Positions 1 to 64,000 of a DNA stretch of 64,000 nucleotides are shown here, piece by piece. A model generated the notes under the pieces. The model was not told the DNA's origin. It saw nothing but the letters and a program-made list of their open reading frames with translations, and ran no database searches. The stretch covers positions 288,001 to 352,000 of the forward strand of contig CAVSIV010000006.1 of NCBI GenBank assembly GCA_963728205.1, written 5' to 3'. The translations under genes and the position numbers were made by a program. Every line of letters starts with the position of its first letter. The first letter of the stretch is position 1. Source of the stretch: an uncultured Chloroflexia bacterium (GTDB taxonomy: Bacteria; Chloroflexota; Dehalococcoidia; UBA2979).

Positions 1-97
1 TAGCTCGAGCCGCCACCGGGCTCGGGCAGCGGGCTGCATCATTTGGGCCGGGCGACCGATGGTTGAAGCGAGCGGGACGTGCCGAAGAGGGCCGTGG

Positions 98-487
98 ATG
101 ACTCGAGACCGGCGAGCCGTGCAGCGTGTGAACGTCGCCATCCGGCCGTGGCGCGTCGACCTGCTCGGTGAGCCCGCCGCGCCCGGTTCGCTCGGCGGCG
201 TCGTGGAGATCCTCGACCTCAGCAGCACGGGCGCGCGCCTGAGCATCGCGGGCGACGTGCACGTCGACGACCGCCTCGCGCTCGACTTCCAGTACCGCAA
301 TCGCCGCTTCACGGTCCCGGGGCGCGTCGTGTGGGCGCGCGCCGAGGAGGACGAGCCCGAGGAGCGCGAGGTCGGCCTCGTCTTCGAGGATGTGCCCGCG
401 TTGACGCAGGCACGGCTCGAGAGCGTGCTCGGGCGGCAGGCCGCGCTCAACCGGTCGCTGCCCGGTGCGGGTGCCGCCGCGTCCTGA
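98..487 (+). CDS. PilZ domain protein (c-di-GMP receptor)
   Basis: RxxxR (RRAVQR) and DxSxxG (DLSSTG) motifs, GRVVW and VGLVF strands; ATG at 98 preferred over 59. Confidence 0.85.
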   Translation: MTRDRRAVQRVNVAIRPWRVDLLGEPAAPGSLGGVVEILDLSSTGARLSIAGDVHVDDRLALDFQYRNRRFTVPGRVVWARAEEDEPEEREVGLVFEDVPALTQARLESVLGRQAALNRSLPGAGAAAS

Positions 488-501
488 GCGTCGTCGCCGC
501 G

Positions 502-547
502 CGCCTCAGGACGCCGCGCTCCGACCGCATCGCGGCGTCCTGAGGCG
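502..547. repeat. 17-bp perfect inverted repeat (hairpin, possible terminator/REP)
   Basis: cgcctcaggacgccgcg ... cgcggcgtcctgaggcg just after the PilZ stop; no U-tract. Confidence 0.5.
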
Positions 548-632
548 TCGCCAATCGCCGCGCCGGGGGCCCGCCCCGGAACCGCCCTGCAACCCCCACG
601 TAGCCCCACCGCAGGGGACGCGAAGTGCGCCG

Positions 633-686
633 GTAGCGTGCTCGCAATCCGCCGTTCACGGTGCCGACATGCCCGCTGCCTAGCCT
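633..686 (+). promoter_or_regulatory. Promoter with 11-bp phased pentamers and GCTGCC-TAGCCT -10
   Basis: gtagc(633) gcaat(644) ttcac(655) gacat(666) then cccgctgcctagcct; same layout at 8629-8682 and 8741-8838. Confidence 0.65.
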
Positions 687-721
687 CGATGCTCAGCCCC
701 GCAGAGCGAAGGAGAGGCACC

Positions 722-2425
722 ATGCCCGCACCCGAGAAGCCGCGGATCGCCGTGTTCTCCGGCCCAACCGCGACCATCCAGAACAGCCCGCCGCTGGTCA
801 CGAGCAACAAGGCGCGCGCAGCGCACGCCCTGCCGCTCCTCGCCGATCCGGACGGCGCACCGTCGCGCTTCGACACGCTGCGCGCGCAGCGCCTCGCCGC
901 GCCGGTCACCGTCTACGTCGACGCGCTCAGCGCCCACCCGCTCGAGCGCGACGCCCCCGAGCTCTGCGCCGCTGCGGACGGCTACCTCGACGCCGCCGGC
1001 GCGTTTCACGAGGAGCCGACGAGCCCGGCCGACCGCGCGGTGTACCGGGTGACGCTCGACCCGACAGACGGCCTGTACCTGCTCCCCTACATGGCGCGCC
1101 AGGCGAACGGCGAGGCGTGGGACGACGCGACCGCGTTCCCCTTCGCGCCCCAGGAGCAGTCGCGCCAGACGTTCTATCCCGACGCCCACCGCATCTACGA
1201 GGAGATCGACCGCTTCGGCCTGGACGGCGCGGGACGCAACTGCATGCTGTCGTCGGTCGCCACGTTCGACTTCTACCGGCCGGCGCCTTCGGGCGGCTAC
1301 AAGCACGGCCTGTCCGCGGCCGCGCGCACCGACACCGGCGAGGGCGACCTCGCGCCGGAGGCGCTCGGCGAGGACTTTTTCATCTACTACCCGCGACACC
1401 TTCGCGCGGAACCGCACATGGCGTCGCTGGCGCGCGCGACCAACGTGGTGCAGCGCGCCATGGCCACCGGCAGGTACGCCGGCGCGCAGTGGCTCGAAGG
1501 CAGCCCGACCACCGAGGAGTCGATGTACTGGCTGAACCTGCTGGTCGACACGCAGGTGCCGCTGGTCGGCCACTCGGCGCAGCGACCGCACCAGACGCTG
1601 AGCGCCGACGGCGATCGCAACATCGCCGACGGCGTGAAGTACATCCTCTCGGGCATCTGGCGAAACGGCGGCGCGGCCGACGTCGTGGGCGGCGTGATGA
1701 TCGTCGACGAGGTCGTGTTCGCGGCGCGCGAGGTGACGAAGACCGACGCGCGTCCCGGCAACTACCAGGCCACCGGTGGCCACGGCGGCATCGTCGCGCT
1801 GATGGGCGGCCACGGCGACCCGCAACTCACCTATCTCCCGACGAAGCGCCACACCGCCTCGTCCGAGGTGAACCTCGCGCGCATCCCGGCGGCGGTGCCC
1901 GGCGTGCGGGCGACCGACGCCGGGATCCAGTCGTTTGCCGTCGCGGTGAAGGACGCCGACGGCGGGCTCGTGCCGGACGCGATGCCGAAAGTGACGATCG
2001 CGAAGTACGCGCGCTACCAGTCGGACGGCTCGGACGCGAACCCCGAGCGCGAGGTCGAGATCATGTCGCGGATCGCGAGCAACCTGGCCGAGTCGCCGCT
2101 GGCCGGGTTCGTCGGCGAGGGCGCGTCGCCGTACGGCTCGATGAACCGCGGCACGGACAACGCGCTGCAGCGGGCGGCGTTCAGCGGGATGCCGGTCGTG
2201 CGCTGCGGCCGCGGGTCGACGGGCGGCCTCGCGAGCAAGACGGACGGCGTGACGATCGCGGGGAGCAACCTGACGTCGACGAAGGCGCGCATGCTGCTGA
2301 TGGCCTCGCTGCTGCGCTTCGGCGCGCTGCCGCCGGCGCGCGACCCGTCGGCGCCGACGCCGGACGAGGTCGCGGCCACGATTGCGAAGGTCGCGGAGTA
2401 CCAGGCCGTGTTCGATACGCACTAA
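722..2425 (+). CDS. Divergent asparaginase/glutaminase-like amidohydrolase
   Basis: SGPTATI (TGGTI-like), EGSPTTEE (HGTDT-like), SAQRP, DGDRN, GMPVVR, NLTSTKARMLL; RBS aggagagg before ATG 722. Confidence 0.75.
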   Translation: MPAPEKPRIAVFSGPTATIQNSPPLVTSNKARAAHALPLLADPDGAPSRFDTLRAQRLAAPVTVYVDALSAHPLERDAPELCAAADGYLDAAGAFHEEPTSPADRAVYRVTLDPTDGLYLLPYMARQANGEAWDDATAFPFAPQEQSRQTFYPDAHRIYEEIDRFGLDGAGRNCMLSSVATFDFYRPAPSGGYKHGLSAAARTDTGEGDLAPEALGEDFFIYYPRHLRAEPHMASLARATNVVQRAMATGRYAGAQWLEGSPTTEESMYWLNLLVDTQVPLVGHSAQRPHQTLSADGDRNIADGVKYILSGIWRNGGAADVVGGVMIVDEVVFAAREVTKTDARPGNYQATGGHGGIVALMGGHGDPQLTYLPTKRHTASSEVNLARIPAAVPGVRATDAGIQSFAVAVKDADGGLVPDAMPKVTIAKYARYQSDGSDANPEREVEIMSRIASNLAESPLAGFVGEGASPYGSMNRGTDNALQRAAFSGMPVVRCGRGSTGGLASKTDGVTIAGSNLTSTKARMLLMASLLRFGALPPARDPSAPTPDEVAATIAKVAEYQAVFDTH

Positions 2426-2476
2426 CGGACCACGACCGGTGTGGGTGGAGGGAGGGGGCCGCGGGGCCCCCTCCTG

Positions 2477-2610
2477 GCGAGCGGCAGGCGTAGGTCCTGC
2501 CGTGCGGCCGGGTTGCCGAGCAGGACGCCGCGGCCGCGCGCAGCTCGCGCGGCGATCCGATGCGGGGCTCGCCGGCGCCGCACACGGCAGGACTGACGCC
2601 TGCCGCTCGC
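2477..2610. repeat. REP-like inverted pair (family B)
   Basis: gcgagcggcaggcgtaggtcctgccgtg (2477-2504) and its reverse complement with 2 mismatches (2583-2610), between convergent genes. Confidence 0.7.
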
Positions 2611-2713
2611 GGGGGCCGCGCGCGCGACCGGACCGGCCCGCCGGCACGCGCACGGACCGGCCGGGGAGTGACCGCCCGGCCGGTCCGTGCGCGTGGTGCC
2701 GGGACGCCGCGCG

Positions 2714-4129
2714 CTACGACGCGGCGGCGACCGCCTCCGCGATCGGCGGCACCTCGAGGTGCCACGCCGTCGCCTGCTGGTACGCGTACCCCGCGCGCAG
2801 CACCGTCGCCTCCGCGAACGGGGCGCCGACGATCTGCGCCGAGAGCGGCAGGCCATCGGCCGAGAAGCCCGTTGGCACCGCCAGCGCGGGGTAGCCGAGC
2901 AGGTTGAACGGGCCGGTGTAGCTCGGCTGCAGCAGCCGCTTCGCCATGTCCATGTCGGACGCGACCTGCGCCGGCTGCGTATTCGTCGGCGTGACCAGCA
3001 CGTCGACGCCGGCCATCACCTTCGCCGCCTCGCGCGCGAACCACGAGCGGAAGCGCTGCGCCTGCACGTAGTCGGCGGCGGTGTAGAAGGCGCCGCGGCC
3101 GATGATCATGCGCGTGCCTGACCCGTAGTGCGTCCACTTCGGGCCGGCCATGTCGACGCGGTGGTAGGCGAACGCCTCCGACACCATCGTGATGGTGTTC
3201 GCGTCCTTGGCCAGCGCCGCGTGCGGCAGGTTCACCGCGACGATCTCGGCGCCGCCGGCGCGCAGCACGTCGATCACCTGCTCGGCGCCCGCCTTCGTCT
3301 CCGGCTCGAGCGCAGGGTGGTCGAAGAAGTACTCGGTCGGCACGCCGACGCGCAGGCCGGCGACGCCGCCCTCGATGCCGGCGAGGTAGTCGTCGACCGG
3401 CGCGGTGCCGGCGGAGGGGTCGCGCGGGTCATGGCCGGCCATCGCCTGCAGGATCGCGGCGCAGTCCCACGCGGAGCGCGCCATCGGGCCGATGGAGTCG
3501 AGCGAGTAGCCGAGCGGCACGCACCCCCACTTCGGCACGCGGCCGTAGGTGACCTTCAGGCCGGTGTGGCCGCAGGCGGCGGCCGGGAAGCGGACCGAAC
3601 CGCCGGTGTCGGTGCCGAGGCCGCCGAGCACCATGCCGGTCGCCACCGCGATGCCGGTGCCGGACGACGAGCCGCCCGGCGTGCGCTCGAGGTTCCACGG
3701 GTTGCGCGGAATCGGGAAGCCCTTCGTGGGGTCCGGCGGGCCGAGCGCGAACTCCGAGAGCACGAGCTTGCCCATCAGGATCGCGCCGGTGGCGCGGATG
3801 CGCTCCGAGGCGACGGAGTCGTAGCCGCGGCCCCAGGCGCGGTCGAGCACCAGGCTGTTCGCGGTGCTGTCGACGTCCTTCGTCGCGAGGACGTCCTTCA
3901 GCGCGAAGGGGATGCCCTGCAGCGGGCCGCGGTCGACGCCGGCCGCGAGGTCGGCGTCGGCCTGCGCGGCGGACGCCAGCGCGGACTCGTCGGTGACGGT
4001 GATGAACGCGCCGACCCGATCGTTGAGGCGCAGGATGCGCTCGAGCGACGTGCGGGTGAGCTCGGCGCTGGTGACGGTTCCGGCGCGCAGAGCGGCGGCG
4101 GCCTCGCGGATCGTGAGCGGGGATGACAT
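2714..4129 (-). CDS. Amidase signature family enzyme
   Basis: GIPFALKD, PGGSSSG, GTDTGGSVRFPA, GLKVTYGRV motifs (Ser-cisSer-Lys triad). Confidence 0.92.
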   Translation of the reverse strand: MSSPLTIREAAAALRAGTVTSAELTRTSLERILRLNDRVGAFITVTDESALASAAQADADLAAGVDRGPLQGIPFALKDVLATKDVDSTANSLVLDRAWGRGYDSVASERIRATGAILMGKLVLSEFALGPPDPTKGFPIPRNPWNLERTPGGSSSGTGIAVATGMVLGGLGTDTGGSVRFPAAACGHTGLKVTYGRVPKWGCVPLGYSLDSIGPMARSAWDCAAILQAMAGHDPRDPSAGTAPVDDYLAGIEGGVAGLRVGVPTEYFFDHPALEPETKAGAEQVIDVLRAGGAEIVAVNLPHAALAKDANTITMVSEAFAYHRVDMAGPKWTHYGSGTRMIIGRGAFYTAADYVQAQRFRSWFAREAAKVMAGVDVLVTPTNTQPAQVASDMDMAKRLLQPSYTGPFNLLGYPALAVPTGFSADGLPLSAQIVGAPFAEATVLRAGYAYQQATAWHLEVPPIAEAVAAAS

Positions 4130-4191
4130 CGGGGCTCCTTCTCGGACGCGCGGGTGGGCCCGCGGGAGTGGGACGCGCGGCGGCGCCAGCG

Positions 4192-4398
4192 CTACGCGGC
4201 CTCCGGCGGCGGGGCGACCGGCGTGAAGATCAGCGCGGGCTCCTCGTAGCGGACCTCGGGGATGTCGAGGCTGTCCGCGCCGGCGCGGAGCGTCGGGTAC
4301 ATCGTCACGAACGACTCGAACTCCTCGTCGCTGACCGGCAGGCCGGCTGACTCGACGAGGCCGCGGACCGCCGCGCGCACATCGCTCGGCTCGGGCAT
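4192..4398 (-). CDS. Small amidase partner protein (GatC/AtzG-like)
   Basis: 68 aa directly upstream of the amidase; AGLPVSDEE...EPALIF pattern; RBS aaggag. Confidence 0.6.
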   Translation of the reverse strand: MPEPSDVRAAVRGLVESAGLPVSDEEFESFVTMYPTLRAGADSLDIPEVRYEEPALIFTPVAPPPEAA

Positions 4399-4429
4399 GG
4401 GTGGGCTCCTTTCGCGATGAACCGGGTGG

Positions 4430-5539
4430 CTAGGCGATGGGTGGGTCCAGCACGGGGAGCGGCTGGGCGGGAGCGCTCGCGCGTTCCGCGCGCCCGGAGG
4501 ACGGCGCGTAGAGGTGGCACGCGACCTGGTGGCCGGGCTCGGGCTCGGTGACCGGCGGGCGGACCGCGGCGCAGACGTCCATCGCGGCGGGGCAGCGGGT
4601 GCGGAAGCGGCAGCCCGACGGCGGGTTGAGCGGGCTCGGGAGCTCGCCCCCCAGCGGCTGCGCCGCGCGCGCGGGCTCGTCGTCGTGCAGGCGCGGGATC
4701 GAGGCGAGCAGCGCCTGGCTGTAGGGGTGCAGCGGCTTCGCGTAGAGCTGGTCGGAGTCGCACACCTCGACCGCCTGGCCGAGATACATGACGCAAACCT
4801 GGTCGCTCACGTACTCGACGACGTTGAGGTCGTGACTGATGAAGACGTAGGTGAGGTCGAGCTCCTCCTGCAGATCCTTCAACAAGTTGAGCACCTGCGC
4901 CTGCACCGACTTGTCGAGCGCCGACACCGCCTCGTCGCACACCACGAGCTTCGGCCGCAGCGCGAGCGCCCGCGCGATGTTCACGCGCTGCCGCTGGCCG
5001 CCGCTGAGCTGGTGCGGGTAGTGCGACGCGTGGTTGGGGTGCAGGCCGACCTGGCGCAGGAGCAGCTCGGTGCGCTCGCGGCGCTCCCCGGCCGGCACGC
5101 CGTGCACCCGCATCGGGAACGCGATGATCTCGCCGATCGCGGCGCGCGGGTTGAGCGACGAGTGCGGGTCCTGGAACACCATCTGCATGTTGCGGCGCAA
5201 CGTCTTGCGGACCCGGCCGAACTGCAGCGTGCGGCGATGCGTGAACGCCCGGCCGACGTCGGTCCCGTCGAAGACGACCTGTCCGGCGTCGAACGGGATC
5301 AGCCCGAGGATCAGCCGCGCGGCCGTCGACTTCCCGCAGCCGGACTCGCCGACGATGCCCATCGTCGTGCCGCGCTTCACCCGGAACGAGAGCGCGTCGA
5401 CCGCGGACACCGCGCCGCGCTCGAAGAGCCCGAGGCGGACCGGGAACTGCTTGCTGATGGCGCGCACGTCGAGCAGCGTGTCGTCCTCGCGGGACGGCGG
5501 GGTCGCGGCGCGTGCGAGCGGGGCGGTCGTCGTGGTCAT
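4430..5539 (-). CDS. Oligopeptide/dipeptide ABC transporter ATP-binding subunit (OppF/DppF-like)
   Basis: GESGCGKS, LSGGQRQR, VCDEAVSALD, HPYS, GCRFRTRC C-terminal domain. Confidence 0.93.
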   Translation of the reverse strand: MTTTTAPLARAATPPSREDDTLLDVRAISKQFPVRLGLFERGAVSAVDALSFRVKRGTTMGIVGESGCGKSTAARLILGLIPFDAGQVVFDGTDVGRAFTHRRTLQFGRVRKTLRRNMQMVFQDPHSSLNPRAAIGEIIAFPMRVHGVPAGERRERTELLLRQVGLHPNHASHYPHQLSGGQRQRVNIARALALRPKLVVCDEAVSALDKSVQAQVLNLLKDLQEELDLTYVFISHDLNVVEYVSDQVCVMYLGQAVEVCDSDQLYAKPLHPYSQALLASIPRLHDDEPARAAQPLGGELPSPLNPPSGCRFRTRCPAAMDVCAAVRPPVTEPEPGHQVACHLYAPSSGRAERASAPAQPLPVLDPPIA

Positions 5540-5603
5540 GGCGCGCTCCTGTCGGTGCGCCCGCCGCGTGGGTCCGCGGCGGGCGTGTGGCACGGCTCGT
5601 CGG

Positions 5604-6515
5604 CTAGTCCTTCACGTCGAGCGCGTCGCGGATCGCGTCCGCGAGCACGTTGAACGCGGTGGAGGTGACAAAGATGAAGAGGCCGGGCAGCGCGGCGACC
5701 CAGGGGTTCACGTAGATGGTCCCGCGCAGGCTGTTGAGCATGTAGCCCCACTCGGGCGCGGGCGGCTTCACGCCGAGGCCGAGGAAGGACAGGCTCGCGG
5801 CGATCACGATCGAGAGGCCGACCAGCCCGGAGGCGTAGACGAAGATCGGGCTGAAGATGTTGGCCAGGACCTGGGTGACCAGGATCTTCGGCATCGAGGC
5901 GCCGGTGAGCCGCGCCGCCTCGATGAACTCCGCGACCACGACCTTGCGCGTGGCGGCCTCTGCGACGCGGGCGATCGGCGAGATGTAGATCACGGACATC
6001 GAGATGATCACGTTGACGATCCCCGGGCCGAGCGACGCGGAGATCGCGATCGCGAGCAGCACCGCGGGGAACGCGTAAAACATGTCCATCAGGCGCATGA
6101 TCAGCGCGGCCACCCAGCCGCCGACGAACCCGGCCAGCGCGCCGAGCGCCGTCCCGATCACGGTCGCGAAGAGCACGGGCGCGAGCCCCGCGAGCAGCGA
6201 CAGCCGGCCGCCGTAGAGCAGCCGCGTGAGCATGTCGCGACCGAGCTCGTCGGTGCCGAGGACGTGGCCGGGGGCGCCGATCGGCATCAGGCGGTCGAGC
6301 GCGACGCCGACGTTCGGGTCCGCGCTCGTGAGCAGCGGCGCGCACACCGCGCCCAGCACCAGCGCCAGCAGCACGGCGAGCGCGCCCGTCCCCATCCAGT
6401 TGCGCACGAACCGCCGGCGCCCCGCCTGCAGGTACGACTCCGGCGCGGCCGGGACGTCGTCCCGCGCCCACTCGGCCGCAAGCGACGTGTCGAAGGTCGG
6501 GTCGAAGGTCGTCAT
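5604..6515 (-). CDS. Peptide ABC transporter permease (OppC/DppC-like)
   Basis: HVLGTDELGRD, EFIEAARLTGA, SLSFLGLG, PEWG. Confidence 0.93.
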   Translation of the reverse strand: MTTFDPTFDTSLAAEWARDDVPAAPESYLQAGRRRFVRNWMGTGALAVLLALVLGAVCAPLLTSADPNVGVALDRLMPIGAPGHVLGTDELGRDMLTRLLYGGRLSLLAGLAPVLFATVIGTALGALAGFVGGWVAALIMRLMDMFYAFPAVLLAIAISASLGPGIVNVIISMSVIYISPIARVAEAATRKVVVAEFIEAARLTGASMPKILVTQVLANIFSPIFVYASGLVGLSIVIAASLSFLGLGVKPPAPEWGYMLNSLRGTIYVNPWVAALPGLFIFVTSTAFNVLADAIRDALDVKD

Positions 6516-6545
6516 CGGGCGATCCCTTTCCCTGTCCGGCGGCCG

Positions 6546-7490
6546 CTATGCCGCACGCTTCTGGCGCGGGTCGAAGGTGACCTGGAAGACGTCGACGGCG
6601 AGGTTGAGCAGCACGAACGTCACGGCGATCACGAGCGTCGTCGCCTGCACGACGAGCAGGTCGCGCGCGGTGATCGCGTTGAAGACGAGCTGCCCGAGGC
6701 CCGGCCACGAGAAGATGGTCTCGATCAGCACCGAGCCGCCGAGCAGGTAGCCGACCTGCAGGCCGGACGTGGTGAGCACCGGCGAGATCGCGTTCTTGCC
6801 GACGTGCCAGAGCACCTGCCACTCGCGCAGGCCCTTGGCCCGCAGCATGTCGACGAACTCCGCCTGGTAGGTCTCGACGATGGCGGCGCGGGTCACGCGC
6901 GCGGTGATCGCGATCGTGATCAGCGATCCCGAGAGCACCGGCATGACCAGGTGCCGGACGTACTCGGTAACGCCGCCGCCGAGGTCGCCGATCCCGCCCG
7001 CCGGCAACACCTTGAGCTGCGCCGAGAACACGATCAGCAGCACGATCGCGACCCAGAACGACGGCACGCTCAACCCCACGATCGAGAGGAGCGTGACGCC
7101 GCGATCGATCGGCGACCCGCGATAGACCCCCGCGAGACTGCCCGCGAGGATGCCCAGCGTGAGCCCGAAGACCGCCGAGACGCCGGCGAGGACGGCCGTG
7201 TTCTTCCACGCCGACGCGATCAGGTCGGAGACGTCGCGGCGGCGGTACGGCGAGTAGCCGAAGTTGCCGTGCGCCACGTCGCCGAGCCAGATCACGTAGC
7301 GGATGGGCAGCGGGCGGTTCAGCCCGAGACTCTCCGCGAGCGCCGCCCGATCGGCGGGAGTGGCGTCCGCGGGCAGCAGCGTCGCGATCGGGTCGCCGGG
7401 CAGGATCGAGAGCAGCAGCCAGATCAGGATCGAGACCCCGAGCAGCGTCGGGATCGCCATGCCGAGCCGGCGGGCGATGATCATCAGCAT
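6546..7490 (-). CDS. Peptide ABC transporter permease (OppB/DppB-like)
   Basis: PGDP, SVPSFW, RAKGL, ETIFSWPGLG. Confidence 0.93.
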   Translation of the reverse strand: MLMIIARRLGMAIPTLLGVSILIWLLLSILPGDPIATLLPADATPADRAALAESLGLNRPLPIRYVIWLGDVAHGNFGYSPYRRRDVSDLIASAWKNTAVLAGVSAVFGLTLGILAGSLAGVYRGSPIDRGVTLLSIVGLSVPSFWVAIVLLIVFSAQLKVLPAGGIGDLGGGVTEYVRHLVMPVLSGSLITIAITARVTRAAIVETYQAEFVDMLRAKGLREWQVLWHVGKNAISPVLTTSGLQVGYLLGGSVLIETIFSWPGLGQLVFNAITARDLLVVQATTLVIAVTFVLLNLAVDVFQVTFDPRQKRAA

Positions 7491-8563
7491 CAGGCGGCAC
7501 CCTTCACGGCGTCGATGCGCAGGCAGCGGGCGTCGTGCGTCGCGCTGAGCGCGCGCAGCGCGGGCAGGCCCGCCCAGCAGGCGTCCTCGGCGAGCGCGCA
7601 GCGCGGCGCGAAGGCGCAGCCGGGCGGGAGCTTCGCGAGATTGGGCGGCGAGCCGGGGATCGCCGCGGGGCGCTCGTGCTGGCCGGGCCGCACGTTCGCC
7701 TCGAGCAAGCCGCGCGTGTACGGGTGCCGCGGCGAGCGCACGATCTCCGCGACCGTCCCGCGCTCGACGATGCGCCCCGCGTACATCACGGCGACGTCGT
7801 CGGCGACCTGCGCCGCGACGGCGAGGTCGTGCGTGACGAAGATGATCCCCATGCCGAGCGCGGCGCGGAGGTCGCGCAGCAGCTCGAGCACGCGCGCCTG
7901 CACCGTGACGTCGAGCGCGGTCGTCGGCTCGTCGGCCAGCAGCAGGCTCGGGTTCGACACGAGCGCCATCGCGATCACGACGCGCTGGCGCATGCCGCCG
8001 GAGAGCTCGAACGGGTAGGCCTTGAGCCGGCGCGCGGGCGACGGGATCTGCACCAGCTCGAGCGCCTCGAGCGCGCGCTGCGCCGCGTCGGCCTTCGAGA
8101 CCCGGTGGTGCCGGCGGATCGTCTCGACCAGCTGCTGCTCGACCGTGAACACCGGGTCGAGCGCCGTCATCGGGTCCTGGAACACCATCGAGATCCGCGA
8201 GCCGCGGACGCCCTCGCGCTCGCGCGGGCTCATCGCGATCAGGTCGCGGCCCTGCAGCACCGCGCGGCCGGAGATGCGCGCGGAGTGCGGTTGGATGCCG
8301 AGCAGCGTGCGCAGCATCGCGCTCTTGCCGGAGCCGGACTCGCCGAGGACCGCCAGCACGCGCCCGGCCGGCAGCGTGAAGGAGACGTCGTTCACGGCCG
8401 TGAGCCAGCCCTGCTTCGTGCGGAACGCGGTGCGCAGGTCGGTGACCGCGAGCAGGGGCGTCGTGCCGTCCGGCACCGTGCTCCCGTCGGCACCGCTCGC
8501 GGGACGGGGCGATCGCGTCGTGCGCTGCGTGTCCTGCAGTGCGTCGTTCAGCGCCAGCGCCAC
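7490..8563 (-). CDS. Peptide ABC transporter ATP-binding subunit (OppD/DppD-like)
   Basis: GESGSGKS, FQDPMTALDP, LSGGMRQR, ADEPTTALD, HPYT. Confidence 0.93.
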   Translation of the reverse strand: MALALNDALQDTQRTTRSPRPASGADGSTVPDGTTPLLAVTDLRTAFRTKQGWLTAVNDVSFTLPAGRVLAVLGESGSGKSAMLRTLLGIQPHSARISGRAVLQGRDLIAMSPREREGVRGSRISMVFQDPMTALDPVFTVEQQLVETIRRHHRVSKADAAQRALEALELVQIPSPARRLKAYPFELSGGMRQRVVIAMALVSNPSLLLADEPTTALDVTVQARVLELLRDLRAALGMGIIFVTHDLAVAAQVADDVAVMYAGRIVERGTVAEIVRSPRHPYTRGLLEANVRPGQHERPAAIPGSPPNLAKLPPGCAFAPRCALAEDACWAGLPALRALSATHDARCLRIDAVKGAA

Positions 8564-8628
8564 GGCTGCCTCCTCACTGGTGCGCGTCGGCTCCGGCGGC
8601 CGCGCGTGGGGTTCGAGTGGTGCCGGTC

Positions 8629-8682
8629 ACGCTAGGCAGCTCGAATGTCGCCGCCGTGAATCGACCGTGAAGGTTGGATGAC
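8629..8682 (-). promoter_or_regulatory. Promoter of ABC/amidase operon with 11-bp phased pentamers
   Basis: minus strand: gtcat-N6-ttcac-N6-ttcac-N6-gacat-tcga-gctgcc-tagcgt. Confidence 0.7.
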
Positions 8683-8740
8683 GCCGCGGCTGCGCCGTCG
8701 TTTCAGCGCGACTGCGTGGGCGTTGCGCGGGGCCCCGCGC

Positions 8741-8838
8741 GAAACCGGGTCGAGAGCGGCCGGTAACGCGGCGGAGACGGAGCCGTCACGCGCACTTCAC
8801 GGGCGCGACACGTCGCGGCAAATCCCGCTGCCTAGTGT
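8741..8838 (+). promoter_or_regulatory. Promoter of substrate-binding protein gene with 11-bp phased pentamers
   Basis: gaaac(8741) gtaac(8763) gagac(8774) gtcac(8785) ttcac(8796) gacac(8807) gcaaa(8818) then cccgctgcctagtgt. Confidence 0.7.
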
Positions 8839-8890
8839 TCGCGACTCAACCAGACAGCCCGCACGCGCGGGCCCGGACGGAGGGTTACTG

Positions 8891-10570
8891 GTGACGAGAA
8901 CGAGGTGGCAACGTCCGCTCGCCGCGCTGGCCGGAGTGCTCGTCGCGCTCGCGCTGGTCGCGTGCGGGTCGGGCACGGCGACGACCGGCGGGAGCGCGAC
9001 CGCCGGCGCCGCGAGCGGCGCGACCGGCGCCGCGTCGTCCGCCACGCCCGACACGAGCGGGTCGGGCGGCACGCTCCGCATCGGCATGACGGCCGGCAAC
9101 ATCCCGATCCCGAACACGCCGCCGGACCAGGGCTACGAGGGTCGCCGCTTCGTCGGCAACCAGATCTACGACGCCCTCTTCAACTGGGACGACGGCCAGG
9201 GCGATCACGTCCCGACCGCGATCCCCGGCCTCGCCGAGTCGTACACGATGTCCGACGACCAGTTGACGTGGACCTTCAAGCTCCGCCCGAACGTGAAGTT
9301 CCACGACGGCACGCCGTTCAACGCCGACGCCGTCGTCTTCGAGTACCAGCGGCTGACCGACAAGAGCTTCCAGTACTACGACGCCACGAACGCTGCGCAG
9401 AACAGCAGCAGCTTCGCGTTCATCGACTCGATCGCCAAGGTCGACGACATGACGGTCGCGGTGCAGACGAAGACGGTCTACGCGTTCCTGCCCTACGACC
9501 TCGCCTTCCTCTACATCCCGAGCCCCACGGCGATCCAGAAGTACGGCAACAAGGACTACGCCGCGCACGCGACCGGCACCGGCCCGTTCGTGATGTCGAA
9601 GTACGTCGACGGGCAGGTGATGGAGTTGACGGCGAACCCCGACTACTGGGGCGGCAGGCCGAAGCTGGACAAGGTGGTGCTATACCCGATGCCCGAGCCG
9701 GCGACGCGGCTCGCCGCGCTGCAGTCGGGTGACATCGACTGGGCCGAGCTGCCGCCGCCCGACTCGGTGGAGCAGCTGAAGGCCGCGGGCGACCAGGTGT
9801 TCCTGAAGGAATACCCGCACACGATCATCTACGTGCTGAACACTCAGAACGGGCCGCTGAAGGACGTGCGCGTCCGCCAGGCGCTCGAGTACGCGGCCGA
9901 CCGCCAGGGCGCGGCGACGCTGATCAACAACGTCGGCTATCCGGCGACCCAGTACATGTACAAGGGCAACCCCTGGTACGACGACGCGTGGGCGGGCTAC
10001 ACGTACGACCCGGCGAAGGCGAAGCAGCTGCTCGCCGAGGCCGGCTACCCGAACGGCGGCATCCACCTGAAGATGGCGTACCCGACGGGCGGCTCCGGCA
10101 ACATGTTCCCGGATCCGATGAACGCGAAGCTCAAGCAGGACCTCGCGGCCGTCGGCGTCACCGTCGACCTCGTGCCGATGGAGTGGAACAACATCATCTC
10201 GGGCTACCGCGCCGGCCTGAACGACCCCGCGTGGAAGCAGTACGACATGATGTACTTCTCGGTCGCGCCGGTCTCACCGACGACGTGGAAGGGCTTCACC
10301 AGCGCCGGCCTGCCGCCCACCGGCTGCTGCAACCCCGCGGACTACCAGAACGACCAGGTCGACAAGCTGTACGCCGAGGCGATGCAGACCTTCGACGTGG
10401 CCAAGCAGAACGAGCTGTTGAAGGAGCTGCAGACGACGGCGATGAAGGACGCGCCGGTGCTGGTCACGATCCACGACCTCAACCTGCGCGTGCTGTCGCC
10501 GAAGGTGCAGGGCTTCGTGCAGCCGCAATCGTGGTTCGTGGACCTGACGCAGGTGTGGATGAAGAGGTAG
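8891..10570 (+). CDS. Peptide ABC transporter substrate-binding lipoprotein (SBP_bac_5)
   Basis: Lipobox LVAC, PGLAESY, WTFKLRPNVKFHDGTPFNADAV, GTGPF, DVRVRQAL; GTG 8891 after ggaggg. Confidence 0.92.
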   Translation: MTRTRWQRPLAALAGVLVALALVACGSGTATTGGSATAGAASGATGAASSATPDTSGSGGTLRIGMTAGNIPIPNTPPDQGYEGRRFVGNQIYDALFNWDDGQGDHVPTAIPGLAESYTMSDDQLTWTFKLRPNVKFHDGTPFNADAVVFEYQRLTDKSFQYYDATNAAQNSSSFAFIDSIAKVDDMTVAVQTKTVYAFLPYDLAFLYIPSPTAIQKYGNKDYAAHATGTGPFVMSKYVDGQVMELTANPDYWGGRPKLDKVVLYPMPEPATRLAALQSGDIDWAELPPPDSVEQLKAAGDQVFLKEYPHTIIYVLNTQNGPLKDVRVRQALEYAADRQGAATLINNVGYPATQYMYKGNPWYDDAWAGYTYDPAKAKQLLAEAGYPNGGIHLKMAYPTGGSGNMFPDPMNAKLKQDLAAVGVTVDLVPMEWNNIISGYRAGLNDPAWKQYDMMYFSVAPVSPTTWKGFTSAGLPPTGCCNPADYQNDQVDKLYAEAMQTFDVAKQNELLKELQTTAMKDAPVLVTIHDLNLRVLSPKVQGFVQPQSWFVDLTQVWMKR

Positions 10571-10653
10571 AGCCGGCGCGCAGCGCCGACCGCCGGCGAA
10601 CCGCCGGGATAGCCCCGGCGGCTCGCCGTCCTGACCAAGTGCCGGGCAGGTCC

Positions 10654-10740
10654 GTGGTTCGACTGCGCTCACCACGAACGGGTACGACTGGCCGCGAGTA
10701 GCTGCCGCCGGATCCGTTCGTGGCGAGCGCAGTCGACCAC
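10654..10740. repeat. REP-like inverted pair (family C)
   Basis: gtggttcgactgcgctcaccacgaacgg (10654-10681) vs ccgttcgtggcgagcgcagtcgaccac (10714-10740). Confidence 0.7.
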
Positions 10741-10814
10741 ACGCCCCCGGGGCGAGCCGCGCGGGTAAGCCGGGCGGCTCGCCGGGGCCCGACGAGCCGC
10801 TCATACTGGGCGCG

Positions 10815-11747
10815 ATGACGCTGCCACTCACACGGGACGACGCTCCCCTCCTCGAGGCCGATGCGCTGGTGAAGCGCTACGGCTCGACAATCGCCCTCGA
10901 CGGCGTGTCGTTCGTCGTCCCCGACGGGGTGACCGGGCTGCTCGGCGCGAACGGGGCCGGCAAGAGCACGTCGCTCAAGATCTTCCTCGGGCTGCTCGGT
11001 CCGACCAGCGGGCAGGCGCGCTTCCGCGGCATCGACGTCGCGTCGACGCCGCGCGTGCGCGAGCGCATCGGCTACATGCCCGAGCACGACTGCCTGCCCG
11101 ACCATGTGAACGCCGCCGACTTCCTCGCCTACCTCGCGCAGGTGAGCGGACTGCCGCCGGCCGAGTCGCGCACGCGCGCCGCCGACATGCTGCGGCACGT
11201 CGGGCTCGACGAGGAGCGCTACCGCCCGATCGGCACGTACTCCACCGGCATGAAGCAGCGCGTGAAGCTCGCGCAGGCGCTCGTGCACGACCCCCTGCTC
11301 GCGCTGCTCGACGAGCCGACCGCCGGCCTCGACCCGATGGGCCGGCAGGAAATGCTCGAGCTGGTGCGGCGCACGGCACAGGCGTTTTCGATCTCGATGG
11401 TGATCTCGTCGCACCTGATGGGGGACATCGAGCGGACGTGCGAGCGCGTGATCGTGCTCGAGGGCGGCCGGCTGCTGCGCACCGGCACCGTCGCGTCGCT
11501 GACCACGGACACGGAGACGCTCGAGGTGCGAGTGACCGAGGGCCAGGACGCGCTCGTGGCGGAGCTGCTCCGGCGCGGACTCGAGCCGCGCACCGACGAC
11601 GGTGCGCTCGTGATCGACCGCCTGACGCCGGAGGGTTACGACGCGCTGCGCGACGCGCTGGTCGCGTCGAACGCGCTGCTGTACTCGATGGCGCCGCGTC
11701 AGCACTCGCTGACCGAGATGTTCCGGCGGCCGGAGGGGGTCGCGTGA
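10815..11747 (+). CDS. ABC-2 type transporter ATP-binding protein
   Basis: GANGAGKS, YSTGMKQR, LLDEPTAGLD, SSH. Confidence 0.92.
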   Translation: MTLPLTRDDAPLLEADALVKRYGSTIALDGVSFVVPDGVTGLLGANGAGKSTSLKIFLGLLGPTSGQARFRGIDVASTPRVRERIGYMPEHDCLPDHVNAADFLAYLAQVSGLPPAESRTRAADMLRHVGLDEERYRPIGTYSTGMKQRVKLAQALVHDPLLALLDEPTAGLDPMGRQEMLELVRRTAQAFSISMVISSHLMGDIERTCERVIVLEGGRLLRTGTVASLTTDTETLEVRVTEGQDALVAELLRRGLEPRTDDGALVIDRLTPEGYDALRDALVASNALLYSMAPRQHSLTEMFRRPEGVA

Positions 11748-11765
11748 TCCGCCTGCGCCGCGTGG

Positions 11766-11919
11766 CAAGCGGCGGCAGACACGCCGCCGATATCGCGGGC
11801 GGCGAAGCCGCCCGGAGCGCTCGCGGCACCCGCGCGCGGGGCGCCGGTGCCGCGAGCGCGGCCCGGCTGAGCGGCGCCGCCGCCGCCGGTCGCATCGGCG
11901 GCGTGCCTGCCGCCGCTTG
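11766..11919. repeat. REP-like inverted pair (family A)
   Basis: caagcggcggcagacacgccgccgat (11766-11791) and atcggcggcgtgcctgccgccgcttg (11894-11919). Confidence 0.8.
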
Positions 11920-11943
11920 CCTCGGGGCCACGGGGTGCGCGCG

Positions 11944-12843
11944 GTGACCACCGAGCCCGCCGCCCGCCAGGGCGAGGTCTACGACCTCGGCTACCAGCGC
12001 TACCTCGGCCAGCGCGAGGGGGCCGCGCGCGCGCGCCGCGCCATGGCGCGCGACGCCGCGCGGAGCGCTCTCGGGCTGGGGCGCAGCACCGCGGCGAAGA
12101 TCCTCCCGTTCGCGATCGTGGCGATCACTCTCTTCCCCGCCGTGATCGTGATGGTGATCGCCGGCTTCGTCGCGTCGTTCGGCGGCGACGTCCAGCAGTT
12201 CGCCGACAGCATCTCGGGCCTGAGCAACCGCGAGTACTACTCGTTCGCGTTCGTCGGCGTGATGCTGTTCGCCGCCACGCTCGGGCCGGAGATGCTTTGC
12301 CCGGACCGGCGCAGCGGCGTGCTCGTGCTCTACCTCGTGCGGCCGATCACCGCGCTCGACTACGTCGGCGCGCGCGCCGCGGGTTTCTTCGCGGTGATGA
12401 CGGGCATCCTGTGGCTGCCGCAGCTGCTCGTGTTCGGGACGCTCGTGCTCGTCGCCGCGTCGCCCTTCGACTACGCGCGGCACCATCTCGACGTGTTGCC
12501 GCGCGCCGGCGCGTCGGGCCTGGTGATCGCGGCGTTCTTCACGGCGCTGGCGTTCGCGGTGTCGTCGCTCACCGAGCGGCGCGCGTACGCGGCGGCGAGC
12601 ATCCTCGGCGTGCTGCTGATCACGTCGGCGGTGTCCGGGATCGCGTCCAACCTCGTCGGCGGGCGCGTCGGCGACGCGATCGTGCTGCTCGACGTCGCCA
12701 ACGGGCTGCTGCGCGTCAACGACGCGATCTTCGGCGCGCTCGACGCGCCGCTGTCGTGGGCGGCCTATGCCGGCGCCGAGGCCGTCGCGTTCACGCTCCT
12801 CGTCACCGTCACGTGGTGGCGCTACCGGAGCCCGTCGCTATGA
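11944..12843 (+). CDS. ABC-2 type transporter permease
   Basis: VYDLGYQRY N-terminus, DRRSGVLVLYLVRP, about 6 TM segments. Confidence 0.88.
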   Translation: MTTEPAARQGEVYDLGYQRYLGQREGAARARRAMARDAARSALGLGRSTAAKILPFAIVAITLFPAVIVMVIAGFVASFGGDVQQFADSISGLSNREYYSFAFVGVMLFAATLGPEMLCPDRRSGVLVLYLVRPITALDYVGARAAGFFAVMTGILWLPQLLVFGTLVLVAASPFDYARHHLDVLPRAGASGLVIAAFFTALAFAVSSLTERRAYAAASILGVLLITSAVSGIASNLVGGRVGDAIVLLDVANGLLRVNDAIFGALDAPLSWAAYAGAEAVAFTLLVTVTWWRYRSPSL

Positions 12844-13826
12844 GCGCGCCGACCGGGATCGGCCCGGGCATGGGCGCGGACGCCGAGGGCGGCCGGACCG
12901 CCGGCGCGACGCCGACGATCGTCGTCGAGCACGTCTCGCGCTGGTTCGGCAGCGTCGTGGCGGTGAACGACGTCTCGTTCGAGATCGCGCCCGGCGTGAC
13001 CGGGCTGCTCGGCCCGAACGGCGCCGGCAAGACGACGCTCCTGCGCATGGTCGCGGGCCTGTCGCGGCCGTCCGAGGGCGTGATCCGCGTGCTGGACCAG
13101 CCCGTGCGCAGCAACCCGGGGCTCTATCGCGATGTCGGCGTGATGCCCGAGCACGAAGGCGTCTACCAGCCGCTCACCGGCCGCCAGTTCGTGGAGCTCA
13201 ACGCGCGCCTGCAGCGGCTGCCCGACGTGCGCGGCGCCGCGCAGCGCGCGATCGACCAGGTCGGCATGGGCGCCGCCGCCGACCGCGCGCTCGGCGGCTA
13301 CTCGCGCGGCATGCGGCAGCGCATGCGCCTCGCCGCCACGCTCGTCCACGACCCCCAGGTGCTGCTGCTCGACGAGCCGCTGTCGGGCACCGACCCTCGC
13401 CAGCGCCTCGAGTTCATGGACCTCGTCGCGGAGCTCGCCGCCGCCGGGCGCACGATCGTGCTGTCGTCGCACATCCTCGAGGAGGTGGAGGCGATGGCGA
13501 GCCGCGTGCTGCTGATGGTCGGCGGCAAGCTCGCCGCGTCGGGCGACTTCCGCGCCATCCGCGCGCTGCTCAACGAGCGGCCGTACCTCGTGCGCATCGA
13601 CTGCTCCGACGCGCGCGCGCTCGCCGCCGGGCTCGTCGCCGAGCCCGAGGTGCAGTCGATCGCGGTGGAGGGCACCGCGACGCTGCGCGTGCTCTCCGGC
13701 GACGTCCGCGCGCTCCAGCGCGCCGTCCCGCGCGCGGCACAGAAGCAGGGCGTGCGGCTGACGCGCGTGCAGCCGCTCGACGACACGCTCGAGAGCGTGT
13801 TCGAGTACCTCGCGGAGCGCCGCTGA
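12840..13826 (+). CDS. ABC-2 type transporter ATP-binding protein
   Basis: GPNGAGKT, YSRGMRQR, LLDEP, SSH; ATGA overlap with upstream stop. Confidence 0.92.
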   Translation: MSAPTGIGPGMGADAEGGRTAGATPTIVVEHVSRWFGSVVAVNDVSFEIAPGVTGLLGPNGAGKTTLLRMVAGLSRPSEGVIRVLDQPVRSNPGLYRDVGVMPEHEGVYQPLTGRQFVELNARLQRLPDVRGAAQRAIDQVGMGAAADRALGGYSRGMRQRMRLAATLVHDPQVLLLDEPLSGTDPRQRLEFMDLVAELAAAGRTIVLSSHILEEVEAMASRVLLMVGGKLAASGDFRAIRALLNERPYLVRIDCSDARALAAGLVAEPEVQSIAVEGTATLRVLSGDVRALQRAVPRAAQKQGVRLTRVQPLDDTLESVFEYLAERR

Positions 13827-14542
13827 TGGGCGCGATCTTCGGGCTGTCGCTGCGCATGCTGATCCGGAGGCGGCGGTTCCTCGCGGTCGTCGCGCTGGCG
13901 GCGGTGCCGCTGGTGCTCGCGCTCGTCTTCGTCCTCTCGCGCGACCCCGGCAAGCCGTCGGCGCTCGAGTTCCTCGACAGCGTGACGTCGCTCACGATCA
14001 CGATCGTGCTGCCGCTTGCGGTGCTGCTGCTGGCGACCGCGGCGTTCGGCGACGAGGTCGACGACCGCACGCTCGTGTACCTCGTGCTGAAGCCGATCCC
14101 GCGCTGGACCATCGCGGCGCCGAAGTTCGCGGCGGCGTTCCTGGTGTCGGGGGCGCTGGTCGGCGGGACGGCGGTGGTCAGCGCCGTGGCGATCGCGCAC
14201 GACGCCGGCGAGGCCGCTGCGCTGCTCGCCGGCGTGCTGGTGGGAGCAGCCGGCTATGCGGCGCTGTTCACCTGGGGCGGGCTGGCGATCCGCAACGCGC
14301 TCGCGGTCGGGCTCGTCTACGTCTTCCTGTGGGAGGCGTCGCTGAGCGGGCTGTTCTCGGGCATCCGCTTCCTCTCGATCCGGCAGTACGCGCTGGGCAC
14401 GGTGCACGGCATCGACGCGTCGCAGCTGGCGCGGTCGAACATCGAGCTGGGGCTGTCGCAGGCCCTCGTCGGGCTGGTCGTCGTGCTCGCGCTGTTCGGC
14501 TGGCTCACCGTGCGCCGGCTGCGGCTGATGGACGTGCCCTAA
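13826..14542 (+). CDS. ABC-2 type transporter permease
   Basis: EVDDRTLVYLVLKP motif, multiple TM segments; TGATG coupling. Confidence 0.88.
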   Translation: MGAIFGLSLRMLIRRRRFLAVVALAAVPLVLALVFVLSRDPGKPSALEFLDSVTSLTITIVLPLAVLLLATAAFGDEVDDRTLVYLVLKPIPRWTIAAPKFAAAFLVSGALVGGTAVVSAVAIAHDAGEAAALLAGVLVGAAGYAALFTWGGLAIRNALAVGLVYVFLWEASLSGLFSGIRFLSIRQYALGTVHGIDASQLARSNIELGLSQALVGLVVVLALFGWLTVRRLRLMDVP

Positions 14543-14907
14543 GCGGCGGCAGAGATGCCGCCGACGGTGCGGTGGCACCAGCCGCCGATCCCGAGCGCGC
14601 GGCGGGCTTCAGGCCCGCCGTGGATCGCGGCCACCTGCGGGCGCGTGAGGCGGCCACCTCCGAGCGCGAGAGGCGGCCACTGCACACGGCGGTCGCCATG
14701 TCCCGGGGGCGCCCTGCGTTCATGAACGTCAAAGCGGCGGCAGACATGCCGCCGACAGAAGCGCGGCGCCAGCCGCGGACTGCGTCCGCGTCCCGTCGGC
14801 GGCATGTCTGCCGCCGCTTTGACGTTCGACGAGGTCTGAGACCTGCCGCGCGCCGGTCGGCGGCTGGAGCCGCCGGGTCACATCGGCGGCGTGCCTGCCG
14901 CCGCTTG
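14540..14907. repeat. Nested REP-like inverted pairs (family A, four copies)
   Basis: copies at 14540-14564, 14724-14756, 14795-14827 (perfect 33-bp reverse complement of the previous copy), 14882-14907. Confidence 0.85.
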
Positions 14908-14929
14908 CGCCGGGGAGTCGACCCGTTGG

Positions 14930-16132
14930 CTACCCGAACACCTCCGCGGCGGCGAGCTCGGCAATCTCGCCCTCGGTGAAGCCGTAGTCGGTCAGCGCCG
15001 CGTGCGTGTGCTCGCCGACCGCGGGCGCCACGCCCCGCGCACGGACGTCGGCGCCCTGGATGCGGAACGGCGCGGCAATCACCGTGTACGACTCGCCGCC
15101 CAGCCGCGCGACCCGCTCGAAGAAGCCCTGCTCGCGCAGGTCCGGGTCGCGCGCGACCTCGAACGGGGTCGCGATCGGCGCCCAGATACAGCCGGCGGCG
15201 TCGAGCCGCTCGTGCCAGTGCGCGAGGTCGTGCGCGCGGAACAGCTCCTCGATCTCGGGCTGGAGCGCGGGGCCGTGCTCGCGCATCGCGGCCGTCGTCG
15301 TGTAACGCGCGTCGTCCGCCCACTCGGGGCGCTCGAGCGCCGCGCACAGCCGCGACCAGTAGCGCTCGGGCAGCGGCATCGTGAGCTGCAGCCAGCGGCC
15401 GTCGCGCGTCTCGTACGAGTTGCGCGTGAGCAGCCAGTGCGTCGGGCGGTGCTGGCGCTCGAAGTCCCACTCGTCGCGGTTGAGCGCCTGCTGCATGTCG
15501 GCGGCGATCGCCCACACGCCCGTGCGCATCAGCGAGACGTCGACGAGCTGCGGCGCGCCGTCGCGGTCGCGCAGGCGCATCGCCGCGAGCACGGCGGCGA
15601 GCAGGTTGAGCGCGGCGAGGTGATCGCCCTGCCCGGGCCGCGACTGCACCGGCGGGCCGGTCCGTTCACCGAGCAGCGACATCGCGCCGGTGCGCGCGAA
15701 GAAGGCGGTGCTGTCGAAGCCGGGCCGGTCGGCGTCGACGCCGTCGGGCCCGTAGCCGGTGAGCATGCCCATCACGATGCGCGGCGCCGCGGCGGCGACC
15801 GCGTCGAACGTGAGGCCGAAGCGCTGCAGGCGGCCGGGCGTGAGGTTCGTCAGCAGCACGTCGGCCTGCGCGCACATGCGCAGGAGGACGTCGCGCGCGC
15901 CCGGGCGATCGAGGTCGAGCGTCATCGAGCGCTTGCCGCGGTTGTCGACGGCGAAGGCGTAGCTGATGGGATCGCCCTCGCGCACGGTGCGGTGGCCGCG
16001 GTAGACGTCGCCGTCGGGCGGCTCGACCTTGAGGACGTCGGCGCCCATGTCGGCCATCAGCGCCGCGCACGCCGGGGCGGCGAGGAAGTTCGCGAGCTCG
16101 ATCACGCGCACGCCTGCGAGCGGTCCGGCCAT
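14930..16132 (-). CDS. CaiB/BaiF family III CoA-transferase
   Basis: GPLAGVRVIEL, DMGADVLKVEPPDGD, NRGKRS, GYGPDG, APAVGEHT. Confidence 0.93.
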   Translation of the reverse strand: MAGPLAGVRVIELANFLAAPACAALMADMGADVLKVEPPDGDVYRGHRTVREGDPISYAFAVDNRGKRSMTLDLDRPGARDVLLRMCAQADVLLTNLTPGRLQRFGLTFDAVAAAAPRIVMGMLTGYGPDGVDADRPGFDSTAFFARTGAMSLLGERTGPPVQSRPGQGDHLAALNLLAAVLAAMRLRDRDGAPQLVDVSLMRTGVWAIAADMQQALNRDEWDFERQHRPTHWLLTRNSYETRDGRWLQLTMPLPERYWSRLCAALERPEWADDARYTTTAAMREHGPALQPEIEELFRAHDLAHWHERLDAAGCIWAPIATPFEVARDPDLREQGFFERVARLGGESYTVIAAPFRIQGADVRARGVAPAVGEHTHAALTDYGFTEGEIAELAAAEVFG

Positions 16133-16205
16133 GGGGCACCTCCCGGAACGAATGCGGCCGATGGTAGCGGGCCACGCCGGACGTGACGGAATCCGCAATC
16201 GCCTC

Positions 16206-16549
16206 GTCAAGCGGCGGCAGCATGCCGCCGATGCCGACGCGGCCGCCGGGCCGCGAGCCGGGTCGTCGCGAGCCGCATCGCGAGCCGCATCGCGGCCACA
16301 TCGCGAGCCGCATCGCGAGCCGCATCGCGGCCACATCGCGAGCCGCGTCGTCGCGAGCCGCATCGCGCGCCGCACCGCGCGCCGCATCGCGGCCCGCATC
16401 GCGGCCCGCATCGCGAGCCGCGTCGCGAGCCGCACCGCGAGCCGCATCGCGAGCCGGGTCGTCGCGAACCGCATCGCGAGCCGCATCACGAGCCGGGTCG
16501 TCGCGCGCCGCATCGCGGCCACATCGGCGGCATGCTGCCGCCGCCTGAC
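16206..16549. repeat. Family A inverted pair enclosing a degenerate 12-bp tandem array (catcgcgagccg)
   Basis: IRs 16206-16233 and 16522-16549; about 20 imperfect 12-mers between them. Confidence 0.85.
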
Positions 16550-16606
16550 GGGGCGGTGGACGGCGTGACGGGCGCGGCCCCGCGGAAGCGTCCTATCATC
16601 CGCGCC

Positions 16607-17224
16607 ATGAAGGTCCGCGACGCCTGGCCCGGCAAGCTCCGCATCGACAGCACGCGCATCGCCGTGGTGGCGGACACGCACGTCGACGAGGACGGCTGGG
16701 GCTCGCCGCCCGAGCTGCTCGAGGCGCTGCGCGGCGTCGAGCTGATCCTGCACTGCGGCGACCTCGACGTGCTCGGCGTGCTCGACCACCTGGAGACCGT
16801 GGCGCCGGTGCTGGCCGTGCGCGGCTACCCCGACCCGCGCGAGGACGGCGACCGACTCGCGGAGGAGGCGCGCGTCGTCGAAGTGGACGGCGTGCGCATC
16901 GGCATGCTGCACGACCCGCGCTGGCTCGGCCCCGAGGTGCGGTGGACGCACACGCTCGAGTTCCCGCCCGGCTGGTCGGTCGACGACCTGCTCGAGCGGC
17001 GGTTCGGCCAGCGCGTCGACGTCGTCTGCTTCGGCGACACGCATGACGAGTTCATCGGCACCTACCAGGGCGTGCTGTTCGTGAACCCCGGCAGCACGAC
17101 GCGCCCGAACACGCGCCACACGCGCGACGACCTCGGCACGTTCGCGCTGCTGGACGTGAAGCGCGGCGTGGTGTCGGCAGAGATCCGGAAGCTGCGGCGG
17201 GCCACCGGCGAGCAGCGGGCATAG
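16607..17224 (+). CDS. YfcE-like metallophosphoesterase
   Basis: ADTH, HCGD, GDTH, NPGS motifs (GN replaced by GY, GHxH by GDTH). Confidence 0.85.
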   Translation: MKVRDAWPGKLRIDSTRIAVVADTHVDEDGWGSPPELLEALRGVELILHCGDLDVLGVLDHLETVAPVLAVRGYPDPREDGDRLAEEARVVEVDGVRIGMLHDPRWLGPEVRWTHTLEFPPGWSVDDLLERRFGQRVDVVCFGDTHDEFIGTYQGVLFVNPGSTTRPNTRHTRDDLGTFALLDVKRGVVSAEIRKLRRATGEQRA

Positions 17225-17249
17225 ACGCCCGCCGCGTCCCGGCGAGCGG

Positions 17250-18650
17250 CTACTCCCCGCCGGGGTCGCCCGCGCGCAGAGGGTTCGTGAACGCGCGACC
17301 CATGTCGCGCAGGTCGGCGCCGAGCGCGTCGCCCGCAGGGTGGCGGCCGTCGACCACCCAGCCCACGAGGTCGTTCCACGCGGAGGTGAGCTCCGGGGCG
17401 CTGAACTGGCAGTGGCCGGCGGCGCGGATCGCGCGCTGCACCAGCAGGTCGCCGCGACCGGCGGCGTCGACGGCCGCGCGGTAGGCGACCTCCTGCGCAA
17501 TCGGCACGTAGAGGTCGCCCGTGTCGTGCAGCGTCAGCAGCGGCACGGTGATGCGGCCCGTCGTCGGCGAGAGCTCCGGGTGAGCGGCCGGATCGCGCAG
17601 CGAGAGGTCGGCGGCAAGGCGCTCGATCCCGGCGTTCACCTCGGCGTCGGTGTAGCCCAGGCCGGGGTCGACGGCGTAGCGCACGGCGTCGTTCGTCGCG
17701 GCGCGGCCGGCGAGCGTCGTGCGGTCGGGGTCGAACAGCAGCAGCCCGAAGTTCGGCAGGTACTGGCGCCGGAAGCCCTCGTCGAAGAACGGGCGCGGGC
17801 CGCCGGTGAGGTTGCGGATCATGCTCTCGAACGCGAGCGCGGCGGGCGTCGTGCCGGGGTCGCCGAGCGCGGGGAACAGGCGCGTCGTGAGGGCATCGGC
17901 GACGCTCGCGCCCCCGTCGCCGATCGGCAGCGGCACGCCCGCGAAGTACGCGGCGCCGAACCACCACGACAGCAGGTAGTCGATCTCGGTCTCGTTGCCG
18001 AGCGCGCCGCAGGCCGACAGCGCCCCGGCGTAGGCGCCGGGGTAGCGCTCGAGCGACAGCGCGACGACGGCCCCGCCCATCGACTCGCCGGCGATGTAGG
18101 TGCGCGACGGCGTGCCGAAGCGCTGCGCGAAGTACGCCTTCAGCGCGAGGGTGTCGTCGGCGCCCATGCCCGGCACCCAGCCGTTGGCGCGGTAGCTGCT
18201 CGCGGCCCAGGCGTAGCCCTCGTCGATGAAGGCCTGGCGCAGGGCGGCGGGCGGGTTGGAGACGGTGAGCTGAGTGCTGAAGCCCGAGAAGCCGTGCGCC
18301 CAGAGCACGAGCTCGCCGTTCCAGTGAGCCGGGATCTCGACGCGATAGTGGGCGCCGTCCAGCCGGCCGGCATAGGACGCGGCGCCGGGCAGCGGCTCGA
18401 ACTCGGTGGGCGACGGCGATGCGGCGGTGCCGAGGTCGTCCGTGGGCGCGCCGGCGTCGGGCGAGGCGGCCGGCGTGGCGACGACGGCGATGGCGCGCGC
18501 GGCCGGCGCGGTCGCGGTGCCGCCGGCCGTCGCGGCCACGATGCTGGCGCTCGCGCGCGGAGGCGTCGCCGCCGGGGACTGCGAGGCGCCGCACGCCGCG
18601 AGCAGCAGCGCGCAGCCGAGCGCGAAGACCGCGAACGGCTTCGAGATCAA
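17250..18650 (-). CDS. Secreted/lipoprotein alpha/beta hydrolase
   Basis: Lipobox LAAC, WAHGF, GESMGG nucleophile elbow, HDTGD, AAGHC; TTG start inferred. Confidence 0.8.
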   Translation of the reverse strand: MISKPFAVFALGCALLLAACGASQSPAATPPRASASIVAATAGGTATAPAARAIAVVATPAASPDAGAPTDDLGTAASPSPTEFEPLPGAASYAGRLDGAHYRVEIPAHWNGELVLWAHGFSGFSTQLTVSNPPAALRQAFIDEGYAWAASSYRANGWVPGMGADDTLALKAYFAQRFGTPSRTYIAGESMGGAVVALSLERYPGAYAGALSACGALGNETEIDYLLSWWFGAAYFAGVPLPIGDGGASVADALTTRLFPALGDPGTTPAALAFESMIRNLTGGPRPFFDEGFRRQYLPNFGLLLFDPDRTTLAGRAATNDAVRYAVDPGLGYTDAEVNAGIERLAADLSLRDPAAHPELSPTTGRITVPLLTLHDTGDLYVPIAQEVAYRAAVDAAGRGDLLVQRAIRAAGHCQFSAPELTSAWNDLVGWVVDGRHPAGDALGADLRDMGRAFTNPLRAGDPGGE

Positions 18651-18832
18651 CGCACGCCTGCCGTGGCCATCATCCGCCTCCCCGCACCGCGGGACGACGC
18701 ATCCGACCGTCACAGGCCAGCGCGGGCACCCGCCGCGGCGAGCCCGGCGGGGCCGTCTGTGCGAGGGGTTCGGAGGGAGCGGGGGTGTGTCCCCCACTGT
18801 GCGGCGGATCATAGAGCGGCGCCGCCGTGCAG

Positions 18833-18927
18833 GCGAGCGGCAGGCACACGGCAGGCGCACCGCTGGCACACGGCAGGCGCACCGCTGGCACACGGCAGGC
18901 GCACGGCGGGCGTAACGCCTGCCGCTC
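18833..18927. repeat. Family B inverted ends enclosing a 22-bp tandem repeat
   Basis: gcgagcggcaggc ... (cacacggcaggcgcaccgctgg)x2.7 ... acgcctgccgctc. Confidence 0.65.
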
Positions 18928-19018
18928 CCGGCGGCCCCCGCAGTTGCGCGGGCCAGGGTGACCCCGCGGGCCGCGCGAGCAGCGCGCGTATGCGCGCCGC
19001 TCGCCGTCGCGCGCGCCG

Positions 19019-20108
19019 TCAGCGCTGCGCCAGCTCCACCCGCCGGCCCTCGCGCGCGGAGGCGCGGATTGCGTCCAGCACCACCTGGCCGCGCGCACCG
19101 TCGGCGAAGCTCGGCGCGGGGGAGGTGCCCGCGCGGATGCCGCGCGCGAACTCGCGCACCAGCAGCCGGAACGCGCCGAGGCGCTGGTCGCGGTCGTCCG
19201 CGATGGGGCGGAACCGCTCGGGCATCGGCAGCTCCGCGAGCGCGCGGTCGGCGGCGGCGGCCGCGAGCACCACGCCGTCGGGCTCGGGGTTGGGCCCGCG
19301 CTGCGTCGCGACCATCGCGCCGTCGCTCCCCGTCACGACGATGCGCGCGCCCTGGCCGGGCGACACCGCCGACGACGCCACCATCGTCGCAATCACGCCG
19401 CTCGCGAAGGTGAGGGTGAACTGGAAGGTGTCGTCGGCGTCGGCGCGCACGGGCGCGAGCGTCTCCGGGTCGCGCCGCTCCGGCCGCAGCGTCGCGAGCG
19501 TGCCCTGCGCCGACGCGACCTCGCCGAACCAGTGGCGGAAGGCGTCGACGTAATGCGAGCCGAGCGCCCCGAGCAGCCCGCCGCCTTCGGCGGCCCACGC
19601 CGACCACGACGCCACGGGCGGCTCCGTCGGCGCCGGCCGGCCGAGGAAGAGCTCGGCCGACGCCAGCTGCGGCATGCCGATGGCGCCGGCGTCGAGCCGC
19701 TCCTTAATCTGCGCGCGCTGCGGCGCGAAGCGGAACTCGTGCGCGACCATCGCGGTCAACCCGCGCCGCTCCGCCTCGGCCCGCATCTCCTCCGCCTCGG
19801 CGGCGCTCAGCGCGAACGGCTTCTCGCAGAGCACGTGCTTGCCGGCCGCCAGCGCCGCGAGCGCGAATCTCGTGGTGCGCCGCCGGCGGCGTCGCGATCG
19901 CGACCGCGTCGAGGTCGTCGCGCGCGACCAGCTCGCGCCAGTCGGTGTGCACGTCGCCGACGCCGAGCCCCGCGGCGGCGCTGCGCGCGCGCTCCTCGTG
20001 GCGGCTCCACAGCGCGCGCACCTCCCAGCCCTCCGAGAGAAACCCGGGGATGTGCACCGCCGCGCCGAACCCGACGCCGATCACGCCGACGCGCAGCGGC
20101 TCCGTCAT
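19019..20108 (-). CDS. Gfo/Idh/MocA oxidoreductase (one frameshift near 19865)
   Basis: VGVIGVGFG, IATPP, then KHVLCEKPF, GGGLLGALGSH in another frame. Confidence 0.85.
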
Positions 20109-21115
20109 GCGATCTCCCCCATCACCGGCGCATGCGACCCGCCGGCCCGCAACGCGCGCCGCCACGCCGCGGGCGGCTCGCCCGCGTGCCGGCGGAACGC
20201 CCGGTTGAACGCGGCCTCGGACTCGTAGCCGACCGCGGACGCGATCGCCGCAATCGACTCGCGCGACTCGATCAGCTGCTGCGCCGCCATCTCCATCCGC
20301 CACGCCGCGAGATATCGCATCGGCGGCATCCGCACGACTTCCGTGAAGCGCTGGTTCAGCATCGACCGCGACGCGCCCACCGCGTTCGCCAGCTCGGCGG
20401 TCGACCAGCGGCGGTCGGGGCTTGCGTGCAGCAGCGCCAGTGCGCGCCCGACGACCGGGTCGTCGAGCGCCCCCAGCCAGCCGCCGACCGCGTGCTCCTC
20501 GACGTAGCGCTGGATGACGTCGATGAAGAGCAGCTCCGTCAGCCGCTCGACCAGCGCCGCGCCGCCCGGCCGGTGCTCCAGCGTCTCGGTGAAGGTCCGC
20601 TCGAGCGTGAGCGTGAGCCAGTCGCTGCGGTCGGCGTCGTGCCGGACGACGACCACCTCAGGGAGTGCGTCGATCAGCGGGTTGAAGATGCGGCCGTCGC
20701 AGTGAAAGAAGCCGCAGAGTGCGGCGGACGGCGGGCCGTTGCCACCCCAGCGCAGCGTGGGGGGCATGCCGGCGATCGCGTGCTGGAGGCTGCCGACCGG
20801 CACCGCGGACCGGCCGGGCGTATCGGTGAGCGTGTGCACCGCGCCGTGCGGGAGCACAACAACGTCCCCCGTCCGCAGCTGGACGGGTTCCCCGCCGAGG
20901 ACGTCGAACCAGATCTCGCCGCGCGTGACGAGGTGGAACGGCATGAGGTGCAGGGCGCCGGGCGCGTACGACGCGATGATGTCCTCGACACCGAGCGCAG
21001 TCACCGCGTAGGGCGCGCGCAACTCGACGCGGAAGAACATCCCGCCCGAGAGCCGGACGGCGCCGAGGACGGCGGACAGCGTGTCTGCGGGCATCTCGGA
21101 CGCTCGGTCAATCAC
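20105..21115 (-). CDS. AraC family regulator with cupin N-terminal domain
   Basis: FHLVTRG, GDVVVLPHG, LCG, VGYESEAAFNRAF. Confidence 0.92.
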   Translation of the reverse strand: MIDRASEMPADTLSAVLGAVRLSGGMFFRVELRAPYAVTALGVEDIIASYAPGALHLMPFHLVTRGEIWFDVLGGEPVQLRTGDVVVLPHGAVHTLTDTPGRSAVPVGSLQHAIAGMPPTLRWGGNGPPSAALCGFFHCDGRIFNPLIDALPEVVVVRHDADRSDWLTLTLERTFTETLEHRPGGAALVERLTELLFIDVIQRYVEEHAVGGWLGALDDPVVGRALALLHASPDRRWSTAELANAVGASRSMLNQRFTEVVRMPPMRYLAAWRMEMAAQQLIESRESIAAIASAVGYESEAAFNRAFRRHAGEPPAAWRRALRAGGSHAPVMGEIA

Positions 21116-21197
21116 CCCGGACGGACGGTCAAGGCCGCGCCTGCGGCGTCCGCCATCCTAGCGCATGCCACGAGGGGCACCCGGGAGGGAGCGTGCG

Positions 21198-22355
21198 ATG
21201 GGTGACATGGACTGGATGCGGATCATCGAGACGATCGGCCCGCGCTTCGCCGAGGGTGCGGAGGCGCGCGACGCCGACGACACGTTCATCGCGGCGCACT
21301 ACGACGCGTTCCGGGATCACGGCCTGCTCGCGATGATGATCCCCGCGGCGCTCGGCGGAGGCGGCGCGCCGCACTCGGTCGTGTGCGCGGCGCTGCGGCG
21401 GCTCGCCACCTTCGACGCCTCGGCGGCGCTCGCGCTGTCGATGCACCAGCACCTGGTGGCCGCGCAGGTCTTCAACCACCTGCAGGGCAAGCCTGCACCG
21501 ATCCTCGAGCGGGTCGCGCGGGACGGGGTCGTGCTGGTGAGCACGGGCGCGCGCGACTGGCTCGAGTCGAACGGCGAGACGCGGCGCGTCGACGGCGGCT
21601 TCCGCGTCAGCGCCCGCAAGGCGTTCGCGTCGGGCAGCCCGGCCGGCGGCGTCGCCGTCACGAGCGCCCCGTACCTGGACCCCGACGCGGGGTGGCAGGT
21701 GCTGCACTTCGCGGTGCCGATGAGCGCCGAGGGCGTGAGCCTGCTCGACGACTGGCAGGTGCACGGGATGCGCGCCACGGGGTCGCGCACGCTCGTCTTC
21801 GACGACGTCTTCGTCCCCGACGCCGCCGTGAGCCTGCGGCGCCCGCGCGGCGAGTTCCACGGGGTGTGGAACGTCGTGCTGACGGTCGCGATGCCGCTGA
21901 TCGCGGGCGTCTACGTCGGCGTGGCGGAGCGCGCGGCCGAGATCGGGCTGCGCTGCGCGGCCGGCCACGCGCAGGACGCGACCGTGCAGTGGGCGGTGGG
22001 CGAGATGCGGAGCGCGCTGGTCGTCGCGCACACCTGCCACGACCGGATGGTCGCGCTGGCGGCGGATCTCGCGTTCGAGCCGACGCTCGACCGGTCGGAC
22101 GAGATCCTCGTGCTGAAGACGCAGGCGGTGGAGTCCGCGCGCGGTGCGGTGGAGCGGGCGATGGAGGCCGCCGGCGGCGCCGGGTTCTACCGGCGCACCG
22201 GGCTCGAGCGACTGCTGCGCGACGTGCGCGCCGGCCACTATCACCCGCTGCCGGCGAAGCAGCAGGCGTCGTTCACGGGCCGGCACGCGCTCGGGCTGGC
22301 GCCGGTTGAGTGGGAGGCGCCGCGGGCGGAGGCGGAGCTCGTCGGCGCGCAGTGA
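21198..22355 (+). CDS. Acyl-CoA dehydrogenase family protein (flavin monooxygenase-like subgroup)
   Basis: LSMH, KAFASG, DDWQVHGMRATGS, AGGAGF, LERLLRD. Confidence 0.9.
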   Translation: MGDMDWMRIIETIGPRFAEGAEARDADDTFIAAHYDAFRDHGLLAMMIPAALGGGGAPHSVVCAALRRLATFDASAALALSMHQHLVAAQVFNHLQGKPAPILERVARDGVVLVSTGARDWLESNGETRRVDGGFRVSARKAFASGSPAGGVAVTSAPYLDPDAGWQVLHFAVPMSAEGVSLLDDWQVHGMRATGSRTLVFDDVFVPDAAVSLRRPRGEFHGVWNVVLTVAMPLIAGVYVGVAERAAEIGLRCAAGHAQDATVQWAVGEMRSALVVAHTCHDRMVALAADLAFEPTLDRSDEILVLKTQAVESARGAVERAMEAAGGAGFYRRTGLERLLRDVRAGHYHPLPAKQQASFTGRHALGLAPVEWEAPRAEAELVGAQ

Positions 22356-22442
22356 GGAGCCGGGGGCGGCAGGGCGAAGGCGCTACCTGCGCAAGGGCGC
22401 CCGTCCGACCTCTGCGGTGCGGCGCGGCGGCACGGCGCGACG

Positions 22443-22471
22443 TGGACGCGCCGGGGGGCGCTCCGTACTCT
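22443..22471 (+). promoter_or_regulatory. Sigma70-type promoter of tRNA-Lys
   Basis: TGGACG-N17-TACTCT ending 6 nt before the tRNA 5' end. Confidence 0.6.
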
Positions 22472-22477
22472 GGCTAC

Positions 22478-22519
22478 GGGCCCGTAGCTCAGCGGTAGAG
22501 CAGTGGACTTTTAATCCAT
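22478..22519 (+). tRNA. tRNA-Lys(TTT), 5' half only (truncated; island left boundary)
   Basis: GGGCCCG TA GCTC AGCGGTA GAGC A GTGGA CTTTTAA TCCAT; no T-arm or 3' acceptor strand follows. Confidence 0.85.
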
Positions 22520-22570
22520 CGTCACCCCGCCACGCAGTCGCACGGCGAGCCACTTTCCAGGTGTGATCAG

Positions 22571-22875
22571 GTGTGGATCGACGGACCGGCGCCACCACAG
22601 AGCACTGCGAACGCCCGGATGGCACTCGCTCTTGTCGGGGAATTGTCGGGGAGATTCTCGAAGCAGGCCGTCGCGGCCACTGCGTGGTGCCGGTCGGGTT
22701 GGTATCAGCAACTGCTCGGGGCGGTTGAGCGGGCTCGGGCCACGGCGCCGGTCGCAGAATCGACTCCCGAGGAAGCAGAGGAATGCTTACGGCGACAGAT
22801 CGCGCCGACGTTCGCTGCACTCGCTCGGCTCGAGATGCTGGATATCGCGTCGGTGCTACACGAGGGCAGGCGGCG
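22571..22875 (+). pseudogene. C-terminal remnant of Rep_trans family replication initiator/relaxase
   Basis: GWYQQLLGAVERAR...TPEEAEECLRRQIAPTFAAL resembles the Rep_trans C-terminus; N-terminus missing. Confidence 0.55.
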
Positions 22876-22995
22876 AGATTCTCGGTATTCGCCCGTTGGT
22901 CGCACGGCTTCGGGGCTAGCGCCGCTCACCGCTCGTGGTACCGGCCCACCCCAAGCCCCAGCGCTCACGGAGGCAAGAACGGGCGGCGGGCGAGC

Positions 22996-23511
22996 CTACT
23001 TCTCAGCCTCGCGACGTGCAGCGAGCGCTCGTGCTGTCATGTCCTGCATTTCGGCTTGGGTGACCTTGATGCTCTTGAGAAGGCGGCTCGTTTCCTTGTC
23101 GACTACGGCCCTCTGTTGCGTGCACATCGACAAGGCTGCTGCAACGCGCCCGCGGTCGAATGCAATGCCGTCCTTTCTCGAATAGACGGCGCGCCGTTGT
23201 TCGCCTGCCCACATTCGATACAACTCTAAGGAAGTCGTGCTCAGACCGTTCAGCGCCGTGGCTTCATCCGGTACGTCGAGCGCGGTCTGCTGCGCGACCA
23301 ACGCCCCGGCCTCCACCGCCAGGGTGTCGGCTGCCACAGCGAGAGCCGCTAACGATGATGGGCCCTCTCCTGCGCGCGTGAGGGCGATGATGGCCGCGTC
23401 CCAGTGGTCGGCGGTCAAGTCTTGCCGAGCGAGAACCTCGTTCTCGCTGTTGATGTAGTCGAGAATCGACTGGCGACGTTCTCCGCTTATCCGGCTTCCG
23501 AAGAGTGGCAC
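22996..23511 (-). CDS. Hypothetical helical protein (probable paralog of 23619-24272)
   Basis: Open frame, lower GC; GTG 23511 after gggga (longer start at 23622 possible). Confidence 0.6.
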   Translation of the reverse strand: MPLFGSRISGERRQSILDYINSENEVLARQDLTADHWDAAIIALTRAGEGPSSLAALAVAADTLAVEAGALVAQQTALDVPDEATALNGLSTTSLELYRMWAGEQRRAVYSRKDGIAFDRGRVAAALSMCTQQRAVVDKETSRLLKSIKVTQAEMQDMTARALAARREAEK

Positions 23512-23618
23512 GCTGTCCCCCGTAATCCCGGCTAAGTCTACCGCCCGCCCGTTGCTGCCGAGACCGAGTGGGCCACGCCGCTCCTTGGTCAGTTCGGCGA
23601 GAACTCTTCGATCCCTCA

Positions 23619-24272
23619 TCAATCAGTGAAGAAGCGCGCGGGCATCCCCATCATCCCCCCGGCGAAGCGCCTCTGAAAATCGAAATCGGTCATGGGCGGC
23701 AGGCCGATGGATGCCCGAACCGTGTTGAACGCTGCACAGTTCACTTGAAGCCATGCCTCCCGCTTCATCCCTACCTTCGCGATCAGTTCATTCAGGCTCG
23801 CCGCGCTTTGGTTGAGAGCCGCGTTCTCCGCTGAGTCGAGGCGAGTCATTTCGTCGCCCACATCGAGCGCCGGGTCGTTACTCCACGCGACGAAGCCCTG
23901 ATGCTGGAGCGCGGTGCGCTGTTGAAGGACGCTAATCAACGAGGTGCACTCGTCGTACACCCGAGCCGACAAGGTCTCAGTCGGCCTCGCGGCCGCCCGA
24001 TGCTGTCCCTCCATCAGGCCAAATATCCCCACCTTCTCTTCAAGCGCCGGCAGCACGTAAGCGATCACCGAAGTGGGATCAGCGACATCCGCTTGTGGTC
24101 GGTATAACCCTTCGTTGGTCGGTGTCCCCGCCCCGGTCGCGAACGCTAGGGCATCGTTGTACCTCTCCATAGCGAGTTGCTGGTACGCGAACATTGTTTG
24201 GCAGTGACGAATCAAGGCAACAGCGATCGCCTTGTCCGATCCAGACAGTCCAGACCCAAATGGCCATGGCAT
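23619..24272 (-). CDS. Hypothetical helical protein
   Basis: 217-aa frame with protein-like composition, RBS-like gaagg. Confidence 0.65.
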   Translation of the reverse strand: MPWPFGSGLSGSDKAIAVALIRHCQTMFAYQQLAMERYNDALAFATGAGTPTNEGLYRPQADVADPTSVIAYVLPALEEKVGIFGLMEGQHRAAARPTETLSARVYDECTSLISVLQQRTALQHQGFVAWSNDPALDVGDEMTRLDSAENAALNQSAASLNELIAKVGMKREAWLQVNCAAFNTVRASIGLPPMTDFDFQRRFAGGMMGMPARFFTD

Positions 24273-24386
24273 CGACGCGCCTTCTTTCTGCTCCAGGGGC
24301 GCCCTACGACACTTCACTCGCCCGACCCTACACCGCCTCACCGCCGCCGAGGCCGAGCACGCCACGGGGGGGGGCGCCGGGCAAGA

Positions 24387-24737
24387 CTACGGCCGTGGCG
24401 TGTCGCCCTCCCACTCAACCGCCACCAACTTCACGCGCCCGCGCTCTAGCAGTTCGTCCAGCACGACCGGGTACTCGCCGAGCATGCCGCGCGACCCCAG
24501 CGCCGAGCCCGGCGGCCCCGACATGGGCTCGACGTGCAGGCCGCCGGTGCCGATCAGCCAGAGGTAGGGCACGCTGCGCGCTACGCGCCCACTGGCGCGG
24601 CGCTGGCGCAGCATGGTGTCCATCTGGCGGCTGAGCTTGGGGTAGTCGCGCCAGAGGTGCAGGAAGAAGCCGGTGCTGTTGAGCGCGCCCGACGTGGGCT
24701 TGCCTTGGACGATCCGCTCGGCCTTGTCCCCGACCAT
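24387..24737 (-). CDS. Hypothetical protein
   Basis: 116 aa with GC3-rich codon usage (MVGDKAERIVQGKP...). Confidence 0.55.
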   Translation of the reverse strand: MVGDKAERIVQGKPTSGALNSTGFFLHLWRDYPKLSRQMDTMLRQRRASGRVARSVPYLWLIGTGGLHVEPMSGPPGSALGSRGMLGEYPVVLDELLERGRVKLVAVEWEGDTPRP

Positions 24738-24884
24738 CGGCGTGCCCCCGGCGGGAGGGTAGCAGCGCCAGAACGCGCGTTCTATAGTCGAAGGGCACCG
24801 GGTGCGGGTGTTCGCCAGACGGCTGCGCCCATTGCGCACCGCATGCAGCGCGGTTCCGAGCAACCGCAGGGACCAGGCGGCGGG

Positions 24885-25963
24885 ATGACCAACGACGAAA
24901 TCAGCTCCCGTAGCGCGGAGGCCCGCGAGCTCCGGGCGCGTCAGCTTCGGCGAAGCGGTGGTATTACACGAGACGAGTCGCACGCGCGTGGTGCTCGTCC
25001 CTTTCTTCATTCCGCACAGCGACCGAACTGAACTAGCCGTCAAGCTGATTACCTACCGTCGCGGTCAGCCTCCGTTCGAGTGGATGCAGGCTGAGGACAA
25101 ATCGCTATCGCTGGACGGCGCGGCGACCGGGCGGCTGCTCCGCGCGGTGCGGGATCATCTGTCTGTAGTTACCGAGAACCGCGACGGTGACTTTCTCGTG
25201 GTTCAAGTCACCGAGGGGACGGCGAGCGTCGCAGCACATGACCCGGCCCTCGTAGCAACAGCACTCACGAAAGTGCTCAGCCTCACCCGACATCGTCGGG
25301 CACATCAGCGGCGTCGATCTCAGTGATGAGCTTGTACGCGCGCTACGCGGCGCGATCCGACTGTCGGAGATGCGCAACGCCGTCGCAACCCTGCGTGACC
25401 TGCTCGATCGCGGCGAGACGGCTGAACAGATCTATCAGGCGTGGTGCGAGGCGCACCCGTGGGCGTTCGGTAACTCCTATCTCCCAGCCGATCGCGTCCG
25501 GGCCATTAGTGCCGGCGACAAGCTCGATCTCTTGTTGCCAACGGTGATCTCCGGGTACCGCGATATCGTGGAGTTGAAGCGGCCCGACATGGACGTGATG
25601 CAGTACGACTCCGGCCACCGCAACTTCTATTTCTCGGCGGATGCGTCAAAGGCAATCGGTCAGTGCCATAGGTACCTCGACGTGCTCACTGAGGCTGCCG
25701 CTCATGGCTTGCAAGATCACCCGGAGATAGTTGCGTACCATCCACGCGCCACGATCGTGATCGGGCGCACGACGAAATGGAACGATGACGGGTCGCGGGC
25801 CCTGCACGGCCTGAATCGCCGGTTGGTGGACATCACCGTCATGACCTACGACCACCTACTCGCGCAGGGCGAGCGCATCGTCGAGATGCTGAGCACGGCA
25901 CCACCTGACGACGACGTGGAACTCGACCTAGAACATCTCGACCCAGACGAGGTGCCGTTCTAG
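24885..25963 (+). CDS. sduA: Shedu anti-phage nuclease (DUF4263), two apparent frameshifts (about 24900-24940 and 25283)
   Basis: EQIYQAWCEAHPWAFG, DIVELKRP, AIGQCHRYL, VIGR, MTYDHLL. Confidence 0.8.
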
Positions 25964-25974
25964 AGCAGCCGCAA

Positions 25975-26702
25975 TCGGGGGCGCGAGCGGCAGGCGCAGT
26001 CCGTCCGGTCCGAGCGTGTCCACTGGGTTGGTCGGCGCGCCGTCGGGCGCGTGTACCCGTTGTCGCGCCGGGCGCATTGCTTCGCGTGCGGTGCCCGCGT
26101 CGCCGGTGACACCGGCGGGCAGTTGAACCGCCGACGGATGCGCCACGCGCGCTGGCACGTGCGACGGCTGGCGCTCGCACCACGCCCACGTGCTAGAGGC
26201 GCAACTGGGTACCTTCCTTGGGGCCCGTGTGTCGCTGCCGGACGATTGCCAGGCCGCCGTGCTGGCGCTCGCTGGGCGGCCTGTGGAAGCCAGCACCGAG
26301 CACACGCAGCGCCGAACGGCGATCACCCGCGCGATGGAAGCGTTACGCAAGCAACACACGTGGGGCGACCTGACCGACGAGGCGTACCGCGTGCAGCGGC
26401 AGCAGTTGCAGCGCGACCTCGACGATGTGCCCCGTGACCAAGCGGCACCGCTCGCGCTGCCCGACTACGCGCGCTCGGCCGCGTTCCTCCGCGATTTCGG
26501 CAGGCTGTGGGACGCCCAGTCCGACGAGAACCGCAAGGCGTTCATCGACGAGGTGTTCGAGGAAGTCCAGATCGATGAAGTCGGCATCCGCGCGGTCAAA
26601 CCCGCCGAGGGCTACATGCCGCTGTTCGCCGTCGCAACGTGGGGGGATAGCCAACGGGAGAGCCCGGTCTCCCGCTCCAGATCTCTCATTTCTCGCCGCT
26701 GA
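25975..26702 (+). pseudogene. C-terminal remnant of large serine recombinase (zinc ribbon + coiled coil)
   Basis: YPLSRRAHCFACGARVAG...TCD, then LWDAQSDENRKAFIDEVFEEVQID; catalytic domain absent, frameshifted. Confidence 0.7.
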
Positions 26703-26815
26703 GAGATCCCCGTACAGATTCAGCAATCTCCAAATCCTGCACGCCCGCGCGCACGGCGGCGGCGTCGCCAGGCCGGCTCAGAGCCGGCAAGCGACCCACT
26801 GCCTGCCCCGCTACC

Positions 26816-26881
26816 GAGATCACGCCGGGGTCACGCTCGGTTCACGACCGCTTCACACAGAGGTCACGGCGAGATCACGCG
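26816..26881 (+). promoter_or_regulatory. Six TCAC boxes at exact 11-bp spacing upstream of integrase
   Basis: TCAC at 26820, 26831, 26842, 26853, 26864, 26875. Confidence 0.75.
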
Positions 26882-26915
26882 AAGTTGATCCGCCGGGCCG
26901 GAGCGGAGCACGGTC

Positions 26916-27923
26916 ATGGCGAAAGGCGAGAGCCGGACGGCGCAGCGCTGGAGGCGAGGGATGGAGCAGCTGACGCTCGCCGACCTCATCGGCTACTGGG
27001 CGTTCCACAACCGGACCGAGGGCAAGTCGGCCAACACGGTCGCCTGGTACGACGCGCAGCTCGGGACGTTCGAGCGCTTCCTCGCCGCCCGGGAAGCGTC
27101 GACGCTCATCGCCGACGTCGCCGAGCCGGAGGTGCGCGCGTACATCGAGTACCTCCAGCAGAAGCGCAAGTGGGACGACACCGACCGCTGCCCGACGTCG
27201 GATGCGGGGCTCTCGCCCGGCGGCATCCAGAACCGCGTGCGCGCGCTCAAGCCGTTCTTCAACTGGCTCCACCGCGAGGGCTACACGAAGACCTACCGCC
27301 TCGAACACCTCGCGAACTACAAGATCCCGAGCCGTGTCGTGGACGTGCTCTCCGAGGCGGAGATCCGCCGCGTGCTGCGCGTCTGCGACCCGAAGACGGC
27401 CTGGGGCGCCCGCGCCAACGCGATCCTCACGCTGATGCTGGACGCCGGGCTGCGCATCAGCGAGGTCACCGGGCTGCGCACGGCGGACCTGAACCTCGAG
27501 GCCGGCCGGCTCAAGGTGCTGGGCAAGGGCAGCAAGGAGCGCATCGTGCCCATCGGGGCGGCCGCGCAGCGCGCGCTCTGGCGTTACGCGCACCACCACC
27601 GGCCCGAGCCGCTCGGACCCGACGTGTACTTCTTCCTGACCATGGACGGGCGGCCGCTGGGCCGCAGCGGCCTCACCTCGACCATCAAGCGCGTGGCGCA
27701 GAGCTCAGGGGTCGTGCGACTGCACCCGCGCCTCTGCCGGCACACCTTCGCGACGCGCTACCTGATGAACGGCGGCGACGTGTTCAGCCTGCAACAGATC
27801 CTCGGGCACACGACGCTCGAGATGGTGCGGCGTTATGTGAACCTCGCGTCGGCGCATGTGGCGGTACAGCACCGCAAGTTCTCGCCGATGGATCAGATCG
27901 CCGGCGGCGTCAGGGGCACGTGA
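26916..27923 (+). CDS. Tyrosine recombinase/integrase
   Basis: GLRISE, GKGSKER, HPRLCRHTFA, LGHTTLEMVRRY; N-terminal SAM-like domain. Confidence 0.93.
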   Translation: MAKGESRTAQRWRRGMEQLTLADLIGYWAFHNRTEGKSANTVAWYDAQLGTFERFLAAREASTLIADVAEPEVRAYIEYLQQKRKWDDTDRCPTSDAGLSPGGIQNRVRALKPFFNWLHREGYTKTYRLEHLANYKIPSRVVDVLSEAEIRRVLRVCDPKTAWGARANAILTLMLDAGLRISEVTGLRTADLNLEAGRLKVLGKGSKERIVPIGAAAQRALWRYAHHHRPEPLGPDVYFFLTMDGRPLGRSGLTSTIKRVAQSSGVVRLHPRLCRHTFATRYLMNGGDVFSLQQILGHTTLEMVRRYVNLASAHVAVQHRKFSPMDQIAGGVRGT

Positions 27924-28177
27924 GCCCACGCCCGAACGGCGAGTTCGCTGCGAGGAGCGCGCGAAGCAACGAGTCCTGCTCAGCCTGGTTGGCTCGCCGA
28001 CGTATCCTCACGCGCGCGGCCCAGGACAACCGCACTCGGACCTCGCGGATGCGAGCACAAACGCCCACCGTGGGGCTCGGACAGGGTCAGCAGCGCCTGT
28101 CGACCCCCGCGCTGGGCGGCGCGCTTCAGGATTTGGCTATCGGGGCGGGACACGTTGCGGCGGGAGGAGCGTCAGAA

Positions 28178-28915
28178 GTGCTCTTCGCTGAGATCGAGGA
28201 GAGGCGCAACTACGGAGCGCGGCAGAGTTCGCACGGCCAGACTCCGTTCTTCCGCGTCAGGGTGCTCGAGAAGGTCCGCCGACCGGGCGGCAATCACGTC
28301 AAGGTGCGTCACCTGGATGAACCGCATCCGGACTCGAGGAGTACCTCAAACCCGCTCAGATCGTTGCGCCGTGGGCGGACGTTCCAGCGATCGTGCGGGA
28401 CGAGCAGCGCCTGCAGCGACTGTCAGAGTCGATCAGCAAGCTCCCCAGACCGGACCGTTCAGCGGGCAGTCGAGACGATCTTCGAGGCCGCCGGCGACCA
28501 GTCGGTCTGGTGCCGCCCCAGCGGGATCGTCGAGTGCAATCCAGACTCTCTGCAGCACATCGCCGATCGTGCCAGGGTCGACGAAGGTGTCACGCGTCTC
28601 GCGCCGCATGCGTTCGTGGATCGACGGGGCAAGCTGCATCTCCCGTTCGCGGCCGTCGAGCAGCTGGCGCGACTGTTCGCGGCCGCCGAGCCAGAGACCG
28701 TTGGGCTGTACATCGACGGATGCGAGGAATCCTCGTTCGCGCGGGCGGGCGCGGTCCACGCGGACTTCGACCGCGACTGGTATCTGACCGAGGAGAAGCC
28801 CGGCTGGGAACTGGCAAGGCAGTGGACCGGCTCGAAGCAACAGGTCTCCGCACTCGAACGGGAGAACCGACGGCTCCGTGGTCTCGTCGAGCTTGCGCGT
28901 GCGTCTGCTCCTTGA
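28178..28915 (+). pseudogene. Hypothetical protein with about two frameshifts
   Basis: RBS ggagga + GTG; protein-like segments in shifting frames (KVRHLDEPHP; IVAPWADVPAIVRDE; VQRAVETIFEA...). Confidence 0.5.
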
Positions 28916-29396
28916 AGCGGGCGCCGACCTCAAGGCTGCGCAGCTCCAGCGCGCCCTCTACGGTTGACGGGAGTCGAACCTACCCGGGACTACGACGTAG
29001 TCCCGCAACGGTTTTGAAGATGGCCGAAGGGGTGATCGCGCGTGATCTCGCGTGCGGTCCAGTGCCCTGCCGAACCTGTTGGAGGGTCTCGCTGTCCCGC
29101 CCGGTCTCGTGCCGTGATCGCCGATCTCGCGGCGTTCGGCGGCAAAATGGCGGCAATTGTTCAGGCTCGGGGGCGCTGTCCCTACTTTTCGAGATCCGGC
29201 GCGGTCGAGGCCACCGCTCAGCGTCCCGCGTGCGGCGGATGCGGGTCTGTCGAGGATCGTCCTGCTTCATCGCCGCCTGCCTCACCACGGCCCGCCACGT
29301 CCCGCCCCGTGCGCTCCCGTCCCTATCGGTAATCCTTCGTCGCGACAGCCCGGCAAGCGCTGGACTTGTAGTCCACCGCCAGGTGGCCACGGGTCA

Positions 29397-29678
29397 TCAC
29401 GAAGACGCTCGGACGCTCACACGTGCCGCGAGGTGACGCTGCTGAACGGCGCGTTCGAAGAGTGCGAGCGCGGGGCCGGACGAACCCGAAATCACCAACG
29501 TGTCGAATCTGGCGAGGGCCTCGTCCAGCAACGCGTCGGCGAACGCCGGGCCGACCGCGATCACCCCGCTGAGGTCCAGTTCCAGCAACTCGCCGCTCTC
29601 GAGGCCGCGGACGATCGCTGCCGCTCGCTCGCGCGTCGCGAACGAGCTTCCGTGCTCCGACATGCGCAGGTTCGTCAT
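29397..29678 (-). CDS. STAS-like (DUF4325) domain protein
   Basis: SFATRERA...LELDLSGVIAVGPAFADAL. Confidence 0.7.
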   Translation of the reverse strand: MTNLRMSEHGSSFATRERAAAIVRGLESGELLELDLSGVIAVGPAFADALLDEALARFDTLVISGSSGPALALFERAVQQRHLAARVSVRASS

Positions 29679-29906
29679 CGGGCTGTCGGTCTCCGCGCCC
29701 TCGCCCGGCCGCCACCGCGAGGACGATATGGACGGCCCGTTACGAAGGTGCAACGGCTGGGCGGCCGTGCGTTGCGAAGCTCTTACGCGTCACGGTCGTG
29801 CGCGATCGGACCACACCAACCCGAACTCGTTGACCGTTACCTGCGCGGGCGCACGTGCGACTGCGCCGATCATGATCGGTCGGCTGATCAGTGACCGGAG
29901 CGGGCG

Positions 29907-31296
29907 GTGAGTCGCACGACCGGGGTTCCGGGACTAGCCTGTGCGTCAGCGACTCCTCCAGCACTCTGCCGGGCCGGCGGCTGGAAGCGGAACCGCCTCT
30001 TGCTCCCCGGACATGAACCGCCCTTGCGGGTGCTCGTCGTCGAAGATTCGCCCGAGTTGCGGGACATCCTCGCGCTGGCGCTGACCTTCGAGGACTTCCA
30101 CGCGGTCCCCGCCGCCACGGCCGAGGACGCCCTGCGGGTGCTGCAGGCGGCGCGGTTCGATTTCGCCGTGATCGACGAGCACCTGCCGCTCATGCAGGGC
30201 CATGAGCTCGTGCAGACGATCCGCGCGGCGCCGCAGTGGCGCGCGATGGGCCTCATCGCGCTCACCGGAGACGGCGCCCCGCAGACGGCACTCGACCTGC
30301 TCCTGGCTGGGTGCGACGCGTTCATCACCAAGCCCGCCCCGCTGGACGACCTCCGCTCCGTCCTCCGAAGCCTGGCCCTGGGCCGTACCGCGGAGCCGAC
30401 TCACACAACGGACACCGAGCGAACATCGGAGGCAGGGGAAGTGGCCCCGGAGCTGAACCGGATCGTCCACGAGGTGGTGACCGCGCACCCGGCGCTCGGC
30501 CGTCTGCCGGAGGTCCTGGCGATCCACGGGGACGCGCCGGATGCCGACGGCCAACTGGAGCGCTACCTCCTGTCGGCGGATCGCGGGCTCGTGGTGCGCC
30601 TCTACCGCGCCTTCGGCATGCCGCTCCCGCCGCCGCCCGTCTCGCTGGGCCGCGCCATTCAGGAGATCGGATGGCGTCCGGTGCACTCTGCCGCGGTCGC
30701 GACGGCGGTCGCGCGCGAGCTCGGGCGCGATCCGCTGCACGTCCTCAACGGCCCCGCGTTCTGGCGGAACGCCGCGGCGGTCGGCGTGCTCGCGGTGCTG
30801 ACCGCCACCGCCGACGGAACCTTCCATGACGAGGCGTTCGCCGCCGGCTTCCTCCACCGGCTCGGCCTGCTGCTGCTCGACCAGCACGCCCCGAAGACGC
30901 TCGCCGGCGCCATCGAACGGGCGCGCCGCGACCGCCTCCCGCTCGAGCGCGCCGTCGCGGACGAGGCGGGGTTCTCGCTCGCCGAGCTCCGCCGGCGCCA
31001 CCGCGCTTCGTTGGCGACTGCCAGACTGGCTCGTGGACGCGTGCGCCTATCCTGCGTCGATGGACGACGCCCAGCAGGCGCCGCGGGCGCTGCCGAGCCT
31101 CGTGGTGCGCTCGCGTCTCGCCGCCGCGACGCGCGGGTTCGCGGAGGAGGTCGACCCAGGCGAGCCGCTCGAGTCGAACCTCACGTGGATCGTGGAGCGC
31201 CCGCTGCTGGCGTTGGACCGCGTGGGCGGCGAAGCCTGGTTGGAACGGCGCGTGGACGCCGTGCTCTCCGTCTCGATCTTCGATCATGGTCGCTGA
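29907..31296 (+). CDS. Receiver domain + HDOD-like domain protein (frameshift near 30995; true start probably 30024)
   Basis: VLVVEDS, VIDEHLPLMQG, FITKP; SLGRAIQEIG, FWRN, EAFAAGFLHRLGLLLL, WRLPDWL. Confidence 0.75.
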
Positions 31297-31349
31297 CGCC
31301 CTCGCCGATGACCTGCGGGACGACCACGGAGCTCAGGTACCCCGGGCGG

Positions 31350-31514
31350 AGCCCAGCCGCGGTCGCAGGCGTCCCTGCGGTCTTCTCCGTGCTGATGGTT
31401 GCTGTGTTTGGCGGAGCGGTGGCCGCGTTGACGCTGGCGTTCGTGAGCCGCCGTGGCGGCGCGATCCCCTACGGGCCGTTCTTCGCGGCCGGCGCGCTGC
31501 TCGCTATGTGGTGA
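31350..31514 (+). pseudogene. C-terminal remnant of prepilin peptidase (A24)
   Basis: GGAVAAL...GAIPYGPFFAAGALLAMW*. Confidence 0.65.
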
Positions 31515-31732
31515 GGGTTCAGGAGCGGGAGTGACGCTGTCTGCTGGAGCCACCTAACAGCATGTCTGTTTGTTCGTGCGCAGCGAGGCGCTCGACCTCG
31601 CGATCTAGGGCATCTACGCCTTGCCGGACCCTAGAGTTGAGCGTCGCGAGAGGCGGTCTTCGAGTAAAATTCGAAACCCGAGGAACGCGAACTGGCGTCA
31701 GATTGATCGAGTGCTGAATCTCCGCTCTGGAA

Positions 31733-32582
31733 GGTCGAGCTGGAGGCGACCCTCGACGGCGGGACCGCGTGGAGCACGACGGCGCTCCCCACGGACCTGC
31801 CGCGTATCGACGCGTGGTCGTTCATCAGCCCCACGGACGGGTGGATGCTCGTCGGCGACAACGCTTCGGGTGATGCCCTGCGGCTCATCCACACCGGGGA
31901 CGGCGGCCGGCACTGGGTGACCGCGACGGCGTCCGCCCCGCCACGCGACGGAGAGACGGGCCGCATGTACGTGGGCGACATGGTCTTCGCAAGTGCGCGA
32001 CGGGGCTGGATCACCGGCAGCGTCGGGGGCTCCGTCCCCGCCGTCTATGCCACAACGGATGGAGGCGGCTCATGGACGGTGCAGCGACTCTCACCACCGG
32101 CCGGCTATGACCTCGCTGGCGCCGGCCTGACGGGGCCGCTCTTCCCCGGAGGGACCGCGGACGGGTTCCTGGTCTTCCGCGTGAGCCTGCCGGTGCCGGC
32201 CAACAGTCCCCCGCGGAGCGTCAACTTCCGCACGTTCCTCTATCCGACGCACGACGGCGGGCGCACCTGGCTCTCGCCCGTCGCGCTGCCCGCCACCGCC
32301 CCATCGGACACGGTGAGCTGCGTGGGATTCCTGGACGCGAGCCACTGGTGGCTCTCCGGCTGGCGCGAGCTCTGGACGACGGGCGATGGCGGAAGGACCT
32401 GGCAACACTTCGCGCCGACCTTCTCGGGTGACGGCCGCTTCGGGTGCGTGACCTTCGCTGATCCCGTGCACGGCTACGCCGAGTTGGTGAGCGGGCCCGC
32501 CACAGCCGCTCTCGAGCGCATCGGCTACCTGGAGTCGCGCGACGGTGGAAAGACGTGGAGTCCAACGTCACTTCCGCAGTGA
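31733..32582 (+). pseudogene. BNR/Asp-box beta-propeller protein, 5'-truncated
   Basis: Repeated TxDGGxxW boxes (TGDGGRHW, TTDGGGSW, THDGGRTW, SRDGGKTW); no signal peptide. Confidence 0.75.
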
Positions 32583-32718
32583 GTCACGGGGCTGCTTCTC
32601 GGTGGACATCCCCCATGGCTGCGCACGTACCGAACCGCGTCGCTGGTTCAGACGGCGGCGAGCCGGGCGGCCGGCGCCGAGACGCTGCGGCGCCATATCG
32701 CTCCCCTGCGGTGGCCGT

Positions 32719-33342
32719 TCACGGTGTCGCGCGGATCTGCATGAGAACGAGCCCGCCGGTCGCGGCGTCGAGGACGACACTCAGGAAATGCTCCGGCGGC
32801 ACGGGTGTCGATGTCGCGTTGGGAGCGGTGGGGGCAGGTCCCCCGGATCCGTAGAACGTCCCCGAGAAGCTGAAAGCCCACACCGCGTCGCCGGCTTGCG
32901 CTGGCAGGTTCCCGGGGAACAGTGTCCCCAGACGACCGCTCTCCGCTGAAAGGAGGGTCACGGGTGAGGTGGACATTCCCTGCGCGATCGGTTCGGCGAT
33001 CACCATGGCCTGGTCGAGTGTGAGGCCGCTCGTGACGAGCACGATCGTGCCGGAGGGGATCACCGCGGTCGGGAACAGGGCATTGAACGCCAGATTGGCG
33101 AAGTCGGGGGCGCCCGGAATGAGCACGTACGGCGCGCCGTCGACGAAGACCGTCGCAGACGTTGCACCCGCTCCTTGAACGATCGCCGCGAGCCCGCTCA
33201 CCGTGGGGTCGCTGCCGCCGTACCAGATGATCGGGCTGACGCCGAACGCGCCAATCGACCCGGCGTATGCGGCGCCCGGTTGCGTGCCCGGGGCGGTCGC
33301 CGGGGCCGGCGGTGCCGGTGTCGCGGTGGCGGTCGCCTCCAT
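32719..33342 (-). CDS. Hypothetical surface protein with domain shared with 39202-39873
   Basis: Pro/Thr/Ala linker, IIWYGG...IPGAPDFAN domain; N-terminal signal not evident. Confidence 0.65.
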   Translation of the reverse strand: MEATATATPAPPAPATAPGTQPGAAYAGSIGAFGVSPIIWYGGSDPTVSGLAAIVQGAGATSATVFVDGAPYVLIPGAPDFANLAFNALFPTAVIPSGTIVLVTSGLTLDQAMVIAEPIAQGMSTSPVTLLSAESGRLGTLFPGNLPAQAGDAVWAFSFSGTFYGSGGPAPTAPNATSTPVPPEHFLSVVLDAATGGLVLMQIRATP

Positions 33343-33470
33343 CAGCGCCGCGGAGGGTTGCGCAGGCTCGTGACGCGCTCCCGTTCCGTGCGCGGACGCG
33401 GGGCGGGCCTGTATTTCTTCGTTCCGCGGGGCGACGTCCCGCCCGCGCGGCATTGCCGGCGCGCTATCGT

Positions 33471-33484
33471 GGTATCTTGATACC
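33471..33484 (+). promoter_or_regulatory. Palindromic operator of TA operon
   Basis: GGTATC-TT-GATACC overlapping an extended -10-like TGGTATCTT, 13 nt before the antitoxin ATG. Confidence 0.55.
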
Positions 33485-33497
33485 GAGGTGAGTAGCG

Positions 33498-33713
33498 ATG
33501 GCTGACCAGAAGAGCATGACGTTGCGCCTGTCGGCCGAGCAGGCAGACGAGCTGGAGGCGGTCGCCCGCGCGGAGGGGATCAGCGTCTCGGATGCGGTCC
33601 GAGAGGCGATCACCGAGCACATCGATCGCAAGCGGAAGGACAAGGCGTTCCGTGAACGGCTGCGGGCCGTGATGGACCGCGATCGCGAGATCCTCGAGCG
33701 CCTCGCCCGCTGA
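33498..33713 (+). CDS. Ribbon-helix-helix (CopG-like) antitoxin
   Basis: MTLRLSAEQADELEAVARAEGISVSDAVREAI; C-terminal DREILERLA. Confidence 0.85.
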   Translation: MADQKSMTLRLSAEQADELEAVARAEGISVSDAVREAITEHIDRKRKDKAFRERLRAVMDRDREILERLAR

Positions 33714-33716
33714 CGC

Positions 33717-34103
33717 TTGGCGGAGTACCTCGACCTCGCTGACTACCTCCTGATCGCGGAAGCCGTGCTCGGCGTGCCGGCCGAGGAGATCGCCCGCTGG
33801 CCCGGGATCGCGCTCGCCGACTCCGCGCTGCACGCACCCGCGGCGGGCTTCGGCGGAGTCGAGCTCTACCCGGACCTCTTCGACAAGGCCGCCGTCCTCT
33901 GCGCGCACCTGGCTCGCAATCATCCGCTTCCGGACGGAAACAAGCGCGTCGCCTACCTCGCGCTGCTCGAGTTCCTGGCCCGGAACGAGATCGAGTGGGT
34001 GCCGCCGTCGGTGGACGAGACCGTGGCGACGATCGAACGCGTTGCCGCCGGGACGATCTCGGAGCGCGAACTCGCGGACTGGCTGCGGGCGAACCACCCC
34101 TGA
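33717..34103 (+). CDS. Fic/Doc family toxin (death-on-curing type)
   Basis: DSALHAP, YPDLFDKAA, HPLPDGNKR. Confidence 0.9.
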   Translation: MAEYLDLADYLLIAEAVLGVPAEEIARWPGIALADSALHAPAAGFGGVELYPDLFDKAAVLCAHLARNHPLPDGNKRVAYLALLEFLARNEIEWVPPSVDETVATIERVAAGTISERELADWLRANHP

Positions 34104-34342
34104 GCCGGCGCGCGGAGAACCTGGGTCGGGGCGAATCGCGCTCGGCGTCGTCGTGGCTGCCGCACTCGCCCACCCGGGGCTGGTGTCGATCTGCCGGGCG
34201 TAGCGGTGGGCCAGAGGTCGCCGCCCCCGGGGGACGTCTCGCGCGGCCGGCAGGCCATGCGCCAGACATGTCACGACCCGTCGGCGGTCTGCGTCAGGCC
34301 GGGCGTCGACCATGCCGCGTGATGGCGCGGGTCCGAGGGGAG

Positions 34343-35368
34343 CTACGGCCCGCTCCCGCTCGGCGCCCACGCGACGACTGGCTCGCGGCTGAACCCAAAG
34401 TGAAAGTCGAGGCCGCCGAGCGCGGCGAGGTCGACCACCTCCCGGTTGGCCGTGCCGTCGTTCCGCATGACGCGCAGCGTCGCGCCCGCGAGGAACGCGA
34501 TCCACCCACCGTCGGGCGACGGCACCGGCGCGACGCCCGCCGTGATCGCGCGCATCGCGTTCGGGGTGCCGACACGGATCGGCGCGGCCTGGTGGAAGGA
34601 GCCAACGACCCACCGGTCGCCTGGAATCTCGGACGCGATCCCGCCGCTGCCGGCTACCAACCCGGCGATGGTCGTCGCGGATCCGTCGAGCCCGAACACG
34701 GTCACCGACGACGAGACGTTGCTCGCGGACACCGCGACCCGGTCGCTCGAGACCCATGTTCCCGTCATGAACGCGGCGTCGGACTTCGCCACCAGCCGCC
34801 GGTCCGTACCGTCGGCAGCCATCGTCCAGACCTCGTTCACGCCGCTGCCGCCGATGCGCGACATCCCGTACAGCAGGCGAGTCCCGTCGGGCGACCACGC
34901 GACGCGGTCCACGCCGATCGCGAACGGCACCCCCGGCAGCGAGAGGTCGTACCGGACCGTCCGCGCGACGGCCAGCTGGTGCGCGTGCGAGCCATCGGCG
35001 TCGGCGACCCAGATGTTGTAGCCCTGCACGAAGGCGAGCCGTGTCCCGTCCGGCGACAGTGACGGCGACCAGGCAGAGTTCATGAGGCCGTCGGGGCTGC
35101 CGTCGACGAGCTTCTGCAGGTGCGATCCGTCCGCGTCGACCGAGTAGATGCTCCCGCCGGCGGCGAAGAGGAGCGTGGCCGCCGGCGGCGCCGGCTCGGA
35201 CGTTGCAGGCGGCGATGCCGCGACCGTGGGCGTCGCGGTGACGCGGGAGGGTGTGCTCGCGTCCACCGGCTTCGACGGACGCGTCGGCCTCCCGCTGCAC
35301 GCGGCGACCAGCAGCAGAGCGGCGAGAAGCCACACTGGCCTCCCGCGGCGCCGCGGCGGTTGGATCAC
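34343..35368 (-). CDS. TolB/PD40-like beta-propeller lipoprotein
   Basis: Lipobox VAAC, P/T linker, SPDGTRLAF, WSPDGTRL, SPDGGWIAF. Confidence 0.8.
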   Translation of the reverse strand: MIQPPRRRGRPVWLLAALLLVAACSGRPTRPSKPVDASTPSRVTATPTVAASPPATSEPAPPAATLLFAAGGSIYSVDADGSHLQKLVDGSPDGLMNSAWSPSLSPDGTRLAFVQGYNIWVADADGSHAHQLAVARTVRYDLSLPGVPFAIGVDRVAWSPDGTRLLYGMSRIGGSGVNEVWTMAADGTDRRLVAKSDAAFMTGTWVSSDRVAVSASNVSSSVTVFGLDGSATTIAGLVAGSGGIASEIPGDRWVVGSFHQAAPIRVGTPNAMRAITAGVAPVPSPDGGWIAFLAGATLRVMRNDGTANREVVDLAALGGLDFHFGFSREPVVAWAPSGSGP

Positions 35369-37177
35369 GGGGTCGCCCCCGGCGCCGGCGCGGTGCCGAC
35401 GTCGATGATGCCGATCACCTGAAGGCTGCGGCCGGGCGCGACCGTCTCCCCGCCCACGAGCAGCGTCGCGGGCGGGTCGGACGTCGACAGGCAGTCGTCG
35501 GGCGCGCGCAGCACGCCAAACCGGGGATACCCGGGCTCGACGCGCCCGCGGCACTCGAACGCGATAGCGCGCCCGCCGTACCACCGCGTGAGCACAGCGA
35601 GGGGGTCCGCCACCGGGCGCGGCGGCGCGCCGTCGGTGGCGACCAGGAGCCACGACGGCGGCGCGATCGCCCACTGGCAGCTCGCCGCCTCGTCCGGGTC
35701 CGAGGGGTACGGCCGCGCCTGGACGAGGAGCTCGGTCGAGTCGGGCGCCCACTCCCAGGGGAGGAAGGTGCGCGTCTCGTCGTGCAGTGTGTTCAGCGGG
35801 GCGCTCGAGTCGAGGTCCGTGATCCGCACGTCGTGCGTCGCGGCGGCCATACAGCCCAGGCTCCCGCGCACCTCTGCCACGCGCCGGCCGCTCGGCGCGA
35901 GGTAGGTCCACCCGGTGGTGTCGTGGATGGTGACCGTGCCGCCGGGCCACGCGGTCGCGAGACCCGCGGGCCCCTCGAGCGAGCGGACGAGGTCGATGAC
36001 CACGCCCCGCCCGTCGTCGTGCCATCCGTGTGGCTGGATGAACCGCGACGGCGCCGCGGGAATCGCGTCCGCGGTGATGCGCCACTGCTCGCGCCCCGAG
36101 GCGACGTCGTAGACGGCAACCGCGTCGGGGAACGGGCTGTCCGCGCTGGTCTCGAGTGCCACCGCGAGCGAGCGCCCATCCTGGGACACGGCCATCCCGC
36201 TCACGCTTCCGTAGGAGCCATCGCGCGGCGGGGACGCGTCGAGCAGCGTCCGCAGGTGCGTCCCGTTGAGCGCGTAGACCTCGATTCGAGCGCTCGAAGT
36301 CGACGAGCAGCTCGTGGTTCGCGATCAGCACCTGGCTGGCGTAGTTGCCCACGCCGCCCAGGTCGAAGGATGCGACCTGGCGGTGCGCGCCGAGGTCGTA
36401 GGTGATGACCTCCAGCGTGGGCCAGAGGCGCCCGCGGACGACGCGGGTGAAGACGACCAGCGGGCCCACCGCGCCGACCGGCAGACCGTCCGCGAGCGCG
36501 ACCGGCGTCGGGGTCGGCGTCGGCGGCTCGTAGGTGATCGCGACCTGCACGTCCGACGCGGCGAGTGCGGCGCCGTCCGTTCGCATCCTCGCGGTGGCCG
36601 GCCGCTGCGCACGCAGGTAGCCGAGGAACTGCGCGTCGGCGATGTTGAGGACGATCCCGCCGTCGGACGGCGCGGCGTCGATCAGCGCAGACACCAGCGT
36701 GTACGGCGTCGGGGTGCCCGGGCCGTTCAGCAGCTGCGCGCGCACGTCGAGTTGCTCCATCAACGAGCCGGCGTCCGAATCGATCTGCCGAGCGCCAGGC
36801 GGCTTCGTGTGCGTGGCGGCGAGCTCGACGATGCGTCCGTTGAGCTCGAAGTCGGCACGCCAGGCGTACTCGACGGCGCCGTCCGGGGTGCCAGCGAGGT
36901 TCCATGAGACTTCGCGGACGAACGGGGTCGGGAACCAGAAGCGCGCGGCGTCGGCGTCGACGCGCGCCCACGGGGTCGGGGCGGGGCTCGGGGCGCCCGA
37001 GGGTGTCCCCGATGTGCGAGCGGCGCCGGGGGCGGTTGCGGAGCCGAAAGCGGACGGCGACCCCGGCGGCGCGCTCGTGCAGGCGGCAAGCGCGGCCACG
37101 AGCAGCAGCGTCGCGAACGAGGCGCGCACCGCATGCAGCCGCGCGCCCACAGCCAGCGCACCGCATCGCGCGCTCAC
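35365..37177 (-). CDS. Two-domain lipoprotein with beta-propeller-like C-terminus (frameshifts about 36285 and 36215)
   Basis: Lipobox LAAC, SQDGRSLAV, WEWAPDS; GTGA overlaps at both ends. Confidence 0.7.
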
Positions 37178-39061
37178 GGCGTCGCTCCCGGCCCGCGCCA
37201 CCACGCGCAGTACTCGTCCCAGCCCGTGTGCCCGTAGAACCCGAACCAGCCCGGGGCGAGCGACGACCCGCTGTCCGCGCCGAGCGAGAGATTGGCGACC
37301 TTCACGGCGCCGCCGCCCGACGACGGCATCAGCCAGAGCGATGCCGCGTCGCCGGACGCCGCGAAGCGCGCGAAGAGGATCGCCGAGCCGTCCGCCGACC
37401 AGAGCGGACGCTCGTCGCGGTAGCCGGCGTCGGGCGTGAGCTGGCGCGCGTGCGAGCCGTCGGGCCACATCAGCCAGATGCGACGCGCGTTCAAGCCCGC
37501 GTGCGCGGGGTCGCCGCCGCCGACCCGCCCGATGTCCGGCGCGCTCGCGTAGGCGATCTCCGTCCCGTGCGGCGAAGCAGCTGGCTCGAGCGCCGCGACC
37601 GACGCGTCGGTGAGGTCGACGACCTTGCCCGTCGCGGCGTCGACGGCGGCGATCCGCTTGTTCGTCCACGTCTCGCGGTCGGGACCGGCGGTCAGCAGGA
37701 ACGGAGACACCTTGCCGATCTCGTCCATCAGATCGGGGTAGGTCAGCGCGGCGTCGACGAGCGTGCGCGGCGGCCCGTGCCCGTCGGCGGCGACGGCACG
37801 CAGGCCGAGCCCGTCGGCGCCGATCGAGGCCGAGAAGGCCGGGTCGACGAAGTACAGCAGGTCCTTCCCGTCGTCCGACCAGCCGACCAGGACGATGCCA
37901 TCGCCGGCCTTGATGTCGGTGTGCAGGACCGGCGTCTCCGCGAGCCCCGGCAGGTCGACGACGGTGAGGCTGGACGCCCACTGCTTCGGCACAGGTCCGG
38001 CGGGACGGTTCGCCGCGGCCGCGATGCGCCGCCCATCCGGGCTCCACGCGACGTACTGCGGCACCGCGTCGAGCGGGACCGGTTGTCGCCACGCGCCGTC
38101 GGCGCTCTCGAGGACCAGGCCGCCGGGGTCACGGCAGGCGAGCGCGTCCGCGATGGGTGACCACGCGAGGCACCCGGCCGCGGTGCGCCACTCGCCGCCA
38201 TCGGCGCGGACCACGACGTCACCCGCGAGGATCCACTCCCCGGAGGGCGACCAGCGCGGCGAGGAGGCGTGACCGGAGTCGAGGATCTCGCGCGGCGTGC
38301 CGTCGGGCAGCGCGCGCACCCAGAGGTTGCCGTCCTGGACGTAGGCGAGCGTGCCGAGGTCGGTTGCGCCGCCTGCCGTCGGCGGCACGCGGGTGAGCGA
38401 GTCGGCGATCCGTGCAATGTCTGCGGGGGTGAGATCGAACGAGAACGCGCGGATGGAGTAGAACTCGCCCTGCCCGTGCCAGCTCACGATGTAGCCGGGT
38501 GCCCCATCGGTGTCCTGGCTCGGGCTGATCGTGACCGAGGTCGCGACGCCGCGGACCGTCACAGGCTGCGACGTCATGCCGGGTCCGCCGGGGAAGTTCC
38601 CCCACTGCCCCATGCTGAACCAGATGTGCTCGTGCCGGCTCGGAGGTGTAGCCGATTGCGTAGACAGGCCCGAGGCCCAACACGTCGTCGATGCATGCCT
38701 GCACCAGCCGCGGCTCTCCGAAACGGGCGGGAAGGTCGCGAGGACGCAGGACGGCGATGTCGGCTGGGAGCCGCGCGCGGGCTCTCGTCCAGGCGTCCTG
38801 ATCGTTCGGCGCGGGTGGGAAGTCGTAACACTTCGGATTGGGTTGGGGGGTGACCGTGGGCGGTGGGGTCGCGAACGGCGCGGCGACCGCGCCCGTCACG
38901 GCCGGCGTGCTGGTCGCGGTCGCGGCGGTTGCGGTCGCAAGCGCGCTCGTCGCGGAGGCCGTCGCGTTCGGCACGCCTGACCGGCAGCCGGCGAGCACCA
39001 GGAGCGTGCCGGCGAGCAGCGCCGGCAATCCGCGTCGCGCGGACCGTCGTGGCGTCATCAC
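37174..39061 (-). CDS. TolB/PD40-like lipoprotein (frameshift about 38630)
   Basis: Lipobox LAGC, WSPSG, WSPDG, WSDDG, WSADG repeats. Confidence 0.75.
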
Positions 39062-39092
39062 CTGGTGCCCCTCACCGTCTCCGTCGCTGCCT

Positions 39093-39118
39093 GACGACGC
39101 GGGCTGCGCTTGCGTTCC
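39093..39118 (-). promoter_or_regulatory. ECF-sigma-type promoter
   Basis: GGAAC-N17-CGTC about 30 nt upstream of the 39061 start. Confidence 0.45.
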
Positions 39119-39201
39119 GCGCGGCGGCCCGCTCGCAGCCGTCTCGACTCCGCCCCGCCCAGGCGATCAGGGTGCCGCCGCCCATCCGGGAACGCCGGAG
39201 A

Positions 39202-39873
39202 TCACTCGAAGACGCAGAACTCCGCGTGTTCCATCGAGTATCCGCCGGTGGTAAGGCCGATCGTGAACTCCCCGACGACGACGCCATCGTCACTGACGAG
39301 GTTCCAGACCACCTGGGATGTCGTTGTGTTCGCCTCGACAAACGTGCCACGTGGGAGCGCGCTGAGGGTCTTGATGCCCTGATCGAGCGCGTCTCGCGGC
39401 GTCTCGGTTCCCGGAGCGCCGGGCGTGCGGTCGAAGACCTGGCTGCTGGCCTCACAGAAGCCGAGGCCGGGCGTCTTGCAGACGATGAGGAGCGGTTGCG
39501 GCGACAAGTCTTCCCCGACGCGCGACAACCAGCTTGCGTTCGCGAACGCGGGCGCTCCCACGGTGTAGCCAACGAACTTTCCCTTGACCGTCAGCCAAAC
39601 CGAGGACAGCGTGCAGCCCTGCTGTGCGGCCGCGACCTGCAGCGACTCCATCGTGCCGCCGCCCCACTCCACGAGCGCGACGCCGCCGGCCGTCCGTCCC
39701 GACGGCACGTCACCCGTCAGAGCGCCCTGCGCCGATGCTGAGTTTGGCGCGAGCACTGAGAGCATGAGCAGCGTCCCAACGACCGCGACAACCGGCCCGA
39801 GCCTCGCCAGTCGCCCTCTCCTCGATGCCCGCGTTCGGGCGCGCGTCGCCGGCAATCCGGCAGCTGTCTCCAT
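39202..39873 (-). CDS. Secreted hypothetical protein (domain shared with 32719-33342)
   Basis: Signal peptide ending ASA; LVEWGGG...VGAPAFAN...IVC. Confidence 0.7.
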   Translation of the reverse strand: METAAGLPATRARTRASRRGRLARLGPVVAVVGTLLMLSVLAPNSASAQGALTGDVPSGRTAGGVALVEWGGGTMESLQVAAAQQGCTLSSVWLTVKGKFVGYTVGAPAFANASWLSRVGEDLSPQPLLIVCKTPGLGFCEASSQVFDRTPGAPGTETPRDALDQGIKTLSALPRGTFVEANTTTSQVVWNLVSDDGVVVGEFTIGLTTGGYSMEHAEFCVFE

Positions 39874-41895
39874 TAGTTCCCCCAGGCCGGACCTCGCAGC
39901 CACGTCGCATTCGAGAGCCGCGGCCGGAGGTCGAACGCTGCGCAGACGCCGCCGGAGCCGATGAGACGGCCGTCCGCGTCGAAGCCCAGCCACAACACCT
40001 TGTCGTACCCAAAGAGCGCCGCGTATCGAACCGGTGTCTCCGCGATCTCCATCACTCCGATGAGGTGGGGACCCAATCCCGAGGGGTCGAGGCTCGGCGC
40101 GAACGTGATCCCCGGAGCGACGAAGTGGACCGCCTCATCCGGACATCCGCCGGCCACGATTGCAGGCACCGACGTGCCTGCCGGCTTGCCCTCGGGGCAC
40201 TCCGGCGCGCGCTGTGGCGCGGGCTCCGGATTGACAACGCACGGTCCCGCCGTCGTCGATAGCAGCGCGCCGAGCCGTTCCCCGTCGCCGGCCAGCGCGG
40301 CATCTACCGCGGGCTGGATGTCGCCGGGCAGCGCGTTCGACGCGGTCGTTGGAGGTGCGAGCAGGAAGTTCGGTGCGCCATCGGTACTCGCGCGCCCGAT
40401 TTGCGTCGCGGGTGAGTCCTGCCCGCACCCGGTCTGGATCGTCGTGATGCCCCGATCGTTCAGGTAGAGCAGCAGCGCACCGTGCTGGGCGTCATTGCCG
40501 GCCGGGACGAGAACGGCGGCGACCTGGCCCCGGAAGAAGCCGTCGGTGGCAGGAGCGACCGGTCCGCGATCCACCACGGCATAGAGACGCCAGTCCACCG
40601 GGAGGAGGAAGTCGAGCAGCCCGTCCATTTCGTCACGACGCACATACCCGCCCTCGCACTGCGCCGACGGAAGCACGGCCACGGGCGCGCCCGGCGCCTC
40701 GTCCGCGCGACACAGCGGCGGTGAGCCGATGCCCGACGGCGCCACGACGCAGCCGACCTCGGAGAAGTCAATCGCCGCGACGAGCGCCGCACAATCCTTC
40801 GCTGCGAGCGCGTCGAGGACGGCGTCGACGGCCGCGACACCGGAGCGTCGACCCGGGTCGATGGCGGCGTCGCTCGCAGACGGGGGTGGGACGATAAAGG
40901 CGCGTGGCGGGTACGGCACGCATTCGGTTAGCAGCCCGACAATCTGTCCCCCCGCCTCCAGCAGGCCAGCCTGGGTCCACCGGTACGGCGCAGTCTCGAG
41001 CACAACCACCAGGAGGTGGTCGGCGGGCGGTTGAAAGCCGTCGGGCACGGTCGCGACGGCCTGCAGCGCGTACGCCTGGATGGCGAGGGACTCGAAGCGG
41101 CTTGCCACGTCGCCGGCGTCGAGCGACTGGTCGACGTTGCAGTGCCGCGCGGGAAGCGTGCCCTGCTTGTACCTCGCGGCCGCGGTGAGGGCCGCAGCGT
41201 CGTGTGCGGCGAGGGCGCCGACGAGCGTGTCCACCGAGGGCACGCCGGTCTCCGGGACGCCTGCCGCGAACGCGTAGCCGGCCGGCGGTTGCGGGAGGTC
41301 CTTCGCGGGCGGCAGCACGAGGAAGTCTTCCAGCGGGCCGCCGGCGGCGTAGCGCGGATCCTGCAGGATCGTCAGGTCGACGACGTCGTTGCCGGCGACC
41401 GCGAAGCGCCAGCCCTCGTGCGCCTCCGGGCTGTCGACGGCCAGCACGACGTCGACGGCGTGCCGCGGACCGGCCTGGGGTTGGTCGGGAGCGACGGCGT
41501 AGAGCGACCGCGCGGCCGCAGCCAGACGCGGTGCCCACTGGCTCGCGGGGAGCATGCGATCGTCCGTGGTCCCGCCGCCGGACTCGCGGGCGTCGAGGGT
41601 GCCGAAGCGCCGCTCGAGCGCCACTGCGTCGTCAGAGAGCAAGTGCTCGATGAGCGCATTGAGCGCCGGGTCGGAGGTGCGCCCGTCGGGCGCCATTGCC
41701 GGGGTGGCGGTCGGTGCCGCGTCCGCCGCAGTGGGAGAGGCCGTCCTGGCGGTGGTCGGCGAGGGAGAGGCGCCGGCCGATGTCGTCGGTGACGGGGCCG
41801 GAGCACGGCTGCTCGAGCACGCTGCCCCAGTGACGGCCGCGATCAGGATTCAGGAGGGCGGCGTACAGGCACGACCGTCGCGTGCGGAGCCTCAC
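39873..41895 (-). CDS. Lipoprotein with four internal repeats (frameshift in signal region about 41850)
   Basis: GAAC lipobox, P/T linker, repeated helix-D-x-x-AL units with Cys pairs. Confidence 0.7.
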
Positions 41896-42001
41896 AGGCC
41901 TCTGCCTATGCGGACGATGAGGTGTGACTGGTCTCCGCTCCAAGCAATGACGAGCAGGGCGTGCCTCTCCACTGGTGCGCAACGGAGACTGGCGCGTTCC
42001 C

Positions 42002-43426
42002 TCACGGCCGCAGCCCCAGGAAGGCGTCCACGATCGGTGTCGTGAGCGAGGGCTGGTCGTCGGGGCCGCCGATGACCAGCAGGAGGTTCTCGTTGCGGTA
42101 GATGCGCGCACCGACGGTGCAGTCGACTGAACGGGAACGGTGGACGTCCGGCGCCCCCACCACCCCGTCCTGCCCCAGCACCCACTCTGACTCGAGATCG
42201 GCGATGGTCGGGTACACCCAGACCGTCACGTAGTGGAGCGAAGGCCCCTCTTCCGGCCACGGGCCGACGAGCTGCACCTCGGAAGCGCGCGACGTTCCGT
42301 ACGGGCACGCGGGCTGGAAGTACGGCGTGTAGTGGAAGCCGTCGGCCGCGAGCTGCTCGAGTAGCGGCGTCGCGCCCAGCGGCGCACCCGCCGGCGGCGG
42401 GACGATCGCGAACCCCGTCGTGTCCGATGGGAGCGGGTTCGACGACGGCCGCCCGAGCGTGAGAAAGGTGTCAACGAGCTCGGTCGTCCGCGGTTCGGCG
42501 TCGGGGACGAGCAATACGAGGTTCTGCTGGTGGTAGACGCGCGACGGCGCGCGGTCGCACACGAGCACGCGGTGCCGCGCGGCGAAGAGGTCGTCCACGA
42601 TCCACTCGCCCGCGGTCGCCGGCTCGTTCGGGTACACCCACAGGACAAAGTGCGCGTCGCCCGCGTACTCGATGCCCGGGCGGCCGTCGACCTGTTCACA
42701 TGCCGGGCTGCGTCCCGAGCGTCCGACCTGGATGCCGGACGCGGCAAGCGCGTCGATGTAGTCCGCCGCGGACCAGGGCGTCCCGGAGGAGCTCCACGCC
42801 GCGCCGGCAACGGGGACGTAGAGCGGCGGCTGCGGGATCCGGCGGCTCTCGCCGCTCGCATCGATCGAGGACACGACGAGGGCGACCTCCGACTGGCACA
42901 TCGTGCCGATCGGGAAGTCGTGGACCTGGAACGCGAGGTGGCCGGCCGCGTCGGCGGTCGCCCTCGCCAGTTCCGCGTAGTTGTCGACGGAGGACTGCAG
43001 GAACAGCACGGCGCCTTCACCGGGCAGGAACCCGTCCGCCGCGACGGTGGCGCCGGCGCGACAGACGAGCGGGTTGGGGCTGACCGAGAACGCGACCGGG
43101 GCGTGCGCCGCCGCGGTCGCGGTCGCAGTCGCCGTTGCGCCGACCTGCGCCGGTGTCGCGGTGCTCGCCGTCCCTCCGAGGGCGGGCGGTGGGATGGGGG
43201 TGACGGAGGCGGGCGCTGCCAGTGGGGTCGGTGCGGTGCGAGCGCCGGCAAGCGTGGCTGCGCCCGTGGGCGACGAAGTCCCCACGCGCTCCGGGGTGGT
43301 GCACGCGCCCGCGAACAGGGCGAGCGCCAGCGCCGCTGCGAGGCCCACGCGGAGCGCACTCGGGCGACGCCGGGCGTGCGCGGCATGCCATCCCGCCGGG
43401 GGCTGTGGTCGGGTGTCGAGGTCCAT
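42002..43426 (-). CDS. Lipoprotein with duplicated C-terminal domain
   Basis: FAGAC lipobox, P/T linker, two WVYP...EW...R(V/I)Y...NL...VD(T/A)FL units. Confidence 0.75.
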   Translation of the reverse strand: MDLDTRPQPPAGWHAAHARRRPSALRVGLAAALALALFAGACTTPERVGTSSPTGAATLAGARTAPTPLAAPASVTPIPPPALGGTASTATPAQVGATATATATAAAHAPVAFSVSPNPLVCRAGATVAADGFLPGEGAVLFLQSSVDNYAELARATADAAGHLAFQVHDFPIGTMCQSEVALVVSSIDASGESRRIPQPPLYVPVAGAAWSSSGTPWSAADYIDALAASGIQVGRSGRSPACEQVDGRPGIEYAGDAHFVLWVYPNEPATAGEWIVDDLFAARHRVLVCDRAPSRVYHQQNLVLLVPDAEPRTTELVDTFLTLGRPSSNPLPSDTTGFAIVPPPAGAPLGATPLLEQLAADGFHYTPYFQPACPYGTSRASEVQLVGPWPEEGPSLHYVTVWVYPTIADLESEWVLGQDGVVGAPDVHRSRSVDCTVGARIYRNENLLLVIGGPDDQPSLTTPIVDAFLGLRP

Positions 43427-43473
43427 CGCTCCGCCGAATTCGTGCTGTGCGCCGCCAGCCCAGCTCTGGTGAG

Positions 43474-43499
43474 AACGCGCTTGCGCGCTCGTAGGTTCC
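43474..43499 (-). promoter_or_regulatory. ECF-sigma-type promoter
   Basis: GGAAC-N17-CGTT about 50 nt upstream of the 43426 start. Confidence 0.5.
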
Positions 43500-44017
43500 A
43501 CGCGCCCGCGAGGCGCTATCGCTCCAGGCGCGGCTCCTCCTGCAACGGATGCAGCGAGCGGACGCGACCCGGTTCCACGACGCGCGCCGCGAGGTGACGA
43601 TGTCACCGCGATGTAGCGGCTCGCGCTGCCCGCAAATCATGTACGCCGCGGCGTACGTCAGGGTCGAGGGACGGGGCGCTGGTCGCGGGCGCGCGGCTCA
43701 CCGCAGGAACGTCCTGAAGCCGAGCGCGGCCACTCGACCCGGTGTCCAGCATGTCAGGATGAGAGCGGCCGTCCGTGCCGGCGTCGCCGCCGTCATGACC
43801 GCAGCGTGCGGGTTGTGGGCGAGGACTACCTCGTACCCCGCCCTCCCTGGGGTCAGGTAATCGCCGACGCCTGGCACGACGTCGGCGCGTGCCTTCGCTG
43901 CGCAGAAGGACAGGAATATGGACGTGCGCCCACATCGCACGTCCTGCCGCCGAGCCAGCCAGGGTCGTCACCGGAGAGTTGGAATTTCGCTCGCCGAGGT
44001 TGCGAGCGTGCCGCCTT

Positions 44018-44617
44018 CTAACGAGCAGGGTCACCCGGTCTTTCCCGGGCCACCCGCGCCGTCGCTACAGCGACCAGCCACCAGTAGCCGGTGAGCAGAA
44101 CGAATCCGGCGGCGGCGAACAGGGCTCCCGCGTACCCCGTCCCCCAGCCGGAACGAACCGACGGATCGACGTGCACGAACACGGCCTGCAGGTGGAGGTA
44201 GATGGCAGCGACGATGACCCAGGCGACAGGGAGGCTCGCGAGCCGCCAGGCGGCCCGAGATGGCCATCCCGCGCGCGCATCGGCGACCGCCGGGTGACGC
44301 GCGAGCAGGGCCACGATGGCAAGCATGAGCGCGGCGGCGAACGCTCCGCCGGCGCCGGCGTATCGCGGGCTTCCGATCATGATCCGGTGCATGAGCGGCC
44401 AGAAGACCAACAGCGGCGCGACAAGGGTCAGCGCCCGCGCGCCCTTCCGGCGTGCCGCCCACTCCGCGGTTGCCAGGGACCATGCCAGGGCGACGAGCAG
44501 TGCGACGGCGACGGCGGGCAGGCCCCACGCGAGCAGGGCGCCGAGGCTCGCGACGGCAAAGACGGCGGGCGGGACGGTCCAGCGCTGCGGGAGTCGCCGG
44601 GCCAGCACGGGCTGCAT
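44018..44617 (-). CDS. Hypothetical integral membrane protein
   Basis: About 6 hydrophobic segments; RBS gaggg. Confidence 0.6.
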   Translation of the reverse strand: MQPVLARRLPQRWTVPPAVFAVASLGALLAWGLPAVAVALLVALAWSLATAEWAARRKGARALTLVAPLLVFWPLMHRIMIGSPRYAGAGGAFAAALMLAIVALLARHPAVADARAGWPSRAAWRLASLPVAWVIVAAIYLHLQAVFVHVDPSVRSGWGTGYAGALFAAAGFVLLTGYWWLVAVATARVARERPGDPAR

Positions 44618-44861
44618 CGGAGGTTCCCTCCTCACGCGTGGTCGGCGCCCGTCCTCGACGACCGACGCGGCCGGCCTCGGCCATCTTATGGAACAGGCGC
44701 GGACGAGCGCTCCGCAGGTGCTCGTCCGACGCCTATCGGCCGCGCGAACGATTTCGGTCGCTCGGAATCTCACTCCTGCGGGTGACGCAGGTACGGCGGG
44801 GGATCCGTAGCGTGGGCCAGAGCGAGGTCGCCGCCCAGAGCGACGTCGCCGCGGAGAGGAT

Positions 44862-46127
44862 GTGGTCGTGGCCGTCCGTCGATTGCGCCTCATGCTGGTG
44901 GCTCTGGTCGCTCTGTCTGGGGCTGTCCTCGTTGCCCCTGCCCCGAGTAGCCGGGCATCGGCACGCATCGTGGATCTCGGGCCGGCCGCCCGCTATCCGG
45001 CGGGATCGGTCGCCTTGTTCAGCGTAGCGGAAGACGGTAGCGGGCTCGTAGAGGCCCCCGCACGTTCCCAGACGGCTGTGTGGAACGGGAAGCTTGACGG
45101 TTGCCCGCCCGATCCGGTCGTCGGGATCCCGTTCGCGCTTGTGCGCCTGACGGACGGCTCGTTGATCGCACTGTCCACGATCAGCACGCATGGCCGCGCG
45201 CTCGTGCCGTGGGTCTCGGACTACGAGCGGTTCGGACGTGCGGGATGGTTCGTGGAACCCTGCCTCCTGGACACGTACGACGTGGACGGCACCCGCGTAT
45301 ATGGGCCGGCCGCGCGGAACTTGGATCGCTACGCGGTGGAGGTGAGGGACGGGCGGGTGCTCGTCGATCTCGGCGCCATGACGCGCGGCGAAGCGATTCC
45401 GGGGCGCAGCCGGTACGGAGGCACCACGTATGGCCCTGTGGCGGAGTATCCAACGGCCACGCCTCAGGCAGCTGCAACGGCGTCGCCTGAGGCCGCGCTT
45501 CCGGACTCAGGGGCAACGAAGCCCGTCGACTACTGGTCGTTGACGCCCTCCGGACAGCAGGCGCTCCGCCGTGCGCACCCCGGCGCCTTCCTCGCGCGCC
45601 TGGCGGCCCAGCCTGGAATGGTGCTCCACGTGCGGGAGACCGTGACCGAGGCGACGCCAGGAGTACGCACTACCTACGACTCCTTCGCGCGCATCGACGG
45701 TGACCGCGTAGTGGCCGTGCTCGTGCGGAGACTCGACGCGGTCGGACGCGTCATCGACGAGCAGATCCAGGTCGCCCGGAACACTCGGCTGCCGGACGGA
45801 CACGTCATCACCACGCATCCGCTTCCCACGATCACGGGACTACTGCCTGCGATCGCGCCGGAGTTCGCAAGGACGATGTTTGCGATGCATGAGACCGGCT
45901 CGGCTGCTCAACCGGTGCGCACACTTTTTCTCGAGTCACCGCCAAGCGCCAAGTTTCGTCGTGAGCTGGATATCGACGCGTCGAGTCACGTCGTCGTTGG
46001 ATACCGCACCTTCAGAGTCGATCGCGGTCAGAGAGTCCTTCTCACCTCTCGGACCACGGAGTTTGAGTGGGTACCGGCGCGAAACGCCCCCGCGGAACTG
46101 CCCGCAACGCACTCCATGGGGGGCTAG
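44862..46127 (+). CDS. Exported Rieske-fold protein lacking Fe-S ligands, with extra C-terminal domain
   Basis: ALSTISTHGRALVPW...WFVEPCLLDTYDVDGTRVYGPAARNLDRY. Confidence 0.7.
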   Translation: MVVAVRRLRLMLVALVALSGAVLVAPAPSSRASARIVDLGPAARYPAGSVALFSVAEDGSGLVEAPARSQTAVWNGKLDGCPPDPVVGIPFALVRLTDGSLIALSTISTHGRALVPWVSDYERFGRAGWFVEPCLLDTYDVDGTRVYGPAARNLDRYAVEVRDGRVLVDLGAMTRGEAIPGRSRYGGTTYGPVAEYPTATPQAAATASPEAALPDSGATKPVDYWSLTPSGQQALRRAHPGAFLARLAAQPGMVLHVRETVTEATPGVRTTYDSFARIDGDRVVAVLVRRLDAVGRVIDEQIQVARNTRLPDGHVITTHPLPTITGLLPAIAPEFARTMFAMHETGSAAQPVRTLFLESPPSAKFRRELDIDASSHVVVGYRTFRVDRGQRVLLTSRTTEFEWVPARNAPAELPATHSMGG

Positions 46128-46313
46128 GGACGCGGGCGATGCGAACGCTCGGCATAGCGGGATGTGGTGGCCGGGAGTGCAGGGAGATCTCTACATCACG
46201 ACCGAGCAACAACTGGATGATCAGCGGCACGCGCGGCGGACGCTGCCACGTCTGTCGCGCGCCGTCGCGTGGTCGCCGTCGCGAAATGGCGATGCGGGCG
46301 GTGGGCTCGCGTG

Positions 46314-46826
46314 ATGACGATGTCTCTCCGGCGGGCGTCTGCCCTCGCACTCGCCGTGGGCGTTGCACTGGCCGCCGCGATCGCAACGGTCGTGCTCCTC
46401 GTCCCGCGCGCGCCGCAAGTCGTCGTCGTCCCAAGCGCCGGCGGCAACGGTCTCACGGTGCGGCTCTTCTACGTCGACGATGCGGGAAGCGTGATCGCAG
46501 GGGGCTGGCCGCCCGCGCCGAGCGACCGCCCCGCCCGATCGTTCTACCTCGTTGAGAATCACGGAGAGGTTCACGCGCTCGAGGCGGCGGATCCCTCCGG
46601 CACCCGATGCTTCGTGATCTGGAGAGCGGACCTGCAGGCGTCGGAGCGGTTCCCTGGCATCGCAGACGGAGATCGGAAGGGATGGTTCAAGGGGCCGTGC
46701 CAGGGTGAGCTGTACGACCTGGACGGCGCGTGCGTCGCTGGCGTGTGCCGCGCGGGCGATCTCAGAAGCTTCCCGGCCACGCGGTCCGGATCATCGATTC
46801 GGATCGAACTTCCTGCGCCCGGTTGA
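46314..46826 (+). CDS. Membrane-anchored Rieske-fold protein lacking Fe-S ligands
   Basis: FYLV...ALEAADPSGTRCFVIW...WFKGPCQGELYDLDG. Confidence 0.7.
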   Translation: MTMSLRRASALALAVGVALAAAIATVVLLVPRAPQVVVVPSAGGNGLTVRLFYVDDAGSVIAGGWPPAPSDRPARSFYLVENHGEVHALEAADPSGTRCFVIWRADLQASERFPGIADGDRKGWFKGPCQGELYDLDGACVAGVCRAGDLRSFPATRSGSSIRIELPAPG

Positions 46827-47117
46827 ACAGGGCGCGGGTCTTTTCTGCCGCACGCTGCATCATCTCCGCTCGTGCCACCAGATCCCGGTAGCGCCGGCGA
46901 CGAGCACGGCCAGGCCCACGCCACCGCCCCAGAATTCGGCCGCGACGAGCACCTTGCTCGATCCCCGCCGGCCGGTGTCCCGATGTGACGAGTGCACGAC
47001 CGCAGGTTCGGGTTGGGCTGACCGGGCGGAAAGCTGATAGCAGTCGATATGGCGTCGTCGGCTGTGTGGGTGCTCGGGCGTGACAACTCGGAGCTCCGCG
47101 TTGCCCGCTGAGCCGGG

Positions 47118-47148
47118 TGAAGTAATTCGCGTCCGTCGCCGGTAGGCT
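47118..47148 (+). promoter_or_regulatory. Leaderless promoter/operator motif shared with 62257-62287
   Basis: TGAAGTAATTCG-N12-GTAGGCT-N6-ATG. Confidence 0.7.
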
Positions 47149-47154
47149 CGTCGT

Positions 47155-47588
47155 ATGCCTCCGCTCTTCCGCCGCAGCCGCGGCCGCCCACCGCATCCCG
47201 ACATCCTCACTCCGGCGGAGTGGCGGGTCGTCGAGGAGGTGCGCAAGGGGCGCACGAATCCCGAGATTGCCGACGCGCTCGACCTCAGCCCGAACACGGT
47301 GAAGACGCACGTCTCGAGTGCGCTCGCGAAGCTCGGCTTCGCGCATCGCGATCAGCTCGCGACGTGGGAGGGACGGCCCGCGGCCGCCGGGCGTGCGTCC
47401 TCGGCGGCGACGGCGTGGACGGCGCTCCTCGGGCACCGGCGGATTGGCCCGGTGGCCACGGCCGCCGCCGGCGTGCTCGTCGTCGTCGCGGTCGGGATCG
47501 CGGCGCGTGCGGCCGTCGGCTCCGCGCGTGGCGGCGCCGGCGCGGGTGCCGCACGCACGCCCTCGCCGGCGGCGGCGCTCGAGCCGGG
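47155..47588 (+). pseudogene. 5' part (LuxR HTH + TM) of a membrane-anchored regulator interrupted by IS21
   Basis: GRPPHPDILTPAEWRV...TNPEIA...TVKTHVS; TM VATAAAGVLVVVAVGIAA; rejoins 50033-51287 in frame. Confidence 0.85.
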
Positions 47589-47728
47589 TGTCGCGCGGCC
47601 ATGTAAAAGTCCGCGCTGGTGGCCAGCGAAAAGTCCGCACCCTTGAGGTCACGGTGATGCACGAAGCCCCCGGAGCGGGGAATGGTGTGGTTGCGACCCT
47701 GCCATCTCCCCGCTCCGAAGGGGCTCCA

Positions 47729-49189
47729 TTGAAGACCGCGAGGGAGCAGTTGGACATCATCAGCGCGTACGAGCAGCTGGGAAGCTACCGCGCAGTGGCG
47801 GCGCTGTGCGGGACGACCGACAAGACGGTGAAGCGGATCGTCGAGCGCGGGCGCCAGGGCGAGCTCGAGCATCGGGCACGCGGGCAGCGACGACCGCATA
47901 AGACGGACACGGCCAGAGCGCTCGTGGAACAGCGGGTGCGGGAGACCGACGGGCGCATCAGCGCGAAGCGACTGCTCGTGGCGGCGCGCGCCGCCGGCTA
48001 CACAGGGTCGGACCGCAGCTTCCGACGCCTGGTCGCCGAGGCGAAGACGGGCTGGCGGGGCAAGCGGCGGATCTACCGGCCGTGGTTTCCACCGCCCGGT
48101 CAGTACCTCGCCTTCGACTGGGGATCGGAGGGGCGCGTCCACCTCTTCTGCGCCGTGCTGGCGTGGAGCCGCTACCGCTTCGTGCGCATCGCCGCCGACG
48201 AGCGCCAGGCGACGACCCTGCGGCTGCTCGCGGAGTGCTTCGAGGAGTTGGGCGGCGTCCCGGAGCTGGCGCTCACCGATCGCATGGCCTGCCTGCGCGC
48301 CGGGATCGTCGCCAACGTCATGATCCCGCACGCGGAGTACGTCCGCTTCGCCGCGCGTTACGGCTTCCGCCCCGACTTCTGCGAGGCGGCGGACCCCGAG
48401 TCGAAGGGACGAGTCGAGCGGCTCGTCGGCTACGCGAAGAGCGACCTGCTCGTCCCGGCCGGCGGCTGGCCCGATCTCGCCGCGGCGAACCGTGCGGCGC
48501 GCGACTGGTGCGCCGAGGTCAACGCACGTCCGCACGCCGAGACGCGCGAAGCGCCGACGATCCGGCTGGCACGCGAGCGTGAGGCGCTCCGACCGCTGCC
48601 CGCGTCGCGGCCGCTGCTCGCGCGCGGCGAGCGGCGCAAGGTCGACAAGCTGGCGACGGTGCGCTTCGGCTCGGCCCGCTACTCAGTGCCGCACCTCTAC
48701 GCCGGCGGCTTTGTCGAGGTCACCGCCAGCGACGGCGAGGTAGTGATCCGGCGCGACGACGAGGAGATTGCCCGCCATCCCCTGGTCGCCCCCGGTGAGG
48801 CCTCAATCTGCGACGACCACTACGGCGGGCCCCGGTCCGGACCGCGGCGCGCGGTGCGACCGCGCTCGGAGTCCGAGCACCGCTTCCTCGCGCTGGGACC
48901 GGAGGCCGAGCACTTCCTGCGCTCCGCCGCAGCCGCCGGCACGTCCCGCCTGGCGTCGGAGCTCGCGTCCATCGTCGAGCTCGAGCCGGCGTGGGAGCGT
49001 GACGTGCTCGTCCGCGCCCTCGAGCGCGCGACCTCCTTCCGCCGCTTCCGGGCGGCGGACGTGCGCTCCATCCTCGAGGCCGGAGCCGGCGTCGCCCAGC
49101 TCGCCGAGCGCGGCGAGCAGCTCCACCTGGAGCACCTGCCCGCGGTCGCGACGCGCTCGCTCGCCGACTACGCGCTGGTGCGGTCGTGA
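47729..49189 (+). CDS. istA: IS21 transposase
   Basis: PPGQYLAFDW, LAWSRYRF, GGVP...TDRM, PESKGRVE. Confidence 0.93.
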   Translation: MKTAREQLDIISAYEQLGSYRAVAALCGTTDKTVKRIVERGRQGELEHRARGQRRPHKTDTARALVEQRVRETDGRISAKRLLVAARAAGYTGSDRSFRRLVAEAKTGWRGKRRIYRPWFPPPGQYLAFDWGSEGRVHLFCAVLAWSRYRFVRIAADERQATTLRLLAECFEELGGVPELALTDRMACLRAGIVANVMIPHAEYVRFAARYGFRPDFCEAADPESKGRVERLVGYAKSDLLVPAGGWPDLAAANRAARDWCAEVNARPHAETREAPTIRLAREREALRPLPASRPLLARGERRKVDKLATVRFGSARYSVPHLYAGGFVEVTASDGEVVIRRDDEEIARHPLVAPGEASICDDHYGGPRSGPRRAVRPRSESEHRFLALGPEAEHFLRSAAAAGTSRLASELASIVELEPAWERDVLVRALERATSFRRFRAADVRSILEAGAGVAQLAERGEQLHLEHLPAVATRSLADYALVRS

Positions 49190-49963
49190 GCCGCGCGGTC
49201 GCTCCGCTCGCCCCCGACCTCGAGTCCGGGCTGCGCCGGCTCAAGCTCGCGCGCATCCGCGCCGTCGCGCCCGAGGTGCTGCAGACCGCGAAGACCCAGC
49301 GCTGGACGCCAGAGGAGCTGCTGCGCACGCTCGTCGAGGCCGAGTGCGCTGCACGCGACGAGGCCAACCTGCGCACGCGCATGCGCACCGCCGGCTTCCC
49401 CGCGGAGAAGCGGCTCGATGACTTCCGGGTCGACGAGTCGAGCGTGCCCGGCGGCACCTTCGACTACCTCGCTTCGCTGGAGTGGCTGCGCGCCCGCGAG
49501 AACGTCTGCCTGGTCGGTCCCGCCGGCACCGGCAAGTCGCATTTGCTCATCGCGCTCGGGCGCGCCGCCGTCGAGACCGGACACCGCGTGCGCTACTTCG
49601 CCGCTGCGGACCTCGTCGAACAGCTCTACCGCGGCCTCGCCGACAACTCGGTGGCTCGGGTGATCGACGGGCTGCTGCGCGCCGACCTGGTCATCTGCGA
49701 CGAGCTCGGTTTCGCCCCGCTCGACGACGTCGGCACGCAGCTCCTCTTCCGCTTCGTCGCCGCGGCCTACGAGCGGCGCTCACTCGGCGTCGCGAGCCAC
49801 TGGCCCTTCGCATCAGTGGGGACGCTTCCTGCCCGAGCCCACCACCGCCGTCTCGCTGCTCGACCGCCTCCTGCATCACGCCGTCGTCGTCACCACCGAG
49901 GGCGACTCCTTCCGCATGAAAGAGGCGCGAGCGAGAGGAGGACCGACCGTGCGCAGACGCTGA
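49186..49963 (+). CDS. istB: IS21 helper ATPase (frameshift about 49811)
   Basis: GPAGTGKSH, DLVICDELG, YERRS; then WGRFL...LDRLLHH...GDSFR in another frame. Confidence 0.9.
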
Positions 49964-50032
49964 TCAGGACCAGGGGTGCGGACTTTTGGTTGGCCACCAG
50001 TGCGGACTTCGGTTTGGCCATTGACAGCCGGG

Positions 50033-51287
50033 GGCGACCACTGGGATAGCGCCGCTTCAGCCCGGAGAGATCAACACCTTGTCCGCATCGCCGTATCCGT
50101 CGGTGTCCATGAGCGCCGTCAACCGCGCTTTCGATGCATCGTCAGTGGATGCAGAGGGCTCGGCACTGCTCTACGACCGCTCGACGGGTCGCGTCTACGC
50201 AATCCGCGGGGTATGGGCCGTCTGCTTCCTGCCATCCGACGGTCCGCAGCCCCTCGCGCTAGCACTGACCCGCTCCGCCAACGGGAACTCAGCTCCTCAG
50301 CGCGCCCTGCTTCTGCGCCTCGATCCCTTCGAAGCGCGCGTGCTCGACGTCCCGATCCGCCCGGCTGGTCCTTGCCTCGGCGACTCCGGTCGGGGCGAGC
50401 ACGATTGGCAAGATCCGCACGCGATTCCGGTCGAAGTCCGCGGCGACCCGATGACCACCGCCGGGAGGCTGCTCCCAACCGGACGCTATGCCTTCGATCC
50501 CGACACGCTGCGCCTCACCTTTCGACAGGTCGAGCCGCCGTTCAACGCGGGACCGCCGGATGGAACGGTGGTTCATCGCTGGCCCGGCGTGCCCGCTGGT
50601 CCCTCGCTGGAGCTTGTCCGCCGACAGGGCCAGACGGACCTGGTCGATACGAACTCCGGACGCACGGTGCTCGTCGGCGTCGATCGCTACGACATCTCCC
50701 CGGATGGGCGGTTACTCGCGACGTACGCGTCCGCGCGGCCCGACGGCCCCCAGCACAGCTTCATCGTCGCCCTCGCCTCCGGGGCCGCGACCCCGATTGC
50801 CGTCGACATCACCGCCGGATTCGCCTGGTCCCCGGACGGTCGCTGGCTCGCCGGTGTGCGGGACGCCGCAAACGGGGGCGTCGTCGCCGTCCGCGTCGGA
50901 CAGACGTCCGGCCCCTCGATCCAGGTCGGCCCTGTGCTGGGTCCGTACCTCGATCGGTTCGCCCTGGGCTGGACGGCGGCCGGCCGCCTGCTGGTGGGGC
51001 GCGGCGGTGGAACCACAAACGAGACAACGGTCGAGACGATCGACCCGGCGACCGGCCGACTCGACACGCTGACCAGTTTGCTCGGTCCCGCGGTCTTCGT
51101 TGAGTCACCCGACGGCAGCGTCGCAGCGACAGGGGAGCGGGGAGTGGTCGCCTTGTACTCGCTGTCCAACGGAAATCGCATGGTTCCGCAACCGCTCGAA
51201 GGCATGGGTTTGACAGGACGGTTCCTCTTCTCCTGGTCCCCCAGTGGGCGCTGGCTGGCCGCGTTCCTTGACAACGGGCAGTCGTGA
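50033..51287 (+). pseudogene. 3' part (external WD40/TolB-like propeller) of the IS-interrupted LuxR-TM gene
   Basis: SPDGRLLA, WSPDGRWLA, SPDGS, WSPSGRWLA; same frame as 47155 after removing the IS and one TSD. Confidence 0.8.
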
Positions 51288-51519
51288 CGCATCCGCTCGC
51301 TCAATCGGTCTGCCTTTGTGGAGGCTCCTCCAGTGGATCTCTCTCGGGCAGGTGGGTGTTGGATCGGTCGTAGCGGCGGGCCGCGCCAAGGCGCGAGTGC
51401 CGGCGGTTCGCGTGCCGAGCTGCCGATCGCGTCAATAGGTGAAGCTGCGGGCGGCGTCGAGCGCGTCGACATCGCCCGGCGCGAGGCGAACGGCGAGCCT
51501 GTTGCGGTAAGCTCCGGCG

Positions 51520-52095
51520 ATGGCTCGCCGCCTGCGCCTCGGCATCGACTTCGACGGCGTCATTTCCGACACGATCGCCGCGATGATCGACTACGCGTCT
51601 GCCGTGCACGGGATCGACCTCGCGCCTCATGAGTGCCTGGTGCCGGCCGGCCCGGCGCGTCTCGGCGTTGAGGCGTACCAAGCGCTGATCGCGGACGCGC
51701 ACGGCACCGAATACGCACTCGGCATGCCCGCGATCCCAGGCGCGCTCGAGGCAATCGCAGATCATGGCGCGCGGCGCGACGCCGTGATCGTTACGGCCCG
51801 CGGCGGCTCGGCGTTCGACCACACATCGACGTGGCTCGCGCGCGCCGGCCTGCGTGACGTGCTGCAAGACGTCGTGTCGTCTCGCGGCGTGACGAAAGCG
51901 GAAGTGGCGACGCGCCTCGGCCTCGACGTTCTGCTCGACGACGTGCCCGCGAACCCGCAGGACCTGCCACGATCGGTGGTGCCGGCTTCGTGGTCGGCCG
52001 TCTACAACGATGCCCTGCCGGTCGGCCGCCGCTGCGCCGCGTCGAGGGATGGGATGCATTCGCGGCGTTGGTCGCGGACCTGGCGGCCGCTAGCG
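51520..52095 (+). CDS. HAD-superfamily NT5C-like phosphatase (3' end frameshifted)
   Basis: GIDFDGVISD, IVTAR, K...LLDD motifs. Confidence 0.75.
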
Positions 52096-52415
52096 CGCCT
52101 ATCCAGACCGAGAGGCAGAGGCCGCCCTGACACCCGGGCGGTGCGTGGCCCCCGTTCCTGGAGTTCGGCCCGGCCCGCATCGGCATGCCGGGGACGTACA
52201 CACCATCACCGGCGGCCTGTTCCCGTTGCCTGCTCCGATAGGCGCTGACATCCCAGGACGTCGCGATCGCCGAGTTCGGCGCACGTGAAACGGGCGCGAA
52301 TGCGCTCGGGATACTGAGTGTGTCGATTCCCGCCCGCCTTCCCGATCGGCTGCTCTCCTGGGGTCGGCGCGGGGCTTCCGGGCCGGCACTTTCCGCGCCT
52401 ACCGGCCGAGTGCTG

Positions 52416-52922
52416 GCTGCCGATGGATCGGACCGGCGCCTGGTCACGAAGCAGGACGCGCCGTTCATCGCTGTCGCGGGGACGTGGGTGTCGAACGACC
52501 GCATTGCCGCATCGGTGGGTAGTACATCGTCCACCCCGGCCATCTTCGGGCTCGATGGCTCGGAGACGCCGGTGAGCGGGCTGCAGGTCGGCAGCGGCGG
52601 AGTGGCGACGCGCCTGGCCGACGGCCGGTGGGTCACCGGCTCGTTCCTGCGGGCGGGGCCGATTCGCGTGGGTATGGCCGGGGCGATGCACACGATCGCG
52701 GACGGACTTTCCCCGGCGCCGTCGCCGAATGGCGGCTGGGTGGCGTTCATCGCGGGCGCAACGCTGCGCGTCGTGCGGATCGACGGTACCGACGACCAGC
52801 AGGTCCTCGACCTCACCTCACGAGGGTGGGATCTTCCGTTTGGCCACCAGTGGGATCTTTAAGCTGGCCGCGCGACATACCGGCAGCCTGTCGTCGCCTG
52901 GAGACCGCAGGGGAGCAGGTGA
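52416..52922 (+). pseudogene. 5'-truncated paralog of the 34343-35368 TolB-like gene
   Basis: AADGSDRRLV...GTWVS...FGLDGS...SPNGGWVAFIAGATLRV align with the intact copy. Confidence 0.8.
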
Positions 52923-52949
52923 CCGTCGGGGCGCGGTCATCACGCCGCG

Positions 52950-54197
52950 TCAGCGCGCCGGCGACTGCCACTGCGTCTGCCATGACACTCCGCCGTCGGC
53001 TGTGTGCAGGATCGCCGAGCGTCCTGTGAACATTGAACCGACGAGCCAGCCCGACGAAGCCGATCGGAATGCGGCGGCGGCCGGCTGCTCGAGATGCGGC
53101 ACAACCGAAGCGGGCGTGCCGACAACGTCGCCGCCGCGGCTGACCAGGACGAACGAGGTCGTCGGCTTGGTAGCGGCCGGCGACCAGCCGAACAGGACGG
53201 CGCCGCTCGCGTCCAGCGCACTGAAGGGTCCAGCTTCCCCCACGTCGAACCGGGCGGCGGCGTCAGGTTCAGTACAGCCACGCAACGACGCATTACAGAC
53301 CACCGTCTGGAAGCCGCCATCGTCTGCACCGTGGTACAGCCAGTAAGCGCAGGTGCCGGCGGCGCAGTTGCCGCGCGCGAGCGCCCAGACCGCCGTCGAT
53401 CCTGCGCACTGAGTGGAGCGAGCGCGACCGAACGCATCGCCGTTCGCCGGGGTGAACGCCTTCGTCCAGGTCCGTCCGGCGTCATGGCTGCGGTACAGAG
53501 CGGCGCTCTCGGTCATCAGCCACCCGTGGTGCGGGTCGCTGAAGCAAACGGACGCCGGGACCTGCGGCGCCGCGACGCGCTCCCACGTGAGTCCCCCGTC
53601 GGTGCTGTGCGCGAGGAACGAAACGCGGCTATCGCCGCGTTCGATGCCCCAGCCGTCGCTCGCCGAGTCGAAGCCCACCTCCTGCAGAGCCGGCGCCGGC
53701 ATCGGTAGCTCCCGCCAGCAGTCCCCGCCGTCGGACGTGACCAGCAGATGCGCTTTCCCGAGCGCCCAGCCGTGCTCCGCGTCGATGAACCGGACCGCTT
53801 GCAGCGCAGCTGTTCCGCGATACTGCTCGGCCCAATGCGCACCCCCGTCGCGCGTCGTGAGGATGCGCCCCGCACCGACCGCCCACCCGCGCGTGTCGGA
53901 GACGAACAGGATGTCGGCGAGCACCGGTGGGGCCGTCGTATCCGCCGCCGGCGTCGCGGTCGATTCACTCCCTACGCACGCGGTCGTGGAGGCTGCGGTC
54001 GTGGTCGGCGTCGGCACGGCGGTGGGCGTGACAGAGCCGGCGATCGCTGCGCCCGGGGACGCGGAGGCTCCTCCGCTCGCGGTGGTGGCTGGTCCGTGAG
54101 CGCCGCTGCAGGCGGTGAGAATTGGCACCAGGACGAGCGCGGCCACCATGCGCGGGCTGATGGCGATCGCTCTCGATGCGCGGCCACGTCTCAGCAT
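52950..54197 (-). CDS. BNR/Asp-box beta-propeller lipoprotein
   Basis: Lipobox LTAC, TRDGGAHW, TSDGGDCW, STDGGLTW, TADGGVSW. Confidence 0.85.
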   Translation of the reverse strand: MLRRGRASRAIAISPRMVAALVLVPILTACSGAHGPATTASGGASASPGAAIAGSVTPTAVPTPTTTAASTTACVGSESTATPAADTTAPPVLADILFVSDTRGWAVGAGRILTTRDGGAHWAEQYRGTAALQAVRFIDAEHGWALGKAHLLVTSDGGDCWRELPMPAPALQEVGFDSASDGWGIERGDSRVSFLAHSTDGGLTWERVAAPQVPASVCFSDPHHGWLMTESAALYRSHDAGRTWTKAFTPANGDAFGRARSTQCAGSTAVWALARGNCAAGTCAYWLYHGADDGGFQTVVCNASLRGCTEPDAAARFDVGEAGPFSALDASGAVLFGWSPAATKPTTSFVLVSRGGDVVGTPASVVPHLEQPAAAAFRSASSGWLVGSMFTGRSAILHTADGGVSWQTQWQSPAR

Positions 54198-54407
54198 GAG
54201 CGCTCCGAATCGAATCAGCCTGCCGCCGATGACAGTGGGTGCCCGACGGTGGCCAGAAAGCCAGACTGCCCGACCTCGGGCTCGAGCACCAGATCTCACG
54301 ACGTCGGCCCCACGCGGGCGTCATGCCAGAGCCGGAGCCGGGGCGAGCCGTACCGCGTCCTGGACGCACTACGGGACCAGGACGCTCAGCGCTCTCACCG
54401 CTGCCGG

Positions 54408-55106
54408 TTATCGGATGGAAGTCGGCTCGACCGGTGTGGACGGAGATGCGCTGGCCCCGGCCCATCCGGGCCGCACGGGGTGAGCGCTGAGGCTCGTCGC
54501 GTCCGGGCTGCTGACGGTGAGCGACGTCAGGCGCGGCGATGGTCCGAGCGTCGTGTCCGGCATGTCGATGCCCGCGAAGAGCGTGAAGGTGATCCACACC
54601 TCCCGCTCGGGGTGCGCGAGCGTGACCGTCACGTGGTGGGGTCCTGACGCGTTGACGACGCCGCCGTTGTACGGCGAGCCTCCGGGGGACTGCATGCGGA
54701 ACTGGCTGCCCGCCGGGCTCACCTGCGACCACGCGACGGAGAAGCGGTCGAGCGGGGTTGGGGACGTGACGAGCACCTCGTAGAACCCATAGCGCTGTGC
54801 GGTTGGCGGTGAGCCGACCCAGGTCGGGCGCGAGATGTGATCGATTGCGATCACGACCGCGCCCGTGTTGTCGATGGCCACGTCGCAGCAGTGCGGGTCG
54901 GGGAACCGGGTGATGTGGACCTGCGCCACCGCGGGCGGCTGGGCCTGCGTCGGCGAAGCGGACGCCGTGACCGCAGCACGACTCGTCGTAGGGGTTGACG
55001 TCGGCGCCGCGCCAGGCGGGGCCCCGCGGGCGCACCCGCTCAGCGCGATCAGCGCAATCACCATCGTCGTGGCCCGTAGACGTGAGGGAGTTGCACGCCT
55101 TCGCAC
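54408..55106 (-). CDS. Hypothetical lipoprotein
   Basis: Lipobox LSGC, P/T linker. Confidence 0.65.
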   Translation of the reverse strand: MRRRATPSRLRATTMVIALIALSGCARGAPPGAAPTSTPTTSRAAVTASASPTQAQPPAVAQVHITRFPDPHCCDVAIDNTGAVVIAIDHISRPTWVGSPPTAQRYGFYEVLVTSPTPLDRFSVAWSQVSPAGSQFRMQSPGGSPYNGGVVNASGPHHVTVTLAHPEREVWITFTLFAGIDMPDTTLGPSPRLTSLTVSSPDATSLSAHPVRPGWAGASASPSTPVEPTSIR

Positions 55107-55256
55107 GTTGCGCCTCCTGCTGCGGGCTGCTCGCGATAGTCGCGGTTGGCGCGGAAGACGGCCGTACGGCGGGCGCGACGAGTCGAGGGCGCGGTCCGGC
55201 TCGCTGGGTCTATCTAGCGTATGAGTTCCATGCTGTCGGCGATGCGCAGCAATTGA

Positions 55257-55870
55257 TGTCGCTGATCACGGTAATTAAGCAGATGGCCGGGGATCTTGAT
55301 CGTGGTTATTGACCAGGTCGCTGATCACGGGAATTGACCACCGGGCCCTCCTGAGGAGGCCATCCAGCACGATCAGCCTGCGGCGGACACCGCAGGAGGG
55401 CGTGGATGGCGCGAAGGAGGATCGAGGTGGGAGACGTCCGGGAGATCCTGGCGCAGTGGGACGCCAGCGAGAGCATCAGCGCGATCGCCGGGGCGCTGGG
55501 GTACACGCGGGTCACCGTGCGCAAGTACGTCCGTGCAGCCGAGTCGGTGCGGTTGGTGCGGGGAGCGCAGCGCCGCCGCGATGCGAGCTCGGAGCGGCTC
55601 GCGGCCTCGGCGATGGCCCCACTGAGCGCGGCGCGCACGCCCGGTGCGGCGGGCGAGGAGGTGGCGCGGCTGCACAAGATGATCCAGCCGCACATCGGCG
55701 CCGTACGGTTGAGCGTGCTGCATCAGCGCCTGCGTGACGAGCACGGACTGCGCGCGAGCTGGGGCACCTTCTACCGCTACGCGCGCGCCCACTGGCCCGA
55801 GCAGGTCGGCGCCGGACCCCGCGTTACCTCGCGCCGCCCCGACGACCCGCCCCCGGGCGAGGAGGCACTA
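55257..55870 (+). mobile_element. Truncated IS21-family element (left end + istA N-terminus 55406-55870)
   Basis: TGTCGCTGATCACGG end with repeated gtcgctgatcacggnaatt boxes; MARRRIEVGDVREIL...TVRKY...PPPGEEA. Confidence 0.75.
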
Positions 55871-55893
55871 TGTGGAATTCCACATAGTGCCTC
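55862..55893. repeat. Perfect 32-bp palindrome at IS junction
   Basis: gaggcactatgtggaattccacatagtgcctc equals its own reverse complement. Confidence 0.9.
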
Positions 55894-55974
55894 TTATGCG
55901 GCTTCCGGGAATATGCGGCACCGGGGCGAGGGCGGAAGGGGGGGCTCTTCGGCGAGCTCCAGACGACATTCGGG

Positions 55975-56345
55975 GTGGAGGTAGCACGCCTCGCGGAGCT
56001 GGCCGTCGACGCCCTCGGCGAGCGCGACGGCCTGGCCACGCTCGAGCGGTCGATCCGCACCGCGATGGCGAAGTTGGGGGCGACACCACCTTCCTCGAAG
56101 GGCTGCTCGCGGCCGACCGCGGACACCGCGGTCAGCGCATCGATTGCGGAGCAGGCCACCAGGCAAGAGTTCGTCGGCTACCGTCCTCGGACCCTCGACA
56201 CCGTGCTCGGGCCGATCACGCTGCGACGCGCCTACTACCGCTGTAGGGAATGCGCGCACGGCGTGGTGCCGCGCGACGAGGCGCTCGGCGTCACGAGCGC
56301 CTCGCTCTCTCCTGGGCTGCGTGCGATGGTGGCGCCGGTGGGGCG
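55975..56345 (+). pseudogene. ISKra4/UPF0236-family transposase fragment
   Basis: CGAGH...TVLGPITLRRAYYRCRECAHGVVPRDEALG...SLSPG; frameshifted and truncated. Confidence 0.75.
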
Positions 56346-56369
56346 AGAGTATGCCCTCGCCACGCGCCC

Positions 56370-57620
56370 CTACTGGTCCGGAGCGAGTAACAGTCGCACA
56401 TCCTCGCCCTTAGCTACCACCTGGCCTCGAACCGTCACTGAGATGGGGAGTCTCGCTCCGGTTTGATCGACGCACCGCCCGGGAAAGGTCTCGCCGGAAT
56501 AGACACGTCTGCTAAGCAGCTCCTGACCGTGGCAGGTGAACCCTACGCCGCCATCTCCGTGCCAGTGCGCCAGGAGCGATGGCGCATCGCTGACGGCGGT
56601 GCTATCTCCTGTCTTTACGTCTAACACCGACCATGTAGCTGCAGGAGAGGCATTGCCGCAATTCGTCCCCTGATCTCCCGTCGGACTCCGTCCAACGGTC
56701 CGAGAGTATAGGAGCCCAGAGTCGGTAGGCGCCCACTCCCAAGCAGTGATGTTATCTGTAGCAGATGTTATCGCAGTGCGGACGACGCCATCTCGCGCAC
56801 CAACGATTTCCATTCGATGCGACTCAACATCGTCACAGACGTGTTGACTGATTGCTTGCTCAGCGATTAGTTGCCCATCCCAAGATGGAACAGCATATCC
56901 GCTGGTCTCTATGTACTTATCCACTGTGCCGTGCTGTACAATGCCGAAGTCCCGCGGCCCTTCTCCTGATCCCGACGAGAACGCCACCAGCACGGAACCA
57001 TCATTTAACATCGCAATAGGTGAAGACATCGGCCGACCGCGCTTCGCGGCAGCTGCTGGTACTCCTTGGAGAACGATACTAGCAGCACCACTTGAAAGGT
57101 CGACCGCTGCAATCGACGATCTGTGAGGACATGGCGTCGCGCATTTCGCGGATTCATCCACAATCATCGCAACGTTCCCAGTCGTGACAAAAGAAGAAAT
57201 CACATGTCTATTGTTAACCGAAAATATCGCGCCGAGCTTCTGACCGTCGAGCCGATATTTGACCAAGGATTGCCCAGTATTAACGACCAGGAATTCGCGT
57301 GTGCTCGCTAGTCCAGCAATCCGCTCGCCCACCTTGCCGAGGCTGAAAGTCACACTGTTCGAAGGGTGGGAGACGGACGCCGTCTTTATCTCGTAGGTCG
57401 GCCATGTTCTTCCGTTGGCGACTTGGGAAGATATTTGCGACATGACGACAATCCGCTCAGACTCCGGAATTGCCTTCAGCGGATCGCCACGATCGCAGGA
57501 CATGATTATGAAAGCAAGAAGCAACAACGTCGCCGGTCCCACCAAGCGCATTTGGCGATATCTCTCACTCGGTTGTTCGAGCTGGCGCAGGGCAAAGGCA
57601 CCCTGCGCCAGCCCAGACAA
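56370..57620 (-). CDS. Beta-propeller-like lipoprotein, low-GC homolog of the 35365-37177 C-terminal domain
   Basis: IIMSC lipobox; GRTWPTYEI, WEWAPTD, WHG...FTCHG shared motifs. Confidence 0.7.
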   Translation of the reverse strand: MSGLAQGAFALRQLEQPSERYRQMRLVGPATLLLLAFIIMSCDRGDPLKAIPESERIVVMSQISSQVANGRTWPTYEIKTASVSHPSNSVTFSLGKVGERIAGLASTREFLVVNTGQSLVKYRLDGQKLGAIFSVNNRHVISSFVTTGNVAMIVDESAKCATPCPHRSSIAAVDLSSGAASIVLQGVPAAAAKRGRPMSSPIAMLNDGSVLVAFSSGSGEGPRDFGIVQHGTVDKYIETSGYAVPSWDGQLIAEQAISQHVCDDVESHRMEIVGARDGVVRTAITSATDNITAWEWAPTDSGLLYSRTVGRSPTGDQGTNCGNASPAATWSVLDVKTGDSTAVSDAPSLLAHWHGDGGVGFTCHGQELLSRRVYSGETFPGRCVDQTGARLPISVTVRGQVVAKGEDVRLLLAPDQ

Positions 57621-57643
57621 CCTACCACACGCTGTCCCGGTCG

Positions 57644-58345
57644 CTAGAACTCTAGCCGATGGAGCCAGGTACTACTGCCGATTGGCTGCTTTCCACTCGG
57701 AACGGTGCAGTTCGGGTATGGATAAGCGGTATAGCCGCTTTCGCAGTACGGGATTCCGGTTCCATTCGTGTGCTGGTGATTGGTCGGGTGGTTCAGTTGA
57801 TCCCCATCTTGATGCAAGTGCGGGTGATCCCACAAGTTGGGCGCGCAGAGCGGTTGCGTGGACGCAACAGTACCGAGGTACGTACTCTGGTTGCCGGTGC
57901 CGATGGACCAGCTGCTTCCGACGACGCCAGTGGCGTTATCGATGTGGGTGTAGCTCTCCTGCCCAAGGTACGTACCGAACGTGGGATCGTAGAACTCGAC
58001 ATAGAGGCCGGTGCATCCAGAGCCATTGTCGAAGGCGTCCGCATCGACCCCGCCACTGATCCCGTACGTCTTCAGGTACACCGACATGCCGGCATCTGCA
58101 TCAGCCGTGCTTCCCCAGTTCAGGTCGAGCCCTGACGTACCACTTGGCCGGGCATGCCACCCATAGTGGTAGACACCTGAGGTCGCGCTGAGCCCGTAGT
58201 AGATTGCTACTGACTTACCTGTGCTGTGGGCTGATACTTGCGGCGAATTAGCCGCTAGTCCTCCACCTACGATCAAGGCGAATCCGAGCAGTGATGCTAG
58301 CGCCAAGCTCCTAACCCGCCGGTCTTTGAGCACTTTGGTTGTCAC
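57644..58345 (-). CDS. Secreted protein, divergent M23 peptidase-like
   Basis: Signal peptide; H...GLDL, YTHI, YLGTV, HPHLH. Confidence 0.55.
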   Translation of the reverse strand: MTTKVLKDRRVRSLALASLLGFALIVGGGLAANSPQVSAHSTGKSVAIYYGLSATSGVYHYGWHARPSGTSGLDLNWGSTADADAGMSVYLKTYGISGGVDADAFDNGSGCTGLYVEFYDPTFGTYLGQESYTHIDNATGVVGSSWSIGTGNQSTYLGTVASTQPLCAPNLWDHPHLHQDGDQLNHPTNHQHTNGTGIPYCESGYTAYPYPNCTVPSGKQPIGSSTWLHRLEF

Positions 58346-58953
58346 TACTTCACCTCCAGGTCGGTCGTAAGTGCGACGACGGAAGAACTGTCGGGGAAGT
58401 TGAAGGCAGTCAGGATAGTTTCGATCCCGCCGTCCACCCATCGAAGATGGCGCGGATTGGTCTGAGGCGCCGCGATCTTTGGCTCAATGAGTACAGCTGG
58501 TCCGCGTGGAGTCTGGATGGCCTCCGTTCGGGTCCACTTCTGGTCGGCGAGTACGACATCCAATGGCAACTCAGGCGGCCTCCACCTCCGAACGCGGACC
58601 GTCCGCGTGCCGTTACTGTAGGTTGACGTGATGTCGACTGCGCCAGAGGTTGCTCTAGCGCCGACCGCGTCGACAAGCGGTAGCGATCCGACTTGCCCCG
58701 GCACGAGGCCAGGAAGTAACGTTTGTGTCTCCGCAATACCGGCGGCTTGCTGCCACGACAACCGCGCCGTTCCTGGTGGGACCGCGGGCTGAAGCGGAGA
58801 GCCAGGCGGGAGCAGCCGGTAGGCTCCGTGAAGGCGAGGTGCTGATTGCTGGGCGCCGCCCGTCCCCTGCGTAAGGATGAAAACTCCGATTGCAAGGCTG
58901 ACGGCGAGGAGCGCCGGCAGGAACAGTCGGAGATTCTTCATGCGTAACATCAC
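58345..58953 (-). CDS. Exported hypothetical protein
   Basis: N-terminal hydrophobic helix; stop/start overlap with the next gene; RBS gaggag. Confidence 0.65.
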   Translation of the reverse strand: MMLRMKNLRLFLPALLAVSLAIGVFILTQGTGGAQQSAPRLHGAYRLLPPGSPLQPAVPPGTARLSWQQAAGIAETQTLLPGLVPGQVGSLPLVDAVGARATSGAVDITSTYSNGTRTVRVRRWRPPELPLDVVLADQKWTRTEAIQTPRGPAVLIEPKIAAPQTNPRHLRWVDGGIETILTAFNFPDSSSVVALTTDLEVK

Positions 58954-59751
58954 TGCTTCTCCTCTGCATGGACAGTGCAGGTGAGCGACGGTTCTGGAAT
59001 CCGACGACCGTCGGCGCGCTCAGCATTAACGTCGGCAGGCGACGGGCGGCGCCATTCGGAAGCCATGCCTCCCCCTAATCGGCTCCGGGATTCTGCAATC
59101 TGGCCGGTTCCCTCTGACATCGCTCTTCTTCGACGGGAGAGTCCGTCTTCTCGGCTAGGGCCGTCCACCCCACTCTTGCTGATATTCATCGTCACTTCAG
59201 ATGAATTGCTTCGTGATCAGCGGGGTTGACACGGAGTGCGATATACGATGATGGCGACGCCGACGCGGTCGTCGCCGTCGGGCCCCGGAAGCATGGGGTT
59301 GGCGCGACAAGGTGCGCTGAGCCAGATGGAAGACAGCGACTAGGAGCACCGACCGCATACCCGGAAGACGGCCATTGCGAGGGGCCCACCGATGAGACCT
59401 TGATTGCTCAACGCAATCAAACCGCGAGGCAGACCTCAACTGAGCGAGAATAGGGGCAACGTGAGCCCTATCGGTCGCGGTCGTTCTGCATGATGCACAA
59501 CAAGCTTGAGCCCGCGTGATGGGATGGTCGAGCGCGCCTTAGCACCCGAACCTGCGGCGGCGGGGCCTGGGGCCAGCCCCCGCAGGCTCGCTCGACGACG
59601 TCCCGCCCGGCCACCCTATCGCGCAGGGAGGCGATCAGCACGGCCCGCGCTCGACTGGATGCCTGCGCCCGCCCGAGCGTGGCGCGCAGAGTGATTCACG
59701 ACACGCTAAGGGGCGAGCGATTCGCAGCAGGCCGAAGAGGGAGATGTGCGG

Positions 59752-60060
59752 TCATTTTCCAATCCGCAAGTCTACTTGCTCAGCCAACGTACGGACATCC
59801 GAATGCGGAGGGCATCCAGCGAAAATGCAGCACCCAGCGTGATTAGCACACCAGAGTGCCAGTTGCTGCCCATTGTGCAGACCGGTCTTTCCGCGAATTC
59901 GCGTGAGGTGAGATCGCACCGTTGGGAGGGAGATTGCGAGATCAGATGCGATTCGAGTGGGTACGTGGCCCACGTAGAATAGCGCGGCTACTTCCGATTC
60001 TCTCCGCGTAAGCTCAACATGATCCGGCTGGCATCTGTCGGACGGTCGTGGAAGCATCAT
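59752..60060 (-). CDS. Small LuxR-family HTH protein
   Basis: LTRRESEV...IASDLAISLPTVRSHLTRIRGKTG; Cys-rich tail. Confidence 0.75.
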   Translation of the reverse strand: MMLPRPSDRCQPDHVELTRRESEVAALFYVGHVPTRIASDLAISLPTVRSHLTRIRGKTGLHNGQQLALWCANHAGCCIFAGCPPHSDVRTLAEQVDLRIGK

Positions 60061-60273
60061 GGGAACCCATTTCTGCCGGCCCGTTCTTGCCGCAGTTGAT
60101 CTCCTTCCTGCGCGCGCTCGGAACGCGCCGGACTGGGGCGCGGCCGATCTGAAACGTACGCACGCGCATACGTCAACATTATGCATGCCTATATAACGTT
60201 GTTGCGGCGATGTCCGGGTACGGTCGGAGGCGGCACAGTCCGGGGCTAGAACAGCTGGGCTAGCGCGCTTTAG

Positions 60274-60518
60274 GTAAGCGATCATGGTGACCGTTCCGAG
60301 CGGGAAGTCCGAAACCGGACCCGGCGTCGAACAGTCCGCTGTGACCGCCGCCACAGGCGGCGATGGTCACGACCACGGCAGGGAGCGCCACCGCGAGCGT
60401 GAGCCGCATCCACCACGGCCGTCGCCGGTGCGCGCTGGCCGGGTCCGACCCTCGCGGAACGGTCGTAGGCGGCGGCTGGATCATGACAGCCGCCGGGGCG
60501 TCAGACGGAAGACGACGA
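60274..60518 (-). repeat. Truncated duplicate of the 5' end of the 62347-62862 Rieske-like gene (direct repeat of 62728-62958)
   Basis: About 240 bp near-identical with a few indels. Confidence 0.9.
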
Positions 60519-60603
60519 GGCGACCGCGACCGGCCCGCGGTCCTCCCGGCGTCCGTCGCAGGGCCATGCGCGCACCGCGCGGACAGGCATTGGGACGCGC
60601 CAG

Positions 60604-60966
60604 CTACGCGCGCTCGACCAGCCGGGCGAGGTCCCCCGGATCGAACGGCTTGAAGAGCGTGCGCGCCCCGAGCGCCGCGGTCGCGGCGGCGACCTTGCGC
60701 GAGGTCGTCATCGCCACCACCCGCAAGGCCTGGTCTCCGCTGGTCTCGTGCAGCCGACGGAGGTCATCAAGCCCCTCGCCGCTCGGAGCCGGGGGGTCGA
60801 GGAACAGGATGGTGGGGCCGAAGCAGTCGACCTCCGCGCACACGCCCGCCGGCGCCAGCACCGCGCGGACGTGGTGTCCCGCCTCCTCGAGATCCAGGCG
60901 GAGGAGGTCGGCGATGGCCCGGTCGTGCTCGATGATCAGCACGCGCTCGGCGCGCGAGGTCGCCAT
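60604..60966 (-). CDS. Single-domain response regulator receiver (atypical)
   Basis: VLIIEHD, ILFLD, VVAMT, LFKPFD. Confidence 0.8.
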   Translation of the reverse strand: MATSRAERVLIIEHDRAIADLLRLDLEEAGHHVRAVLAPAGVCAEVDCFGPTILFLDPPAPSGEGLDDLRRLHETSGDQALRVVAMTTSRKVAAATAALGARTLFKPFDPGDLARLVERA

Positions 60967-61135
60967 GCCCGTTTCCGTCCTCCGCCATGACGGCAGTTCG
61001 CAGGCGCTCCCCGAGCGGCCGACCCACCGCGCCGGGCGCCCGCAGCATATGCGCTGCGAATCTGCTCCGAGCGCTGCACGGCCACGGGCGGCCCGTGGGA
61101 CCGGCACCGACCGGCCTCGCGGCCCGCAGCTCGCC

Positions 61136-61465
61136 TCACGAGTTCGCGGCCTCGAGGTAGCCGTGCACGGCGGCCGCCACGCGGGCGAAGGTGTCCGGCG
61201 CCTCCCACCCGTTGGAGAGGATCGCCAGCACGTAGGTGCCGAAGGGCGCCTTGACGATGGCGACGTCATGCGCGGCGCCCGCGTAGTCGCCGGTCTTGTT
61301 TCCGACGACGCTGCCGTCGTCGGGGATGCCGCTGGGGATGCGCGAGCGGATGCGCTGCTGCGCGAGCAGGTCGAACACCTGGGCGGCCACCGCGGGCGTC
61401 GGCTTCCCGCGCGCGATCGCCTCGAGCACGCGCGCCATGTCCGCCGCCGTGGTCGGCAGGGCCCA
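61136..61465 (-). pseudogene. C-terminal fragment of class A beta-lactamase-like serine hydrolase
   Basis: TTAADMARVL, NKTG, HDVAIV, YVLAILS; SxxK and SDN regions missing. Confidence 0.8.
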
Positions 61466-62249
61466 GGATACCCGGCGTGGCGATACACGGCTCGCCACGT
61501 ATCCCGCAGTACGTCCCGTGGGCGAGCACCCGCAGCGCGATTACGAGTCCGTCGACCACGACCGGCACATCGCGCCAGGGGAGCGTGAGCGATGCGACGG
61601 CTACTCCGGACACCGGAGTAGCAGAGACGGTGACTCGCGGATCAGTTCCAAATCGGTACGCGCGGAAGTCGACCCGCGTCGCGCTGGCCGGCACGACCGC
61701 GCTGACCTTGATCTGAACGCTGCCGACGACGTGGACCGTTCCACCCTTTGGGTCGGCGTGCGAATCGACGTAGGACGGCGTGAGCAGGCGGAGCTGCGCG
61801 GTCGCGGTGTCCCCGGCGGGCGCCGTCCTCGTGGGGGACGGGGACGCGGTGCGGCCCGTAGCGCCGGGCTGCACCGCTGCCCCGCGAAACGCGGCGATCA
61901 CGACAAGTGCCGCGAGCCCGGTTGCGACGGCGCCGCCAACGAGACGCGCAACTCGGGGCACCCCGAGCCCCCGCTCCATCAGCCAGCCGCCGAGCGCGAA
62001 GCCTCGCGTGCGCCTTGCCGAGGACGCCGGTGTTCCGGCCCACGCCGCGAGCGCCAATCGGTCCGAGCAGTCGAGCTTCGCGAGCATGCTCGAGACATGC
62101 GTCTTGATGGTAGGAACGGTGAGCCCGAGCCGCTCCGCGATCTCGGGATTCGAGAGTCCGTCGCGGACACAGTCGAGCACGCGCCACTCGGCGGGGGTCA
62201 GGACGTCGGGGTGCGGCGGCCGTCCACGAGCGTGTCGTCTCCAGGGCAT
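61266..62249 (-). CDS. Membrane-anchored LuxR-HTH protein (HTH-TM-linker-beta-rich domain); 3' end probably deleted at about 61465
   Basis: GRPPHPDVLTPAEWRV...SNPEIA...TIKTHVS; TM LVGGAVATGLAALVVIAAF. Confidence 0.8.
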   Translation of the reverse strand: MPWRRHARGRPPHPDVLTPAEWRVLDCVRDGLSNPEIAERLGLTVPTIKTHVSSMLAKLDCSDRLALAAWAGTPASSARRTRGFALGGWLMERGLGVPRVARLVGGAVATGLAALVVIAAFRGAAVQPGATGRTASPSPTRTAPAGDTATAQLRLLTPSYVDSHADPKGGTVHVVGSVQIKVSAVVPASATRVDFRAYRFGTDPRVTVSATPVSGVAVASLTLPWRDVPVVVDGLVIALRVLAHGTYCGIRGEPCIATPGILGPADHGGGHGARARGDRAREADARGGRPGVRPARAAAHPLAHPQRHPRRRQRRRKQDRRLRGRRA

Positions 62250-62256
62250 GAGCGCC

Positions 62257-62287
62257 AGCCTACGAGCGCCCGCGACGAATTACCTCA
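62257..62287 (-). promoter_or_regulatory. Leaderless promoter/operator motif shared with 47118-47148
   Basis: TGAGGTAATTCG-N12-GTAGGCT-N7-ATG. Confidence 0.7.
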
Positions 62288-62346
62288 TACCGTGCTGCCA
62301 CCACGAGCGCGAGACCGATGAAGGCGGGCTGCCGCGCGTTGGCATC

Positions 62347-62862
62347 TCAGTGGCTGCAATCGTCCCGACTGCCGGGGATCAGCGCTGCCGGAGAGAGCGT
62401 CACGATGACGTGCTCGTCGCGGACGCGGACGGGATAGCCGTCGAGGCCGCGCGGCGACGGTCCGAAGACCCGGCACCCCGTGAGCTCGTAGGTCGACCCG
62501 CTGCAGGGGTCACGGAACCAGCCCGTCCCGGGCTCGTCGTCGAATTTGAAGTCAGGGCGCCAGGGCACCGTGCAGTGCCGTGCCGGATGCGAGTCCCTCG
62601 CCGAGAGGGCGAGGATCGTCCCATCCTCGAGATGCACGACGTGGAAGACGATCGTTGCGGGCGACAGATTGGCCAGCGGGACGGGGTACCCGCCGGCGGC
62701 GCTCCGCCCGACTTCGTGACCGTCGGCGTACGCGATCGTGGTGACCGTTCCGAGCGGGAAGTCCGAAACGGGACCGGCGTCGAACAGTCCGCTGTGACCG
62801 CCGCCACAGGCGGCGATGGTCACGACCACGGCAGGGAGCGCCACCGCGAGCGTGAGCCGCAT
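62347..62862 (-). CDS. Rieske-fold lipoprotein lacking most Fe-S ligands
   Basis: IAAC lipobox; ALSARDSHPARHCTVPW...WFRDPCSGSTY...GPSPRGLD. Confidence 0.8.
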   Translation of the reverse strand: MRLTLAVALPAVVVTIAACGGGHSGLFDAGPVSDFPLGTVTTIAYADGHEVGRSAAGGYPVPLANLSPATIVFHVVHLEDGTILALSARDSHPARHCTVPWRPDFKFDDEPGTGWFRDPCSGSTYELTGCRVFGPSPRGLDGYPVRVRDEHVIVTLSPAALIPGSRDDCSH

Positions 62863-63071
62863 CCACCACGGCCGTCGCCGGTGCGCGCTGGCCGGGTCCG
62901 ACCCCTCGCGGCGGCTGGGTCATGGACAGCCGCCGGGGCGTCGGACGGAGGACGACGACACGGTCCTCGGAGGGTCCCTCTCTATGGCAACTGCATGATG
63001 GCGTCGTGCAATTCATGGCTCCCCTGTCGGTAGAGCTTGCCGTTGAACTCGCCATAGCCCTTCGCACTCAA

Positions 63072-63644
63072 TCATCTGGCTCGAAGCATTCGCGTGAATG
63101 CCTGCGGACTGTACTCGTGACTGGCCTCTCCCAGGACGACGCCGTTCAGCAAGGTGTCGAGGGTGCGATAGATAACGGAGAAGAACTCACCTGACCACGA
63201 ACCGTCGCGGCCGGGGTGAAGGGTTGCATCAGGGATGGACTGTTGCTCGATCTGGCTGAATGCACCCGGATGTGACATGACCGCGCGTAAGAGGTCGTTC
63301 TTGTCGAGATCCAGCCCCACGATCACCAGGCCGTTTCGGTACCAGCCGGTGATCTCGCCTGCGAGTTGAGGCAGCGAGCGCTTGTCGACGATCACACCGG
63401 ACACGCCCGCGGGCAGCCGCTGCCGGGCTTCGTCCAGTGACGCGCTCGTGATTCGCAGTTGGGCACCCGACGGCAGATGGAGGGTTGTGGCCGTCACGTT
63501 CCAGAAGGTCGGCTCCCCGCCGTCGATGGTCGTTGCGGACGCGCGCATACGCGGAACGGTCAGCGCAGCGGCGATGACTGCCAGCGCAGCAAGAGTCACA
63601 GGGATCGACGCTCGTGCCTTGTTGGGGACGCGGTCCGCGTTCAT
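63072..63644 (-). CDS. Exported hypothetical protein
   Basis: Signal-like N-terminus, lower GC. Confidence 0.55.
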   Translation of the reverse strand: MNADRVPNKARASIPVTLAALAVIAAALTVPRMRASATTIDGGEPTFWNVTATTLHLPSGAQLRITSASLDEARQRLPAGVSGVIVDKRSLPQLAGEITGWYRNGLVIVGLDLDKNDLLRAVMSHPGAFSQIEQQSIPDATLHPGRDGSWSGEFFSVIYRTLDTLLNGVVLGEASHEYSPQAFTRMLRAR

Positions 63645-63775
63645 GCGTTCACGCTAGAAGTCGGGTCCGTCGCCCGCCTCGGCCGCGCGGGCGATTTCTT
63701 CCCTCACTCCGGCGATGGACCCCGAGGCCCGACGAAGGCGCACAGGGCCACGGGCCCCGATCCGGGTGCTCGAGC

Positions 63776-64000
63776 CTAGAGACCCGGCGGGGGCCAGGTC
63801 ACGAAGATCGCGCTCCCGTCCGGAGTCCAGCGGACGAGCGGCTTGCCGCCCGCATCCCCATCGATGGGCGCGACGGGCGCGGTGCGCTGGACGCCCGTCG
63901 CGAGGTCGACCACCACAATCTCGTACACCTGGCGGTAGGTGTGCGCCGCCGATCGCGCGAACGCGACCTTCGTGGCGTCGGGGGAGAAGACGCCGATGGC
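63776..64000 (-). CDS. TolB-like propeller protein, 3' end only (runs off window)
   Basis: FSPDATKVAFAR...VRWTPDGSAIFVTW. Confidence 0.7.
   Translation of the reverse strand, partial: AIGVFSPDATKVAFARSAAHTYRQVYEIVVVDLATGVQRTAPVAPIDGDAGGKPLVRWTPDGSAIFVTWPPPGL

Follow-up and report, generated by a model that had tools for sequence, protein, structure and literature searches.

The window analysed here, by which we mean the whole stretch of 64,000 nucleotides, carries three genes, P0001, P0003 and P0004, whose products are paralogues (pairwise BLASTP E values of 5e-21, 3e-10 and 2e-6) and would be exported, membrane- or lipid-anchored proteins with, as their sole conserved domain, a Rieske β-fold apparently unable to hold a [2Fe-2S] cluster. 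LuxR-type regulator genes and an IS21-family element lie beside them (Table 1).

Table 1. Features of the window. Six-position readings give, in order, Cys ligand 1, His ligand 1, disulfide Cys 1, Cys ligand 2, disulfide Cys 2 and His ligand 2.
Feature	Coordinates	Strand	Description	Reading or basis
P0003	44862-46127	+	421 aa; hydrophobic N-terminal helix, cluster-free Rieske-like domain (about residues 35-177), orphan C-terminal region	S/H/A/E/C/L
P0004	ORF 46269-46826, ATG 46314	+	about 170 aa from the ATG; TM anchor and cluster-free Rieske-like domain	D/S/C/G/C/Q
P0181	47155-47596	+	5' part of LuxR-HTH-TM regulator gene, cut by IS21	translation, HTH profile E=7.6e-37; GerE match at 47200-47367
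IS21-family element	47597-50050 (outer limits approximate)	+	istA and istB; 39-nt terminal inverted repeats at 47607-47645 and 49971-50009	Pfam rve/Mu-transpos_C_2, IstB_IS21
P0182	50025-51287	+	open frame with PD40 beta-propeller repeat	
Truncated duplicate	60274-60518	-	P0001 upstream region and first codons; direct repeat of 62728-62958	94-100% identical
Second frame	61136-61540	-	continues the P0032 region; C-terminal half of beta-lactamase-like domain; GC3 0.92	profile positions 134-213 of 214
P0032	61266-62249	-	LuxR-HTH-TM-ectodomain regulator gene	Pfam GerE, residues 15-71
P0001	62347-62862	-	171 aa; lipoprotein-type signal (IAAC) and cluster-free Rieske-like domain	D/H/C/D/C/S

An earlier note on this DNA had described degenerate Rieske boxes in the three frames, and these motifs were found in the translations of P0001 (...ARDSHPARHCTVPW...GWFRDPCSGSTYELTGCRVFGPSPRGLD), P0003 (...STISTHGRALVPW...GWFVEPCLLDTYDVDGTRVYGPAARNLD) and P0004 (...ADPSGTRCFVIW...GWFKGPCQGELYDLDGACVAGVCRAGDL). 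The ligand positions were assigned by profile alignment to solved Rieske proteins and by hmmalign of 172 family sequences, and the four of them read D/H/D/S, S/H/E/L and D/S/G/Q, respectively; therefore, as the note had proposed, both ligand cysteines and the second histidine are missing in all three proteins. The disulfide cysteines were indeed mostly kept, with the pair present in P0001 and P0004 and one of the two in P0003, and both were found in 150 of the 172 family sequences. The N termini, i.e. the lipobox IAAC in P0001 and the hydrophobic helices in P0003 and P0004, point to export of the three proteins, as the note had also suggested.

The similarity among the three window proteins and Rieske proteins exceeds chance. 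AF2 models, which cover P0001 and P0003, were in agreement with the Rieske fold claimed previously. The P0001 model (pLDDT 87.2, pTM 0.80) returned Rieske proteins as all of its top Foldseek matches (E=5e-6), and residues 34-177 of the P0003 model, which has pLDDT values above 90 at residues 36-175 and a C-terminal part of low confidence, superposed on Rieske domains in VIA-align with Z scores of 13.9, 12.8 and 11.9, the first of them with 9rk4 (104 residues, rmsd 2.2). The family profile matched Rieske chains of the PDB with E values of 1.2e-13, 3.2e-11 and 6.8e-10. On the strength of these models we are confident that P0001 and P0003 adopt the Rieske fold. In Pfam and NCBIfam searches both proteins reached Rieske families below threshold only, and P0004 gave no Rieske match, even sub-threshold. 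P0004 is the most divergent of the three domains (end branch of 2.47 in the tree, versus ordinary lengths of 0.48 for P0001 and 0.55 for P0003) and lacks the GP..R.LD motif.

The best matches by both profile and structure were Kuenenia stuttgartiensis kuste4569 (9rk4) and kustd1480 (9rk3), Chlorobaculum tepidum (8hn2) and Synechocystis PetC3 (5cxm), all titled iron-sulfur proteins, with an identity of only 22-29%. In the family consensus, D/N and variable residues stand opposite the ligand residues of 9rk4 and 9rk3. Overall, soluble bc/b6f Rieske domains matched with profile E values of 1.2e-13 to 2.2e-8, Foldseek E values of 5e-6 to 3e-3 and Z scores of 11.5-13.9. The NirD-type small subunit of assimilatory nitrite reductase (Pfam Rieske_2, PF13806; e.g. 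PDB 4aiv and 3c0d) also has a Rieske-like fold, and it lacks the cluster in many bacteria, which makes it a precedent for a cluster-free Rieske fold. Rieske_2 was the sole Pfam family touched by P0001 (E 1.4e-4, 22.2 bits) and P0003 (E 0.17, 12.3 bits), against a Pfam cut-off of 27 bits, and it came further down among the fold matches (30th in the P0001 Foldseek search, Z of 8.0 in VIA-align for P0003). NirD works with NirB in the cytoplasm and has neither a signal peptide nor an anchor, whereas the window proteins have export signals, keep the bc-type disulfide and are nearer to bc/b6f-type Rieske proteins by sequence and structure.

The nearest relative of the window proteins, by sequence and tree, is the canonical Rieske subunit of the Chloroflexota. 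The cluster-free family is almost confined to metagenome-assembled genomes of this phylum (143 sequence clusters at E<=1e-30), and in a tree of 173 rows all 144 Cys-less rows fell on one side of a single branch (SH-aLRT 98), adjoining the canonical subunit of the Rieske/cytochrome b operon of the phylum. Since the Cys-less members all lie in one clade, one loss of the ligand cysteines could suffice, and the pattern is consistent with a single event at the clade base. Our literature search found no published description of this family.

Selection on this family was gauged from 24 CDS, among which three orthologue pairs exceed 60% identity; their dN/dS values of 0.19, 0.17 and 0.26 bear out the purifying selection that the earlier note had named as a check. 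The scaffold residues are conserved across the family, with nearly invariant positions among them, and 95 patterns were found over the six positions in the 172 sequences, the former ligand positions being variable and the former ligand cysteines most commonly replaced by Asp, Asn, Glu or Ser. The low dN/dS values and the conserved scaffold and disulfide, together with these variable positions, indicate a family that is not in neutral decay and that has no single shared metal site. Apart from Asp at the former Cys sites, only G81, R142 and V145 were more conserved in the Cys-less than in the canonical clade; these are modest scaffold positions, so no common new site is evident. The two former cluster loops are retained, usually tied by the disulfide, on a scaffold whose tip has become variable at the four former ligand positions.

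These data bear on two ways in which the domain might still hold metal. One is that an iron-sulfur cluster is still bound through non-cysteine ligands, i.e. Asp, His or the remaining cysteines. Asp does ligate Fe-S clusters in some proteins, and P0001 and P0004 each retain two cysteines near the site, but this remaining pair forms the disulfide, and not the ligands, in canonical Rieske proteins. Moreover, P0001 would offer His1 and two Asp, P0003 His1 and one Glu, and P0004 one Asp only; Asn, Gly, Ser and Leu are found at ligand positions across the clade, and most of the clade no longer has the twin-arginine motif that export with a loaded cofactor would call for (strict motif in 9 of 16 canonical versus 11 of 142 Cys-less rows by a crude regular expression). 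We regard such a cluster as very improbable.

The other is a mononuclear site, in which the two retained histidines and Asp or Asn at the former Cys positions bind one Fe, Cu, Zn or Mn, in an extracytoplasmic metal binder, chaperone or sensor. The commonest patterns do hold both histidines and Asp/Asn at both former Cys positions (DHCNCH in 21 and DHCDCH in 9 sequences), the D/E-H-D/E/N-H class amounts to 33 of 172 sequences, and the lipoprotein subclade containing P0001 is mostly D-H-D/N-H; two foreign loci of this subclade (L017 and L032) adjoin HMA-domain genes, one of them also a heavy-metal P-type ATPase gene. However, the clade as a whole does not conserve the four positions (His1 is present in 104, His2 in 87 and neither in 44 of 172 sequences), all three window proteins lack the full metal set, the genome's three HMA matches are neither in nor beside the window, and L012, the third foreign locus of the subclade, has no metal gene. 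A metal site of this kind appears quite unlikely.

The kinship with the canonical subunit raises the question of a role within a cytochrome b complex. In the window's own genome (G000) the canonical paralogues carry CPHLGC...CPCHGS in a TVPWRP..GW[FY]R frame like that of the Cys-less proteins; one (C6:1218483-1219151) lies inside a cyt b(N)-cyt b(C)-Rieske-cyt c operon and another is at C1:187578-188351. The canonical subunit and the family have in common the N-terminal anchor, the disulfide cysteines, the extracytoplasmic location and the frame ..TVPWRP.F.F...GW[FY]R.PC.GSTY..G.RVFGP.PR..D. The window proteins lack three features of the canonical ones: the full set of four ligands, a twin-arginine signal (present in most of the canonical proteins) and a cytochrome b neighbour (present for one of them). 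A redox-dead subunit, docking via the TM anchor and the tip loops and standing in for the active Rieske subunit in structure, assembly or regulation, would agree with the match of the family profile to canonical subunits from the TM anchor on, with the [x][x][W/Y]P motif after the anchor (72 of 142 Cys-less and 7 of 16 canonical rows), with the conserved Cys-less residues being largely a subset of those of the canonical clade, and with the superposition of the entire P0003 model, helix included, on b6f and bc1 Rieske chains (Z 9.3-9.6). The genome has four cytochrome b loci, but all lie outside the window, as the claim that none is nearby had implied, and each is already paired with its own canonical Rieske gene. 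Furthermore, cytochrome b adjoins none of the six Cys-less genes of the genome, and none turned up in the scanned neighbourhoods of 26 foreign family loci. One subclade, in which P0001 groups with long forms bearing a lipobox, carries a lipoprotein signal in place of the anchor (lipobox in 0 of 16 canonical versus 13 of 142 Cys-less rows, crude regular expression), and a complex subunit would not be expected to occur fused to HTH-TM modules, to propellers or to a lyase. A redox-dead subunit therefore seems improbable to us.

Those fusions, and the genes next to the family members, suggest a different role. Three of the seven genes of the genome with an N-terminal LuxR-type HTH of this kind start directly downstream of Cys-less Rieske-like genes (P0181 after P0004, P0032 after P0001 at a distance of 97 nt, and L043:1543-3027 after L007). 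The HTHs of these regulators are 51-53% identical to that of P0066 (P0032, 51% over 63 residues), a protein of GerE HTH-TM-Rieske-like architecture whose Rieske-like domain shares a GAC..G.C motif with P0004 (BLASTP 7e-12). P0066 is a singleton from a 2.4-kb contig; among 120 of its relatives listed, five, in two subclades, have both the HTH and the Rieske-like domain. Further fusions combine the domain with HAAS-TM (P0074), an LVIVD propeller (P0045), a PD40 propeller (P0068) and a polysaccharide lyase (P0090). The LuxR link is not general to the family: 20 loci fetched from relatives had no adjacent LuxR-type HTH, and the commonest foreign neighbourhood (about 10 of 26 loci, and L008 in the own genome) consists of enoyl-CoA hydratase/acyl-CoA synthetase genes. 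One synteny group includes four foreign loci with a GerE-glyoxalase gene beside or near the family member. In the own genome, the three cassettes may stem from one duplicated cassette, so they may not be independent.

We tentatively favour, at a little less than an even chance, a cluster-free extracytoplasmic sensor or adaptor module tied to membrane-tethered LuxR-type regulators. The domain would have been recruited as an outside binding or sensor module, forming in some organisms the external part of a single-pass LuxR/CsgD-type transcription regulator and, in the own genome, a separate protein encoded directly upstream of a LuxR-HTH-TM regulator gene. Most likely, the former cluster tip of the anchored protein would bind a ligand or the regulator ectodomain and thereby modulate the regulator. 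A single docking mode common to the three adjacent regulators is unlikely, given that one has a PD40 propeller as its ectodomain, another Ig-like plus beta-lactamase-like domains and the third an ectodomain of unknown type. The reuse for binding or sensing put forward earlier gains indirect support from the fusions and the regulator neighbourhood; metal or redox sensing in particular stays a conjecture, and no metal-ligand pattern is common to the family. By analogy, the arrangement recalls ToxR/ToxS-type systems, in which a membrane-tethered one-component regulator has an accessory extracytoplasmic partner: here, too, a regulator that crosses the membrane once, between an HTH in the cytoplasm and a domain outside (P0181/P0182, P0032 and L043:1543-3027), would be accompanied by a small anchored outside protein, encoded by the preceding Rieske-like gene. 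Unlike in those systems, the HTH is N-terminal and of LuxR/GerE type and the partner has a Rieske fold; the likeness is one of possible logic rather than membership.

Nevertheless, the two adjacent regulator genes of the window look disrupted. The first residues of P0182 resemble the post-TM linker of P0032, and P0182 is probably what lies 3' of the IS21 insertion in the split regulator gene, coding for its extracytoplasmic part; the P0032 frame loses sense near 61470-61490. These Rieske-like modules may therefore be idle or decaying, and the window copies rank among the more degenerate members of the family. That they are recently duplicated, no longer functional copies in a rearranging island would accord with both regulator breaks, with the truncated duplicate of the P0001 5' end, which abuts a lower-GC insert starting where the duplicate ends, with the long branch and lost motif of P0004 and the missing disulfide Cys of P0003, and with the P0003 C-terminal region, whose 227 aa matched nothing in 300 other genomes of the class. 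Likewise, no family-profile match in three same-genus genomes scored as high as P0001 and P0003, a comparison of the best match per genome, which was the canonical subunit in all three. Against this reading, each of the three genes has an open, full-length frame, an intact N-terminal signal and a coding-type GC3 (0.76-0.86), P0001 and P0003 have ordinary branches, and purifying selection acts on the family taken together. The frame break could also be an assembly error of the metagenome-assembled genome; the public runs found covered the region only in short, low-depth contigs. On balance, non-functional copies are unlikely. The GC content over 56-60 kb of the window is 0.608.

GC3-based reading of the open frames backed the coordinates that the earlier note had assigned to the three paralogous Rieske-like genes of the window (P0001, P0003 and P0004; table below), and the motifs that it had quoted were found in their translations. 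The paralogy was detected by BLASTP (P0001/P0003, 5e-21; P0001/P0004, 3e-10; P0003/P0004, 2e-6). None of the three proteins reached the score of a curated Rieske family (Pfam PF00355/PF13806, NCBIfam PetC/QcrA): P0001 (1.4e-4, 22.2 bits) and P0003 (0.17, 12.3 bits) remained below the cut-off of 27 of Pfam Rieske_2 (PF13806) and gave weak PetC-type matches in NCBIfam (24.7 bits versus 250 needed), and P0004 matched nothing Rieske-like in Pfam. A word-indexed search with P0001 yielded, among 202 candidates, 26 further proteins at E<=0.001, nearly all metagenomic, and the source names of some of them read 'Rieske Fe-S protein' or 'cytochrome b6-f complex iron-sulfur subunit'.

Features of the window in and around the Rieske-like genes
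Feature	Position (nt)	Strand	Length	Remarks
Beta-propeller protein (PD40 or BNR/Ycf48-like)	37174-38895	-		
Large ORF	39873-41849	-		no family match
Large ORF	42002-43606	-		no family match
P0003	44862-46127	+	421 aa	GC3-based reading of open frames
P0004	ORF 46269-46826, ATG 46314	+		GC3-based reading of open frames
P0181	47155-	+		N-terminal LuxR/GerE HTH, then TM helix; downstream of P0004
IS21-family element	47597-50050			istA (rve + Mu-transposase C domains), istB (IstB_IS21)
Terminal inverted repeats of IS21 element	47607-47645 and 49971-50009		39 nt	
Open frame after IS21 element	50025-51287	+		PD40 propeller repeat
Beta-propeller protein (PD40 or BNR/Ycf48-like)	52950-54299	-		
UPF0236 transposase-like fragment	55975-56466			
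Lower-GC segment	56000-60270			G+C 0.61 vs ~0.70
ORF of lower-GC segment	56370-57620	-		no Pfam, PADLOC or PHROGs match
ORF of lower-GC segment	57644-58441	-		no Pfam, PADLOC or PHROGs match
ORF of lower-GC segment	58345-58953	-		no Pfam, PADLOC or PHROGs match
Stretch ending in a GerE-type HTH	59752-60354			
Direct duplicate	60274-60518 and 62728-62958		245 nt	94-100% identity; P0001 upstream region and first codons
Beta-lactamase-like fragment	61136-61540	-		C-terminal half of domain; frame other than that of P0032; GC3 0.92
P0032	62249-61266	-		HTH-TM protein like P0181, plus Ig-like stretch; 97 nt downstream of P0001
P0001	62347-62862	-	171 aa	GC3-based reading of open frames

The family alignment A1 (29 rows) has the consensus D.H..GCTVPWRPDF...GWFRDPC.GSTYD..G.RVFGPSPR.LDRY. 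Because P0001, P0003 and P0004 are rows of A1, their own E-values against it are circular and were not used as evidence of homology. When its profile was compared with the PDB, 38 distinct sequences were matched at E<=0.01, every one of them a Rieske protein, with 9rk4 (1.2e-13), 9rk3 (3.2e-11) and 8hn2 (6.8e-10) as the best matches. The AlphaFold2 model of P0001, computed with A1 as input, had a pLDDT of 87.2 and a pTM of 0.80, and its top PDB matches in Foldseek were exclusively Rieske folds (8hn2, 5e-6; 9rk4, 1e-5); in the Atlas, P0001 scored 0.78-0.80, values that count as no more than leads. In the model of P0003, an N-terminal helix (residues 2-24) precedes a confident domain (residues 36-175), while the C-terminal part is predicted poorly; VIA-align against 48,161 chains retrieved the same Rieske domains (Z 13.9, 12.8 and 11.9; 104 residues aligned with an rmsd of 2.2 in the best match). 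The Rieske fold proposed in the earlier note is borne out as a beta-sandwich for P0001 by Foldseek and for P0003 by VIA-align, and is predicted for P0004 from its BLASTP homology to P0001. The C-terminal region of P0003 had no Pfam match and, with that query, no relative in 300 other genomes of the class; it gave Atlas leads below 0.9 only, one of them a cluster in which 21% of the members carry MucB_RseB, and, at low AlphaFold2 confidence, fold matches to beta-barrels only (Z 5.5-8.3). Complex prediction with P0003 30-180 and P0004 50-185 (score 0.12, mark 0.32) speaks neither for nor against binding.

Alignment of 9rk4 and 9rk3 to the A1 consensus set the first Cys of CTHLGC on Asp, the His on His and the last Cys on Cys, and CPCHGS opposite DPC.GS. 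At the six key positions (Cys1, His1, disulfide Cys1, Cys2, disulfide Cys2 and His2) the window proteins read DHCDCS (P0001), SHAECL (P0003) and DSCGCQ (P0004). Box I (C-x-H-x-G-C, whose first Cys and His are ligands) is therefore absent, with Cys replaced by D/S/D and H/H/S at the His in P0001/P0003/P0004, as is Box II (C-x-C-H, where the ligands are likewise the first Cys and the His), with D/E/G at the Cys and S/L/Q at the His. Both this alignment to the solved Rieske structures and one of 172 sequences agree with the earlier note that both ligand Cys and the second His are missing in all three proteins. The second alignment contains the A1 rows and the best 150 sequences of a HMMER search through all 1.84 billion representatives; this search returned 4928 hits at E<=1e-3, of which 1334 reached <=1e-10 and 143 reached <=1e-30. 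Among its 172 rows, the first Cys ligand is D in 101, S in 26 and C in 17, and the second D in 86, N in 30, E in 18 and C in 16; His 1 is H in 104, R in 24 and G in 11, and His 2 is H in 87, S in 32 and G in 18. Cys stands at the first disulfide position in 150 rows and at the second in 158. The disulfide Cys had been described as mostly kept, which holds for the family (both present in 150/172) and, by sequence position, for P0001 and P0004, P0003 having Ala and Cys. Only 16 of the 172 rows are canonical, and 95 distinct patterns occur at the six positions, the commonest being DHCNCH (21), CHCCCH (15) and DHCDCH (9). Judged from these sequences, P0001, P0003 and P0004 would lack a [2Fe-2S] cluster, and continued Fe-S binding is very unlikely. 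A metal site in place of the cluster has lower odds; the two former Cys positions are Asp in 58-63% of the Cys-less rows, and the tip varies in the patterns just described.

NirD is a precedent for a cluster-free Rieske fold. Compared with this NirD-like type (Pfam Rieske_2), the window proteins fall below the gathering score and carry putative export or anchor signals, whereas NirD is the cytoplasmic partner of NirB; the scan of window neighbours turned up no nitrite reductase domain. The N-terminal export or anchor signals are predicted in all three proteins. By a crude regular expression, a strict twin-arginine motif was present in 9/16 canonical and 11/142 Cys-less proteins, and a lipobox within the first 40 residues in 0/16 and 13/142, respectively; these counts would fit export without a preloaded cofactor and are not proof of it.

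A dead subunit of a Rieske/cytochrome b complex is another reading of the same proteins. They have the fold in common with the bc1/b6f Rieske protein, but Box I, Box II and a cytochrome b partner gene are features of the latter only. The source genome is a metagenome-assembled draft (4.1 Mb, six contigs, 89% complete), in which a six-frame ORF census with the A1 profile gave five canonical Rieske genes and six Cys-less ones, the latter being the window three plus C4:206-1462 (L007), C6:1544133-1545398 (L008) and C4:100803-101531. The canonical paralogues read CPHLGCTVPWRPEFEF...GWYRCPCHGSTYT and so share the frame of the Cys-less family. Four cytochrome b loci were found (C2:40233, C2:253288, C6:1216976 and C6:1826714), each with a canonical Rieske gene beside it and one arranged as cyt b(N)-cyt b(C)-Rieske-cytochrome c/sulfocyanin; all four lie outside the window, in agreement with the earlier statement that no cytochrome b gene is near. 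We give the dead-subunit reading lower odds. Two further canonical Rieske genes have no cytochrome b neighbour, at C1:187578 (between HtrA-like proteases) and C4:36-785.

In a tree of 173 rows and 116 columns (IQ-TREE 'quick', SH-aLRT support only), a single clade with an SH-aLRT of 98 holds all 144 Cys-less rows, including P0001, P0003 and P0004, and the canonical rows of the same frame fall outside it. The tree left out rows in which fewer than 110 core residues were aligned, together with P0037 and P0167, the two database copies of window proteins; the root was set on four b6f-like rows, which do not form one side of a branch, and the alignment wrongly labelled one outgroup row 'degenerate'. 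The simplest reading of this topology would be that the ligand cysteines were lost once. Most inner forks are unsettled because the alignment is short. The forms that cluster with P0001 (P0053, P0056, P0063, P0076 and P0101) bear a lipobox and are often long, and P0003 forms a pair with P0109 (support 99). The end branch of P0004 measures 2.47, and its placement is therefore unsure. A degenerate-pattern scan for GWFRDPCx[GL] in 185,579 species genomes gave 28 confirmed loci, 27 of them in MAGs titled Chloroflexota, Chloroflexi, Chloroflexia or Dehalococcoidia and the other (1/28) in a MAG titled beta-proteobacterial. A1 also matched in 27 of 30 relatives' genomes, and the best match was a canonical Rieske protein in 27/27, of which 18 carried an SRRRFIRASFW-type twin-arginine leader. 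No description of Cys-less exported Rieske proteins was found in the open-access texts searched, among them passages of PMC4122944.

Decay of the window copies was weighed against the selection acting on the family. Among the coding sequences of foreign loci (n=24), three pairs exceeded 60% identity, and their Nei-Gojobori dN/dS values were 0.19, 0.17 and 0.26. The earlier note had suggested checking whether homologues conserve the substitutions under purifying selection; the foreign pairs show such selection, and the former ligand positions vary (95 patterns). Column-by-column conservation in 144 Cys-less versus 22 canonical rows indicated that the conserved Cys-less positions are largely a subset of the canonical ones (in P0001 numbering, W101, G114-W-F-R117, P119-C120, G122, T124, G129, G134-P135, R138 and D141); besides the Asp at the former Cys positions, only G81 (0.71), R142 (0.77) and V145 (0.80) are more conserved in the Cys-less rows. 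The clade scaffold (W101, G114-W-F-R117, P119-C120, G129, G134-P135) is kept in the window proteins with exceptions, R117 being V in P0003 and K in P0004, which also lacks P135 and R138. We assign lower odds to decay of the window copies, beside which two regulator genes look disrupted.

One of these regulator genes, P0181, is interrupted at ~47597 by the IS21-family element, near both ends of which there are short direct repeats. The open frame that follows it probably belongs to the split P0181 gene, because the start of this frame resembles the linker of P0032. The second regulator, P0032, loses sense near 61470-61490, and the beta-lactamase-like fragment in the other frame has a class-A-like beta-lactamase/transpeptidase fold (positions 134-213 of 214 of the Pfam Beta-lactamase2 profile); it represents an ectodomain that was frameshifted or survives as a remnant. 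In a draft genome, the break in frame may also stem from faulty assembly. Three soil-metagenome DNA runs of one study contained 0.00-0.12 of the sampled words and gave short contigs of low depth, and no listed record spanned the IS21 junctions or the break in frame near 61480; these runs thus provide no check of the assembly and carry no information about expression.

The genome contains 31 GerE matches, seven of them of the N-terminal type (profile from the sequences of this analysis, E<1e-20), which outside the window lie at C6:401134, 403369, 471628 and 1605769 and at C4:1537. Three of the seven lie directly downstream of Cys-less Rieske-like genes; the cassette outside the window consists of a canonical Rieske gene (L006), Cys-less L007 and an intact LuxR-HTH-TM protein of 494 aa. 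As a rough estimate, any one locus has a chance of ~4e-4 that such a gene starts within the 500 nt downstream of it, and the three cassettes are not fully independent because they may share a duplicated ancestor.

In relatives, the Rieske-like domain is used as a module outside the membrane. It is joined covalently to the HTH-TM module in relatives only, the window proteins being encoded by separate genes upstream of the regulators. P0066 is a fusion of GerE HTH-TM-Rieske-like with a C-terminal domain; its HTH is 51% identical to that of P0032 and 53% to that of the L043 regulator, and its Rieske-like domain matches P0004 at 7e-12, with an extra GAC..G.C motif common to both. Other architectures are HAAS-TM-Rieske-like (P0074) and Rieske-like with LVIVD repeats (P0045), PD40 (P0068) or a polysaccharide lyase domain (P0090). 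The HAAS domain has a role in signalling, and 'HAAS' for P0074 was the only informative cluster-member name among the relatives. An A1 search for longer fused forms, limited to 738-2105 aa, gave none; this negative is weak, as fused forms of 247-1037 aa were found by other routes. A search with P0066 returned 353 proteins at E<=1e-5. Among the 120 matches listed, 116 carry the HTH, and at least five HTH proteins in two subclades (P0066 and P0184-P0187) carry a Cys-less Rieske-like domain; the outside domains of the matches listed (precomputed Pfam) include PD40/TolB-like propellers, BNR/Ycf48-like, signal peptidase, sortase, hydrolase and cupredoxin-like domains. The class with N-terminal LuxR/GerE HTH, single TM and variable outside domain (P0184-P0301) is large and mostly from Dehalococcoidia among the rows with an organism name, which are the minority.

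The favoured reading, though less than even odds are given to it, is that the domain would bind a ligand or a partner ectodomain through its variable ex-cluster tip and would work with membrane-tethered LuxR-type regulators. Against its generality, the LuxR link exists in only part of the family, and the regulators beside the window genes look broken. A more far-reaching and rather doubtful reading is that Cys-less Rieske proteins would be an unrecognised extracytoplasmic sensor class derived from a respiratory subunit. The ex-cluster pocket, a disulfide-tied loop pair with a variable His/Asp tip that once faced the quinol site, would read a redox-active small molecule, a metal or a thiol-disulfide state, and would signal to membrane-tethered LuxR-type regulators, whether fused to them or anchored separately beside them. 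If the LuxR link is true, it would open a way into signal sensing in this phylum, of which few members are in culture and genetically tractable, and would draw attention to the large, little-described N-terminal LuxR-HTH-TM class with its swappable outside domains. Automatic naming as Rieske subunits may lead to over-counting of respiratory Rieske proteins in reconstructions from Chloroflexota MAGs, which a check of the two Cys ligand positions corrects. In this clade, an electron-transfer domain has shed its cofactor, as would fit one loss only, and has since radiated (143 clusters at E<=1e-30). Such a clean natural case should be useful for studying the stability of the Rieske fold without a cluster and the conversion of cofactor pockets into binding sites.

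The contexts of the relatives were analyzed by a Pfam scan of neighbours (26 foreign loci, 134 proteins). The commonest, at about 10 loci and also at L008 of the source genome, is enoyl-CoA hydratase, small ORF, enoyl-CoA hydratase, one or two family members and AMP-binding acyl-CoA synthetase; for the conserved downstream gene of ~525 aa at foreign loci, cytochrome oxidase or cytochrome b was rejected, the product being that synthetase. Four foreign loci have the arrangement ammonium transporter/Trans_reg_C/family member/GerE-glyoxalase/VanZ. HMA-domain genes adjoin two long lipoprotein forms of the P0001 subclade (L017:8167-11340 and L032:8176-8772), followed at L017 by a heavy-metal P-type ATPase. 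No adjacent N-terminal LuxR HTH was present at the 20 loci fetched from relatives. Family members form adjacent pairs at 8/28 foreign loci and 6/20 loci fetched from relatives; Cys-less genes are very often arranged as adjacent pairs or triplets, like P0003/P0004, as at L013, L022, L024, L027, L029, L030, L037, L039 and L077-L082.

The window has a G+C content of ~70%. The lower-GC segment probably consists of mobile or otherwise foreign DNA; the UPF0236 transposase-like fragment is located at 55975-56466. The 60274-60518 copy of the direct duplicate is truncated, adjoins this segment and, in the same open frame, runs into the stretch that ends in another GerE-type HTH. PADLOC and PHROGs gave no match for neighbours without a known family. 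Beta-propeller proteins are encoded at three places (37174-38895, 50079-51287 and 52950-54299) within the 20 kb that also hold the Rieske-like genes.

Follow-up and report, generated by a model that had tools for sequence, protein, structure and literature searches.

Damaged members of a putative single-pass LuxR/GerE transmembrane regulator family, and the Rieske-like genes beside them, in a Chloroflexota-related genome

In the usual layout of LuxR proteins the helix-turn-helix (HTH) domain is C-terminal, behind a regulatory domain. Membrane-tethered one-component regulators are common, yet the studied examples are those of the ToxR/CadC type and a few of the LuxR type. As a class, GerE-type transmembrane regulators have already been catalogued: the census of transmembrane transcription regulators (TTRs) that Demey et al. 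published in 2023 (PMC10269533) assigns a GerE DNA-binding domain to 4,943 of its 50,302 TTRs (Table S1A), single-pass forms are the commonest (56%), and one entry is a GerE protein of 515 aa with a single transmembrane (TM) segment from a Tepidiforma-like Chloroflexota genome; the class Dehalococcoidia is represented by two genomes only. What the census entries offer for the group of regulators discussed here is a count, which neither defines a family nor says how its domains are ordered, what promoter it has or what it does.

In ToxR/ToxS, TcpP/TcpH and VtrA/VtrC (PMC9214523, PMC7496328), an N-terminal cytoplasmic DNA-binding domain is followed by one TM segment and an outside sensor, and a small outside protein is encoded alongside. 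A LuxR/GerE HTH carried by a membrane protein is found in DadR, HcdR and CadR of the Coriobacteriia, experimentally shown activators with 10–12 TM segments and a C-terminal HTH, whose group is much expanded and diversified in one lineage, with genes that often lie beside their targets (PMC9734109). BguR (and SusR) of the Bacteroidota have the order signal peptide, sensor, TM, C-terminal GerE, the reverse of the order described below, and BguR is tied to a polysaccharide-utilisation locus (bioRxiv 10.64898/2026.01.10.698779).

The locus described here lies in a stretch of 64,000 nucleotides, analysed as a whole and called the window, which comes from a high-GC genome with kinship to Chloroflexota MAGs. 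A preliminary description had recognised in it a repeated module, in which a Rieske-like gene precedes the gene of a regulator with an N-terminal LuxR/GerE HTH and a TM segment. Both pairs are present, at 46314/47155 on the plus strand and at 62862/62249 on the minus strand, but each of the regulator genes has suffered damage, and a third Rieske-like domain, at the N-terminus of P0012, had been overlooked. The regulator genes and the features around them are as follows.

47122–47148, plus strand: promoter-like motif GTAATTCG-N13-TAGGCT, 6 nt 5' of the regulator 1 ATG (motif count, alignment)
47155–47588, plus strand: 5' part of regulator 1, with GerE HTH (17–70), TM (97–115) and a P/T/A linker to ...LEPG (Pfam, hydrophobicity)
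47589–50026, plus strand: IS21-family insertion (Pfam rve, Mu-transpos_C_2, IstB_IS21; inverted and direct repeats)
50033–51287, plus strand: 3' part of regulator 1, an outside domain with a PD40 repeat (Pfam, P0160 alignment)
59752–60060, minus strand: small soluble LuxR-only gene, the C-terminal part of ORF P0006 (GerE, E 2e-9)
60604–60966, minus strand: stand-alone receiver-domain gene, 120 aa (Response_reg, E 2.8e-8)
61136–61453, minus strand: 3' part of a class-A-beta-lactamase-like sequence, in a frame other than that of regulator 2 (Pfam Beta-lactamase2)
61455–62249, minus strand: regulator 2, with GerE HTH (15–71), TM (103–121), P/T linker and beta-rich region (Pfam, hydrophobicity, GC pattern)
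62257–62283, minus strand: promoter-like motif GTAATTCG-N13-TAGGCT, 7 nt 5' of the regulator 2 ATG (motif count, alignment)

The two regulators begin, as had been described, with GRPPHPD(I/V)LTPAEWRV at the starts 47155 (+) and 62249 (−), and share 47% identity over 140 aa (E 4e-29); their GerE scores are 53.9 and 48.1 bits, against a Pfam PF00196 cut-off of 23.5. Each contains a single hydrophobic segment (97–115 and 103–121), in agreement with the TM helix that had been claimed; these calls, for P0002, P0005 and their relatives, come from a Kyte-Doolittle scan with a segment score of 1.6 or more. The outside domains of the two regulators show no relatedness to each other. The census counts as a TTR any protein with a DNA-binding domain and one or more TM regions (PMC10269533); the predicted proteins P0002 and P0005 likewise each combine GerE with one TM-like segment, and their predicted topology is that of ToxR, TcpP and VtrA. 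The HTH itself differs from the OmpR-type winged helix of ToxR, since it is of the GerE/LuxR type: the window regulators match GerE and related HTH models only, and Trans_reg_C is not among the matches; unlike DadR, HcdR and CadR with their 10–12-helix membrane sensor, the window regulators carry the HTH at the N-terminus and join it through a single TM to a globular outside domain, and they belong to a phylum other than that of BguR.

Regulator 1 is not the single ORF it had been taken for: its reading frame stops inside an IS21-family element of 2,438 bp (47589–50026), and the PD40 part is an ORF of its own (50079–51287). The element carries istA (DDE transposase; ~47650 to 49189) followed by istB (AAA+ helper; 49186 to ~49975, its frame broken near 49815), the latter matching IstB_IS21 at E 1.5e-41, and Pfam models for rve, Mu-transpos_C_2 and HTH domains match as well. 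Elements of the IS21 family typically end in inverted repeats, have repeated motifs close to the ends and are flanked by a short duplication of the target; in this case the termini read TGTC...GACA, the terminal inverted repeat spans 39 nt (90%), doubled terminal repeats of 18–21 nt lie at each end, and a 6-bp target duplication, GCCGGG, occupies 47583–47588 and 50027–50032. Once the element and one copy of the duplication are removed, 50033–51287 is in frame with 47155–47588. P0160, an intact regulator 1 ortholog of 568 aa in another genome, aligns with the 5' part over its residues 1–147 (74% identity) and with the 3' part over residues 148–566 (76% identity), gap-free at the junction; because this intact protein spans both halves, one original regulator 1 gene was split by the insertion. 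The AF2 model of the regulator 1 outside domain is all-beta, of low confidence (pLDDT 48.5).

The damage to regulator 2 is of another kind. Its coding-like GC pattern ends at ~61455, and the extension of the ORF to 61266 is Arg/Pro/Gly-rich and has no coding pattern; past ~61455 the coding signal switches frame and continues into the 3' part of the beta-lactamase-like sequence, whose Beta-lactamase2 match covers the last 80 positions of the profile (134–213 of 214, E 3e-17). Errors of assembly could account for the frame breaks of both regulator 2 and istB. The frames of P0096 and P0161, two further sequences, likewise appear garbled.

The stretch that holds both gene pairs has many insertion sequences and rearrangements. 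DNA of ~60% GC, a fragment of an ISKra4 transposase and several unrelated lipoprotein and propeller genes share the region with the IS21-family element and a 245-bp duplication. The DNA around the soluble LuxR-only gene (59752–60060) is ~60% GC by its profile, and P0006 reaches only 32.8 bits against the regulator-family HMM.

Judged by profile searches, the window regulators are part of a family that is large and uncharacterised, comes mostly from Chloroflexota and is delimited within the catalogued GerE class: cluster representatives number 17,547 at E ≤ 1e-3, 1,153 at 1e-10 and 6 at 1e-30. In both window genes the GerE HTH lies at the very start of the protein, and the same holds for 140 of the best 150 relatives, in which the match is one stretch beginning within the first 28 residues. 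About 83 residues past LTPAE, a hydrophobic segment is found in 116 of the 120 relatives listed (exactly one segment in 104), and the region just ahead of the TM contains one nearly invariant Trp. Beyond the membrane the proteins diverge: the precomputed C-terminal Pfam domains of the 294 relatives at E ≤ 1e-3 include PD40/TolB, Kelch, LysM, RCC1, LRR and CarboxypepD_reg, and P0113, for instance, has the architecture GerE-TM-LysM. These relatives bear out the modular architecture that had been proposed, an N-terminal LuxR/GerE HTH, one TM and a variable outside domain, as that of a real family. Direct evidence for exchange of the ectodomain at the linker is provided by P0096, a protein that we infer to be a paralog from the genome of the window: P0096 is 71% identical to P0160 over residues 1–148 and shows no relatedness beyond that point.

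A promoter-like element is common to the two window genes. The shared upstream motif that the preliminary description had noted is real: GTAATTCG occurs at both regulators and nowhere else in the 64 kb (2 occurrences against 0.31 expected, a count of 2 being reached in 3 of 100 shuffles), and at both of them the layout is GTAATTCG-N13-TAGGCT-N6/7-ATG. Related regulators at four loci in other genomes (L005, L009, L010 and L012) have the same layout 5' of the gene, and a motif search upstream of the window's Rieske-like genes found none in common. With only 6–7 nt between the −10-like TAnnnT box and the start codon, the regulator mRNA would appear to be leaderless. Sequence conservation of this kind suggests that the regulator genes have a conserved promoter of their own.

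Taken together, these observations lead to a reading that we favour with moderate confidence, namely that the window holds damaged members of a transmembrane regulator family, that the Rieske-like proteins are a separate envelope module, and that the link between the two is that of a regulator and a neighbouring gene. The two damaged regulators of the window would thus belong to a large family of transcription regulators that cross the membrane once, in which a basic RGRPPHPD arm and a cytoplasmic N-terminal LuxR/GerE HTH would be followed by a TM ~83 residues on, a linker rich in Pro and Thr and an outside domain open to exchange. ToxR/CadC-type and other membrane regulators offer an analogy for the likely mechanism: the outside domain may report an envelope or external ligand, and the signal could then change how the tethered HTH binds DNA or prompt its proteolytic release. 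That these regulators bind DNA, sit in the membrane, are transcribed without a leader and respond to such a signal is our inference. A mechanistic variant of this reading holds that the proteins are inactive tethered precursors, whose HTH becomes active only once released by regulated proteolysis. The N-in topology, the short cytoplasmic HTH, the one TM with its long Pro/Thr linker and the nearly invariant Trp in the region ahead of the TM would suit such precursors, but neither a protease gene nor a cleavage motif was identified and no observation made here discriminates release from action at the membrane, and we regard the variant as very improbable.

The second component of the pairs is the Rieske-like protein, for which the window contains three domains and a partial duplicate.

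44862–46127, plus strand: P0012, an ORF of 421 aa with an N-terminal hydrophobic anchor, the third Rieske-like domain (~44883–45410) and a C-terminal region of 230 aa (tblastn, HMM)
46314–46826, plus strand: Rieske-like gene 1 (P0001), divergent, with a signal-anchor (family HMM 115.7 bits)
60274–60518, minus strand: second copy of the first ~45 codons of Rieske-like gene 2 and of the DNA 5' of them (repeat of 62728–62958)
62347–62862, minus strand: Rieske-like gene 2 (P0004; Rieske_2 22.2 bits, under the cut-off of 27)

P0001, translated from 46269, is 36% identical to P0004 (E 3e-10) and forms a long branch in the tree. P0012 is matched by P0004 in tblastn (E 3e-19) and reaches 114.5 bits against the family HMM; it has no Pfam match, and its C-terminal 230 aa have no family match. 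The truncated Rieske copy that had been placed at 60484 and regarded as perhaps a chance neighbour runs in fact from 60409 to 60274, within a 245-bp direct repeat (60274–60518/62728–62958) with 94–98% identity to the start of Rieske-like gene 2, and is a duplication, neither a chance neighbour nor an independent third module.

The reading of these genes as ligand-less Rieske proteins is upheld. The AF2 model of P0004 (pLDDT 88.4, pTM 0.81) has only Rieske proteins among its top Foldseek matches in the PDB (E ~3e-5, TM-score to target 0.67–0.69), and a profile search against the PDB finds Rieske subunits at E 7.4e-14; the fold matches that of cytochrome bc1/b6f Rieske subunits and related soluble Rieske domains (PDB 9rk4, 8hn2, 5cxm, 2zt9). 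With the bc1/b6f subunits the Rieske-like proteins have in common an N-terminal membrane anchor, which in P0004 resembles a lipoprotein signal on our own reading, and the disulfide Cys pair, retained at its two positions in 61 and 66 of 66 family sequences and present in P0004 and P0001; formation of the disulfide is predicted from this pair. Unlike Rieske [2Fe-2S] proteins, they lack the CxH...CxxH ligands (2 Cys, 2 His): none of the 66 sequences has Cys at either ligand position, where the residues are D/S/N/E/A/G/T (first) and D/E/A/G (second), and the His ligands are retained in 36/66 and 20/66. The six aligned ligand and disulfide positions read DSCGCQ in P0001, DHCDCS in P0004 and SHAECL in P0012, which has lost the first disulfide Cys. 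With both ligand Cys replaced, mostly by Asp, these proteins cannot hold a Rieske [2Fe-2S] cluster. NirD is an example of a known cluster-less Rieske-like protein; a literature search on such proteins found nothing. In our preferred reading the Rieske-like proteins would be membrane-anchored outside domains that originate from respiratory Rieske subunits; no cytochrome b gene was seen near them in the loci annotated. In L001, L006, L021 and the window's P0012, the domain is fused to other, unrelated outside domains.

How the two families are associated elsewhere was assessed from the Rieske side, in 28 loci found by the single peptide pattern GWFRDPCxG, a scan which, because one pattern was used, divergent members such as P0001 and P0012 escape. 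The commonest context, in 10 of the 28, is metabolic, the Rieske-like gene lying between genes for enoyl-CoA hydratase (ECH) and an AMP-binding acyl-CoA ligase. A regulator with the same N-terminal HTH adjoins it in 5/28; four of these regulators are GerE+Glyoxalase proteins of ~214 aa without a TM and the fifth ends at the contig end, so that a regulator shown to be membrane-anchored stands beside a Rieske-like gene in 0/28 loci. Across the 328,672 bases there are five strong regulator-family matches, each of them no more than 605 nt from a Rieske-like gene, and the recurrence of Rieske-like genes beside regulators with this HTH exceeds random. The five cases fall in one Rieske clade (SH-aLRT 87) and represent at most about three lineages, which makes the statistics weaker than those of five independent events.

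These figures bear on the proposal of a ToxRS-like system, in which the Rieske-like protein would be a dedicated outside partner, comparable to ToxS, TcpH or VtrC, that binds the ectodomain or TM of the regulator and controls its activity or stability. It would explain directly why both window regulators, of the membrane-anchored type, have a Rieske-like gene immediately 5' on the same strand, a point against our preferred reading, and it accords with the predicted outward orientation of both proteins, with the proximity in 5/28 other loci (always ≤605 nt), and with an adjacency that may have arisen more than once, since the window copies fall outside the clade of the five. The sampled loci nevertheless do not support the proposal: a periplasmic partner could not reach four of the five adjacent regulators, which are soluble, and a partner gene conserved beside membrane-type regulators, as in ToxR/ToxS, is not what the Rieske-side sample contains (0/28). 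Moreover, most Rieske-like genes have unrelated neighbours, some of the proteins are fused to other domains, the mutually unrelated window ectodomains would need to bind homologous partners, and the regulators have their own promoter. We consider a dedicated partner improbable, and its general form, a co-component cassette in which Rieske ectoproteins serve as co-sensors of N-terminal-LuxR regulators, mostly in Chloroflexota, a shade less probable still. If it were true, the conserved disulfide and the Asp/His-substituted former cluster site could report envelope redox or metal status, the exchangeable regulator ectodomain would supply a second input, and the co-sensor would be of Rieske fold instead of lipocalin-like.

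The adjacency might also carry no functional link, the two families acting independently; shared ancestry, together with local duplication where envelope genes have been shuffled in a plastic region, would then account for it. Such an origin is consistent with the content of the region (IS21, the ISKra4 fragment, the 245-bp duplication, ~60% GC DNA, unrelated lipoprotein and propeller genes), with the confinement of the outside co-localisations to one clade and with the metabolic context (ECH, acyl-CoA ligase) that is commonest; it is harder to reconcile with the proximity of all five strong regulator matches, with the two further pairs in the window, whose Rieske copies lie outside that clade, and with the recurrence of the one-strand order, Rieske then regulator, in the window (twice), L005, L012, L009 and L010. 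We hold this origin to be possible but rather unlikely. According to the preferred reading, the Rieske-like proteins would be a shuffled envelope module with genomic contexts of its own, mostly unrelated, and the neighbouring gene may be regulated by the adjacent regulator, which fits better than a periplasmic co-sensor because, of the five outside regulators, four are soluble and one is truncated where its contig ends.

The window's two modules are damaged copies and the partner model fails to generalise to other genomes, which calls for caution. What can be delimited is a regulator family with a reversed layout, the LuxR HTH first, one TM, a freely swapped outside domain and an apparently leaderless, conserved promoter, and a second uncharacterised family, of proteins with a Rieske fold that are predicted to face outward and in which the iron-sulfur site is lost and the disulfide Cys pair kept. 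The HTH, the promoter and the intact orthologs offer a concrete handle for work on envelope sensing in a phylum where genetics hardly exists.

The window carries the same arrangement twice, a Rieske-like gene followed by a LuxR-type regulator gene. A third Rieske-like domain, missed in the preliminary description, and an insertion element complete the features on which the analysis turns:

44862-46127: 421-aa ORF (P0012), with a Rieske-like domain at its N-terminus
46269/46314-46826, + strand: first Rieske-like ORF (P0001), then the 5' ORF of regulator 1 (P0002), start at 47155
47589-50026: IS21-family element, carrying an inverted repeat of 39 nt (90%), with repeats of 18-21 nt doubled at either end
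62862-62347, - strand: second Rieske-like ORF (P0004), then the ORF of regulator 2 (P0005), 62249-61266

The Rieske-like proteins share 36% identity (E 3e-10) and the regulators 47% across 140 residues (E 4e-29). Both regulators begin ...RGRPPHPD(I/V)LTPAEWRV and carry a GerE HTH at residues 15-71 (53.9 bits in P0002 and 48.1 bits in P0005, cut-off 23.5), and a hydropathy scan finds one hydrophobic segment in each (97-115 and 103-121, respectively). The repeated pair that had been proposed is therefore real, since its members are homologous and both regulators combine GerE with a single hydrophobic segment.

Regulator 1 had been described as one ORF running from the LuxR domain through a TM helix to a propeller. 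The N-terminal HTH and TM part and the PD40 part stand, but the continuity does not, because an IS21 element that had been overlooked lies between them. The frame from 47155 ends at 47646, and the next long ORF, in a different frame, is an IS21-type IstA (rve, Mu-transpos_C_2), with IstB (IstB_IS21, E 1.5e-41) 3' of it; the reading frame of istB is broken near 49815. The element ends TGTC...GACA and is flanked on both sides by a 6-bp target duplication, GCCGGG. When it is removed together with one copy of the duplication, 47155-47588 is in frame with 50033-51287, the PD40 ORF P0009. An intact ortholog from another genome, P0160 (568 aa, GerE + PD40), shows 74% identity to P0002 across residues 1-147 and, from its residue 148 on, 76% identity to the part of regulator 1 behind the insertion. 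The junction (...LEPG|A...) aligns with P0160 without a gap, so that the split of regulator 1 by the IS21 element is confirmed. The insertion point is the exact end of the Pro/Thr linker (...LEPG), which is also where the similarity between P0160 and another regulator relative, P0096, stops. An AF2 model of the ectodomain, built on a three-row alignment, is all-beta and poor (pLDDT 48.5), and the putative propeller assignment is based on one PD40 repeat match.

The HTH-TM part of regulator 2 was likewise correctly described, but the ORF, said to end in a beta-rich external domain, is not intact as written. The codon-position GC pattern backs the frame from 62249 only as far as approximately 61500-61450, beyond which the coding signal is in another frame, while the ORF itself runs on to 61266 as Arg/Pro/Gly-rich text. 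In that second frame (61453-61136) lies a match to the Beta-lactamase2 model (E 3e-17) that covers positions 134-213 out of 214. The break may be a frameshift, real or due to assembly error, within a larger ectodomain; an assembly error is possible because P0096 and P0161, from this and a related genome, also look frame-garbled. It may also be a deletion that joined the regulator to a gene remnant. P0161 reads like a frame-garbled copy of P0160, and in P0096 the middle section is garbled; this reflects either an abundance of decayed paralogs in these genomes or indel errors in the assemblies. The ectodomain of regulator 2 gave no usable match in the ESM Atlas, and in a local BLAST search the ectodomains from the window (P0009, residues 135-265 of P0005, the ectodomain query P0007 and the C-terminus of P0012) matched only themselves among 120 family members and the ORFs of all loci.

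With residues 1-130 of P0005 as query, 294 proteins were found at E<=1e-3, and those that are named come from MAGs of Dehalococcoidia or other Chloroflexota. An exhaustive phmmer search of 1.84 billion cluster representatives gave 17,547, 1,153 and 6 matches at E<=1e-3, 1e-10 and 1e-30, respectively. The N-terminal position of the HTH, first noticed in the window, holds across these relatives: in 140 of the best 150 phmmer matches a single match stretch begins in the first 28 residues, and the remaining 10, all of them long, have several HTH stretches in their interior. Proteins of 2,854-7,703 aa in which the LuxR-type HTH query matches at 6-17 separate places were also observed (P0162, P0163, P0164, P0172, P0179, P0205). 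The N-terminal regions share the consensus R..RGRPPHPDVLTPAEWRVLE.LR.G.TNAEIA.RLG.S.NTVKTHVS.MLAKLEL.DR.ALAAW.G.P, after which a single, almost invariant Trp precedes the TM. The predicted topology recurs as well, all TM assignments being by hydropathy alone: among 120 listed of the 294 relatives, 116 have a hydrophobic segment, at a median of 83 residues past LTPAE, and 104 have exactly one, with a median of 330 residues beyond it. A tblastn search of plasmids with the regulator N-terminus gave only generic LuxR matches (45-54% identity).

The precomputed C-terminal Pfam domains of the relatives include PD40/TolB-like, Kelch, LysM, RCC1, LRR, CarboxypepD_reg and DUF4115, and relatives without a TM have Glyoxalase or HATPase_c in this position. 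Two relatives, P0096 and P0113, appear to come from the same genome as the window. P0096 is 71% identical to P0160 at residues 1-148 and shows zero similarity thereafter, and P0113 bears LysM repeats, so that ectodomain exchange is seen directly. The proposal that the external domain is swappable is thus well supported by the sequence comparisons.

Transmembrane transcription regulators with GerE have been catalogued before: one census counts GerE in 4,943 of 50,302 such proteins and includes, from a Tepidiforma-like genome, one GerE protein of 515 aa with a single TM (PMC10269533). The LuxR-type membrane regulators that have been studied have the opposite layout to those of the window. In the 10-12-TM LuxRs of Coriobacteriia the HTH is C-terminal, whereas here it is N-terminal (PMC9734109), and BguR is ordered sensor, TM and C-terminal GerE, the reverse of the window regulators (bioRxiv 10.64898/2026.01.10.698779). 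Full-text literature searches for an N-terminal LuxR domain followed by a TM found no description of the family. The regulators are therefore a new form of an already catalogued class, abundant and uncharacterised.

The upstream motif shared by both regulators is also confirmed. The sequence GTAATTCG occurs twice in the window (47122, +; 62283, -), with 0.31 occurrences expected, and both sites are laid out GTAATTCG-N13-TAGGCT-N6/7-ATG. Related regulators in four other genomes have the same upstream layout, GGGGAGGGTAA(T/A)TC-N13-TA(G/A)(C/G)AT, with a short spacer to the inferred start. The motif is probably a promoter whose -10 box lies near enough to the start codon for a leaderless mRNA, and an overlapping autoregulatory site is a possible candidate in the same region. 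Upstream of the Rieske-like genes there is no comparable shared motif, only GC-rich 9-11-mers, and the regulator-promoter motif is absent upstream of these genes in the outside loci.

The truncated Rieske copy that had been placed at 60484, ahead of a soluble LuxR gene and possibly by chance, lies in fact at 60409-60274 and at the protein level matches residues 1-45 of P0004 with 100% and 94% identity. Because it is part of a direct repeat (60274-60518 = 62728-62958, 94-98%) that includes the upstream region, we regard it as a recent duplication cut off against 60%-GC DNA and not as a module in its own right; with the regulator-family model, the LuxR gene that follows it reaches just 32.8 bits. 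A stand-alone 120-aa receiver-domain gene (60604-60966, -) separates the beta-lactamase-like fragment from the duplicated 5' end of the Rieske-like gene.

The GC content of the window is approximately 70-72%, with a stretch of approximately 60% at 56-60 kb. This DNA (55975-60270) adjoins an ISKra4-family transposase fragment (55975-56466), and its ORFs 56370-57620, 57644-58441 and 58345-58953 have no match in Pfam, NCBIfam or PADLOC. An Rfam search of 44-64 kb gave no match, and a tRNA scan found no tRNA. Further outside beta-propeller-type ORFs lie at 35365-38895 and 52950-54299 (-), with PD40 in 37174-38895 and a BNR/Ycf48-like domain in 52950-54299; ORF 35365-36324 is weakly similar to 56370-57620 (E 3e-9). 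At 22000-34200, where GC falls to 0.65-0.70, a phage-type integrase (26889-27923) and a Fic/DOC gene (33714-34103) are found, and this region may be an integrated element.

The Rieske-like family is small, with only 27 relatives of P0004 at E<=1e-3, and Pfam gives a Rieske_2 match below threshold for P0004 and none for P0001 and P0012. The AF2 model of P0004, on a 23-row alignment (pLDDT 88.4, pTM 0.81), matches best the Rieske domains 9rk4_A and 8hn2_A in the PDB (E ~3e-5), with b6f and bc1 subunits next; the alignment profile also finds 9rk4_A (E 7.4e-14).

Residues at the ligand and disulfide positions in 66 aligned Rieske-like family sequences
First ligand Cys position: D 41, S 14, N 4, E 2, A 2, G 2, T 1; Cys 0
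Second ligand Cys position: D 61, E 2, A 2, G 1; Cys 0
First ligand His position: His 36/66
Second ligand His position: His 20/66
First disulfide Cys position: Cys 61/66
Second disulfide Cys position: Cys 66/66

The initial "ligand-less Rieske" reading agrees with these matches and with the lack of Cys at both ligand positions. Every member carries a hydrophobic anchor at its N-terminus, which in P0004 we read as a lipoprotein-type signal. Taken together, the Rieske fold, the missing ligand Cys and the anchor argue for a family that derives from respiratory-type Rieske subunits, lacks the cluster and is predicted to face the outside. Our literature searches on cluster-less Rieske-like proteins such as NirD found no paper.

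The neighbourhoods of these genes were sampled from the Rieske side, in one scan of species-representative genomes that used the pattern GWFRDPCxG only and so missed divergent copies. It gave 28 loci, of which 27 carry titles of Chloroflexota-lineage MAGs (Dehalococcoidia, Dehalococcoidaceae, Chloroflexia, Chloroflexi or Chloroflexota). In 10 of the 28, HMM scans and Pfam place one or two Rieske-like genes between enoyl-CoA hydratase and AMP-binding (acyl-CoA) ligase genes, in an order kept in L002, L007, L013, L014, L015, L017, L018, L019, L026 and L027, often with two genes of approximately 80 aa and a second hydratase upstream; L023 has the hydratase beside the Rieske-like gene and no ligase. 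A cytochrome bc-type operon was ruled out, the downstream genes of approximately 520 aa being AMP-binding ligases and the upstream ones enoyl-CoA hydratases.

A strong regulator-family match (81-105 bits) lies within 605 nt of the Rieske-like gene in five of the 28 loci:

L005, L012: regulator directly downstream, same strand
L009, L010: regulator downstream, with an opposite-strand GNAT gene between
L011: regulator divergent; locus cut by the contig end

Since these are the sole strong matches in all 328,672 bases of the loci, the adjacency is not random. The five Rieske-like genes belong to a single clade (SH-aLRT 87) and represent no more than about three lineages, and the window copies fall outside that clade. 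P0004 groups (support 83) with L001, L006 and L021, in which lipoprotein-like Rieske domains are tied via Pro/Thr linkers to repeat domains. A lipoprotein-like ORF of the window without a Rieske domain (42002-43636, -) is 50% identical in its C-terminal 260 residues to the domain behind the Rieske-like domain of L006, and 41-44% identical to the L021 repeats, a likeness that points to outside domains being shuffled between genes. L005, L009, L010 and L012 keep a block in which an ammonium transporter and a small Trans_reg_C-only gene are followed by the Rieske-like gene, a regulator of the GerE+Glyoxalase type that shares the N-terminal arm, and a VanZ-like gene.

The idea that the Rieske-fold protein is a ToxS-like partner of the membrane regulator found no support in this sampling, given that none of the 28 loci has a regulator proven to be membrane-anchored beside the Rieske-like gene and that four of the five adjacent regulators (L005, L009, L010, L012) are GerE+Glyoxalase proteins of approximately 214 aa without a TM. 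The link between the two genes appears to be carried by the N-terminal HTH family and not by the ectodomain, which favours a regulator with an adjacent, possibly controlled gene, or shared descent, and speaks against a periplasmic partner of the ToxS kind. The regulators are most plausibly single-pass transmembrane transcription regulators whose outside sensor is modular, and the Rieske-like domain would be an envelope module that is shuffled independently.
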